NCBI GenBank assembly: GCA_963636305.1
Contig: CAVHKB010000001.1
Location: 1-42,018 of the forward strand
Source: Prevotella sp. P5-108
GTDB taxonomy: Bacteria; Bacteroidota; Bacteroidia; Bacteroidales; Paludibacteraceae
Length of the DNA: 42,018 nt
Direction of reading: 5' to 3'
The translations under genes and the position numbers were made by a program. Under the pieces are notes generated by a model. That model searched no databases. It was given only the letters and a program-made list of their open reading frames with translations, and was not told the origin of the DNA. Of this stretch, positions 1-42,018 are shown piece by piece (within the stretch, counting starts at the first letter, position 1; each line of letters starts with the position of its first letter).

Positions 1-26
1 TTCTGGATTTCTGGGGGATACATTCA

Positions 27-54
27 ATTAACAATTAATAATTAACAATTAATA
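27..54. repeat. Perfect 14-bp tandem duplication ATTAACAATTAATA x2 (contains TTAACAATT, the reverse complement of the AATTGTTAA motif)
   Basis: Read directly: 27-40 and 41-54 are identical. Confidence 0.9.
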
Positions 55-84
55 TACAGGGAATGATACGGCCTCTTTGGCGGA

Positions 85-172
85 GGGGAGAAAATAGGGA
101 AGAGGCAGGGAAGAGGTGGGGGAGAAGTATGGAAGAAGAATGGAAGAGGTAAGGAAGAAGTGGGGTGGGGAA
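85..172. repeat. Eight degenerate 11-bp tandem units, about 90 percent purine on the + strand (core GGAAGAGG)
   Basis: Units: GGGGAGAAAAT AGGGAAGAGGC AGGGAAGAGGT GGGGGAGAAGT ATGGAAGAAGA ATGGAAGAGGT AAGGAAGAAGT GGGGTGGGGAA. Confidence 0.85.
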
Positions 173-213
173 TTGAGCGTATTTGTTATGTTGTATGGAA
201 AGGAAATTTTTTA

Positions 214-221
214 TACCTTTG
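214..221 (+). promoter_or_regulatory. Bacteroidota sigma-A-type -7 element (TAnnTTTG): TACCTTTG
   Basis: Exact TAnnTTTG match 50 nt upstream of ATG 271. Confidence 0.6.
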
Positions 222-270
222 CGTGCAATAGAATGAAAGTGAAAATCAATACGACTTGGAATAGAATACA

Positions 271-1506
271 ATGAAAAAACATCTCTTTATAGTGTGTGCC
301 GTTATGGTTCTGTCGGGCATTTCACCTGCTATGGGCGCCGTATGTAAGACGGGTTTGGAAGTTCTGCGAGAGCAGGGTTTTTCGATATTGGCGGGTAAGC
401 GAGTGGGCTTGTGTACGAATCCGACAGGCATAGACAGTGCTTTGAAATCGACGGTGGATATATTTTACGAGTCACCTTCTGTGAATTTGGTAGCGTTGTT
501 TGCGCCAGAGCATGGCGTTCGTGGAGATGTGTATGCGGGAGACCAAGTGGAGACCTTTACGGACAGCAAGACAGGTGTGCCGGTCTATTCTATATTCGGT
601 AAGACACGCAAACCGACAGCGGATATGCTGCGTGATGTGGATGTGGTGGTGTATGACATACAAGATATCGGTTGCCGTTCGTACACATTCATTTCCACTA
701 TGGGGAACTTGATGGAGGCGTGTGCGGAGTATGACAAAGAGTTTGTGGTGTTGGACCGTCCGAATCCGTTGGGCGGACTGAAGATAGAGGGGAATGTGGT
801 GGAGGAAGGTTACTTCTCGTTTGTATCGCAGTTCAAGATACCCTACTTGTATGCACAGACCTGCGGTGAGTTGGCTACGATGTTGAATGAGGAGAACTAT
901 CTTGGCAGTCGCTGCAGACTTACGGTTGTGAAGATGGAGGGTTGGCACAGGAATATGACTTGGCAGGACACGGGTCTGCCGTGGGTGGCAGCGTCGCCTC
1001 ATATTCCTTTTGCGGAGTCAGCGTTCTTTTATCCTGTTACAGGCATATTCGGAGAGTTGGGTTATTTCAACATAGGCGTAGGATATACTATGCCTTTTGA
1101 ACTGATAGGCGTGCCTTGGGCAGATGCGGACAGTCTTGCTATGGCGTTGAATGCGTTGCAGTTGCCTGGTGTCCGTTTCCGTCCTATTACATACAAGCCT
1201 TTTTATTCGGCTCACAAAGGTGTGTTGTGCGGTGGTGTTCAGATATACCTGACGGATTACGAGCAGGCTCATTTGTCGGATATACAGTTTCTTATCGTAC
1301 AGGAGTTGATGCGGATGTATCCGTACAAGGATGTTTTCGGCTTGTGTGACCAGAGTCGTTTCGGGATGTTTGACAAGGTGTGCGGTAGCCGTCGTATCCG
1401 AGAGTCGTTCGGTGTGCGTTACCGTTGGGAGGATGTGAGGTCGTACTGGTACAAGGATGTGGAATCGTACAGGCAGATGTCGTCAAAATACTATTTTTAT
1501 GATTGA
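271..1506 (+). CDS. Secreted DUF1343-family protein (YbbC/NamZ-like exo-beta-N-acetylmuramidase family)
   Basis: 411-aa ORF with an N-terminal signal peptide (MKKHLFIVCAVMVLSGISPAMG). Family hallmarks GLCTNPTG and FAPEHGVRGD. TACCTTTG -7 box lies 50 nt upstream. Confidence 0.8.
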   Translation: MKKHLFIVCAVMVLSGISPAMGAVCKTGLEVLREQGFSILAGKRVGLCTNPTGIDSALKSTVDIFYESPSVNLVALFAPEHGVRGDVYAGDQVETFTDSKTGVPVYSIFGKTRKPTADMLRDVDVVVYDIQDIGCRSYTFISTMGNLMEACAEYDKEFVVLDRPNPLGGLKIEGNVVEEGYFSFVSQFKIPYLYAQTCGELATMLNEENYLGSRCRLTVVKMEGWHRNMTWQDTGLPWVAASPHIPFAESAFFYPVTGIFGELGYFNIGVGYTMPFELIGVPWADADSLAMALNALQLPGVRFRPITYKPFYSAHKGVLCGGVQIYLTDYEQAHLSDIQFLIVQELMRMYPYKDVFGLCDQSRFGMFDKVCGSRRIRESFGVRYRWEDVRSYWYKDVESYRQMSSKYYFYD

Positions 1507-4318
1507 GCATTTATTACCGACATCTCCCGCCCCGTTGGGCTATGGTGTCGACAGTGGGAGCAAGGACTTCATTCAGCGGTTGACATGGGGAACGGATGCG
1601 GGTTGTTACCGTCTTATCCCTGAAGAGGTGTTCCACCCTGCCGATGAGGGTGAGGTCCGCGAGTTGTTGTCGTATGCCAGGCGCGAGGGGAAGCACATCA
1701 CTTTTCGTGCTGCGGGAACATCGTTGTCGGGTCAGGCTTTGTCGGATTCGTTGTTAGTGGTAGTGGGAAAGCGTTGGGAGAACTATGCAGTGTTGGACGG
1801 AGGGAAGCGTATTTGTATGCAACCGGGCTTGACAGGAGGTCGTGTGAACGAGATATTGGCGCCTTACGGGACTTACTTTACGCCTGATCCGGCATCGCTG
1901 AAGAGTGCGATGGTAGGTGGAATCGTGAACAACAATGCTTCCGGTATGTCTTGTGGCACACACGCTAATTCGTACCGTATGCTTGATAGCGTGCGTATAT
2001 TGTTGGCTGACGGGACCTTGTTGGACACCTCGGACAGCGGTTCGAAGGAGGCATTTCGGTTGTCGCATCGTGAGTTCTTGGAGAAGATTGAGTTGTTGCG
2101 TGACCGGACGCGTGCGAATGCGGCATTGTCGGAACTTATCCGCAGGAAGTATGCGATCAAGAATGTGACGGGTTTGACGATATTGCCTTTTGTGGAGTAT
2201 GATGATCCGTTTGATATAATTGCTCACTTGATAGTGGGAAGCGAGGGGACATTGGCTTTCTTGTCGGAGGTAGTGATGCGTACGGCACCTGTCCCTGGTT
2301 ACAGTGCGTCGGCGTTAATGCTGTTTGCCACGACCGAGATGGCATGCCAAGCGGTTATCCGTCTGAATCGTACGAATGCGGTGTCGGCGGCAGAGTTTTT
2401 TGACAGGAAAGCGATGGCGGTGTTGGAGGACAGTTTTCCGGAGTTGAAAGGCAGACCTGCCGATGCGTCAGCGGTGTTGGTACGGGTGGAGGATTGCAGT
2501 GAGAGCGAGATGGAGCGGAAGATAGAGCAGGTGGAAAAGGTGTTGGAGGGAATAGAGGCAGAAGGCAAGCAGTTTACGACAGACAAGGAGTTGGTAGCCA
2601 AATACTGGGCGATGCGTTCGGGTATATTTCCGGCAGTGGGAGCGACCCGTCGTGTGGGTACGACCTGTTTGATAGAGGATATTGCATTCCCTATAGAGCA
2701 TTTGGCAGAGGCGACAGCGGATTTGCAGGCGTTGTTCAAGGAGCATCGTTATCCGGACGCAGTGATATACGGTCATGCATTGGAGGGTAATTATCATTTT
2801 ATCTTGAATCAATGTTTCAACACGCAGGAGAGTATCGCCCAGTATGACAGTATGATGCGTGCGGTTGTGTCGTTGGTGGTGGACAAGTATCACGGTTCGT
2901 TGAAGGCGGAACATGGGACTGGGCGTAATATGGCGCCTTTTGTACGGAAGGAGTGGGGAGATGATGCGTACGAGTTAATGTGCGAGGTGAAACGGCTATT
3001 CGACCCTGATAATATACTGAATCCGGGAGTTATCTTCAACGAAGACAGTGAGAGTTATTTGCGGTACTTGAAGCCATTGCCGTCGGTTCATCCGATGGTG
3101 GACAAGTGTATAGAGTGCGGTTTCTGTGAAGTGAACTGCGTATCGTGCGGCTTTGCTCTTTCCTCAAGAGGTCGTATCATCGTTCAACGGGAGATTGCCC
3201 GTTTGCTTTCGGAGGGGAAAAAAGGAGAGGCGCAGCGGCTACAGAAGGCGTTCCGACATATCGGTAAGGACCTATGCGCGGGGGACGGGTTGTGTTCTAC
3301 CTCTTGTCCGATAGGGATAAATGTGGGCGAGTACATTCATTTGATTCGAGAACGGGAGTTGTCGGCAACAGGCAGGGCGGCGGGTCGTTTTGCGGCTCAT
3401 CATTTTGCGGCAGTGGGAGGTTCGGTCTCGTCTATCCTATTGATAGCGGGCTTTGCGCAGAAGGTGTTGGGTAACGAGTGGATGTTGAGGGTGTGCAAGG
3501 GGCTACGCTATGCATCGGGTAAGACGATGCCATTGTGGACGCCGTCGATGCCTCACAGGACATGTAGCGGAAAGATAGTGCAATCGGCTTCGGTTCATAC
3601 GGACAAGTCGCTGAAAGTTGTTTATTTCCCATCTTGTCTGAACCAGCGTATGGGGTTGGCTGAAGGTGATCCGTCGAAGCGACCGACGATGGGTGATATG
3701 GTAGAGTTGCTGCATAAGGCGGGCTATGATGTGCTGTTCCCGAAGGATATGAAGCGGTTATGTTGCGGAATGATATGGGAGAGCAAGGGTATGGCAGATG
3801 TTGCGGATGAGAAAGCCTTTGAGTTGGAACAGGCACTGCGAGAGGCAAGCAGTGATGGGCAATATCCTGTGTTGTGCGACCAGAGTCCGTGCCTATATCG
3901 TATGCGCCGCACAATGAAAGGATTGCAACTGTATGAGCCAGCGGAATTTATCGAGCGTTTTCTGTTAAGCAAGTTGGATATTACGCCGTTGGAAGAGCCT
4001 ATCATGCTGCATATTACTTGTTCTATGCGTAAGATGGGGTTGGGAGATACGATATTGCGTGTGGCACGGCAATGCGCTCGGGAGGTGATTGTGCCGTCAG
4101 GCATCGGCTGTTGTGGTTTTGCCGGCGACAAAGGCTTTACAGACCCTGAACTGAACGATTGGGCATTGCGGCACTTGCGTGAGCAGTGTGAAGAGGTGCA
4201 TGCAACGGTAGGTATAAGCAATTCCAGGACTTGCGAGATAGGTCTATCGTCGCATGCAGGTGTTCCGTATATGAATATAGCCTGGCTCGTTAACAAAGTA
4301 AGCAAACCAAGGAAATGA
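1499..4318 (+). CDS. FAD-binding (GlcD/PCMH-type) plus 4Fe-4S and CCG cysteine-rich domain oxidoreductase, YdiJ / D-lactate (D-2-hydroxyacid) dehydrogenase-like
   Basis: ORF track gives 1457..4318. I moved the start to ATG 1499 (MIEHLL...), which overlaps the upstream stop as ATGATTGA. Motifs: FRAAGTSLSGQA (FAD domain), CIECGFCEVNC (4Fe-4S), CCGMIWE and GCCGFAGDKGF (CCG domains). Confidence 0.8.
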   Translation: MIEHLLPTSPAPLGYGVDSGSKDFIQRLTWGTDAGCYRLIPEEVFHPADEGEVRELLSYARREGKHITFRAAGTSLSGQALSDSLLVVVGKRWENYAVLDGGKRICMQPGLTGGRVNEILAPYGTYFTPDPASLKSAMVGGIVNNNASGMSCGTHANSYRMLDSVRILLADGTLLDTSDSGSKEAFRLSHREFLEKIELLRDRTRANAALSELIRRKYAIKNVTGLTILPFVEYDDPFDIIAHLIVGSEGTLAFLSEVVMRTAPVPGYSASALMLFATTEMACQAVIRLNRTNAVSAAEFFDRKAMAVLEDSFPELKGRPADASAVLVRVEDCSESEMERKIEQVEKVLEGIEAEGKQFTTDKELVAKYWAMRSGIFPAVGATRRVGTTCLIEDIAFPIEHLAEATADLQALFKEHRYPDAVIYGHALEGNYHFILNQCFNTQESIAQYDSMMRAVVSLVVDKYHGSLKAEHGTGRNMAPFVRKEWGDDAYELMCEVKRLFDPDNILNPGVIFNEDSESYLRYLKPLPSVHPMVDKCIECGFCEVNCVSCGFALSSRGRIIVQREIARLLSEGKKGEAQRLQKAFRHIGKDLCAGDGLCSTSCPIGINVGEYIHLIRERELSATGRAAGRFAAHHFAAVGGSVSSILLIAGFAQKVLGNEWMLRVCKGLRYASGKTMPLWTPSMPHRTCSGKIVQSASVHTDKSLKVVYFPSCLNQRMGLAEGDPSKRPTMGDMVELLHKAGYDVLFPKDMKRLCCGMIWESKGMADVADEKAFELEQALREASSDGQYPVLCDQSPCLYRMRRTMKGLQLYEPAEFIERFLLSKLDITPLEEPIMLHITCSMRKMGLGDTILRVARQCAREVIVPSGIGCCGFAGDKGFTDPELNDWALRHLREQCEEVHATVGISNSRTCEIGLSSHAGVPYMNIAWLVNKVSKPRK

Positions 4319-4791
4319 ATGCAGATTTTTGCGAGATTGAGCGCAAGTTTTTAGTCAATGACGACTCTTTCAAGACGATGGCAACAGCGAAAAAGGTGCT
4401 ATCGCAAGGCTATCTGTCGCGTGACCCGAAGCGTACGGTGCGCGTACGGATATGCGACGACAAGGGCTATCTAACGATAAAAGGAGAGACGGATGCCGCA
4501 GGGTTGAGCCGTTTTGAATGGGAGAAAGAGATACCCAAAACGGAGGCACAAGCCTTGTTGCGTATATGTTTACCGACGGTGATAGAGAAAGAGCGTTATA
4601 TTGTGCCCTACAAAGGCATGGTATTTGAGGTAGATGTATTCCATGGGATACATGAGGGGCTTGTACTGGCAGAGGTGGAACTACGGTCGGAGACGCAAGC
4701 CGTGACCTTACCTCCTTTTATCGGAAAGGAAGTGACTGGCAATCAGAGATACTACAATTCCTATCTTTCACAGAAGAGTGATAATAACTAA
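4315..4791 (+). CDS. CYTH domain protein (triphosphate tunnel metalloenzyme family)
   Basis: 158 aa with the N-terminal EIERKFLV (ExExK) signature. ATG 4315 overlaps the upstream TGA (ATGA), consistent with translational coupling. Confidence 0.8.
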   Translation: MNADFCEIERKFLVNDDSFKTMATAKKVLSQGYLSRDPKRTVRVRICDDKGYLTIKGETDAAGLSRFEWEKEIPKTEAQALLRICLPTVIEKERYIVPYKGMVFEVDVFHGIHEGLVLAEVELRSETQAVTLPPFIGKEVTGNQRYYNSYLSQKSDNN

Positions 4792-4803
4792 CACAATACA
4801 GCA

Positions 4804-6255
4804 ATGATATTTAACAATACCGATTTAGAACAACTTGCTCAACAGGGTGTATCGGTGGAGCAAGTAGAGCAACAACTGCAATCTTTCCGCACGGGATTTC
4901 CTGCCTTAGACATTGTTTCCGCTGCCACACTCGGTAACGGGATTCTTTGTCCCACCGATGTAGAAGCGAAGTCCTATCTATCTGCGTGGGACGAATATCT
5001 CAAGGAGCAGCATACTATCCTGAAGTTTGTCCCCGCCTCTGGTGCAGCCAGTCGTATGTTCAAGGATTTGTTCGCCTTTCGTGACGGCGGCGAAGAAACT
5101 GACTTCATCAAAGTGTTCTTTGCCCATCTTTCTTCGTTCGCTTTCTATCCCGAGTTGCAACAACGGGTGAACGACAAAGGCGTGCAGAACGATAAGCGTG
5201 CCATCGTGAGTGTTCTCTTGGACGATATGCAATACGGTCATCTGCCTAAAGGATTGCTACTCTTTCACCGCTACCCTGACGAGGCCCGCACACCGGCATT
5301 GGAACATCTTGTGGAGGGTGCGCTCTATGCTGCCAACCAGCAGCGTAATGTTAATCTGCACTTTACGATATCACCCGAGCATCGTTCCCTCTTCGAAAGA
5401 CACATCGCTCAATACCAAGAGGCGTATGCAAGCCGTTTCGATGTACACTATTCCATCTCTTTCTCGGAGCAGAAATCCTCCACCGACACTATCGCTGCGG
5501 ACAGCGACGGTAATCCTTTCCGTGATGCGAATGGCCGTCTGGTCTTCCGTCCCGGAGGACATGGCGCTCTCATCGAGAACCTCGCCGAACAAGATGCAGA
5601 CATCGTATTTCTCAAGAATATCGACAATGTTGTACCCGACCGTTTGAAAGAACCGACGGTTTACTACAAGCGTCTTCTGGCTGGCGTACTCGTGCATATC
5701 CAGCAACAGATTTTCGCCTTTCTCCGTGAGTTGGAGAACCCATGCTCGCAGGAACGCCTCGAAGAGATTCGCGCTTTCATCGAGAACAATCTCTGCTGTC
5801 ATCTGGCAGGTCCTACCACTGCAGCAACGCTTCGCAACAAACTGAATAGGCCTATCCGTGTATGCGGCATGGTTCGTAACTTGGGTGAACCTGGCGGTGG
5901 TCCGTTTCTCGTCAAGAATGCTGATGGCAGTGTCCAATGTCAGATCTTGGAAAGTTCGCAAATAGCCGACAAGTCCCTGATGCAGAAAGCAACACACTTC
6001 AATCCTGTCGATCTCGTATGTGGTCTGCGCGATTATCAAGGCAAGACCTTCCCCCTCAAGCAGTTCGTCGATGCCAATACCGCATTCATCTCGCAGAAGT
6101 CCAAAGACGGACGCGCACTCCAAGCACTCGAACTGCCTGGACTGTGGAACGGTGCTATGGCTGACTGGAATACCTTGTTCGTCGAAGTTCCTATCGAGAC
6201 TTTTAACCCCGTGAAAACCGTTAACGACCTCCTGCGGCCCGAACACAAGGCGTAA
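4804..6255 (+). CDS. DUF4301-family protein, by eye a UDP-sugar pyrophosphorylase (UGP/UAP)-like nucleotidyltransferase fold
   Basis: 483 aa with no signal peptide. Motifs resemble sugar-1-P nucleotidyltransferases: FVPASGAASRMFK (aa 75-87), LPKGLLLFH, RPGGHGAL, FLKNIDNV. Confidence 0.65.
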   Translation: MIFNNTDLEQLAQQGVSVEQVEQQLQSFRTGFPALDIVSAATLGNGILCPTDVEAKSYLSAWDEYLKEQHTILKFVPASGAASRMFKDLFAFRDGGEETDFIKVFFAHLSSFAFYPELQQRVNDKGVQNDKRAIVSVLLDDMQYGHLPKGLLLFHRYPDEARTPALEHLVEGALYAANQQRNVNLHFTISPEHRSLFERHIAQYQEAYASRFDVHYSISFSEQKSSTDTIAADSDGNPFRDANGRLVFRPGGHGALIENLAEQDADIVFLKNIDNVVPDRLKEPTVYYKRLLAGVLVHIQQQIFAFLRELENPCSQERLEEIRAFIENNLCCHLAGPTTAATLRNKLNRPIRVCGMVRNLGEPGGGPFLVKNADGSVQCQILESSQIADKSLMQKATHFNPVDLVCGLRDYQGKTFPLKQFVDANTAFISQKSKDGRALQALELPGLWNGAMADWNTLFVEVPIETFNPVKTVNDLLRPEHKA

Positions 6256-6935
6256 TGCACCTGCCGATGTACAAAGCCTTTTTCTTCGATATGGATGGTG
6301 TGTTGTTCGACTCTATGCCCCACCATGCAAAAGCCTGGGACATGGTCATGAGCAAGTATGCACTCGACTTCAACGCACACGACACCTACCTGCAGGAAGG
6401 ACGCACCGGTCAAGATGTCATCGAAGAGTGTTACCGAAGGAAATATCATACCTCGCCACCCGAGTCATTGGTCTGGCAAATCTATCACGAGAAGACCGAC
6501 TTGTTCCATCAGTTGGGGGAAACACAACCCGTACAAGGCGTAGCAGAGGTGCTGTATTTCCTTAAGAACCTCCCCTCTTCCCCGCAGTTATGGATCGTAA
6601 CGGGTTCGGGACAGCAGACCCTCTTCGCGCAATTGGAGCAATCTTTCCCCTCCGTCTTTCAGCGCGACAAGATGGTCACCGCCTACGATGTCCGTCACGG
6701 CAAACCCAATCCCGAACCCTATCTGTGCGCCTTCCGACAGTCTGGCTGCAAGAAAGAAGAGTGCATGGTCATCGAGAACGCACCCCTCGGCGTCCGCTCT
6801 GGCAAAGGGGCGGGACTCTTCACTGTCGCCGTCAACACAGGCATCCTCAAGCCCGAAGATCTGTCGCACGAAGGTGCCGATAAGGTCTTCAATTCAATGG
6901 CCGACCTACTCCTGTTCCTGAAAACGCTGTTCTGA
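6255..6935 (+). CDS. HAD-IA hydrolase, beta-phosphoglucomutase/sugar-phosphatase family
   Basis: Motif I FFFDMDGVLFDS, then HGKPNPEPY and ENAPLGVRSGKGAG. The start overlaps the upstream stop (TAATG). ATG 6267 (MYKAFFFDMDG) is an alternative start. Confidence 0.8.
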   Translation: MHLPMYKAFFFDMDGVLFDSMPHHAKAWDMVMSKYALDFNAHDTYLQEGRTGQDVIEECYRRKYHTSPPESLVWQIYHEKTDLFHQLGETQPVQGVAEVLYFLKNLPSSPQLWIVTGSGQQTLFAQLEQSFPSVFQRDKMVTAYDVRHGKPNPEPYLCAFRQSGCKKEECMVIENAPLGVRSGKGAGLFTVAVNTGILKPEDLSHEGADKVFNSMADLLLFLKTLF

Positions 6936-7015
6936 AACCATTCCCAATCCATGCAACTGCCCATAACGGAAACGAACAAAACCGATGCACCTCTTGTAGC
7001 ATATCAAAAAAGTTG

Positions 7016-7023
7016 TACCTTTG
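7016..7023 (+). promoter_or_regulatory. -7 element TACCTTTG for nadE
   Basis: Exact TAnnTTTG match 30 nt upstream of ATG 7053. Confidence 0.6.
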
Positions 7024-7052
7024 TTACCATGTCAAACCAATAATATGACCCT

Positions 7053-8966
7053 ATGAATTCACAATCACAAGATTTCGGCTTCGTAAGAGTAGCCGCCGCC
7101 GTTCCTCGTCTGCACTTGGCGGATTGCGCCCGCAATGTCGAAGAAGTGAAAGAACGAATCGACAAAGCCGTTGACGAAGAGGTCGAGATTATATGCTTTC
7201 CCGAATTGGGACTCACAGGCTATACCTGCGCCGACCTCTTCTTCTTGCAACAACTCCAACAAGACGCTCTTGCCGCGCTCGAAGAGGTGTGCAACTACAC
7301 CAAAGGCAAACCCGTCATCGTCATTGTAGGCGCACCTATCAAGGTCGATAACAATCTCTACAACTGTGCTTTCGTCATGACCGACGGCGATGTGTGCGGA
7401 GTGGTGCCGAAGATTAACCTTCCGAACACAGGTGAATTCTACGAGAAACGCTGGTTTACCTCTGGGCGTGTAACTCCCTCCTCCATCGAGTTGTGGAACG
7501 GAGAAGTGCCTTTCGGCTACGACCTCCTCTTCCTCACCAAACGATGCTGTTTCGCTATCGAGTTGTGCGAAGATCTATGGTCACCCCTTCCCCCCTCCAC
7601 TCAACAAGCCATCCAAGGGGCTGAAATCATCTTTAACCTGTCCTCATCCAACTGTGTCGTTGGCAAACATGCTTTCCGACGGCAAATGATAACCCAGCAA
7701 TCACGACGAGTCCATTGCGGATATGTTTACACCTCTTCCGGCATCGGCGAAAGTACCACCGACCTCGTCTTCTCGGGAAGCACCTATATCGCCGAGAACG
7801 GAACAATGCTCGAAGAAGGCGAACGCTTCCTGCAGGAGTCTTCTATGGTCGTTTCCGAAATCGACATCGAACGACTGCGAACCGATAGGCAACGCAATAC
7901 GAACTTCACCGACGATAAACGCGGACAGTATCGCAAAATATATGTGGCTCCTCTCGAAACCGCACAACCGGTTCACCCTATCCATCGCATCTTCTCTGCT
8001 CATCCGTTCCTACCTAAACCCGAAGACGGTAAATCCTATGTCGATGATGTCTTGAGCATACAGACCTGCGGATTGGCACAACGATGGAAACATACACACG
8101 CTCAAACGCTCATTCTTGGCGTGTCGGGCGGACTCGACTCCACACTCGCGCTCCTCGTCTGTGCGCTCACGGCTGACCGACTGGGCTACAGCCGTAGGCA
8201 GATAATAGGAGTCACTATGCCCGGCTTTGGAACAACCGACCGCACACACGACAACGCCGTCGAACTCATGGACCAGTTAGGCATCTCCTCCTACGAAATC
8301 CCTATCCGAAACGCTGTCATGCAGCATTTCCTCGACATCGACCATAATCCCGATGTCCACGACATCACCTACGAGAACGCACAGGCGCGCGAAAGAACAC
8401 AAATACTCATGGACCTCGCCAACAAATACAATGGCTTGGTCGTAGGTACGGGCGACCTTAGCGAACTGGCACTCGGTTGGGCAACCTACAATGCCGACCA
8501 TATGTCCATGTATGCCGTCAACGCAGGCATCCCGAAGACCCTCGTACGCTTCTTGGTCGAATATCAAGCGAAAAACGCTTTCTCCGAACAGATCCAGAAT
8601 ACCCTCAACGATATCCTCTCTACACCCGTATCACCCGAACTGCTGCCCGCCGACGACGAAGGGAATATCCAACAAAAAACCGAAGACAAAGTCGGACCAT
8701 ACGAACTCAACGACTTCTTCATCTACTATTTCTTGCGCTATGGCTTCTCGCACACAAAGATCGAATACATGGCTCGGTTGGCTTTCGTCGAACAGTACTC
8801 CAACGAAGAAATCGCACACTGGCTCAATATATTCTTCTCTCGGTTCTATCAGCAGCAATACAAACGCTCCTGTATGCCCGATGGACCTAAGGTGGTAGAT
8901 GTCACACTTTCCCCGCGCGGCGACTGGCGCATGCCAAGCGATGCCAATCCGCCCAAAATGGAATAA
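7053..8966 (+). CDS. nadE: Glutamine-dependent NAD+ synthetase (N-terminal CN-hydrolase domain plus C-terminal NAD synthetase)
   Basis: 637 aa with a nitrilase-like N-terminal half (FPELGLTGYTC, ELCEDLW) and the PP-loop GVSGGLDST in the C-terminal half. TACCTTTG -7 box at 7016-7023. Confidence 0.9.
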   Translation: MNSQSQDFGFVRVAAAVPRLHLADCARNVEEVKERIDKAVDEEVEIICFPELGLTGYTCADLFFLQQLQQDALAALEEVCNYTKGKPVIVIVGAPIKVDNNLYNCAFVMTDGDVCGVVPKINLPNTGEFYEKRWFTSGRVTPSSIELWNGEVPFGYDLLFLTKRCCFAIELCEDLWSPLPPSTQQAIQGAEIIFNLSSSNCVVGKHAFRRQMITQQSRRVHCGYVYTSSGIGESTTDLVFSGSTYIAENGTMLEEGERFLQESSMVVSEIDIERLRTDRQRNTNFTDDKRGQYRKIYVAPLETAQPVHPIHRIFSAHPFLPKPEDGKSYVDDVLSIQTCGLAQRWKHTHAQTLILGVSGGLDSTLALLVCALTADRLGYSRRQIIGVTMPGFGTTDRTHDNAVELMDQLGISSYEIPIRNAVMQHFLDIDHNPDVHDITYENAQARERTQILMDLANKYNGLVVGTGDLSELALGWATYNADHMSMYAVNAGIPKTLVRFLVEYQAKNAFSEQIQNTLNDILSTPVSPELLPADDEGNIQQKTEDKVGPYELNDFFIYYFLRYGFSHTKIEYMARLAFVEQYSNEEIAHWLNIFFSRFYQQQYKRSCMPDGPKVVDVTLSPRGDWRMPSDANPPKME

Positions 8967-9048
8967 CTCTCCCCTGCAATTGTTAAAATCCAATGAACGG
9001 TACTACACGCCGCCAAGCCCAATAAATACTATACATCACAAAGCATTT

Positions 9049-9114
9049 ATATACGATTCATATAGGACGAATATAGGACGAATATAGGATGAACATACAA
9101 AAAACATACAATCG
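9049..9114 (+). repeat. Copy A of the ATATAGGACGA-type 11-bp phased array (six units)
   Basis: Units: ATATACGATTC ATATAGGACGA ATATAGGACGA ATATAGGATGA ACATACAAAAA ACATACAATCG. The AATTGTTAAAA motif lies at 8978-8988, 60 nt upstream. Confidence 0.9.
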
Positions 9115-9145
9115 CCCTCCGCGCAATTTAACTTTTGCATACCGT

Positions 9146-9176
9146 TTCTTAATGGTTCTTAATGGCTTATTAACGG
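9146..9176. repeat. Short tandem repeat TTCTTAATGG x2 plus variant CTTATTAACGG in the DsbD-gene leader
   Basis: Read directly at 9146-9155, 9156-9165 and 9166-9176. Confidence 0.8.
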
Positions 9177-9211
9177 TCAATCTTTCGGCAACCAAACAGT
9201 GAAGCAGTGTT

Positions 9212-10789
9212 ATGAAAAAAACGAAAATAGCCCTTATCTGTGTCCTTTGTTTACTTTTCGGTGCAGTCAACGCACAGATAGTAGCACCCGTCCATTGGAC
9301 GGGCAAGACTGTAGGCGACAGCATCTGTCTGCAGGCAACCATCGACAAAGGCTGGCACGCTACCATCTTCTCAATTGGCGATTCCGTCATCGAAAAAGAA
9401 TATACCGACACTTACACCGTAACGCTCCCTGCCTCGCATAATGCCTCTGTTCGCTACAATGCCTGCAACGACCAACTCTGCACCGCTCCCGAAGTATGGG
9501 AGTACAACCCGCAAACCCCTGTCGTGCAGCAGAGCATTCCTGCCGATACCTCGCTCTGGAGACTCTTCCTGCTCGGACTGTTGGGAGGACTATTGGCGAT
9601 ATTCACACCTTGTGTCTGGCCTATCATTCCTATGACGGTGTCCTTTTTCCTGAAGCGACCCGACAAAGGCGTACAAAATGCACTCCTCTATGGCTTGGCT
9701 ATTGTTATTATCTATGTCGGACTGGGCTTGATCGTTACCGCAATCTTTGGCGCATCGGCTCTCAACGCTATCTCCACCAACGCCATAGTCAATCTCTTCT
9801 TCTTTGCTTTGTTGGTGGTCTTTGCCCTCTCTTTCTTCGGATTGTTCGAAATAACTCTGCCCTCCTCATGGTCCACCAAACTCGATAGTAAAGCACGCTC
9901 CACTACAGGCTTCCTATCAATACTGCTGATGGCATTTACATTGGTCATTGTTTCTTTCTCCTGCACAGGTCCTATCATAGGCACATTGCTGGTCGAAGCG
10001 GCAGGACACTCATTCATGGCTCCCGCAATCGGTATGCTCGGCTTCGCAATAGCATTGGCGTTGCCCTTCTCTTTGTTCGCTATGTTTCCCCAATGGATGA
10101 GAAGTATGCCCCGTTCAGGTGGCTGGATGCAGTCCTTCAAGGTAGTCCTTGCTTTCCTGGAGTTGGCACTTTCACTCAAGTTCCTTAGTGTAGCAGACCT
10201 TGCTTATGGGTGGGGCATATTGCCACGCTGGCTTTTCCTTGCCATCTGGATTGCATGCTTCTTCGGAATAGGACTCTATCTGCTTTGGAACATAACCAAA
10301 CTTTCTGCAACACGCAAGGTTGTTCGTACCGTCGTCATTCTTCTCTCGTGGGGATTTGCAGCCTATCTCCTGCCCGGACTATGGGGCGCACCCGTCAAAG
10401 CCGTCTCTGCTTTCGCACCTCCAATGAAGATACAGGGTAGGGAAGTCTTCAACGACTACGACGAGGGTATGGCTTACGCCAAGCAGGAACATAAACCCGT
10501 ACTACTCGATTTCTCCGGCTATGGTTGTGTCAATTGCCGTAAAATGGAGGCGTATGTACTGGATAACGAACAAGTCAAGACACGACTCCAAAACTATGTC
10601 CTCATTGAACTCTATGTCGATGATAAACGCAACGGTATAGGAGAGAAAAACAGTCGGCTCCAACGCGAACAATTTGGCTCCAATGCACAACCCTACTACA
10701 TCCAACTCTCCTCCTCTGGAGAACCTGTTAGCGAACCCTATGCATTCTCAACCAATATCGCCGATTTCCTACAATGGCTAAAATACTAA
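9212..10789 (+). CDS. Protein-disulfide reductase, DsbD family (N-terminal periplasmic domain, multi-TM core, C-terminal thioredoxin)
   Basis: Signal peptide present. N-domain cysteines in ACNDQLC, membrane cysteines in FTPCVWP and SFSCTGP, and C-terminal thioredoxin CxxC in GYGCVNCRKME. Confidence 0.8.
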   Translation: MKKTKIALICVLCLLFGAVNAQIVAPVHWTGKTVGDSICLQATIDKGWHATIFSIGDSVIEKEYTDTYTVTLPASHNASVRYNACNDQLCTAPEVWEYNPQTPVVQQSIPADTSLWRLFLLGLLGGLLAIFTPCVWPIIPMTVSFFLKRPDKGVQNALLYGLAIVIIYVGLGLIVTAIFGASALNAISTNAIVNLFFFALLVVFALSFFGLFEITLPSSWSTKLDSKARSTTGFLSILLMAFTLVIVSFSCTGPIIGTLLVEAAGHSFMAPAIGMLGFAIALALPFSLFAMFPQWMRSMPRSGGWMQSFKVVLAFLELALSLKFLSVADLAYGWGILPRWLFLAIWIACFFGIGLYLLWNITKLSATRKVVRTVVILLSWGFAAYLLPGLWGAPVKAVSAFAPPMKIQGREVFNDYDEGMAYAKQEHKPVLLDFSGYGCVNCRKMEAYVLDNEQVKTRLQNYVLIELYVDDKRNGIGEKNSRLQREQFGSNAQPYYIQLSSSGEPVSEPYAFSTNIADFLQWLKY

Positions 10790-10795
10790 ACAAAA

Positions 10796-11623
10796 ATGTT
10801 CTATAAATCTTCCCATTCACCTGCCGAACATACTGTGCGTACACCGCACAAACGGCAGCAATACGACACCAAACGCCCCCCTGAAAAAGAAATGATTTTC
10901 GGAATAAGGGCAGTCATCGAAGCAATCGACGCCGGAAAAGTACTCGACAAAGTACTGCTGCGCCGTGATATGAGCAGCACTATAGGTCGGGAACTGCTGC
11001 AAAAACTCTCCGGCACCAATACCCCCGTGCAGAAAGTACCGATAGAGAAACTAAACCAGTTCACCGATAAAAACCACCAGGGAGTTATAGCCTTCCTCTC
11101 TCCTATCGAGTTCCAACCTGTCGAAAACATCGTACAGTCGCTCTTCGACAATGGGAAAACGCCACTACTCATGATACTCGATGGTATCACCGATGTACGA
11201 AACTTCGGGGCTATTGCACGCACCTGCGTATGTGCTGGCGTCGATGCACTGATAATATCCGCCAAAGGAAGCGTCGCTGTCAATGGCGATGCCGTTAAAA
11301 CTTCGGCGGGCGCACTGCACACATTGCCTGTCTGCAAGGTCGAAAACCTGCAGAACTGCCTCACTTTCCTCAAAGACAGTGGTCTGCAAATACTGGCTGC
11401 TACCGAACATACTACTACCAACTACACCGATGCCAATATGACACTCCCTACCGCAATCATCATGGGGTCCGAAGAAAATGGTATCTATCAGGCAAATCTG
11501 TCGTTAGCCACCCAACAGGTGCGTATTCCTATGACGGGGGCTATTGAAAGCCTCAATGTATCCGTAGCGGCAGGAGTAATACTCTACGAGGCAGTACGCC
11601 AAAGGGCAATTCGTAAAGCGTAA
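10796..11623 (+). CDS. rlmB: 23S rRNA (guanosine-2'-O)-methyltransferase, SpoU/TrmH family (RlmB-like)
   Basis: SpoU substrate-binding N-domain (IFGIRAVIEAI) and methylase core (NFGAIARTC, GSEENG, ESLNVSVAAG). The basic N-terminal extension is uncertain, and ATG 10892 is an alternative start. The gene begins 6 nt after the DsbD-like gene. Confidence 0.75.
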   Translation: MFYKSSHSPAEHTVRTPHKRQQYDTKRPPEKEMIFGIRAVIEAIDAGKVLDKVLLRRDMSSTIGRELLQKLSGTNTPVQKVPIEKLNQFTDKNHQGVIAFLSPIEFQPVENIVQSLFDNGKTPLLMILDGITDVRNFGAIARTCVCAGVDALIISAKGSVAVNGDAVKTSAGALHTLPVCKVENLQNCLTFLKDSGLQILAATEHTTTNYTDANMTLPTAIIMGSEENGIYQANLSLATQQVRIPMTGAIESLNVSVAAGVILYEAVRQRAIRKA

Positions 11624-11686
11624 CAAGCATCGTGCAACAGCGTACGCCGCATATCAATTGGTAATAGTTAAGTGCTATCTGCAACA

Positions 11687-12394
11687 ATGACAGTTCTCTA
11701 CGAAGATAATCATATTATAGCCGTCAATAAGACTTGCAACGAAATAGTGCAGGGCGATAAAACGGGCGACACTCCGCTATGCGACATCGTCAAAGCCTAT
11801 ATCAAACAGAAATACAACAAGCCAGGAGAGGTGTTCCTCGGAGTAACCCACCGCCTCGATCGACCGACGAGTGGAGTAGTCCTGTTCGCCCGTACAAGCA
11901 AAGCACTCGCAAGGCTCAACGAGATGTTCCAATCGCACGGACAAATACGGAAAACATATTGGGCGATAGTCCAAAATCCCCCAGTGCCTGCACAAGGTAC
12001 ACTCGAAAATTATCTGGTGCGTAACGAAAAGCAGAACAAATCTTATATAGCCCGACTGTCCTCCAACGGACTTCCTCTCGCCAAAGATGCAAAAAAGGCA
12101 CTGCTGACTTACCGTACCATCGCTTCAAGCAACCGCTATACACTGCTCGAAATCAATCTCACGACAGGACGGCATCACCAAATCCGTTGTCAACTCTCGG
12201 CAATAGGTTGCCCCGTCAAAGGAGACCTCAAGTACGGTGCTTCTCGAAGTAATCCAGATGGCGGGATTTGTCTTCACGCGCGCCATATTGAATTCATCCA
12301 CCCTGTTAGCCACGAGCATATATCCATCACGGCTCCTGTACCAAACGATAATCTGTGGCAGATACTCGCTGCACAGGTCAAAGAACAAGAATAA
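11687..12394 (+). CDS. RluA-family pseudouridine synthase
   Basis: Catalytic motif HRLDRPTSGVVLFA plus the GRHHQIRCQL motif. The ORF track starts at GTG 11672, but ATG 11687 (MTVLYEDNHIIAVNK) is preferred. Confidence 0.8.
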   Translation: MTVLYEDNHIIAVNKTCNEIVQGDKTGDTPLCDIVKAYIKQKYNKPGEVFLGVTHRLDRPTSGVVLFARTSKALARLNEMFQSHGQIRKTYWAIVQNPPVPAQGTLENYLVRNEKQNKSYIARLSSNGLPLAKDAKKALLTYRTIASSNRYTLLEINLTTGRHHQIRCQLSAIGCPVKGDLKYGASRSNPDGGICLHARHIEFIHPVSHEHISITAPVPNDNLWQILAAQVKEQE

Positions 12395-13053
12395 TGCAAA
12401 AAAGCAAGGTGTTTGATACCGTCTTCCTTATCACGGGATTGGTCGTACAAGTCGTGGTCTATCTGCTCATGCCCGACAACCCTTGGTCGCTCGTCAGTGG
12501 CTTGTTGGGCATGTGTTCGGTCATCCTCTGTTCTCAAGGCAATATACTAACCTTCTTCTTCGGATTCGGGCAGATAATTACTTACACCTACCTCTGCTAC
12601 TTGGAGCGTTTCTATGCCGGCATCGCTATGAACATATTCTATTTTCTTACGCAAATCTATGGAGTCTTCTCCTGGAAAAAACGCTTGGACGATACCTCTG
12701 ACAACAAACATTCATCCATCATTACCACTCGCCGCTTACGACCTCTACCCCTGGTTATTATTTGTTCATGCGCTCTGCTTCTCTCAGCCGTCACGGGCTA
12801 TTTGCTCCACGCTTACACCACCGACAGTAGCCCCTATCTTGATGCTTTCACAACCGTCCCTGCATTGGTGGCACAACTACTCATGATGCTTGCCTACCGC
12901 GAGCAATGGTATCTCTGGCTCTTTGTGGACATCTTGTCGGCAATAATGTGGATTCTCGCTGGAAACTACAGCATGGCTGCACTCTACATCTTTTGGTGCA
13001 TCAATTGTATTCTCGGCTATATCCGTTGGACGAAACAACTTGAAGCGAAATAA
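12394..13053 (+). CDS. pnuC: Nicotinamide riboside transporter PnuC
   Basis: 219-aa polytopic membrane protein with a PnuC-like C-terminal region (WYLWLFVDILSAIMWILAG ... FWCINCILGYIRW). ATG 12394 overlaps the RluA stop (TAATG). The ORF-track start 12355 lies inside the upstream gene. Confidence 0.75.
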   Translation: MQKSKVFDTVFLITGLVVQVVVYLLMPDNPWSLVSGLLGMCSVILCSQGNILTFFFGFGQIITYTYLCYLERFYAGIAMNIFYFLTQIYGVFSWKKRLDDTSDNKHSSIITTRRLRPLPLVIICSCALLLSAVTGYLLHAYTTDSSPYLDAFTTVPALVAQLLMMLAYREQWYLWLFVDILSAIMWILAGNYSMAALYIFWCINCILGYIRWTKQLEAK

Positions 13054-13077
13054 CTACCCGCCTGCTCGCACGCTTGT

Positions 13078-14832
13078 TCAATCATCGTTCAACGCAAGCC
13101 ACTCCGACTCAAGTCCGTCCAGCAACGAACATACCTCGCTGTATCGTACCGACAACGATTCTGCATCCTGCCCGCTTAGTACTTCGCCCGACAATCGTCG
13201 CTCAATCGCCGCTTTCTCCTCTTCCAATCGTGGAATAGTCTGTTCTATCTCCTCCAATCGGTTACGCTCCTTAAACGATAAACGCTTGGGTTTATTGTCT
13301 TCATTCAATCGTGGCTTCACTTTCGCTACTGGAATAGCCGTCTGACGGCTGTTCTCTGCACGACTTTCCGCTTGTTGTCGATAGTCCGTGTAATTACCCG
13401 CAAAGTCTTCTACTACGCCATTACCCTTAAACACAAACAGATGGTCCACTATCCTGTCCATAAAGTATCGGTCATGACTGACAACTATCAGACAACCCTT
13501 GAACATCTCCAACCAATCCTCTAATACTCGCAGAGTTGGTATATCCAAATCATTCGTAGGTTCATCCAATATCAGAAAATTAGGCTGTTGCATAAGGATA
13601 TAGCATAAATACAGCCGCTGTCGTTCTCCGCCCGATAATTTCTCAACATAGTCATATTGTTGGGCAGGCGAAAATAGAAAATACTGCAAAAATTGTGACG
13701 CACTCACACACTTGTCCCTCACGCGCACCTGCTCCGCCACATCACTTATAATATCAATAACCTTCTTTCCCGCTTGAAAATGCAATCCTTCTTGGGCGTA
13801 ATAACCAAAACGCACTGTCCCACCAACATCAAATATACCCGAATCAACAGGCTCAATACCTAACAACATCCGTAAAAAGGTCGTTTTACCTGTCCCGTTA
13901 TTACCTATTATACCCAACCGCTCATACCTCGAAAATACATAATTGAACTTCCGAAGAATGCACAACTCACCATACTGCTTGCACACATCTTTCGCCTCAA
14001 ATATCTTATTACCGATATAAGCAGACTGCATCTGTAGTTGCATATCACCTGCTTCTCCCACACCTCTCGCACGCTCGGATATCTCTCGAAAGTTATCTAT
14101 CCGATAACGCGCCTTGTGTCCTCTGGCCTGCGGCATACGGCGCATCCATTCCAATTCTTTGCGGTATAGATTCCTGTACTTTTCAGTTTCGGCCTGTAAT
14201 GCTTGCAAATACTCCGCCCGTTTCGTCAAGTAATAAGTGTAATTACCATGATATGCACGCAACGAACCTCCTTCCAATTCCCATATATCCGTGCATACAC
14301 TGTCCAAAAAGTACCTGTCATGCGTCACCATAAGCAGAGTCACCGACGAACGCTGCAAATAGCACTCCAACCACTCCACTATACCTAAGTCCAAGTGATT
14401 AGTAGGCTCGTCCAATAGTAGCAAATCCGGATGACTCACCAAACACTCCGCAAGCATAATCCTCTTCTGCTGCCCACCACTCAATGTGCCTATCGACCGT
14501 TGTATATCCGTTATCCCAAACTGCGTCAGCAGCCTGACAAACGCCTCCTTATCCTTCAAACCCTCTGCTATATGCGCTATAGTATCCTCCTCCTTAAAAC
14601 ATACCTTCTGCGGTAAATACCCTATGCGTAGCCCGTTACGGAAGGTTATATTCCCCTTGTCTGCACGCACGCAACCCGTCAGAATGTTCATCAAGGTCGT
14701 CTTGCCGCTGCCGTTACGGGCAATCAACGCAACCTTGTCACCCTGCGCAATACCAAACGACAAATCGTTCAGTAGCAGTCTGTCGCCTACCGATTTGTAT
14801 AGATGTTCTACTTGAAGATAAGAAACTGGCAT
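13078..14832 (-). CDS. ABC-F family ATPase (two tandem ABC cassettes, no TM domain; Uup/EttA-like)
   Basis: Two Walker A motifs (GSGKTT, GNNGTGKTT), two signature motifs (LSGGQQKR, LSGGERQR) and a charged coiled-coil C-terminus. Start taken at ATG 14832 (MPVSYLQVEHL). Confidence 0.85.
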   Translation of the reverse strand: MPVSYLQVEHLYKSVGDRLLLNDLSFGIAQGDKVALIARNGSGKTTLMNILTGCVRADKGNITFRNGLRIGYLPQKVCFKEEDTIAHIAEGLKDKEAFVRLLTQFGITDIQRSIGTLSGGQQKRIMLAECLVSHPDLLLLDEPTNHLDLGIVEWLECYLQRSSVTLLMVTHDRYFLDSVCTDIWELEGGSLRAYHGNYTYYLTKRAEYLQALQAETEKYRNLYRKELEWMRRMPQARGHKARYRIDNFREISERARGVGEAGDMQLQMQSAYIGNKIFEAKDVCKQYGELCILRKFNYVFSRYERLGIIGNNGTGKTTFLRMLLGIEPVDSGIFDVGGTVRFGYYAQEGLHFQAGKKVIDIISDVAEQVRVRDKCVSASQFLQYFLFSPAQQYDYVEKLSGGERQRLYLCYILMQQPNFLILDEPTNDLDIPTLRVLEDWLEMFKGCLIVVSHDRYFMDRIVDHLFVFKGNGVVEDFAGNYTDYRQQAESRAENSRQTAIPVAKVKPRLNEDNKPKRLSFKERNRLEEIEQTIPRLEEEKAAIERRLSGEVLSGQDAESLSVRYSEVCSLLDGLESEWLALNDD

Positions 14833-14865
14833 AATCCTCCTACAACATTCGCATCGCAAGAGAAA

Positions 14866-15663
14866 CTACTTCTCAAAACAAGCCAACTTCTTTATAATGA
14901 CCATTACCGCCCAATCGGGCAAATGTTTTATGATGGGTACAAACAGATGATTAATAGCACCCGGCATGTCTTGCTTCTTACGACGGAACATTTTCTTCAA
15001 CGCACGCTGTGCCAACTTCTCAGGGGGAATACTGACATGCAGATTAACAGCCAAACGACGCAGATGAGGTGCCAATCCATACAAACCTGTATCCACTGCG
15101 CCTGGTGTGATAACGGTCACTCCTACGCCGTGAAGACGCATCTCATACCACAGACTCTTCGAAAAGTTCAGTATATAAGCCTTCGTCGCATTGTAACACT
15201 GTATGCCTGGCATTGCCATCCATGCCGACATCGACGACATATTCAAGATATAACCATGCCCCCGCTTGCACATGTCCTCACCGAACAATCGGCATAACTT
15301 GGTCATCGTTACCACGTGCAACATCGTCATCAGTTCAATCCGCTTCATCGATGTTTCCACCAACGGATTGAAGAAAAACACACCCGCATTGTTAATCAGT
15401 ATATCTACCTCCATATCATGGCTCTCGCACCAGTCATGCAACTCCTCCGCCGCATTCTGTAACGACAAATCACGATACAACGCCGTTGTCTTTACGCCAT
15501 ACTTCTCGGCTATATCCCGTGCTGCCTCCTCTATCTCTTTCTCCTGATTGCTTACCATCAACAAGTCGCAACCATAGGTGCGTGCCAACTCATGGGCATA
15601 CATCAGACCTATCCCGCTACTGGCTCCCGTCACAAGAGCCAACTGTTTGCCTAATTTCTCCAT
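14866..15663 (-). CDS. Short-chain dehydrogenase/reductase (classical SDR), candidate hydroxysteroid dehydrogenase
   Basis: TGASSGIG cofactor motif, NNAG, catalytic YNATK and a hydrophobic C-terminal tail. The start overlaps the upstream gene's end by 13 nt. Confidence 0.8.
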   Translation of the reverse strand: MEKLGKQLALVTGASSGIGLMYAHELARTYGCDLLMVSNQEKEIEEAARDIAEKYGVKTTALYRDLSLQNAAEELHDWCESHDMEVDILINNAGVFFFNPLVETSMKRIELMTMLHVVTMTKLCRLFGEDMCKRGHGYILNMSSMSAWMAMPGIQCYNATKAYILNFSKSLWYEMRLHGVGVTVITPGAVDTGLYGLAPHLRRLAVNLHVSIPPEKLAQRALKKMFRRKKQDMPGAINHLFVPIIKHLPDWAVMVIIKKLACFEK

Positions 15664-16889
15664 CGTGCTTCCGCTTTTGCTATTTCGTCCTCCAATTTCT
15701 TGGGCAGATACTCTTCACACTTGTGGCACTTCATCTCCAATGTGTACATACGACCCACACAATAGTTGCTGCGACCGCATTTCGAGTGATAAGCCTCGTC
15801 TTCCTGAATATGATTCACAAACGCTGGGTCCTCTATCAGTACATGAGCCATCTGAATCAAGTCAAATCCCTCTGCAAGTACAGTCTCGCAATTGGCTCTG
15901 CTCTGTACTCCGCCCACATAGATAAGTGGCAACTGCAACTCCTTGCGGAAACGCTTTGCCGTATCAAGGAAAAAGAGTTCCTTGAAAGGTACCGTCGGTA
16001 TCATCATCCGACCCACCAAATACAACATCGCCTTCAGCCACCAAAAAGTCTTCATAGGCATATAATACGCCAAGGTCTTTATCGGCATCGCTCCGCCCAT
16101 CACTACCATCGGTGCCTTGCTCACAAAACCGGCGGTCAGAACAAGCGCATGAACACCATGCTTCTCTATCGCTTTCGCAACGGTGATACAGTCATCCACC
16201 TGTAGCCCACGCTTGAACCCGTCATACATGTTCGTCTTCACTACAACCGCCATATCATCCCCCGCGTGCCGCATTACCTCGTCCAACACTTCGTGCATGA
16301 AACGCATTCTGTTCTCCAACGAACCCCCGTACTCATCTCTACGATGATTCGTATAAGGCGACAAGAATTGGGAGATAAGATAACCGTGTCCCGCGTGTAT
16401 CTCTACACAATCAAAGCCACATTCCCTGCAGAAATCCACTGCCTCACCGAAATGTTTCACAATCGTCTTGATTTCGTCCTTCCGCAATCCCCTCACTATC
16501 GTGGGTGAATACAGGTTTATTCCCGACGACGCACCCACTGGCAACTGATAACCGCAGGTGTAGAAATGAGTCATATTCCCGCAATGACCCAACTGAATAC
16601 TGGCTTTGGCTCCTTCAGCGTGTATCGCCGAGGTCAGTTCCTTCAACGCAGGCTTAATCTCGTCATGTATGTAAAGTTGTCCGTCAAACGACACGCCTGA
16701 ACGGTCAACGGCACAATAGGCGACCGTCGTCATGCCTATACCGCCACGCGCTACCGATGTGTGATAATCAAACAACGCCTTGCTCGGCTTGTTGCCCTGA
16801 CACATGTTCTCAAAGGCTGCCGAACGGATAGTACGGTTACGCAAGGTTACTGGACCTAACTGAAAAGGACTAAATAGTTTCGATTCCAT
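15651..16889 (-). CDS. NADH:flavin oxidoreductase, Old Yellow Enzyme family, with a C-terminal Cys cluster
   Basis: The N-terminus FSPFQLGPVTLRNRTIRSA is typical of OYE/2,4-dienoyl-CoA-reductase-like enzymes. Also HAGHGYLISQFLSP and a C-terminal CGRSNYC...CHKC cluster. Confidence 0.75.
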   Translation of the reverse strand: MESKLFSPFQLGPVTLRNRTIRSAAFENMCQGNKPSKALFDYHTSVARGGIGMTTVAYCAVDRSGVSFDGQLYIHDEIKPALKELTSAIHAEGAKASIQLGHCGNMTHFYTCGYQLPVGASSGINLYSPTIVRGLRKDEIKTIVKHFGEAVDFCRECGFDCVEIHAGHGYLISQFLSPYTNHRRDEYGGSLENRMRFMHEVLDEVMRHAGDDMAVVVKTNMYDGFKRGLQVDDCITVAKAIEKHGVHALVLTAGFVSKAPMVVMGGAMPIKTLAYYMPMKTFWWLKAMLYLVGRMMIPTVPFKELFFLDTAKRFRKELQLPLIYVGGVQSRANCETVLAEGFDLIQMAHVLIEDPAFVNHIQEDEAYHSKCGRSNYCVGRMYTLEMKCHKCEEYLPKKLEDEIAKAEARWRN

Positions 16890-16971
16890 ACTCTTTCTTT
16901 TGCAATGGGTTCTTATTTCTGCAGACTGCGAACGAACCTTGTGGGTCCATTCGCAATCCGATAATTCTCTT

Positions 16972-17736
16972 TTAATAGATAAATGGAAATATACGCTTCA
17001 GCCGTTTCTTGTCGAACTGATCGGGAAACTCTCTCTCATACTTGTGGTATATCGAGTTGCTGCGCGGAATAAGGTTGGCGCAGGTGAACCAAAGGAACAC
17101 AAGACCCGCGTACGACCAGGTCAGCAACGCAAAACCTGCCCACTCTATAATCTCCCCCAAATAATTGGCTGAAGTCACATATTTGTATAAACCGCCCTGT
17201 GGCAGGTAATGGTTCGTGTCGCCGGGCTTCCGTAAATTCCTGATGACATGGTCGCTGTGCAAGTTTATACCCATCCCCACAAAGAAAACAATACTGCCCA
17301 ATATAAACTGCCAACTCTTCACCCACTCTGCCGAGTAGTAATTCACACCAGGTGCCAACTCAAACAACCACCGTCCCTGTATATATCCGTTCACAAGATT
17401 AAACACGATGCTCATGCCCATAATCACCAATGGCATCTTGCCGTTACCCTTCATAAGCAAAGGAAATACAAACGAACGCTGGAAATAATGCAACTCAAAG
17501 AAGAGGAAGAACAGAATATAAGGCAATGTCATCTGCACGTCCGATTTCGCCCAAAAGAAGAGCATAACCAAAAACACCGGACATTCCATCAATATCCATC
17601 CTACCTTGTTCGAAATTGTAGGACCCCACTTTGAGGATATCATCTTACCATAACCGGCATCAACAAAGTATAAGGCAATAATAACGATAACGCCGATTAG
17701 TGATACAATAAAAAGTAATGTGTTAAATTGTTCCAT
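16972..17736 (-). CDS. 3-oxo-5-alpha-steroid 4-dehydrogenase (steroid 5-alpha-reductase) family membrane protein
   Basis: 254-aa polytopic protein with a C-terminal GGLYKYVTSANYLGEIIEWAGFAL motif. Start set at ATG 17736 (MEQFNTLLFIV), because the ORF-track extension to 18006 runs through noncoding repeats. TATCTTTG -7 box at 17808-17815. Confidence 0.75.
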   Translation of the reverse strand: MEQFNTLLFIVSLIGVIVIIALYFVDAGYGKMISSKWGPTISNKVGWILMECPVFLVMLFFWAKSDVQMTLPYILFFLFFELHYFQRSFVFPLLMKGNGKMPLVIMGMSIVFNLVNGYIQGRWLFELAPGVNYYSAEWVKSWQFILGSIVFFVGMGINLHSDHVIRNLRKPGDTNHYLPQGGLYKYVTSANYLGEIIEWAGFALLTWSYAGLVFLWFTCANLIPRSNSIYHKYEREFPDQFDKKRLKRIFPFIY

Positions 17737-17807
17737 AAGCGTACTTTTTTCACAAGTCTGAGCCGTATCCTGCACGGCTCTCTCACCGCAAAAAGATAAG
17801 CAACTCG

Positions 17808-17815
17808 CAAAGATA
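17808..17815 (-). promoter_or_regulatory. -7 element TATCTTTG (minus strand) for the 5-alpha-reductase-like operon
   Basis: The reverse complement of CAAAGATA matches TAnnTTTG, 72 nt upstream of start 17736. Confidence 0.5.
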
Positions 17816-18123
17816 CGACTAATTCTTGATACTGGCAAAAAAGATAGACCTTTGTGTTCGGAAAAAATGTCCGTAGGTTCTTTTTTCTGCTTCCCGACCC
17901 TCAAAATAGAAGACAAATCCCTCCGTCCCCGCAAGCAAAAAAACTCGTCCTTCCCTCTCAATATCTGCGACCTGATGTTGTCCTTCCGAAATCTTTGGAA
18001 ACGCAAAGCGAATTGTTAAAAAATAGATGTATTTCTCCTGGCGAAAACATTCCGTTTTCCCTCCCGTTCCCTCACGGTCGCCCTCCGCAATGCCCCGTAA
18101 ACACTGACTGTTTCAAAGGTTTT

Positions 18124-18200
18124 ATATACCATTTATATAGGACGAATATAGGACGCATATAGGAAGAACATAGAATCCGTATCGGAAACATACAAAAAAC
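18124..18200 (+). repeat. Copy B of the ATATAGGACGA-type 11-bp phased array (seven units)
   Basis: Units: ATATACCATTT ATATAGGACGA ATATAGGACGC ATATAGGAAGA ACATAGAATCC GTATCGGAAAC ATACAAAAAAC. AATTGTTAA lies at 18011-18019 upstream, with C-rich CCCTC phased segments in between. Confidence 0.9.
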
Positions 18201-18227
18201 AAGGGGATCTAAAATATAAATCCCCTT
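18193..18227 (-). terminator. Rho-independent terminator downstream of panB (potentially bidirectional)
   Basis: 8-bp stem AAGGGGAT/ATCCCCTT (18201-18208 / 18220-18227) with an 11-nt loop. On the minus strand it is followed by GTTTTTTG. On the plus strand it is followed by TTTTAT. Confidence 0.65.
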
Positions 18228-18346
18228 TTATAAAACGGCTTGTTTCAACGCCTCTTGCTGCGGTACTCGTCCGTCAATGCCGTGCCAGTCGTACTGCGGT
18301 TTTCGCCTGCGTCTGCGATATGCCCGGCGTCCGCGTTCCCGCCGCG

Positions 18347-19165
18347 TCAGTACTGCTCCTCTTGGTTCGGGAAACTTCTGTCCTTCACCGCTGCAATATA
18401 CGCCTCTGTGGCTTCTTTTATCGTCTCCCCGATATTGGCAAAACGACGCAGGAACTTCGGTTGGAAACCCTGTGTAATACCCAACATATCATGCAGCACC
18501 AACACCTGTCCGTCCATCTCCCCGCCTGCACCGATACCTATCGTAGGGACCTTCACCGCCTGGGTAACCTTCGCACCCAATGCGGCAGGTATCTTTTCAT
18601 ACAACAACGAAAAGCAACCCGCTTCTTCCAATGCCAACGAATCTTCGAACAATTGTTGAGCCTCTTTCTCTTCTTTAGCGCGCAACGCATAACCGCCGAA
18701 CTGATTGACACTCTGCGGCGTCAAACCCAAATGAGCCATCACTGGAATACCCGATGCCGTCAACTTCTTCACAAGTGGGACAATCTGTCGGCCACCCTCA
18801 ATCTTAAGTCCGTCGGCACCTGTTTCTTTCATCACCCGTACTGCATTCGCCATCGCACGCTCCTCCGACTCCTGATACGAACCGAATGGCATATCAAACA
18901 ACACAAATGCACGCTGCGCCGCTTTTCTTACTCCTTTTGTTAGGAATATCATCTCATCAAGCGTTATAGGTAGTGTCGTGGAGTTACCACACACTACATT
19001 CGATGCCGAATCACCCACTAAAATAATATCTATACCTGCTGAATCAATCAGTGAGGCTAAGGTGTAATCGTATGCCGTCAGCATACTGATTTTCTCTCCG
19101 TCGGCTTTCATCTGCCGAAGAGTACGGGTACTTACCCGTTGGCTCTGTCCTGAATGTACTGACAT
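18347..19165 (-). CDS. panB: 3-methyl-2-oxobutanoate hydroxymethyltransferase (ketopantoate hydroxymethyltransferase)
   Basis: 272 aa with typical PanB sequence (MLTAYDY, ILVGDS, the DMPFGSY block, KIEGG). It begins 18 nt downstream of the preceding gene on the same strand. Confidence 0.9.
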   Translation of the reverse strand: MSVHSGQSQRVSTRTLRQMKADGEKISMLTAYDYTLASLIDSAGIDIILVGDSASNVVCGNSTTLPITLDEMIFLTKGVRKAAQRAFVLFDMPFGSYQESEERAMANAVRVMKETGADGLKIEGGRQIVPLVKKLTASGIPVMAHLGLTPQSVNQFGGYALRAKEEKEAQQLFEDSLALEEAGCFSLLYEKIPAALGAKVTQAVKVPTIGIGAGGEMDGQVLVLHDMLGITQGFQPKFLRRFANIGETIKEATEAYIAAVKDRSFPNQEEQY

Positions 19166-19183
19166 ATTATTTCTGATATAAAC

Positions 19184-20683
19184 TTATTGACGCAATTCTT
19201 TGTGGTCCTTCAACAACCGTTGCACCGCAAACTTGCCTGTCACAACCGCATTAGGCAAACCGCCCGGTGCTTGCAACCACTGACCCGCAAGATACAAGTT
19301 ATCTACCCCCTTCACACGACCCCTGTGATAAATCTTTTCGTTCTGCGAGGTAAGCGCAAAACTCATAAATGCCCCCTTATATACATTGCAATAACGGCTA
19401 TTGGTCACGGGCGTCGCCACATCCAACAACTTCAATTGCCCGCACAACTCTGAAAAACGCTTTTCTAATGCCTTCTGTACACTCTGGGCAACAAGATACT
19501 TTTCCACCTTGTATGCCTGGTAATCGCTTCTGCGCAACTCCGCCCAATAATCATAATCCTCCTCATATTGCGTCAATAGCACCTGCAAAATGCTTTTGCC
19601 TTCCGGCGAAAACGATGCCTCGTAATTGAAGTGTTTCAAAAAGCCTGTATCTACCGCACGCCCGTCTATCTCCAAGTTGTCAATATCCAATACCATAGCA
19701 CACGGAATATCACGAGTAATATGGTCCACTGCAAAATACAAGTTGACACTGCTGTAGGTCGGATATTTCTTCGGCAATCCGATAAAATGCTCATGCATAT
19801 ACTGGTCCGTATATTCTTTCGGCAACAGATTGACCATCGTATGATAAAGGTCGCAGGCTGCAATAATGTAATCTGCTTCCACGGTTATACCATTGCTGAA
19901 ACTGACAGAATAGGCGTGTCCCTCCTGTATGTTGATTCGCTCTGCCTCCCAGCCTGTATAAATCTTGCCACCAGTTGCCTTGTACCTCTCCACTATTCTG
20001 TCTGCCATACCCTTGCTCCCACCTTCAGGCAAGTCTGCATTGTCGTTGCAAAACGCTGCATATACGTAGAACAAAGAAGATACATTGTAAAACTTTGGGA
20101 AATAAACATTCAGCATCTTTCGGATAAGTGGGTTCGTAAAGCGTTCCGCATACTCCGATATAAGCATCTTCGAATAAACTCTGTGTACTTTCCCTACCTT
20201 CCTCATCGACCATACCAACTTCGCATATTCCCACAGCGACAGTTGCTCCATAGGCTTGTCTGCCACCAACGCCACATCCTGGTAGATATGCAGCAACTTG
20301 ATAAACTCGTCTATATGCTTCTTGTCTTCCGGCGCAATACGCAACAGGTCCTTGTGCAATCGGTCAATATCATGCCAGACATTCAAGGTCTGTCCCTCCA
20401 ACTCTACCTGCATAAACGACTCAGGTTGTATCACGCGCACATCATCGCCCAACACCCCTATGTCCTTCCATACTTTGTAAATAGCAGTCTTTGAGTTCGT
20501 GCCTGTAAGCCAATGCACACAATTATCAATCAAATAACCTTTGCGCTTCCACCAAGATAACAATCCGCCAGGAGTATGATGACGCTCATATACGGCACTC
20601 TCCAAACCCGCCTTCTGCGCATATATCCCAGCCGTTATTCCCGCTACGCCTCCCCCAATAATCAATACTTTTGCCATAATCAA
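19184..20683 (-). CDS. NAD(P)/FAD-dependent oxidoreductase, phytoene-desaturase (CrtI)-like family
   Basis: N-terminal Rossmann motif VLIIGGGVAGITAG. Its ~500-aa length and C-terminal GQW..PGGLPN segment are typical of amine-oxidase/CrtI-type flavoenzymes. TACTTTTG -7 box at 20757-20764. Confidence 0.65.
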   Translation of the reverse strand: MIMAKVLIIGGGVAGITAGIYAQKAGLESAVYERHHTPGGLLSWWKRKGYLIDNCVHWLTGTNSKTAIYKVWKDIGVLGDDVRVIQPESFMQVELEGQTLNVWHDIDRLHKDLLRIAPEDKKHIDEFIKLLHIYQDVALVADKPMEQLSLWEYAKLVWSMRKVGKVHRVYSKMLISEYAERFTNPLIRKMLNVYFPKFYNVSSLFYVYAAFCNDNADLPEGGSKGMADRIVERYKATGGKIYTGWEAERINIQEGHAYSVSFSNGITVEADYIIAACDLYHTMVNLLPKEYTDQYMHEHFIGLPKKYPTYSSVNLYFAVDHITRDIPCAMVLDIDNLEIDGRAVDTGFLKHFNYEASFSPEGKSILQVLLTQYEEDYDYWAELRRSDYQAYKVEKYLVAQSVQKALEKRFSELCGQLKLLDVATPVTNSRYCNVYKGAFMSFALTSQNEKIYHRGRVKGVDNLYLAGQWLQAPGGLPNAVVTGKFAVQRLLKDHKELRQ

Positions 20684-20756
20684 TCTTTCTCACTCAAGAG
20701 CAGTATCATCCGTCCTCCCACCTGCCTCCTCCGTCGGTCCGCTCTCTTTCGCGCTG

Positions 20757-20764
20757 CAAAAGTA
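20757..20764 (-). promoter_or_regulatory. -7 element TACTTTTG (minus strand) for the FAD oxidoreductase-panB operon
   Basis: The reverse complement of CAAAAGTA matches TAnnTTTG, 74 nt upstream of start 20683. Confidence 0.5.
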
Positions 20765-20833
20765 CAATTATTATACCATTTATTCAAACACCTCATTCGT
20801 CCCCCTCTCCTCAAAGGGCAAATCCGCAATGCA

Positions 20834-23140
20834 TCAGTCGTCAAACCCTGAATCATCCGCCCTCAAACGCTTCAACTGCGTATTAGGAAAATAATGCGCC
20901 AATATCTCTTTGTAACTGTATCCCTGCGTCGCCATAACTGCGGCACCAATTTGACACAACCCCACACCATGACCCCAACCTGCACCATACAGTGTAACCC
21001 CAACTTCCTCACTGTCTGCGTCCTGCTCCCTCTTGACTACAAACGCCGAACTATACAGATGCGACGGCGATAGCCATTTCCGTATTTCCAACTCCTTACC
21101 TACTGTCAACCGTCGCTTACTCCCCACTATCTCCAACTCGTATATGCGACCCGACTCACCCCTCTTCAATGGTATCAACGATTCTATCTCACCAAAATCA
21201 ATACCGCTCTTCTCTCGTACCAATGCCGATAGTTCCGCCACGCTGTAATGTACCTTCCACCGATAAAAATCCTGTGTCTCTTGGTCGTAGGTATTCAGTA
21301 CTTGCGACAAAATAGCATGGTCCTTCGTATTGCAAAAAGCCTCTGGAGATGACATAATCCATGCTTCCGCCTCACTCTCTCGTGTCAAGTCCGGTAGAAC
21401 AGCCTCCCGCGCATCTCTGATAGGGCGCAGATAAGGGTGACTCTCTTCTGCCCAGCAGTGTTCAAAACGCTCCGTCGCACCTCCGCACGACTTATAAAAA
21501 CGCGCATCACATATATGGTTCTCCCATGTAAGCACCTCACCCCAAGTAGCCTTCACCGCTTCTTCTACCGACTTACTGCTTTGGCGGGTAATACCCTGAT
21601 AACGCTGACAATGGTCGTCGGCGCATACATCAAAATGCTTGTGAGCATCACGCTCATACCAACGGATATGGCGCGTAGGTGTGTCCTCCCCGCATACTGC
21701 GTTCCCGCTACCTCCCTCCAACATCGGACGAAGCACCCAACTGCGTGAAATAACCGCATGTGCCTTCAATAGTTCTATATCACTTGCAGCATTCATCTCA
21801 CTCGAAATCACACTCTGCAGATAATCCTCCACCCCAGTCACATTAATAGCCGTTAAATGGTCCTCCTCCACAATTATCTCCAATCCACCTGCGAATCTCT
21901 GTTCTTCTTTACGCTCCCAATGAAAGTGAATGCCTATTACCACATCATGCAACCAGTAGGTGGAATATGCCTCCACCCCAGTAAAAAGCAATCTGTCATA
22001 TAACTTGCCCCTGAAACGAATCTTGCCGTCCTCTAACTCCACACTCTGTTCCCCTGTATATCGACTACCGTCCATACACAGCATATAGTCGCTTTCAAAA
22101 CGGAAGCGTATGCAAGGACTGTACAGCACGCCTACTCGAAGCGTCTTTTGTTGCTTTTCTATCATATTGTCTGTCATTTTAATCTCATCACTGCCTAACG
22201 AAACCTCTCTCACAATCTTCTCCAACAACTCTCCCGTCAACCTCCTGTAACTCTCCGAATCTGCCACAATGGCTATACCACTCATCTCCACACATGCAGG
22301 CGAAATAAGTATTTGAGCCTCTCCTTGCGCAAAGAAACACTTCGGACGCGACTCACTCCGCAGAATAACAAGCAATGCATACTCCTCCCGCTCTGCATCA
22401 TACCACGCAACCAAATTCATTCTCGGCTCCCACTCCGACCTCTCTCGCCCGTGCAATGCACCATAAATACGCAAAAACTGCTCCTTGACACACTCTCTCT
22501 TCAAACCCGCTACATAATACGCCGAACGAGCATAACGGCAAACTTTATAAACCGTCACACCATCCTCTCTCCTCAGCAACTCAATGCCTTCACCTCTTTC
22601 GCACATCCGTTGCAGCGGTAACGCATTATACGGAATCGCTTGAAAATGAAAATGATCAGGTGCCGACGCCCCACAATAAGGACCGTTATAAAATAGGGTG
22701 AAGTGTGGCAACGCCTCACACAACACAAACATATCATCTATATGAGGCAATATAGCCTGATGCTCATGCCTCGCTGACGAAATGGTATAATGTTCCTCAA
22801 AAATAGGAAACGGGTTCACTCGAATACAGTAACACCCCTCTTCTCCCTCATGCAAAGGCGACTGCCAATAGGTTGTCAACTGATTCTCTTCTAACCCGCT
22901 CGGACATAAAAAGCACGCTCGCCGTCGCAAACTCGCTGCATCTACCTCTGCCATAACCGACCTGACGCGCTCTCGGTTGAAGCGTATCTCTACCTCCAAC
23001 CCGTCACAAACACACCGCTTCTTTTCAATGTGCCTCAACTGCATATAATGAGCAGATGCCCGCCCGCAAGAGGCTATCTCGCAAGCAAACATCTGCCGTA
23101 TTCTCTCCTCCAAAGGAGAAACAGAATCAATGCTCATCAT
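20834..23140 (-). CDS. Fusion protein: N-terminal DUF4922/HIT(GalT)-like nucleotidyltransferase-phosphorylase domain plus C-terminal SpoIID/LytB-like domain
   Basis: Continuous ORF. Start set at ATG 23140, which overlaps the GT2 stop as ATGA. HFHFQ (HxHxQ) lies at 22640-22654. SpoIID-type motifs are VISSEM (Glu codon 21797-21799), CADDHCQRYQG and GAGWGHGVGLCQIGA. No signal peptide or TM segment. Confidence 0.7.
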   Translation of the reverse strand: MMSIDSVSPLEERIRQMFACEIASCGRASAHYMQLRHIEKKRCVCDGLEVEIRFNRERVRSVMAEVDAASLRRRACFLCPSGLEENQLTTYWQSPLHEGEEGCYCIRVNPFPIFEEHYTISSARHEHQAILPHIDDMFVLCEALPHFTLFYNGPYCGASAPDHFHFQAIPYNALPLQRMCERGEGIELLRREDGVTVYKVCRYARSAYYVAGLKRECVKEQFLRIYGALHGRERSEWEPRMNLVAWYDAEREEYALLVILRSESRPKCFFAQGEAQILISPACVEMSGIAIVADSESYRRLTGELLEKIVREVSLGSDEIKMTDNMIEKQQKTLRVGVLYSPCIRFRFESDYMLCMDGSRYTGEQSVELEDGKIRFRGKLYDRLLFTGVEAYSTYWLHDVVIGIHFHWERKEEQRFAGGLEIIVEEDHLTAINVTGVEDYLQSVISSEMNAASDIELLKAHAVISRSWVLRPMLEGGSGNAVCGEDTPTRHIRWYERDAHKHFDVCADDHCQRYQGITRQSSKSVEEAVKATWGEVLTWENHICDARFYKSCGGATERFEHCWAEESHPYLRPIRDAREAVLPDLTRESEAEAWIMSSPEAFCNTKDHAILSQVLNTYDQETQDFYRWKVHYSVAELSALVREKSGIDFGEIESLIPLKRGESGRIYELEIVGSKRRLTVGKELEIRKWLSPSHLYSSAFVVKREQDADSEEVGVTLYGAGWGHGVGLCQIGAAVMATQGYSYKEILAHYFPNTQLKRLRADDSGFDD

Positions 23141-24564
23141 TCCTTTCGGGCATTCATGGCTATACGAGCCTTCAACTCCCAAGTGCGTATCCTGTCTTTA
23201 TAGAGGTTGTTCTTGTTCATAGCCTCTATATCACAGTTCGCGTCTGAATTGTCGTCCCAACGACGGCAGTTGTAAACCACTTCATAGATACGACCAATCT
23301 GATACTCCCTGCTCACGCGCAATCCCACTGCATAGTCCTCCCCATATTTGGTGGTAGGGAAATTAATCTTGCGCAATAGCGGAGTATAGAACCCTCGAGG
23401 CGCACCCAATCCATTGATACGGAGTGCATTATTCCTGCCGTTATCTGGTGTCCACTCTCTGTGGTCTATCACGCCAGGAGGAAGAATGTTCCCGTCAAAG
23501 TCTGTCATACGATAGGTACCAACCACCATAGCGCAGTCCTGTTCATGAAAGGCATCTATAAACTTCTGAACCGTATGCTCGTCATAATAGGTGTCGTCCG
23601 AATCCAACTGAATGGCAAAACGACCGCATTTCGGGTGGTGTAGGGCTACATTCCAGTTTCCGCCTATCGCGTGCCAACTCTTATCCTGAGCAATATAAAT
23701 CAAGTTCTCATGACCCTCCGACACAATCTCTCGGATAATATCAACTGTACCGTCTTCAGAATTGTCATCCACAACAATCACGTTGTATTTATACTGCTTG
23801 TCCACCACCTGGTTCAATGCACTGCGTATCGCCGTGCCTATCGTGCGCACCCTGTTCTTGCACGGTATCACTACCGATGCCTCATACTCAAATCCACCCC
23901 CCTGCAAATCTATATCCTTGAATCGGGGAACAAGATATCCACCTATATCCTTCAAGTGTTGCGTGCAGGCTGCCTCCATCTCTATCTGAACACCACGGTT
24001 CTTGGGGTCCACATAGTCAAACAGTTTCTCCCCCGACTTGCGTGTATCCAACTCAACATCGTAATACAAATACTCGTTGATATGCTCCAATGCCCCGTGC
24101 TGACTAACTTTCAACCGCAAATCATACAGTCCCGCATAAGCATAATCCTTGTCCATTCTCTCTACCGCTGCTTTCAGCGCACTCGTGCGATAAAACAACA
24201 CCGAACCGAAATCAAAGTCATCTCGCAATGCGCCCATCTGGTAATCTATCACAGGAGCATTGCTGCGCTCCTCGCCCACCTGGTTAAAGTGGTCCGAGTA
24301 AACCATTGCGGCACCGCTGTCTTCTATCAACGCCTCCATTCGCTCCAAGGCAAACAGCACAAACGATAGGGTGGTGTACTTGGTGTAAATCAAAGTATAA
24401 GGAGTTGTCGTGTGCGAGGCAATAAAGCGCATATTCGCACTACTGCGCATATCTCCCTTCAGGAAATGTATCTCGTTAACGAGCGGTTGTGCCTGCAAAT
24501 TGGCTACGGTCTGTTTCACTTGTTCCTCACTCTGGAACGGAATAAAGCAATCAATGTTTTTCAT
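23137..24564 (-). CDS. Soluble family-2 glycosyltransferase with an additional degenerate GT-A-like N-terminal half
   Basis: Start at ATG 24564 (MKNIDCFIPF). The canonical GT2 half carries VVIPCKNR...VIVVDDNSEDGT...QLDSDD. The N-terminal ~230 aa has a GT-A-like pattern (CFIPF ... MVYSDH). No TM segments. Confidence 0.75.
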   Translation of the reverse strand: MKNIDCFIPFQSEEQVKQTVANLQAQPLVNEIHFLKGDMRSSANMRFIASHTTTPYTLIYTKYTTLSFVLFALERMEALIEDSGAAMVYSDHFNQVGEERSNAPVIDYQMGALRDDFDFGSVLFYRTSALKAAVERMDKDYAYAGLYDLRLKVSQHGALEHINEYLYYDVELDTRKSGEKLFDYVDPKNRGVQIEMEAACTQHLKDIGGYLVPRFKDIDLQGGGFEYEASVVIPCKNRVRTIGTAIRSALNQVVDKQYKYNVIVVDDNSEDGTVDIIREIVSEGHENLIYIAQDKSWHAIGGNWNVALHHPKCGRFAIQLDSDDTYYDEHTVQKFIDAFHEQDCAMVVGTYRMTDFDGNILPPGVIDHREWTPDNGRNNALRINGLGAPRGFYTPLLRKINFPTTKYGEDYAVGLRVSREYQIGRIYEVVYNCRRWDDNSDANCDIEAMNKNNLYKDRIRTWELKARIAMNARKE

Positions 24565-24610
24565 TCTTATGATATGTTTTTTACGGATTATATGGCTATA
24601 ATCCTGTTGT

Positions 24611-26593
24611 TTACAAAATATGATACTGCACAAAGGCCTCTATCGCCTCATAATTGGCTAAACCCAACTGTGCATACAACTCCGCTGTGGCATGATTCCG
24701 GTCCTCTGCACGCTGCCAGAACAAACGCTCATCATTCCCCATAAACGGCGCTGACTCCATCTGACTCTGATGTTTCAATATCGTATTACGCTTGAAACGC
24801 AACTCTTCAGGCGACATCGGAACTGCCATCTCTATCAAATCCACCTCCCATTCCATCCAAGCACCTCTGTACATCCAAATGCGGCACTTCTGCAACCATT
24901 TCTCTTTGTCCTTCAGTTCGTCTATCGCAGCCAACACTGCGTCCAAACATACCTTGTGCGTACCATGCGGGTCCGCTAAGTCACCGGCAACAAACATCTC
25001 GTCTGGCTTTATCTCTACCAATAGACGCTTCACAATATCAATGTCCTTTTGCGACAAATCACCCTTCTTTATCGTCCCCGTCTCATAGAACGGCAGATTC
25101 AAAAAGTGTATGTGAGAGGTCGGCAATCCCATATGACGGCATGCCGCTGTCGCTTCACCCCTTCGGATAAGTGCCTTGATATCCAATATCTCACGAGTAT
25201 CTCTGTCGTCCTTTTTCTCGTTGAACAAGTAATGAGTGTACTCGTTATACTTCTCCTCAATCACCTTGTCCTCCGGGCTGTGCATCTGACCGAAACCGCG
25301 CATGAAGTCCATAAAACGAACCACCTCGTCATCACACACCGCAATACAACCGCTCGTCTCGTAGGCTATATGCACATCATGACCTTGCTTAATCAAACGG
25401 GCAAATGTGCCACCCATCGAAATCACATCATCATCCGGATGCGGCGAAAATATCAACACTTTCTTTGGATATGGCTTTGCACGCTCAGGACGGTTACTGT
25501 CGTCCGCGTTGGGCTTACCACCCGGCCAACCTGTAATCGTGTGCTGCAAATCGTTGAAGATTTTTATGTTGCAGTTATAAGCCGAACCATAAATAGTTAT
25601 CAACTCGCTCAAACCGTTCTCGTTGTAGTCTTTGTTCGTCAGTTTCAGTATAGGCTTGCCCGTTTGCTGGCACAACCATACTATGGCACGCCGTGTCAAC
25701 TGGTCGTCCCACTCGCAAGAGGTCAACAACCACGGACACTTTAGTCTTGTCAACTGACCCGCTGCCGATAAGTCCAACACTACCTCCGCATTCGAATGTA
25801 ACTGCAAAGCAGAGGCAGGACACGACGGGTTACACTGCTTCTCCACTGCCGCACGAATCTGTGCCGACTTGTGTTCTCCCCAAGCAACCATAACTACCCG
25901 CTTCGCCCGAAGTATAGTACCCAAACCCATCGTTATGGCACACATCGGCACCTGCTCAACCGAACCGAACAGATTGGCGGCATCATTCTTCGATACATTG
26001 TCCAACACCACCAAACGGGTCGGACTGTTAAACTGCGTACCAGGTTCGTTGAAACCGATATTGCCGCCGCGACCGATTCCCAACAACTGAAAATCAACTC
26101 CGCCCATATCTTGCAACTTCTGCTCATAATCCATACAAGCATTCAGTATATTGCTCTTCTCCTGCGTGCCGTCTATCGTGAACACATTCTCTGCCTGAAT
26201 GTCAACCTGGTCCAACAACTGCTCTTTCAACTGACCAAAACAACCCTGCAGATTGTCTGTCAACGGGTAGTATTCAAACAGGTTGAATATAACCACATTC
26301 CTGAAACTCAGCCCCTCCTCCTTATGCAAACGCACCAATTCTTCGAACACATCAGTCATGCTCCTGCCTGCAACAAGCGACAAGATGGCAAACGAATGTT
26401 TCTTCTGCTTCGCCAGAATAACTTCCGCTATCTGACGCGCTACATACTTCGCACCTTCCTGTGCACTCGAACAAATATGCGTGTGGAGAAGTTCAAAACG
26501 GGTCAAACGCGACAACTCAAATACATCGTCCGTTTGGTAAAGTTTCTTCGCTATGTGAGTCAGCGAAATCTGTGAACTTAAATTAGTTCTCAT
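24611..26593 (-). CDS. Fusion protein: NagB-like sugar-phosphate deaminase/isomerase-fold domain plus PIG-L/LmbE-family deacetylase domain
   Basis: Start at ATG 26593 (MRTNLSSQ). NagB-like blocks are VVIFNLFEYYP and LGIGRGGNIGFNEPG. LmbE motifs are IFSPHPDDDVISMGG (HPDDD at 25427-25441) and DPHGTH. TACCTTTG -7 box at 26671-26678. Confidence 0.75.
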   Translation of the reverse strand: MRTNLSSQISLTHIAKKLYQTDDVFELSRLTRFELLHTHICSSAQEGAKYVARQIAEVILAKQKKHSFAILSLVAGRSMTDVFEELVRLHKEEGLSFRNVVIFNLFEYYPLTDNLQGCFGQLKEQLLDQVDIQAENVFTIDGTQEKSNILNACMDYEQKLQDMGGVDFQLLGIGRGGNIGFNEPGTQFNSPTRLVVLDNVSKNDAANLFGSVEQVPMCAITMGLGTILRAKRVVMVAWGEHKSAQIRAAVEKQCNPSCPASALQLHSNAEVVLDLSAAGQLTRLKCPWLLTSCEWDDQLTRRAIVWLCQQTGKPILKLTNKDYNENGLSELITIYGSAYNCNIKIFNDLQHTITGWPGGKPNADDSNRPERAKPYPKKVLIFSPHPDDDVISMGGTFARLIKQGHDVHIAYETSGCIAVCDDEVVRFMDFMRGFGQMHSPEDKVIEEKYNEYTHYLFNEKKDDRDTREILDIKALIRRGEATAACRHMGLPTSHIHFLNLPFYETGTIKKGDLSQKDIDIVKRLLVEIKPDEMFVAGDLADPHGTHKVCLDAVLAAIDELKDKEKWLQKCRIWMYRGAWMEWEVDLIEMAVPMSPEELRFKRNTILKHQSQMESAPFMGNDERLFWQRAEDRNHATAELYAQLGLANYEAIEAFVQYHIL

Positions 26594-26670
26594 AATGTTG
26601 TGATTAGTTGGTATTATAGGGTTAACAGATGTGGTACTGCCCTCGAAAAGGCTTGCACCGTTCTGCGCTG

Positions 26671-26678
26671 CAAAGGTA
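26671..26678 (-). promoter_or_regulatory. -7 element TACCTTTG (minus strand) for the NagB-like/GT2/SpoIID-like operon
   Basis: The reverse complement of CAAAGGTA matches TAnnTTTG, 78 nt upstream of start 26593. Confidence 0.55.
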
Positions 26679-26845
26679 AACATTCTTACAATCCCCACCA
26701 AATTTTATTGCATAAATCCACGCTCGTGCCTCCTGCTTCTTTCAATCGGAATTCCACCAACCCGCCTTCCCCCTCTTCCCTCCCCGTCCGCTCCCTCTCA
26801 CTGCGCTTTTTTTGTCGTATTTGTATCGAGGTTTTCCCGTACCGT

Positions 26846-26889
26846 AACCGAAGCATAACCGAAGCATAACCGAAGCATAACCGAAGCAT
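26846..26889. repeat. Perfect 11-bp tandem repeat AACCGAAGCAT x4
   Basis: Read directly at 26846-56, 26857-67, 26868-78 and 26879-89. Confidence 0.95.
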
Positions 26890-26907
26890 TAGCGCAAAAC
26901 AACCACT

Positions 26908-26940
26908 CCAAAAACATTCCAATAACACGCCAATAACAAT
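26908..26940. repeat. Three 11-bp units CCAAAAACATT CCAATAACACG CCAATAACAAT
   Basis: Read directly. It lies 19 nt downstream of the AACCGAAGCAT array in the same intergenic region. Confidence 0.8.
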
Positions 26941-27098
26941 CCGCTGACCTATCTTCTGCGCACCGCTATGCAAGCGTGGTCGCAAAGGGGGAATGTCCCC
27001 AATCTCTTGATTCCCTTCGGTTTCCTGTCCCAATTCGTTTTATCGCCATTTCCCATTGCAATTTTTAGCCAAATGTTGTGCTGTTTCCAAAATCTTTG

Positions 27099-27106
27099 TA
27101 CCTTTG
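27099..27106 (+). promoter_or_regulatory. -7 element TACCTTTG for the kinase-murQ operon
   Basis: Exact TAnnTTTG match 63 nt upstream of ATG 27169. It overlaps the small palindrome CTTTGC-C-GCAAAG (27102-27114). Confidence 0.55.
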
Positions 27107-27168
27107 CCGCAAAGTATTGCCTGCAAGGGCAAGATAAATGGTGAACACATAATTATAATAGAAATACC

Positions 27169-28026
27169 ATGATTTTAATCGCTGACAGTGGTTCTACCAA
27201 AACCACATGGACACTCATGGCTGCTAACAGCCAAACTTCCGAGTTCTCAATGGACGGTATCAATCCTTTCTACCAGACTTCCGACGCCATTAAGAACTCT
27301 ATCGTCACACAACTCCTTCCCCAACTCTCCCACCTACTCTGGGCGGGGACTATAACTGACATCTATTTCTATGGTGCAGGATGTACACCCGAGAAAACCA
27401 AATTTGTCATATCTGCACTCGAAGGCTCGTTCAAAACTGCCAAAGCCCATGTCGAAAGTGATATGGTCGGTGCAGCAAGAGGACTGCTCGGGCGGACGCA
27501 AGGTATCGCCTGCATTCTTGGTACAGGCTCCAACTCCTGCCTCTACGACGGAGAAAAAATCATCAAGAATGTACCCGCACTCGGCTTTATTCTCGGCGAC
27601 GAAGGCAGCGGTGCTGTACTTGGCAAACGCCTCGTGGCAGATGTACTCAAAAATCAGTTGCCCGAACATATCAAAAACAAATTTCTTCAGCAATACAACC
27701 TCACGCAGGCGGAAATCATAGAGAATGTCTATCGCAAACCTTTCCCCAACCGATACCTCGCCTCTCTTTCCAAGTTCGCTGCCGAAAACATACAGGAAGA
27801 ATCCATCTACAACCTCGTTTACGAGCATTTCCGTCAGTTCGTCATCCGTAACCTCAAGCAGTATCCTTCTCTGCCCGTCGGATTTATCGGCTCCATTGCT
27901 TACTACTATGCCGATGTTCTCCGCAAGGTCATGAACGACAACAATATGCAAGTCGCACAAATACTCCAGTCGCCCATGCCAGGACTCGTGAAGTATCATG
28001 CACAAGATGCCAAACCGACTAACTGA
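27169..28026 (+). CDS. BadF/BadG/BcrA/BcrD-type ASKHA sugar kinase (GlcNAc / MurNAc kinase, MurK-like)
   Basis: 285 aa with MILIADSGSTKTTW (phosphate-1), ILGTGSNS (phosphate-2) and ILGDEGSGAVLG (adenosine motif). It sits directly upstream of murQ. Confidence 0.7.
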   Translation: MILIADSGSTKTTWTLMAANSQTSEFSMDGINPFYQTSDAIKNSIVTQLLPQLSHLLWAGTITDIYFYGAGCTPEKTKFVISALEGSFKTAKAHVESDMVGAARGLLGRTQGIACILGTGSNSCLYDGEKIIKNVPALGFILGDEGSGAVLGKRLVADVLKNQLPEHIKNKFLQQYNLTQAEIIENVYRKPFPNRYLASLSKFAAENIQEESIYNLVYEHFRQFVIRNLKQYPSLPVGFIGSIAYYYADVLRKVMNDNNMQVAQILQSPMPGLVKYHAQDAKPTN

Positions 28027-28033
28027 TAACGAT

Positions 28034-28852
28034 ATGTTTGCAAAAATAACCGAACAGCCCTCCCTACACGATAACCTCGACCAGAAATCTGTACACGAAC
28101 TATTGGTCGAAATGAACGAAGAGGACAAAAAAGTACCTCTCGCCGTCGAGAAAGCAATACCGCAGATAACCAAACTCGTCGAACAAATCGTACCACGAAT
28201 GAAACAGGGAGGACGAATCTTCTACCTTGGAGCAGGCACTTCAGGACGACTCGGCGTACTCGACGCAAGCGAAATACCACCTACCTTCGGTATGCCTCCT
28301 TCACTCGTCGTAGGACTCATCGCCGGTGGTGACACCGCCCTCCGTAATCCCGTCGAGAAAGCCGAAGACGACCTCGAAAGAGGATGGCAGGACCTCCAGA
28401 AATACAACATCAATTCCTCCGACATTCTCATCGGTATCGCCGCTTCAGGCACAACGCCCTATGTCATAGGCGCACTCCGACACGCACGCGAACAGGGAAT
28501 ACTCACCGCTTCTGTCTCCTGCAATCCCGACTCGCCCGTCGCAGCCGAAGCCGACATACCTATCGAGGCAATAGTAGGTCCCGAATTCGTTACAGGTAGC
28601 ACACGGCTCAAATCCGGCACCGCACAAAAACTCATCTGCAACATGATAACCACCACTACCATGATACAACTCGGACGAGTCAAAGGCAATCGGATGGTCA
28701 ATATGCAACTGACCAACAAGAAACTTGTCGACAGAGGAACCCGTATGCTCGTCGACGAACTCGGCATCGACTACGAACAGGCAAAGCATCTCCTGCTCAT
28801 TCACGGCTCTGTCAAAGACGCACTCGACGCCTGGCAACAACAGAAAAATTAA
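28034..28852 (+). CDS. murQ: N-acetylmuramic acid 6-phosphate etherase
   Basis: SIS-domain protein with YLGAGTSGRLGVLDASEIPPTFG, GIAASGTTPYV and the TGSTRLKSGTAQK blocks typical of MurQ. Start chosen at ATG 28034, 8 nt after the kinase stop. Confidence 0.85.
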   Translation: MFAKITEQPSLHDNLDQKSVHELLVEMNEEDKKVPLAVEKAIPQITKLVEQIVPRMKQGGRIFYLGAGTSGRLGVLDASEIPPTFGMPPSLVVGLIAGGDTALRNPVEKAEDDLERGWQDLQKYNINSSDILIGIAASGTTPYVIGALRHAREQGILTASVSCNPDSPVAAEADIPIEAIVGPEFVTGSTRLKSGTAQKLICNMITTTTMIQLGRVKGNRMVNMQLTNKKLVDRGTRMLVDELGIDYEQAKHLLLIHGSVKDALDAWQQQKN

Positions 28853-28889
28853 AATAAACAAACACCGAAAATACTATTATAGCCCGAAA

Positions 28890-28907
28890 ATATGTTGTAA
28901 AACATAT
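28890..28907. promoter_or_regulatory. Inverted repeat ATATGTT-GTAA-AACATAT, candidate operator upstream of the SusC promoter
   Basis: Perfect 7-bp arms with a 4-bp spacer, 33 nt upstream of the -7 box. No T-tract follows, so it is unlikely to be a terminator. Confidence 0.3.
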
Positions 28908-28939
28908 AATGATGGGGTATAATTCTCGTAAAATTGTAT

Positions 28940-28947
28940 TACCTTTG
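28940..28947 (+). promoter_or_regulatory. -7 element TACCTTTG for the SusC/SusD locus
   Basis: Exact TAnnTTTG match 72 nt upstream of ATG 29019. Confidence 0.55.
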
Positions 28948-29018
28948 CGACGAACTTTTTGGCAACCTTATGCGCTGTATAAGTAATCGCCTTAAGTTCT
29001 TTCAATTAACAAACCGTA

Positions 29019-32000
29019 ATGCGCATGAAAAAAACATTGCTCTTACTTGCTTGTGTTGCTTCAACCCTCTTCGCTTGGGCTGACATCACTGTTACAGGCA
29101 TAGTAACTTCCAAAGACGACGGACAACCCGTCATCGGGGCTACCGTCCTCGAAAAAGGAACTACCAATGGTACAATAACCGACTTCGACGGAAACTACCA
29201 ACTCAAAGTCGCCGACAAGGCTACACTCGTAGTCAGTTATGTCGGCATGAAAACACAAGAGGTCAAGGTTACAGGCATGAAGCATAATGTCGCACTCGCT
29301 ACAGAAGCCATCGCTATGGAAGAAGTAGTCGTCACCGCTATGGGCGTCGTACAAGAGAAAAAGCGAATGAATTTCGCAGTGCAGAATGTAACCTCCGAAT
29401 CTATCACCGCAAGCAAATCTGCTAACTTCGTCAACTCTCTGCAAGGGCAAATAGCAGGCGTCACTGTCACTAACTCAAGCAGTTCTCCTAACGCCGGCTC
29501 ACAAATCATCGTACGAGGCATATCCTCCATCAATACTGCCCAATCCAACGAACCTTTGTTCATCATGGATGGGGTCCCCTTAAGTGGAGGCGCATCTTCT
29601 GCTGCCGACATCAACCCTAACGACATCGAGAATGTAACCGTCCTCAAGGGTGCTGCGGCTTCTGCACTATACGGACAAGATGCTGCCAACGGCGTCATTA
29701 TGATTACAACCAAACGCGCACAAGCAGGTAAAATATCGGTCGCCGCTAATGCAAGTTGGCAGTTCGATACTCCCTACCGACTGCCAAATATTCAAAAAAG
29801 TTATATACCAGGCTCACAAGGTATCTATGTCGATAAAGCACAGGGAGGATGGGGTCCGTTGCTTAATCCTGGAGAGCAGATATATGATAACCTCCATAAC
29901 TTCTTCAACACAGGCTTCTATCACAAATACGATGTCAGCGTAACCGGCGGTACCGAGAAGTTCCAGGCTTATGCCTCCGCAAACTGGTCCAAAAACGACG
30001 GTATCATACCCAACGACTATAAGCAACGCTTTGGTGGACTCGTAAAAGCAACCTACAGCCCCGCTAAATGGGTCACCATCAATGCTTCTATCAATGTCAT
30101 GCAAAGCGACTCCCGCTCCACCTCCGCCGATGCAATCACAGGCACTTCAGCAATGAGCAGCCTCTATGGATGGTCAAATACAGATGATATAACCGACTAT
30201 CAACTCTCCACTGGATATCCGCGCTATATCTACTACAACGACTCCAAAAAATACAACTCCACCTATAGCCCGCTCTACGGTATCTACAACGACGGCGGAC
30301 AATCCACCTCCCTGCGTAATGTCATGAACGCTTCCGTCACATTCAAACCTGTCAAAGGGCTTGAAATCGTAGGACGCGTAGGTTACGACACCAGCAGTTC
30401 CACCTCCGAGACCTATGGGGTACCCCGTTGGGACGACTCCTATGTAACACAGTCCTATACCAAACCTACCGAACCATCAGATCCCGGCTCCACTGCTACA
30501 GCGGAAGAAAAAGCCGCCTACCAGGAGGCACTCAAAGAGTACAATACCAACCTCGCTCTCTACAACTCCTACCAGGACTATCTCAACGGCGCATATCAAA
30601 CCGACCCCTATCTCACAACCAACGACATCGCCAACATGGACAAAGCCAAACTCGGCAAGTATTCCTCCTCTGCCGGACGAAGCCAACTGCTTACTGCAGG
30701 CTTCATGGCAACTTACCGCTTGGACCTTCCAAAGGACTTCGGTATGGACTTCATGGCAGGTGGCGAGTTGAAGGCATCTAAGGGCTTCTCTATGACCAAC
30801 AGCGGTGTCGATTTCGTCATACCAGGTGTTTACTCCCTCTCCAATACTAACCCCAACGAGGTATATCTCACCGACCGTACACTCACACACTCGCAACGAC
30901 GCACCTTCGGCTACTACTACGAAGTTCGAGCCGACTACAAAGGACTTGCTTCGCTCTCTGTAACAGGACGATGGGACTGGTCCTCCACACTCAAGACTTC
31001 CCCCTACTTCTATCCGTCCGTAACAGCAGGTATCGTATTCTCTGAACTCATACCCGGACTCAATGAGACGAAAAACAACTGGTTCTCCTACGGTAAACTG
31101 CGGGGCAACTATGCAGTCGTAGGTAAAGATGCGCCAATCTATCTATTCGACCGACGCTACAAACAGTTCGCTAACTATCCCGACAACGGCTATGGTATCG
31201 ACCCTACACGCTCTTCGGCATCTGCCGATTTGCAGCCCGAAATGTCCTACTCATGGGAAATAGGTCTCGACCTCCGTTTCTTCGATAACCGTACACGCCT
31301 CGACATGGCATACTATTCCACCAAAGTCGATAACCAAATCGTAACCGTACGCGTCTCACCTGCCTCAGGCTATATCTTGCAAACCCGTAACGAAGGTGCC
31401 ATCCGTAATCAAGGTATGGAACTCACTTTGGAACAAGACATCATTCGCCGTAAGAATGTAAAGTGGACAGCAGCACTCAACTTCGGACTCAATCGCGGCA
31501 AGGTGGTCAGCCTGCCCGAGAATGTATCCGAGATAACGGGTCCCCAATACACCGACATCTTTACATCGGCTTACCTCGGTGGGTCCACCACAGGTCTTAC
31601 CGGTAAAGACTATCTGCGTACCGACGATGGCAGAATAATCTGCGATAGCGAAGGCTACCCGCAAATCAACCCCAACAAGAACCTCTATATCGGTAACCGC
31701 GAGGCGAAATTCTCTGCAGGTCTCCGTAGTACCCTCGATGTTTATGGCGTACAACTCTCTTTCTTGTTCGACGGACGGTTGGGAGGCGATGTGGTCAACA
31801 TAACGGGACGCTCCCTCATCTCTAACGGACAATCGGCTATGCTCGAGAAATATCGTGGACGGCAAGTTGTGTTCGATGGCGTCGTCGACGATGGCAATGG
31901 CAACTATGTTCCCAACACCAAGCCTATCACGCTCGACTATACCACCATCACCAACTATTTCTACAATGTGTCCTCCAACTTCATCGAAGATGGCTCCTAC

Positions 32001-32243
32001 ATACGGCTTAGTTACGTTACCGTAGGATACGATTTCGCACAACTCATGAAGTCGCAGAAAGTACTCAAAGGACTGAACCTCTCTTTCACGGCAAACAACC
32101 TTTTTGTACTCACTAAGTACACGGGAACCGACCCGCTCTGTAATGCGTCCACCTCTGGTGGCGGTACAGGCTCTGCAGGCGTCGATAACTATCCCGTGCC
32201 TTCCACAAGAAGTTATAATATATCCCTTAATGTTAAATTCTAA
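29019..32243 (+). CDS. SusC/RagA-family TonB-dependent outer-membrane transporter
   Basis: 1074 aa. Signal peptide, carboxypeptidase-regulatory-like domain (ITVTGIVTSKDDGQPVIGATV...DFDGNYQLKV), plug (NVTVLKGAAASALYGQDAANGVIMITTKR), and a C-terminal beta-barrel ending in F. There is no N-terminal STN signalling domain. ATG 29025 is an alternative start. Confidence 0.9.
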   Translation: MRMKKTLLLLACVASTLFAWADITVTGIVTSKDDGQPVIGATVLEKGTTNGTITDFDGNYQLKVADKATLVVSYVGMKTQEVKVTGMKHNVALATEAIAMEEVVVTAMGVVQEKKRMNFAVQNVTSESITASKSANFVNSLQGQIAGVTVTNSSSSPNAGSQIIVRGISSINTAQSNEPLFIMDGVPLSGGASSAADINPNDIENVTVLKGAAASALYGQDAANGVIMITTKRAQAGKISVAANASWQFDTPYRLPNIQKSYIPGSQGIYVDKAQGGWGPLLNPGEQIYDNLHNFFNTGFYHKYDVSVTGGTEKFQAYASANWSKNDGIIPNDYKQRFGGLVKATYSPAKWVTINASINVMQSDSRSTSADAITGTSAMSSLYGWSNTDDITDYQLSTGYPRYIYYNDSKKYNSTYSPLYGIYNDGGQSTSLRNVMNASVTFKPVKGLEIVGRVGYDTSSSTSETYGVPRWDDSYVTQSYTKPTEPSDPGSTATAEEKAAYQEALKEYNTNLALYNSYQDYLNGAYQTDPYLTTNDIANMDKAKLGKYSSSAGRSQLLTAGFMATYRLDLPKDFGMDFMAGGELKASKGFSMTNSGVDFVIPGVYSLSNTNPNEVYLTDRTLTHSQRRTFGYYYEVRADYKGLASLSVTGRWDWSSTLKTSPYFYPSVTAGIVFSELIPGLNETKNNWFSYGKLRGNYAVVGKDAPIYLFDRRYKQFANYPDNGYGIDPTRSSASADLQPEMSYSWEIGLDLRFFDNRTRLDMAYYSTKVDNQIVTVRVSPASGYILQTRNEGAIRNQGMELTLEQDIIRRKNVKWTAALNFGLNRGKVVSLPENVSEITGPQYTDIFTSAYLGGSTTGLTGKDYLRTDDGRIICDSEGYPQINPNKNLYIGNREAKFSAGLRSTLDVYGVQLSFLFDGRLGGDVVNITGRSLISNGQSAMLEKYRGRQVVFDGVVDDGNGNYVPNTKPITLDYTTITNYFYNVSSNFIEDGSYIRLSYVTVGYDFAQLMKSQKVLKGLNLSFTANNLFVLTKYTGTDPLCNASTSGGGTGSAGVDNYPVPSTRSYNISLNVKF

Positions 32244-32257
32244 TTCCGTTGCGCTAT

Positions 32258-34057
32258 ATGAAATCAATCAACTATCTCAGTGTATGTATGGCGTCAGTCC
32301 TGCTCTTGACTGGTTGCAACGACTTCCTCGATGTCAACACAACCAAAGATGACCCCACTACCGTAACGGTCGACCAAATACTGCCGACTCTCTGCTTCTA
32401 TGCCTCACAGATATGCTACGACCATGCCGAATATGGCGTCTATATGTCACAGGCACTCACCACAGGCGATAAGTCACAAACAGGATCCTACCCCTATAGT
32501 CAGGGATGGGAATTCCTCAGCGTCAACCGTCACCCTATGTGGAGACGGCATTTCTACGACCTCGGGGCAAATGCCAACGCCATGTTCGAACTGACGGCTA
32601 AAAACGGCTCGAAAAACTACGAACTCATCGGGCGTACACTCGTGCTGCAATCCACCATGTTCACCACCGATGTGTTTGCCGATATGCCTCGCTCCCAAGC
32701 CTATACCGTCACTTCTCCCAAGTACGACTCGCAACAGGAAATCTACGATTGGATGTTCTCCGAAGCCGACCAACTCGTCAGCCTCTACCAAGACCCTGCT
32801 TGGACCAACGGCGCACAAGCACTGCCTATAAGCGAAAAATCCGACCGTATCTACAAAGGCGATATGAATAAATGGGCTGCCTACACCAAAGCACTCCGTT
32901 GCCGTCTGTGGCTGCGCAAACTTCCTAACTGGGACAACACACCCACCACCTGCCAACAACTCGTGGCTATGGTCGACGATGTACTCAACGACCCCAACTG
33001 GGAAGAACCTCTCTACAACTACCCTGGCGGTAAAACAGAGTCCAACTGCCCGTGGGGACCTGCTGCTCCGAAAATAAATTCGTGGGAAAGTCGTAACAAC
33101 CGACTTGCTTCCTCCATACCGACCAAGTTCTTCGCCTATGCTGTCTTGGGAGGATATACGGGCAGTTCTCTCAACACATCCGACTATCGCTTCGCATTGG
33201 ACCCCCGTGCCGAAATGATAATGACTCCCCGCACCAACAAAGATAATAGTCAGGCATTGCGCTGGTTGGAGAGCAACATAGGTAAGGATGAAAACAATAA
33301 ATATACCTACTACCCCGACCTCTATGCCACCGATGCCGGAACCAATCCTTATACCAAAAACGATGGCTATATCGCTCTGATAACCACCGAAGAACTGCTC
33401 TTCATCAAAGCCGAAGCACTCTATTGGATGAACCAGAAAGCCGAGGCATACAATGTCACAAAGCAAGCCGTCGAACGCAATATGCAACGCTATGGCATCA
33501 ATGTAGGAGCATTGACCAAAAAAGAACAAAAACGCTACGACCTCTTCATGTCTGTCCGTCTTCCGGGTGAGTCCGTGTTCACCATTGCTGACCTCATGCA
33601 GCAGAAATTTGTGGCTATGTACTTGCAACCCGAACAGTGGACCGACCTCCGCCGCTATAACTATTCCAGCAAAACCAACGGCATATTCTACGATGGCGTT
33701 CCTGTCTATACTGTGTCAACCTGTCTGACAAAGCACAGTCCGATTGCTCTGTCACCTTCCAACTTCACCACCGAGTATAGCCTGCGCCGACCCTACAACC
33801 TCTATGCTGCCTATTGGGACCAACCCGACTGCTACGAAGACCCTTCCACCAAAGCCGTCTATTCGCCTAACGCTTGGGTCAATCGCCTGAACCCCGATAC
33901 CGAAACGGAAACAAAATACAACAAGAAAGAACTCATCCGTATCGGCGCGTGCGATGCGGCAGGAAATGTCGACTACCATTGGATGCAGAAACACATGATT
34001 TGGGCAATGAAGAACTCTTCGGTCTGCACCGTATCTAACAATATAGAATGGAAATAA
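32258..34057 (+). CDS. SusD/RagB-family nutrient-binding outer-membrane lipoprotein
   Basis: Lies immediately downstream of SusC. Lipobox LLLTGC followed by NDFLDVN, typical of SusD N-termini. ATG 32249 is an alternative start. Confidence 0.85.
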   Translation: MKSINYLSVCMASVLLLTGCNDFLDVNTTKDDPTTVTVDQILPTLCFYASQICYDHAEYGVYMSQALTTGDKSQTGSYPYSQGWEFLSVNRHPMWRRHFYDLGANANAMFELTAKNGSKNYELIGRTLVLQSTMFTTDVFADMPRSQAYTVTSPKYDSQQEIYDWMFSEADQLVSLYQDPAWTNGAQALPISEKSDRIYKGDMNKWAAYTKALRCRLWLRKLPNWDNTPTTCQQLVAMVDDVLNDPNWEEPLYNYPGGKTESNCPWGPAAPKINSWESRNNRLASSIPTKFFAYAVLGGYTGSSLNTSDYRFALDPRAEMIMTPRTNKDNSQALRWLESNIGKDENNKYTYYPDLYATDAGTNPYTKNDGYIALITTEELLFIKAEALYWMNQKAEAYNVTKQAVERNMQRYGINVGALTKKEQKRYDLFMSVRLPGESVFTIADLMQQKFVAMYLQPEQWTDLRRYNYSSKTNGIFYDGVPVYTVSTCLTKHSPIALSPSNFTTEYSLRRPYNLYAAYWDQPDCYEDPSTKAVYSPNAWVNRLNPDTETETKYNKKELIRIGACDAAGNVDYHWMQKHMIWAMKNSSVCTVSNNIEWK

Positions 34058-34071
34058 CTTCTCTTACGACT

Positions 34072-34929
34072 ATGAAACACTCCCATATATTCGTTCTCGC
34101 ATTCGCTCTGCTCGCTTGCACTGCGTGCGATAAACATGACTTCATCGACGACCTCGTCATCACTGGTAATGTCGGACCTCAACCCTATTGGGTGGTCGAG
34201 AGTTCTGTCGTAACGGCAGGTGCCGATGTACCGTTCACTGCGCAGTACTATACAAGCGTCAATGGCGTTTCTATCGACCGCTCCGAAGTGTGGTACAATG
34301 TCACCGAAAACCTCGAGAAAGTGGTTACTTGCCCGTGGACAAAAAGTTTCACGTACTCCATCTCTAAAATCACCGCTTCCGAAATGCGTATCTCCCAAAA
34401 GATAAAGACTTTCCCTCATAAGGATGTTGCCGTATGGAACGACTCCATCCATGCCTACTATTTCGAAGGGACTTTCCCCGTAAGCAGTACACTCGCTTCT
34501 TTCAAATGGGAAAAACCTGCACACTACGACAACGAGAACTTTCTGAAGTATTTCGGCGAAGACTATAAACAGCATTTCAAAGATAGTCTTTATAACCTCC
34601 TTAAATACGACGATTTCAGTAATATCATTAAAGGAGCAGGTCTGCGCGATAATTTCCAGGAGTTTACCGACTCCACTTTCGATGCCAATACCAATCAGTG
34701 GGTACGACACTTCAAGTGGAACGCCGACTCCACCGACACGCCTGTTCCTGAAAAAGTAACCGAACTCTATCAGGATAGCGTTTCTTTCGAACAACTGATT
34801 TTCAATTCCGGTGAAAACTGCTACGACATCACCTACAAGCGTACCTACCAGATACGCGCACTCCTCCGTGTTTACGACGACCGAAATGTCTATGGTACTA
34901 CGGTGGCTAAAGATATAGAAATCAACTGA
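34072..34929 (+). CDS. Lipoprotein of unknown function (in the position of a SusE/F-like surface glycan-binding protein)
   Basis: Start at ATG 34072 (MKHSHIFVLAFALLACTAC, signal peptide plus lipobox). I recognise no catalytic motif. Confidence 0.6.
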   Translation: MKHSHIFVLAFALLACTACDKHDFIDDLVITGNVGPQPYWVVESSVVTAGADVPFTAQYYTSVNGVSIDRSEVWYNVTENLEKVVTCPWTKSFTYSISKITASEMRISQKIKTFPHKDVAVWNDSIHAYYFEGTFPVSSTLASFKWEKPAHYDNENFLKYFGEDYKQHFKDSLYNLLKYDDFSNIIKGAGLRDNFQEFTDSTFDANTNQWVRHFKWNADSTDTPVPEKVTELYQDSVSFEQLIFNSGENCYDITYKRTYQIRALLRVYDDRNVYGTTVAKDIEIN

Positions 34930-34945
34930 TAAATCCTGTTTTGCT

Positions 34946-36643
34946 ATGAAATCCTTCTGTAAATATATGCTGCCTCTCATGGCACTGATGCTGCTTCCCG
35001 CTTGTCGCGACCACGAACCCAAAGTCGAAGACCTGCCCACCGATGCTGTGTCCTTCGAGTATTCTATACCTGGCAACTATGCACTCGACTACTATGTCGA
35101 CTCTGAGGTGATGTTTGTCAACACTTCGCCCACTGCCGGTACTGCGCTCTGGGACTTTGGCGATAATACCAATGCCGAAGGCGACACCGTTTACCATGCC
35201 TATTCTGTCGCTGGTACCTATACCGTAACGCTCACCATTCGTCAGGCTGACGCTACCACCGTGCAGAAGAAACAACCCCTCTTCATCTCCGACATCAAGC
35301 CTTTGCTTACACTCAATCCTATTCAAGAGGAGGTCTGCGAAGTACTCACTTCCAAAATCTCTTTCTCCATTCAACTGCCTAACCCGAAAAACCGTACCGA
35401 AGAGTATCAGTGGATATTCCCCGAAGGAACACGCTTGTTAGATAATACTCCTGTTGACACTGTCTTCCAGAAAGTACCGCCCGAAGTGGTTTTCTCTAAT
35501 GTCGGTTCCCAAACAGTGCGCCTGCAAGCCAAGTTAGACGGTCGTGCGTTGGAAGAGGTTTCCGTCAATGTCCAGGTGGGCTACAACAAAGAGGTACCCA
35601 CACTCTACTATGCCGTTCGGGGCGGAAATATCATGGCACTCAAATTGGCTCCCGATGCACCGGCAGATATGAAAATTATGCCTTTCGACTTGGGCGTGGC
35701 TTCAGGGCAGCACCCGTTCAATATACTCTTTGCCGACTCTTCCATCTATATGCTCGATGCAGGACAACAGTTCTACTATGTCGACGATGCCGATGGCGTA
35801 TTGGGTGACGGCAAAATCTCTGTCATCGCAAAAGACGGTTCCAAAGTCGAAACGCTTATCTCCAATGTCGGACAAGCCGCTTTCGACGACCCGTTCTATG
35901 GGTACATCGAAGAAGGCACGCTCTACTATGCCAACCGCAATACGGGCATCATTGCCGTACGCACCAAAGAACGCAACAGAATCTATAGTGCAACCGAGTT
36001 CCCCTACTATGTACAGCATTCCACACTCGGCTACTATGGTCGTGGCATCGAATATGGTGCCATAGGAGGTATGTTCGGCAAGGTCGAAGGCACTTGGTAC
36101 TGGACGAAGTTCTATAACGCCTATGGCATCTTCCGTTTCACCGATGCCGACATCTACAAAGATCCTGTCACCAAAGGAGAAGCACCTACCCCCGAAGCAG
36201 GCGTAGCACTCAGTACAATGTGTCCGAAGTCATTCGCTTACAACAGCAAGACCAAAGAGTTCTTCTTCACGGTCTTCAACGAAGGCTCAAATGGCTTCTA
36301 TCGCTGCCCATCCATCGCTGCTTTGGATGCCATAGGAAATAGCGCAACAAACCTCAAACAGTATAAAATCCTTCATGAGTCGGGAAAAGAACTGGAGGTC
36401 AACACATCCGGCGAACCTGCTCTCTACGAGGGTACGCGTGCCGAAGTGGTCGGCGTCTGCCAAATGGTATTGGACGAGGCTACGGGCTGTGTTTACTTCG
36501 GATTCCGCTCCGATGGCAAAGACACCAATGCACCTTCTGGTCTGATGCGCTACAATCCTGCTACAGGCAAGGTCGAAACAGTCATCGAAGGCGTCGAAAT
36601 CTATGGCGTGACCATCAACCCCAACCCATCGAAGTTGTTCTAA
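34946..36643 (+). CDS. Lipoprotein with a PKD domain followed by a beta-propeller-like repeat region
   Basis: Lipobox LMLLPAC. PKD signature WDFGDNTNAEGDTVYHAYSVAGTYTVTLTI. Later recurrent blade-like segments (TLYYAVRGGNIMALK, SIYMLDAG, TLYYANRNTGIIAV, CVYFGFRSDG). Confidence 0.65.
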   Translation: MKSFCKYMLPLMALMLLPACRDHEPKVEDLPTDAVSFEYSIPGNYALDYYVDSEVMFVNTSPTAGTALWDFGDNTNAEGDTVYHAYSVAGTYTVTLTIRQADATTVQKKQPLFISDIKPLLTLNPIQEEVCEVLTSKISFSIQLPNPKNRTEEYQWIFPEGTRLLDNTPVDTVFQKVPPEVVFSNVGSQTVRLQAKLDGRALEEVSVNVQVGYNKEVPTLYYAVRGGNIMALKLAPDAPADMKIMPFDLGVASGQHPFNILFADSSIYMLDAGQQFYYVDDADGVLGDGKISVIAKDGSKVETLISNVGQAAFDDPFYGYIEEGTLYYANRNTGIIAVRTKERNRIYSATEFPYYVQHSTLGYYGRGIEYGAIGGMFGKVEGTWYWTKFYNAYGIFRFTDADIYKDPVTKGEAPTPEAGVALSTMCPKSFAYNSKTKEFFFTVFNEGSNGFYRCPSIAALDAIGNSATNLKQYKILHESGKELEVNTSGEPALYEGTRAEVVGVCQMVLDEATGCVYFGFRSDGKDTNAPSGLMRYNPATGKVETVIEGVEIYGVTINPNPSKLF

Positions 36644-36646
36644 ACA

Positions 36647-39211
36647 ATGAATACAACAGTGAAGAGAATCTGCCGCATACTACCTCTTTTGCTATCTGTT
36701 CTTTCAGTGCAGATGCTCTTTGCTGCGGCTCCTAAACGCGAGTTTCGTGCGGCTTGGATATCAACCGTCTGGGCTATCGATTGGCCCAAGAACTCGTGGG
36801 GAAGTGCCGACAACGCTGCCGCACAGCAACAGGAACTCATTCAGATACTCGATTCCCTCCAAATGGCGAATATGAACGCCGCCTGCTTGCAGGTACGGGG
36901 TTTTTCCGATGCAATGTATCGCTCCAAATACGAACCATGGAGCAAGTATCTCACCGGTACACGAGGAGGTGAACCTACCTACGACCCGCTCGCTCTCGCC
37001 GTGCAGGAAGCACACAACCGGGGCATGGAACTCCATGTGTGGCTCAACCCCTACCGCTATGCCTCCTCCAACGAGACCTATGGCAACCTGCCAACCGACT
37101 ACTCGCAGACTCACCCCGAGTGGCTCATGCGCTATGGCGATGCCACTATCCTCAACCCCGGTCTCCCCGAAGTAAGGGAACGCATTGCGGCTGTCGTGGC
37201 GGATATACTCGAGAACTACGATGTCGATGGCGTACTCTTCGACGACTATTTCTATCTCTCCGGTACACCCATGTCTATGGACGCCGACCTCTATGCCGCC
37301 AACAATCCGCAGGGACTGTCCCAAGCCGAATGGCGACGTGAGAATGTCAACGAAATGGTGCGCCTCGTTCACGACACCATCAAGGCTGTCAAACCTTGGG
37401 TCACGTTTGGTATAGGACCTGCACCGCAAGTCGCTTCATCCGATGAACATGCTGCCAAGTATGGTGTCGAGAAAATGCCGTTCTCCGATTGGCAGTACAA
37501 TGGCATCTACTCCGACCCGCTCGCATGGCTCAGCCGTGCTACAATTGACTACATCTCCCCGCAGATGTATTGGAACATCAACTCCTCCTATAGTTTTGCA
37601 GTCTTCTCTGCCTGGTGGTCAAAAGTCAGCAACCAGTTCGGGCGGCATTTCTATGCAAGCCACTCTGTCGAGGGTGCAGGGGTGTCCTATCCTGTTACCG
37701 AAACATCCGACCAGGTAACAGTCCTGCGTAACGACGACCGCAACTCCGCTACTGGCTCTGTCTTCTTTTCCATCTACAAGGCTATGCTGGCTGACGGCTT
37801 CATTCGTAACTTGCGCAATACGGTCTATCGCTATCCCGCTCTCCCACCCATGAAAGCATGGGAACGCTCCAGCGAGGCTCTCTATGTCAGCAACATAACC
37901 TATTCGGGCAGTACGGGCAAACTGTCGTGGACTGCACCTGCCGAAAACCTGCGTTATGCAGTCTACTGCATTCCCAAAGACTATCAATCGCGCCGTGGAG
38001 TGTTCTTCTCGCCCGAGAACTTGGTGGGCTTCACCTATACCAACTCCTGCAAAGTGCCTCTCAAACAAAACTACACCTATGCCGTAGCCGTTCTCGACCG
38101 CTATGGAAACGAATATCCTCCTGTGGTGCGCGATGCTGCAAAGGCTGTTCTCTCCGCTCCCCAATTGCTTGTCCCTGCCGACGGCGCAGTGCAACTGGTG
38201 CCGTCCACCTTCAGTTGGACTACGGCTTCTGGAGTCGATTCCTACCTCTTGCAAGTGGCAACCGACCAGGAGTTCAACAACCTCATCGAGTCCTACGAAA
38301 CAGCCGACACTACTTTCTTCTCTGGCAAAGTAGCCCGTATCGCCGATGGAGGTACCTACTACTGGCGGCTTATTGCACGAGGAGCAAATGCCGACGACCT
38401 GCCTACTGCTGCCCACAGGTTCACGGCGAAGATGTTCTCCATACTGTCCCCTGCCAACACACAGACCGATGTATCGCTTGTGCCTGTCATCTCTTGCGAT
38501 AGCGTCGAGGAATCCGATGTGCGCTACAACTTCGAGATTAGCCGCTCTGTTCAGATGCGCACCGAAGATATGGTATATACGGCACAAACAACGGTCCCCC
38601 GTTGCGCTGTACCCGATTCCACTTTGGCACAGACCACCACCTACTATCTCCGTTGCACCGCCTCCTACGGCACAGTGCAGATAGTGTCCGACATCTCCTC
38701 TTTCACCACGATGTCCCTCCCCGTGCCTACCCCTGTCATCCTGTCGCCTGCCGACAATGAGGTGGTCCGTTCTGCCGACCTCCATGTCGCATGGGAGAAG
38801 CAGAACGCCCGTTCATTCCGAGTCGAGTTATCTACAGTCACAAGTTTTGCTCCTCGCAACACCAAGACACTGAACACCGATGCCTATACCTACAATGCAA
38901 CCTATACCAATCTCTCAGAAGGCGACTATTACCTCCGTGTGCGTGCCTCGTCTGTCGATGGTTGGGTCACCTCCGATATGCTCCGTGTCACCATACAACC
39001 GGCTACTGCCTGCGAGGCTGCCCGCGAGAACAATTGGTATGTGTCCAATGGAGCAATAGTGGCAGAGCAGCCAATGCCTTACTCTGTCTATAACCTGCTG
39101 GGCATTGTGCTGGCAAAAGGAACAACCAACATAGGAACAACCGCTCTGCCCGCAGTGCAGGGCGTGCTGATTGTGCAGGTCGGAACAACAAAAAGAATAG
39201 TGGTTATGTAG
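36647..39211 (+). CDS. GHL10 (DUF187/YngK-like, glycoside-hydrolase-like family 10) protein with three Ig/Fn3-like repeats and a T9SS C-terminal sorting domain
   Basis: Signal peptide, then REFRAAWISTVWAIDWP and later blocks (ELHVWLNPYR, DGVLFDDYFY) typical of the family. Three ~90-aa internal repeats span about 38156-39017. The C-terminal tail PYSVYNLLGIVLAKG...GVLIVQVGTTKRIVVM (about 39029-39208) resembles the Por/T9SS CTD. Confidence 0.75.
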   Translation: MNTTVKRICRILPLLLSVLSVQMLFAAAPKREFRAAWISTVWAIDWPKNSWGSADNAAAQQQELIQILDSLQMANMNAACLQVRGFSDAMYRSKYEPWSKYLTGTRGGEPTYDPLALAVQEAHNRGMELHVWLNPYRYASSNETYGNLPTDYSQTHPEWLMRYGDATILNPGLPEVRERIAAVVADILENYDVDGVLFDDYFYLSGTPMSMDADLYAANNPQGLSQAEWRRENVNEMVRLVHDTIKAVKPWVTFGIGPAPQVASSDEHAAKYGVEKMPFSDWQYNGIYSDPLAWLSRATIDYISPQMYWNINSSYSFAVFSAWWSKVSNQFGRHFYASHSVEGAGVSYPVTETSDQVTVLRNDDRNSATGSVFFSIYKAMLADGFIRNLRNTVYRYPALPPMKAWERSSEALYVSNITYSGSTGKLSWTAPAENLRYAVYCIPKDYQSRRGVFFSPENLVGFTYTNSCKVPLKQNYTYAVAVLDRYGNEYPPVVRDAAKAVLSAPQLLVPADGAVQLVPSTFSWTTASGVDSYLLQVATDQEFNNLIESYETADTTFFSGKVARIADGGTYYWRLIARGANADDLPTAAHRFTAKMFSILSPANTQTDVSLVPVISCDSVEESDVRYNFEISRSVQMRTEDMVYTAQTTVPRCAVPDSTLAQTTTYYLRCTASYGTVQIVSDISSFTTMSLPVPTPVILSPADNEVVRSADLHVAWEKQNARSFRVELSTVTSFAPRNTKTLNTDAYTYNATYTNLSEGDYYLRVRASSVDGWVTSDMLRVTIQPATACEAARENNWYVSNGAIVAEQPMPYSVYNLLGIVLAKGTTNIGTTALPAVQGVLIVQVGTTKRIVVM

Positions 39212-39311
39212 AAAAGAAATAATATAAGATAACAAATTAACCGTTGTGGAGTACCGCTTGACGGGTCTTGCGGAACAAAACGACAATTTACTAACATTAA
39301 TCTATCTATTT

Positions 39312-41840
39312 ATGAAAAAATTAACAGTATTGTGTAGCGCGCTCTTGTTGGCGGCTACCTCATTCGCGGCTGTTGAGTACGTCCTCCCCGACGGAGCCGT
39401 CACCAACGACTACGGATGGACAAGCAAGAAAGACATGTACGAGGCTCTGAATGCAGATTGGAACACATTCTCTGGGGCTACTACAACATGGAAAGCCTAC
39501 GAAGAACAATTGGGAGTAGGAAATTCTAATGGAGGTATTCCTACCTCTGTTCCTAATGCTGTAAACGAGAAAACTATATTGCAGTTCTTTGCAGATGATA
39601 CTTATAAAGCAAAATGGGGATGGTTGCCCGCATACTTGGATTCTGTGGCAAAGAAACAATATAAAAAAGGTGTTGCTGCAGACGGAACTAAAACATTGCC
39701 ATCTTCAGACGTTGGGTCAATGCGCTTTGGTCTCGGGAACTTCTTTGGCGAAGACAAAAATCACACAACCGATTGGCTTGATGCTGTTGATATGTCAAAT
39801 GGTGAGGCTCTCTTGGCAGCATACCAACCCGTTTGGAAACATGCTTATGCCAATCCTACCGAAATCGCAGAAGGTGAGTTCACACTCAATGCTCCTTACA
39901 AAGAGGGTGAATCTTTCCGTGGCTGGTACGACAACCAAGAAGGCTCGGGTACTCCTATCACCAAGATAACCTCTGAAACCACCGGTAAACTCTATGCTTG
40001 CTTTGGCGAGTATATCAACACGGTGGCTGAAGTGCTTGCTCTCGCTGATGGCACTGAAACCAAAGTGAAAGGTACGGTTACCTACACTGCAGGTGACAAC
40101 TTCTGGATTCAAGACGCTTCAGGCGCCATCCTTTGCTACGGTAAAAACAATGGCGTGGCTAATGGCGACGAAGTAACCCTCAGTGGTAATTTTGTGGCTG
40201 ATTTCAATGGTTCGCCCGAACTGAACAACGCAACTGTTATCAGCAAAGTGGCGGGTACGGCTGTTAATCCTACCGAAGTTACACTTCCTCAACTGGTGGC
40301 TGACGAGGCTTCATATCTCAATAAGTTGGTTGCCGTTAAGGGCGTTAAAATTGTTTCTTATGAAGGCGACTACAATACACCTTATGTTTCCGATGGTATC
40401 AATAAAATAGCGTTGTACAAATATACGGGTGTAACAGTAGATAAGTACCCTGTAGGCACGCAAATCAACTTCAAGGCTGTTTTCTCTGTCTATAAGAGTG
40501 GAGATACCAAAGAATTCCAGTTCCGTGGCGAAGCCGAATGGATTGAGGCTTCCGCTGCTGCTGTAAAAGATGACTACGCATATCCTGCTCGTGGCGAAAA
40601 TGGCGAATATACCCTCGTAAACAATTGGATCTATTCTGTCAAGTTAGGTAACTATGCCGACAATCGTCCTGGCGAAGATGGCAATGTTCGTGGTATGGCT
40701 GCAAAAGATGGCAAGATGTATTTCATCGACCGTGGAACATCTACCCTCCAGGTTTACGATGGTGCTACTGGCAAGAAATTAGATCCTATCACCATCACAG
40801 GCGACCATCTCTTCCAAGTGGAAACAATCGACGAGACTGGGGCTTCTAAGTGGGAAAGTGCTGTAACTCTTCCTTTCAACGATATAAAGGTGGATAATAA
40901 AGGCAATTTCCTGATTGGCGCATGCCTTACCTCTTCGCAAACATTCTTCATCTACAAGGTTGACCTGGCAACAGGTGCTGCTACCGAAGTCATCAAAGAG
41001 CGTCTTTGGGATAACACCGAAGAGGAATTCGACAAAATCTCTTATCGTTTCGATGCATTTGGTGTATATGGCGATGTTGATACCCATGCAGTTATCATGG
41101 CACAAGATGCCAATTCAATGACGGCATTCAAGTGGGTCATCGACAATGGTGTTGCTGCCAAAGCAACAAAGGTGGTTCTTTATGTTGACCCTGCTTCTGA
41201 TAACTCTTATCTTATCAACGACGGTGCAATGATTGCAAATCCTGGAACTGCTCCTCAAATATTCCCTGTCGACGACAACTATTTCTATTTGGATGGCAAT
41301 GCTACTCTGCCTACTCTGTTCAATATGGATGGTACACTGGCTGACGACTTCAAGAACTGCGCTGCAGGCATCCAAATAGGTAACAACGAAGGCGATACTT
41401 GCAAATTGAATCAAGGACACAATGGCTTGGCTGAGTTCCAAGTAGGCGACGAGTACTTCCTCGTAATGGCTGCTACCAATACTGCAGGTACTCCTTCTTC
41501 TGCTTTTGCACTCTATAAGTATAAAGATGCCTCCAAGTCCTTTGCCGATATGACTCCTCTGTGGTTCTTCCCGAACAACGGTATGAGTTTTTCAAATAGT
41601 GTCAACGGATTCCGTTCGGCTGTGCCTTCTGTCGATGTAAAAGACAATGTGGCTACCATCTACTTGTACACAGGTAATTGTGGCTTCGGTGTTTACACAT
41701 TCACAGGTGTAAAGGGTACAGGTTTCAACGAGGTAATTGGCGAGAAAGCCGATAATGTTCAAAAGGTTATGGAGAACGGTCAAATCTATATCCTGAAAGA
41801 CGGCGTTCGCTATAATGTATTAGGTACAGTGGTGAAGTAA
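39312..41840 (+). CDS. Large secreted protein of unknown function (Listeria-Bacteroides-repeat-like segment, OB-fold-like segment, beta-propeller-like C-terminal half)
   Basis: Start at ATG 39312 (MKKLTVLCSALLLAATSFA signal peptide), 842 aa. The FTLNAPYKEGESFRGWYDNQEGSGTPI repeat-like motif lies at about 39876-40004. The tail ENGQIYILKDGVRYNVLGTVVK may be a sorting motif. A strong terminator follows. Confidence 0.6.
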   Translation: MKKLTVLCSALLLAATSFAAVEYVLPDGAVTNDYGWTSKKDMYEALNADWNTFSGATTTWKAYEEQLGVGNSNGGIPTSVPNAVNEKTILQFFADDTYKAKWGWLPAYLDSVAKKQYKKGVAADGTKTLPSSDVGSMRFGLGNFFGEDKNHTTDWLDAVDMSNGEALLAAYQPVWKHAYANPTEIAEGEFTLNAPYKEGESFRGWYDNQEGSGTPITKITSETTGKLYACFGEYINTVAEVLALADGTETKVKGTVTYTAGDNFWIQDASGAILCYGKNNGVANGDEVTLSGNFVADFNGSPELNNATVISKVAGTAVNPTEVTLPQLVADEASYLNKLVAVKGVKIVSYEGDYNTPYVSDGINKIALYKYTGVTVDKYPVGTQINFKAVFSVYKSGDTKEFQFRGEAEWIEASAAAVKDDYAYPARGENGEYTLVNNWIYSVKLGNYADNRPGEDGNVRGMAAKDGKMYFIDRGTSTLQVYDGATGKKLDPITITGDHLFQVETIDETGASKWESAVTLPFNDIKVDNKGNFLIGACLTSSQTFFIYKVDLATGAATEVIKERLWDNTEEEFDKISYRFDAFGVYGDVDTHAVIMAQDANSMTAFKWVIDNGVAAKATKVVLYVDPASDNSYLINDGAMIANPGTAPQIFPVDDNYFYLDGNATLPTLFNMDGTLADDFKNCAAGIQIGNNEGDTCKLNQGHNGLAEFQVGDEYFLVMAATNTAGTPSSAFALYKYKDASKSFADMTPLWFFPNNGMSFSNSVNGFRSAVPSVDVKDNVATIYLYTGNCGFGVYTFTGVKGTGFNEVIGEKADNVQKVMENGQIYILKDGVRYNVLGTVVK

Positions 41841-41859
41841 TTCATCTCGTTCCCTACAC

Positions 41860-41889
41860 AAAAAGGCTGCCCCAAAGGCAGCCTTTTTT
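41860..41889 (+). terminator. Rho-independent terminator after the 842-aa secreted protein gene
   Basis: GGCTGCC-CCAAA-GGCAGCC hairpin (41865-41883) flanked by an A-run and followed by TTTTTT (41884-41889), 20 nt after the stop codon. Confidence 0.85.
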
Positions 41890-41979
41890 GTTCCTCACCC
41901 CTCGCCTGCTAATTGTTACCTGTTAATTGCTCCCTTACCTCCGCCCACCCAACTATTTACTACCAATCCCAAACGATTT

Positions 41980-42018
41980 ATATAGGTTTTATATACGATC
42001 TATATAGGACGCATATAG
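41980..42018 (+). repeat. Copy C of the ATATAGGACGA-type 11-bp phased array, truncated by the window end
   Basis: Units: ATATAGGTTTT ATATACGATCT ATATAGGACGC ATATAG... AATTGTTAC (41911-41919) and TGTTAATTG (41921-41929) lie upstream. Confidence 0.85.

What the first reader, a model, noticed from the sequence alone, without database searches (positions are those of the whole stretch)
27169..41840. MurNAc catabolism genes adjoin a regulator-less SusC/SusD locus whose only enzyme candidate is a T9SS-tailed GHL10 protein, a candidate peptidoglycan / MurNAc-glycan utilisation locus
The MurK-like kinase and murQ are followed 166 nt later, on the same strand, by SusC/SusD. After those come two lipoproteins of unknown function, a GHL10 (DUF187/YngK-like) protein and an 842-aa secreted protein. 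I cannot recognise any classical GH, PL or CE signature. I also see no hybrid two-component system, SusR, or ECF-sigma/anti-sigma pair, and SusC lacks the STN signalling domain. The window also holds a NamZ-like exo-muramidase, a D-lactate-dehydrogenase-like enzyme and the SpoIID-like operon. The simplest unifying guess is capture and import of cell-wall-derived glycans (its own or from neighbours). A PUL dedicated to peptidoglycan fragments would be notable. No inner-membrane MurNAc or anhydromuropeptide transporter (MurT- or AmpG-type) lies in the window.
Basis: inference. Interest (0 to 1): 0.7.

Follow-up and report, generated by a model that had tools for sequence, protein, structure and literature searches.

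The report
Candidate peptidoglycan-harvesting SusC/SusD locus
A gut Bacteroidales bacterium carries an outer-membrane sugar-import gene cluster, fused to the genes that break down the cell-wall sugar MurNAc, that most likely lets it cut up and eat the cell walls of other bacteria; this route has been predicted but never demonstrated.

Summary
murK and murQ (27169-28852) are followed 166 nt later, on the same strand, by susC, susD, two lipoproteins, an 854-aa GHL10 protein and an 842-aa secreted protein (29019-41840). The window holds no regulator, no STN domain, no classical CAZyme and no inner-membrane muropeptide transporter.

The peptidoglycan reading gains strong comparative support:
- The six-gene core keeps its order in about 80 related species, mostly Paludibacteraceae.
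- In 57 of 65 informative species it lies next to MurNAc or peptidoglycan genes, in at least five different arrangements.
- In 17 species murQ and susC are only 27-43 nt apart with no promoter motif, which implies one operon.
- The GHL10 domain matches C. difficile Cwp19, a proven peptidoglycan lytic transglycosylase (E = 2e-75, about 40% identity). Nine of Cwp19's 13 proposed active-site residues are invariant in the family, and the window protein keeps 11.

The other proteins look non-enzymatic or have no known fold. The T9SS tail of this GHL10 is only weakly detectable. In most relatives a NAGPA phosphodiester glycosidase follows the core; here the contig ends first.

One preprint already predicts a similar "murein" PUL in a flavobacterial symbiont, and none has been tested. 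Verdict: real, probably a peptidoglycan-foraging PUL, and a new variant of a known kind.

The parts
27099..27106 (+). Bacteroidetes-type promoter -7 motif TACCTTTG, 62 nt upstream of murK
   Evidence: Read from the sequence. The same octamer lies before NamZ (214-221) and before susC. The consensus TAnnTTTG is from my own knowledge of Bacteroides promoters.
27169..28026 (+). MurNAc kinase, MurK type (BadF/BcrAD ATPase fold), 285 aa
   Evidence: phmmer against PDB: T. forsythia MurK 8oqw/8ow9 E = 2e-84, paralogue K1058 (8oqk) 2e-74, BT 1zxo 1.5e-88. S97-D98-M99 align with MurK T94-D95-M96, so the catalytic Asp is kept. The residues over the lactyl pocket are small: P-A-L at 136-138, where MurK has S133-P134-L135.
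27998..28852 (+). MurNAc-6-phosphate etherase MurQ, 284 aa
   Evidence: NCBIfam PRK05441 381 bits (cutoff 168); TIGR00274 321 bits (cutoff 302).
28940..28947 (+). Promoter-like TACCTTTG in the 166-nt murQ-susC spacer
   Evidence: No terminator-like hairpin was found on the + strand in the spacer. Relatives with 27-43 nt spacers lack the motif.
29019..32243 (+). SusC-type TonB-dependent transporter, 1074 aa, no STN domain
   Evidence: TIGR04056 616 bits, TIGR04057 signature, CarboxypepD_reg + Plug + barrel.
32249..34057 (+). SusD-family lipoprotein, 602 aa (lipobox LLTGC, Cys23 invariant)
   Evidence: PF12771, PF12741 and PF07980. 2279 homologues at E <= 1e-10, and the best 120 are at least 60% identical. 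Alignment A1.
34048..34929 (+). Surface lipoprotein L293 (probable start 34072, 285 aa), unknown fold; candidate glycan-binding protein
   Evidence: No Pfam, NCBIfam or PDB sequence hit. AF2 model pLDDT 86.7: beta-sandwich plus helices. No PDB neighbour, best TM 0.26. The family has only 128 clusters in 1.84e9 proteins. Present in every complete related locus.
34946..36643 (+). Surface lipoprotein, 565 aa: PKD domain plus uncharacterised C-terminal region (Cys20 invariant)
   Evidence: PKD_4 E = 4e-12. Profile against PDB hits only PKD domains. No relation to P842 by hhalign.
36647..39211 (+). Secreted GHL10 enzyme, 854 aa: signal peptide, GHL10 TIM barrel (aa 30-390 = 36734-37816), Ig/FN3-like repeats, CTD-like end (39014-39208). 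Predicted peptidoglycan lytic transglycosylase.
   Evidence: PF02638 E = 1e-58. Cwp19 5oq2 E = 2e-75. W37, Q82, W132, R137, D199-D200-Y201, Q306 and Y308 are invariant in 73 family members; Ser338 replaces Cwp19 Gly328, so there is no second carboxylate. CTD: TIGR04183 E = 0.005.
39312..41840 (+). Secreted 842-aa protein: helical domain, Flg_new repeat, beta-barrel domains, beta-propeller (aa 433-798), short C-terminal tail ENGQIYILKDGVRYNVLGTVVK
   Evidence: AF2 pLDDT 87.0. Best fold match is the DUF4623 protein 4ftd (E = 7e-13), followed by NHL and WD40 propellers. Orthologues carry a T9SS CTD: the family profile hits gingipain CTDs at E = 1e-5.
41865..41889 (+). Terminator-like hairpin GGCTGCC-CCAAA-GGCAGCC followed by TTTTTT, 25 nt after the last stop codon
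   Evidence: Read from the sequence.
24611..26701 (-). Divergent neighbour: fused NagB-like deaminase + PIG-L de-N-acetylase (real start probably near 26593)
   Evidence: PRK02122 983 bits; PF01182 + PF02585. Conserved divergent from murK in 42 loci.
20834..24633 (-). GT2 glycosyltransferase (23137-24633) and DUF4922-SpoIID/LytB fusion (20834-23182)
   Evidence: They correspond to the Gtf and LytB genes of the T. forsythia Tanf_08345-08385 operon.
271..4318 (+). NamZ exo-beta-N-acetylmuramidase (271-1506) and D-lactate-dehydrogenase-like FAD/4Fe-4S/CCG protein (1457-4318), 23 kb from the PUL
   Evidence: NamZ_N E = 2e-82, NamZ_C 3e-40; FAD-oxidase_C 3e-51. In L038 and L063 the same pair, plus a second GHL10, lies directly before susC.

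Best explanation
This is a polysaccharide-utilisation locus for exogenous peptidoglycan, meaning the cell walls of dead or neighbouring bacteria. It is physically joined to the cytoplasmic MurNAc catabolic genes.

Proposed path:
1. The 854-aa GHL10 enzyme is exported by Sec, then probably by the T9SS through its C-terminal domain. At the cell surface it cuts the MurNAc-beta-1,4-GlcNAc bonds of foreign glycan strands as a Cwp19-type lytic transglycosylase.
2. SusD, the two lipoproteins and the 842-aa propeller protein hold the fragments.
3. SusC imports them using TonB.
4. In the periplasm NamZ (271-1506) and enzymes encoded elsewhere trim them to MurNAc, GlcNAc and disaccharides.
5. An inner-membrane carrier not encoded in this window takes them in. 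In relatives an AmpG-family permease sits next to susC.
6. MurK makes MurNAc-6-P.
7. MurQ splits MurNAc-6-P into GlcNAc-6-P and D-lactate.
8. The NagB/PIG-L fusion would turn GlcNAc-6-P into fructose-6-P, and the Dld-like enzyme would oxidise the D-lactate.

Shown: gene identities, conserved synteny, operon-like spacing in relatives, and active-site conservation.
Inferred: substrate, enzyme activity, cellular location, binding roles and co-regulation.
For: 1. Conserved core. susC-susD-L293-PKD565-GHL10-P842 keeps its order in essentially all complete loci among 80 GTDB species representatives.

2. Neighbourhood. Of 65 loci with at least 3 kb upstream of susC:
- 47 have murQ directly upstream on the same strand.
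- 2 have NamZ + Dld-like + a second GHL10 directly upstream.
- 2 have NamZ/MurQ/MurK divergent from susC (L036 also has a GH3).
- 2 have murQ(-)/GT2/AmpG-family(+) immediately before susC.
- 3 have AmpG-family + SpoIID + GT2.
- 1 has only GT2, SpoIID or NagB/PIG-L genes upstream.
- 8 have none.

Several different arrangements with the same functional partners argue against mere inherited adjacency.

3. Operon spacing. The murQ-susC gap is 27-43 nt in 17 species. It lacks a TAnnTTTG motif, and in the loci inspected the SusC signal peptide starts right after it.

4. Enzyme.
- The GHL10 domain matches Cwp19 at E = 2e-75, about 40% identity over 343 aligned positions.
- Cwp19 releases 1,6-anhydro-muropeptides from peptidoglycan (PMC6016235).
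- Nine of its 13 proposed active-site residues are invariant in 73 orthologues; the window protein itself keeps 11.
- The position of the missing second carboxylate stays non-acidic (PMC5765458).

5. Downstream chemistry encoded around the locus: MurK, MurQ, NagB/PIG-L, and NamZ with the Dld-like enzyme.

6. Independent precedent. A Urechidicola PUL has two susCD pairs plus murQ, nagB, ampG, ampD, dacA, GH3, GH18, GH171 and a 'GH10' seen only by NCBI domain search, not by dbCAN.

7. Biological need. T. forsythia grows on intact peptidoglycan, yet no outer-membrane uptake route is named in the papers read.
Against: - No experiment exists for any gene of this family.
- The core locus has no amidase, endopeptidase, NagZ or lysozyme-type GH. 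The window has no inner-membrane transporter and no AnmK for the anhydro ends.
- susC has its own promoter-like motif here, 166 nt after murQ, so co-transcription is not shown for this genome.
- 8 of 65 species carry the same PUL beside housekeeping genes such as KsgA, CorA/MgtE and GtrA-like.
- Most evidence comes from one family, Paludibacteraceae, so the counts are not independent events.
- Another GHL10 protein, DogH of Deinococcus, was reported to release maltose from starch (PMC9967864). Cwp19 itself is 13-66 times slower than lysozyme.
- The three non-enzymatic proteins have no recognisable peptidoglycan-binding domain such as LysM, SH3b or SPOR.
Confidence: 0.6

Rival explanations
1. 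The PUL targets some other glycan, such as a GlcNAc-rich exopolysaccharide like PNAG, chitin-like material, or a host or capsular glycan. Its position beside murK/murQ would then be an inherited accident of genome organisation in Paludibacteraceae.
For: - The core has no amidase, NagZ or lysozyme family, and no known peptidoglycan-binding module.
- 8 of 65 species have the PUL without peptidoglycan-gene neighbours.
- susC has its own promoter-like motif in this genome.
- The closest structural relative of Cwp19 is the PNAG-processing PgaB.
- DogH, another GHL10 protein, was reported to act on starch.
- The NAGPA gene that follows the core in 50 of 55 relatives has no established link to peptidoglycan.
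Against: - At least five different gene arrangements all bring MurNAc or peptidoglycan genes next to the core.
- 27-43 nt murQ-susC spacers occur in 17 species.
- MurQ and NamZ have no known substrate other than MurNAc compounds.
- The GHL10 domain is about 40% identical to the peptidoglycan-active Cwp19 and keeps its active-site constellation.
- A similar gene combination occurs in an unrelated flavobacterial PUL.
Confidence: 0.2
2. The machinery is the same, but its purpose is salvage, not food. The locus would scavenge MurNAc-containing fragments to build the cell's own wall, as in the MurNAc auxotroph Tannerella forsythia.
For: - The neighbouring GT2, SpoIID/LytB, NamZ, MurK and MurQ genes mirror the T. 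forsythia Tanf_08345-08385 scavenging operon.
- T. forsythia uses intact peptidoglycan as a MurNAc source.
Against: - MurQ, NagB/PIG-L and a D-lactate-dehydrogenase-like enzyme channel MurNAc into glycolysis rather than into UDP-MurNAc.
- No AmgK/MurU-type anabolic genes were seen in the window.
- Whether this organism lacks murA/murB could not be tested.
Confidence: 0.15
3. The locus recycles the cell's own peptidoglycan turnover products, or the GHL10 acts as an autolysin or remodelling enzyme. SusCD would merely recapture fragments that leak out.
For: - Cwp19 is an autolysin in C. difficile.
- SpoIID/LytB-type and NamZ enzymes serve recycling in other bacteria.
Against: - A T9SS or otherwise secreted enzyme, and surface lipoproteins with acidic residues after the lipid-modified Cys, act outside the outer membrane.
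- A TonB-dependent importer with four accessory surface proteins is an expensive way to recapture leakage.
- Orthologues of GHL10 and P842 carry clear T9SS CTDs.
Confidence: 0.05

Closest known systems
Tannerella forsythia peptidoglycan-scavenging operon Tanf_08345-08385 (xanthan-lyase-like, 2 Gtf, LytB, AmpG, NamZ1, MurT, MurK, MurQ)
   Same: MurK is about 60% identical by eye in the alignment, 286 bits. MurQ, NamZ, a SpoIID/LytB-type protein and a GT2 are present in the window. Both are Bacteroidales, and both concern external MurNAc sources.
   Different: The window has no MurT or AmpG. The genes are split into divergent operons, and NamZ lies 23 kb away. Above all, a SusC/SusD importer with surface proteins and a GHL10 enzyme is attached; none is described for T. 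forsythia, whose outer-membrane uptake step is unassigned in the papers read.
Cwp19 of Clostridioides difficile (GHL10 lytic transglycosylase; PDB 5OQ2/5OQ3)
   Same: GHL10 TIM barrel, E = 2e-75, about 40% identity. W36, Q77, W127, R132, D195-D196-Y197, Q295 and Y297 are conserved, and there is no second catalytic carboxylate.
   Different: Cwp19 is an S-layer autolysin anchored by CWB2 repeats in a Gram-positive cell. Here the domain is fused to Ig/FN3-like repeats and a T9SS-type tail and sits in a nutrient-import locus. S250 is Gly and G328 is Ser.
Predicted 'murein' PUL of the Urechidicola symbiont of Idas mussels (bioRxiv 10.1101/2023.02.09.527947, Fig. 5)
   Same: susCD genes together with murQ, nagB, ampG, GH171 (the NamZ family) and a 'GH10' detected only by NCBI domain search, not by dbCAN. 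The authors note that most of these genes act in murein metabolism.
   Different: It is a different class (Flavobacteriia). That locus has two susCD pairs, a DeoR regulator, AmpD amidase, DacA, L-Ala-D/L-Glu epimerase, GH3 and GH18. It is not reported to hold the L293, PKD565, P842 or NAGPA genes. It is also only a genome annotation; I could not compare sequences.
Classical Bacteroidetes PULs, for example the starch Sus locus, and the Flavobacterium johnsoniae chitin locus whose chitinase ChiA is secreted by the T9SS (from my own knowledge)
   Same: A SusC/SusD pair, surface lipoproteins downstream of susD, and a surface or secreted endo-acting enzyme. Use of T9SS cargo within a PUL resembles the chitin locus.
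   Different: No CAZy-classified enzyme and no linked regulator (HTCS, SusR or ECF/anti-sigma). The catabolic partners are MurNAc-specific. Peptidoglycan-active GH23/24/25/73 families are statistically under-represented in PULs (PMC6499787).
Bacillus subtilis murQ-murR-murP-amiE-nagZ-namZ cluster
   Same: Links NamZ, MurQ and uptake of MurNAc in one locus for peptidoglycan recovery.
   Different: It is a Gram-positive system with PTS uptake (MurP) and a MurR regulator; an amidase and NagZ are included, and there is no outer-membrane step.

Membership tests
SusC/SusD polysaccharide utilisation locus (PUL) | Adjacent susC-like TonB-dependent transporter and susD-like lipoprotein genes | tested here: met
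   TIGR04056 616 bits and the TIGR04057 signature; PF12771, PF12741 and PF07980; the genes are 5 nt apart.
SusC/SusD polysaccharide utilisation locus (PUL) | Co-localised glycan-degrading enzyme(s) | tested here: inconclusive
   Only GHL10 (PF02638), which is not a CAZy GH family. No other GH, PL or CE domain was found. The fold models of L293 and P842 do not look enzymatic. The C-terminal region of PKD565 was not modelled.
SusC/SusD polysaccharide utilisation locus (PUL) | Linked sensor or regulator (HTCS, SusR, ECF sigma/anti-sigma with an STN-bearing SusC) | tested here: not met
   No regulator domain was found in the window, and SusC has no STN. A GntR/FCD gene lies nearby only in L046. 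In T. forsythia the regulator GppX is encoded elsewhere.
SusC/SusD polysaccharide utilisation locus (PUL) | Substrate-induced expression and requirement for growth on the glycan | not testable with these tools
   Needs transcriptomics and genetics in a cultured relative.
GHL10 / Cwp19-type peptidoglycan lytic transglycosylase | GHL10 (PF02638) TIM-barrel domain | tested here: met
   E = 1.2e-58 over aa 32-332; Cwp19 structure sequence E = 2e-75 over aa 30-390.
GHL10 / Cwp19-type peptidoglycan lytic transglycosylase | Proposed active-site residues of Cwp19 (W36, Q77, W127, R132, D195, D196, Y197, S250, Q295, Y297, G328, F367, S368) | tested here: met
   11 of 13 are identical in the window protein (S250 to G, G328 to S). 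Nine are invariant in 73 orthologues.
GHL10 / Cwp19-type peptidoglycan lytic transglycosylase | Formation of 1,6-anhydroMurNAc products from peptidoglycan | not testable with these tools
   Shown only for Cwp19 (PMC6016235). Another family member was reported to act on starch.
MurK/MurQ MurNAc catabolic pathway (Bacteroidetes type) | MurQ etherase equivalog | tested here: met
   TIGR00274 321 bits against a cutoff of 302; PRK05441 381 bits.
MurK/MurQ MurNAc catabolic pathway (Bacteroidetes type) | MurK: catalytic Asp and small residues over the lactyl-ether pocket (S133-P134-L135 in T. forsythia MurK) | tested here: met
   S97-D98-M99 align with MurK T94-D95-M96, so the catalytic Asp is kept. 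P-A-L at 136-138 is small and non-acidic, although not identical to S-P-L. The protein is closer to MurK (286 bits) than to K1058 (254 bits).
MurK/MurQ MurNAc catabolic pathway (Bacteroidetes type) | Dedicated inner-membrane transporter (MurT or AmpG) in the locus | tested here: not met
   None in the window. An AmpG-family MFS (TIGR00901, E = 6e-45) is adjacent in L019, L021, L029, L045 and L046.
T9SS cargo protein | C-terminal type-A sorting domain (TIGR04183 / PF18962) | tested here: inconclusive
   Window GHL10: TIGR04183 E = 0.005, 16.7 bits against a cutoff of 23; no Pfam hit. 25 of 48 orthologue C-termini hit PF18962, best E = 1.4e-10. Window P842 has only a 25-aa tail that aligns with the first strands of the CTD.
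T9SS cargo protein | T9SS machinery genes in the genome | not testable with these tools
   Only this 42-kb contig is available.

The most novel reading that the evidence does not exclude
Bacteroidales would possess a dedicated, widespread outer-membrane system for eating other bacteria's cell walls. A T9SS-displayed GHL10 lytic transglycosylase shreds foreign sacculi, a set of previously unknown surface proteins (L293, PKD565, the P842 propeller) captures the strands, and SusCD imports them straight into a co-transcribed MurK/MurQ pathway. In most species a NAGPA-type phosphodiester glycosidase, and in a few an SGNH esterase, would first strip the C6 substituents of MurNAc (teichoic-acid linkage units, O-acetyl groups) that block lytic transglycosylases. 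This would be the missing outer-membrane step of peptidoglycan scavenging in the phylum, and a route by which gut and rumen Bacteroidales shape the pool of immunoactive muropeptides.
Probability: 0.45. Interest if true: 0.8.

Novelty: new variant of a known kind. Interest (0 to 1): 0.64.

Why it matters
Peptidoglycan is among the most abundant polymers in dense microbial habitats such as the gut, the rumen and anaerobic digesters. How Bacteroidota take it across the outer membrane is not established. The T. forsythia papers I read leave that step unassigned. Known peptidoglycan-active CAZyme families are under-represented in PULs.

This locus offers a concrete, conserved and testable candidate for that step: at least 57 species show the peptidoglycan-gene linkage. 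It would do four things:
- Assign a physiological role to GHL10 (DUF187) proteins in Gram-negative bacteria.
- Define three new families of surface proteins.
- Show that PUL catalogues based on CAZy families miss this kind of locus.
- Bear on necromass turnover and on the supply of NOD-active muropeptides in animal guts.

Tried and rejected
- Shared operator. I compared the regions upstream of NamZ, murK and susC for common 11-mers. Only the general promoter octamer TACCTTTG and low-complexity repeats are shared, so I found no evidence for a common regulator site.
- RNA elements. Rfam at gathering thresholds found nothing in the window.
- Sigma-70 and terminator scan. Matches were no more frequent than in shuffles. 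It is not informative for Bacteroidetes promoters, but it shows no + strand terminator between murQ and susC.
- L293. No PDB sequence match, alone or as a profile, and no structural neighbour for a confident AF2 model. No function can be assigned.
- P842. No PDB sequence match. The profile hits only T9SS CTDs. The fold search gives DUF4623 and generic beta-propellers, so no enzyme fold was recognised.
- PKD565. Only the PKD domain is recognised. hhalign against the P842 family is negative, probability 1.9%.
- Pfam on the window GHL10 C-terminus gave no Por_Secre_tail hit. Only NCBIfam gave a sub-threshold hit.
- Short murQ-susC gaps as an artefact. I suspected my ORF caller and checked nine loci, eight of them with short gaps. 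The SusC signal peptides start right after the spacer, so those gaps are real.
- Literature. Searches for 'peptidoglycan utilization locus', PUL + MurQ, GH171 + PUL and peptidoglycan + SusC + NamZ found no characterised system. The only hit is one annotation-level precedent.
- MurNAc auxotrophy (absence of murA/murB) could not be tested from a 42-kb contig.

Full report
**1. What is in the window**

The window is a complete 42,018-bp contig of an NCBI assembly. The 842-aa product of its last gene is 100% identical to protein P0121, whose longest contig is 42,018 bp. The closest relatives are uncultured Bacteroidales and Paludibacteraceae from gut, rumen and digester metagenomes.

The stretch named in the finding holds eight tightly packed genes on the + strand:

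| Coordinates | Product | Evidence |
|---|---|---|
| 27169-28026 | kinase | see section 4 |
| 27998-28852 | MurQ | TIGR00274 321 bits, cutoff 302 |
| 29019-32243 | SusC | TIGR04056 616 bits; CarboxypepD_reg + Plug + barrel, no STN |
| 32249-34057 | SusD | PF12771, PF12741, PF07980 |
| 34048-34929 | lipoprotein "L293" | no family match |
| 34946-36643 | PKD lipoprotein "PKD565" | PKD_4 E = 4e-12 |
| 36647-39211 | GHL10 protein | PF02638 E = 1e-58 |
| 39312-41840 | secreted protein "P842" | only a weak Flg_new repeat |

Gaps inside susC to GHL10 are 3-16 nt, or the genes overlap. The murQ-susC gap is 166 nt, and the GHL10-P842 gap is 100 nt.

A hairpin followed by a T-run lies 25 nt after the last stop codon (41865-41889).

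The rest of the window holds:
- NamZ (271-1506).
- An FAD/4Fe-4S/CCG D-lactate-dehydrogenase-like protein (1457-4318).
- Housekeeping genes.
- On the minus strand and divergent from murK: a NagB + PIG-L fusion (24611-26701), a GT2 (23137-24633) and a DUF4922-SpoIID/LytB fusion (20834-23182).

The Pfam scans found no regulator, no MFS or PTS transporter, and no classical GH, PL or CE domain.

**2. Is the adjacency meaningful?**

I searched with SusD. It has 2279 homologues at E <= 1e-10, and the best 120 are at least 60% identical. Three contexts fetched by exact protein look-up (73%, 69% and 63% identity) showed the same gene order. They also showed a further conserved downstream gene: a NAGPA (PF09992) protein with a T9SS sorting domain.

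A scan of one genome per GTDB species found 488 relatives, of which I kept the best 80 loci. tblastn and clustering of all ORFs gave these results:
- The core susC-susD-L293-PKD565-GHL10-P842 keeps its order in essentially every complete locus.
- NAGPA follows the core in 50 of 55 loci that extend far enough. It does not in the two closest relatives. In L006, threonyl-tRNA synthetase follows instead.

Among 65 species with at least 3 kb upstream of susC:

| Species | Upstream neighbours |
|---|---|
| 47 | murQ immediately upstream on the same strand, mostly with murK and the divergent NagB/PIG-L, GT2 and SpoIID genes |
| 2 | NamZ, the Dld-like gene and a second 513-aa GHL10 lipoprotein directly before susC (L038, L063) |
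| 2 | NamZ, MurQ and MurK divergent from susC; L036 also has a GH3 and a PIG-L-like gene (L036, L042) |
| 2 | murQ(-), GT2(+) and an AmpG-family permease(+) directly before susC (L045 Dysgonamonadaceae, L046 Symbiothrix; TIGR00901 E = 6e-45) |
| 3 | AmpG-family + SpoIID + GT2 |
| 1 | only GT2, SpoIID or NagB/PIG-L genes |
| 8 | only housekeeping genes |

The species are related, so the counts are not independent. Even so, five distinct arrangements that each bring MurNAc or peptidoglycan genes to the same PUL are hard to explain by inheritance alone.

In three species an SGNH esterase (GxDLY + Lipase_GDSL_3) is inserted between murQ and susC.

**3. Transcription**

In this genome a Bacteroidetes-type -7 motif (TACCTTTG) precedes murK (27099-27106), susC (28940-28947) and NamZ (214-221). 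No terminator-like hairpin lies between murQ and susC on the + strand. The PUL could therefore be read from its own promoter, by read-through from murK/murQ, or both.

In 17 relatives the murQ-susC spacer is only 27-43 nt and lacks the motif. In the loci I inspected, the SusC signal peptide (MKKILFVL...) starts immediately after the spacer. In those species murK-murQ-susC-... is almost certainly one operon.

I found no shared operator-like motif and no Rfam element.

**4. The enzymes**

*GHL10.* The GHL10 domain (aa 30-390) matches the crystallised catalytic domain of C. difficile Cwp19 at E = 2e-75, with about 40% identity over 343 aligned positions.
- Cwp19 is the first characterised GHL10 protein. 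It lyses Micrococcus cells (PMC5765458).
- It releases 1,6-anhydro-muropeptides, so it is a lytic transglycosylase (PMC6016235).
- Of its 13 proposed active-site residues, W36, Q77, W127, R132, D195, D196, Y197, Q295 and Y297 are invariant in 73 PUL-associated orthologues.
- The window protein has Gly for S250 and Ser for G328. As in Cwp19, no second catalytic carboxylate is present.
- A caution: another GHL10 protein, DogH, was reported to release maltose from starch.

*MurK.* The kinase matches T. forsythia MurK at E = 2e-84 (8oqw/8ow9, recognisable by its S-P-L motif). It is less similar to the paralogue K1058.
- S97-D98-M99 align with MurK T94-D95-M96, so the catalytic Asp is kept.
- It has small residues (P-A-L) where MurK makes room for the lactyl ether (PMC10465942).

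*Downstream steps.* MurQ yields GlcNAc-6-P and D-lactate (established pathway knowledge). The divergent NagB/PIG-L fusion (PRK02122, 983 bits) and the Dld-like protein are plausible consumers of these two products; this is inference.

**5. The non-enzymatic proteins**

- SusD, L293 and PKD565 have lipoboxes with invariant cysteines followed by acidic residues. This fits surface exposure, which is inference.
- L293 gives a confident AF2 model (pLDDT 86.7): a beta-sandwich with a helical insert. It has no structural neighbour in the PDB, best TM 0.26. Its family comprises only 128 clusters among 1.84 billion representatives.
- P842 (pLDDT 87.0) has a helical domain, a Flg_new repeat, beta-barrel domains and a beta-propeller. 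Its best match is the uncharacterised DUF4623 protein 4ftd, followed by NHL and WD40 propellers.
- PKD565 has a PKD domain and an unassigned C-terminal region of about 400 aa.
- None contains a known peptidoglycan-binding module. I regard them as candidate surface glycan-binding proteins, by analogy with other PULs.

**6. Secretion signals**

- The C-terminus of the window's GHL10 scores below threshold for TIGR04183 (E = 0.005) and not at all with Pfam. It aligns with orthologue C-termini, of which 25 of 48 are clear Por_Secre_tail domains.
- The P842 family profile hits gingipain CTD structures.
- In the gut and rumen lineage, which includes this window's P842, the CTD is replaced by a conserved tail of about 25 aa (...ENGQIYILKDGVRYNVLG...).
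- 'T9SS-tailed' is therefore plausible for GHL10 but not proven.

**7. Comparison with what is known**

- The neighbourhood mirrors the T. forsythia peptidoglycan-scavenging operon: Gtf, LytB, AmpG, NamZ1, MurT, MurK, MurQ.
- T. forsythia grows on intact peptidoglycan, and peptide-free strands are proposed to be processed in its periplasm. The papers I read name no outer-membrane uptake system.
- A survey of 13,537 PULs found peptidoglycan-active GH23/24/25/73 families strongly under-represented. GHL10 is not a CAZy family, so CAZyme-based PUL surveys probably record no enzyme for this locus.
- The only precedent I found is an annotation-level note of a Urechidicola PUL with two susCD pairs, murQ, nagB, ampG, ampD, dacA, GH3, GH18, GH171 and a 'GH10' detected only by NCBI domain search, not by dbCAN.
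- I found no characterised peptidoglycan PUL in the library.

**8. Verdict**

The most likely function is capture, surface cleavage and SusCD import of exogenous peptidoglycan, feeding a MurK/MurQ catabolic route. My confidence is about 0.6.

Main gaps:
- No experiment on any gene of the family.
- No amidase, NagZ or inner-membrane carrier in this locus.
- Unknown roles for three conserved proteins.
- Uncertain co-regulation in this particular genome.

It is a new variant of a known kind: a PUL with an unusual, non-CAZy lytic enzyme and a cell-wall substrate. It is of above-average interest because it makes the outer-membrane step of peptidoglycan scavenging in Bacteroidota directly testable.

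Noticed in passing
window 95-158, 9060-9097, 18135-18173, 26845-26889, 26907-26942, 41973-42017: Several intergenic tandem arrays all have an 11-nt period. TAGGGAAGAGG x5.8 lies before NamZ. ATATAGGACGA x3.5 occurs at two sites, and a related copy lies at the very end of the contig, so the assembly probably broke there. TAACCGAAGCA x4.1 (perfect copies) and TCCAATAACAA x3.3 lie in the long divergent region between nagB/PIG-L and murK. They could be phased binding sites or a genome-wide repeat family.
   Followed up: partly
window 41757-41837 (P842 C-terminus); L010, L013, L002, L027 and others (GHL10 C-termini): In gut and rumen lineages the T9SS C-terminal domain of both secreted PUL proteins is replaced, at the same alignment position, by a conserved tail of about 25 aa (consensus K-V-x-E-N-G-Q-[VI]-x-I-x-[KR]-[ND]-G-x-x-Y-x-x-L-G). 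It aligns with the first strands of the CTD. It may be a minimal or alternative sorting signal.
   Followed up: partly
window about 4500-5500: GC skew of the + strand flips from about +0.25 to between -0.1 and -0.25 near position 5000, inside the DUF4301 gene. It stays negative for the remaining 37 kb whatever the gene orientation. A maximum of cumulative skew is the signature of a replication terminus.
   Followed up: no
L001-L004 and most of L009-L084, directly after the P842 orthologue (for example L048:18834-21290): A NAGPA 'phosphodiester glycosidase' (PF09992) protein with a clear T9SS sorting domain follows the core PUL in 50 of 55 species. It does not in the nearest relatives L006 and L007, and the window's contig ends before any such gene. 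It may remove GlcNAc-1-phosphate-linked polymers from MurNAc C6; this is speculation.
   Followed up: partly
L022, L023 (5589-6704), L028: An SGNH esterase (GxDLY + Lipase_GDSL_3) is inserted between murQ and susC in three species. It is a candidate peptidoglycan de-O-acetylase, which would unblock a lytic transglycosylase; this is inference.
   Followed up: no
L038:5108-6649, L063: A second, shorter GHL10 paralogue lies between NamZ/Dld-like and susC. It is 513 aa, has the lipobox LLIGC, scores PF02638 E = 1e-80, and keeps Gly at the Cwp19 G328 position.
   Followed up: partly
window 34048-34929: L293 belongs to a very small family: 128 clusters at 50% identity among 1.84e9 proteins. Its AF2 model is confident but has no PDB neighbour. 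It may represent a new fold of surface lipoprotein.
   Followed up: yes
L002, L009-L013, L027, L028, L057, L062, L074, L075 (P842 orthologues of 1270-1540 aa): In many rumen species the P842 orthologue is extended to about 1300-1500 aa by extra N-terminal Flg_new/Flg_new_2 (InlB B-repeat) and LRR-like modules. In another clade it is halved to about 480 aa, matching about half of P842.
   Followed up: no
window 20834-26701 (minus strand): Two gene fusions are conserved with the locus. NagB-like deaminase + PIG-L deacetylase may be a combined NagA/NagB analogue. DUF4922, a nucleotidyl-transferase-like domain with a weak Ap4A_phos_N hit, is fused to SpoIID/LytB, and a 498-aa GT2 lies between the two fusions. 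Their role in MurNAc metabolism is unknown, as it is for the Gtf/LytB genes of T. forsythia.
   Followed up: no
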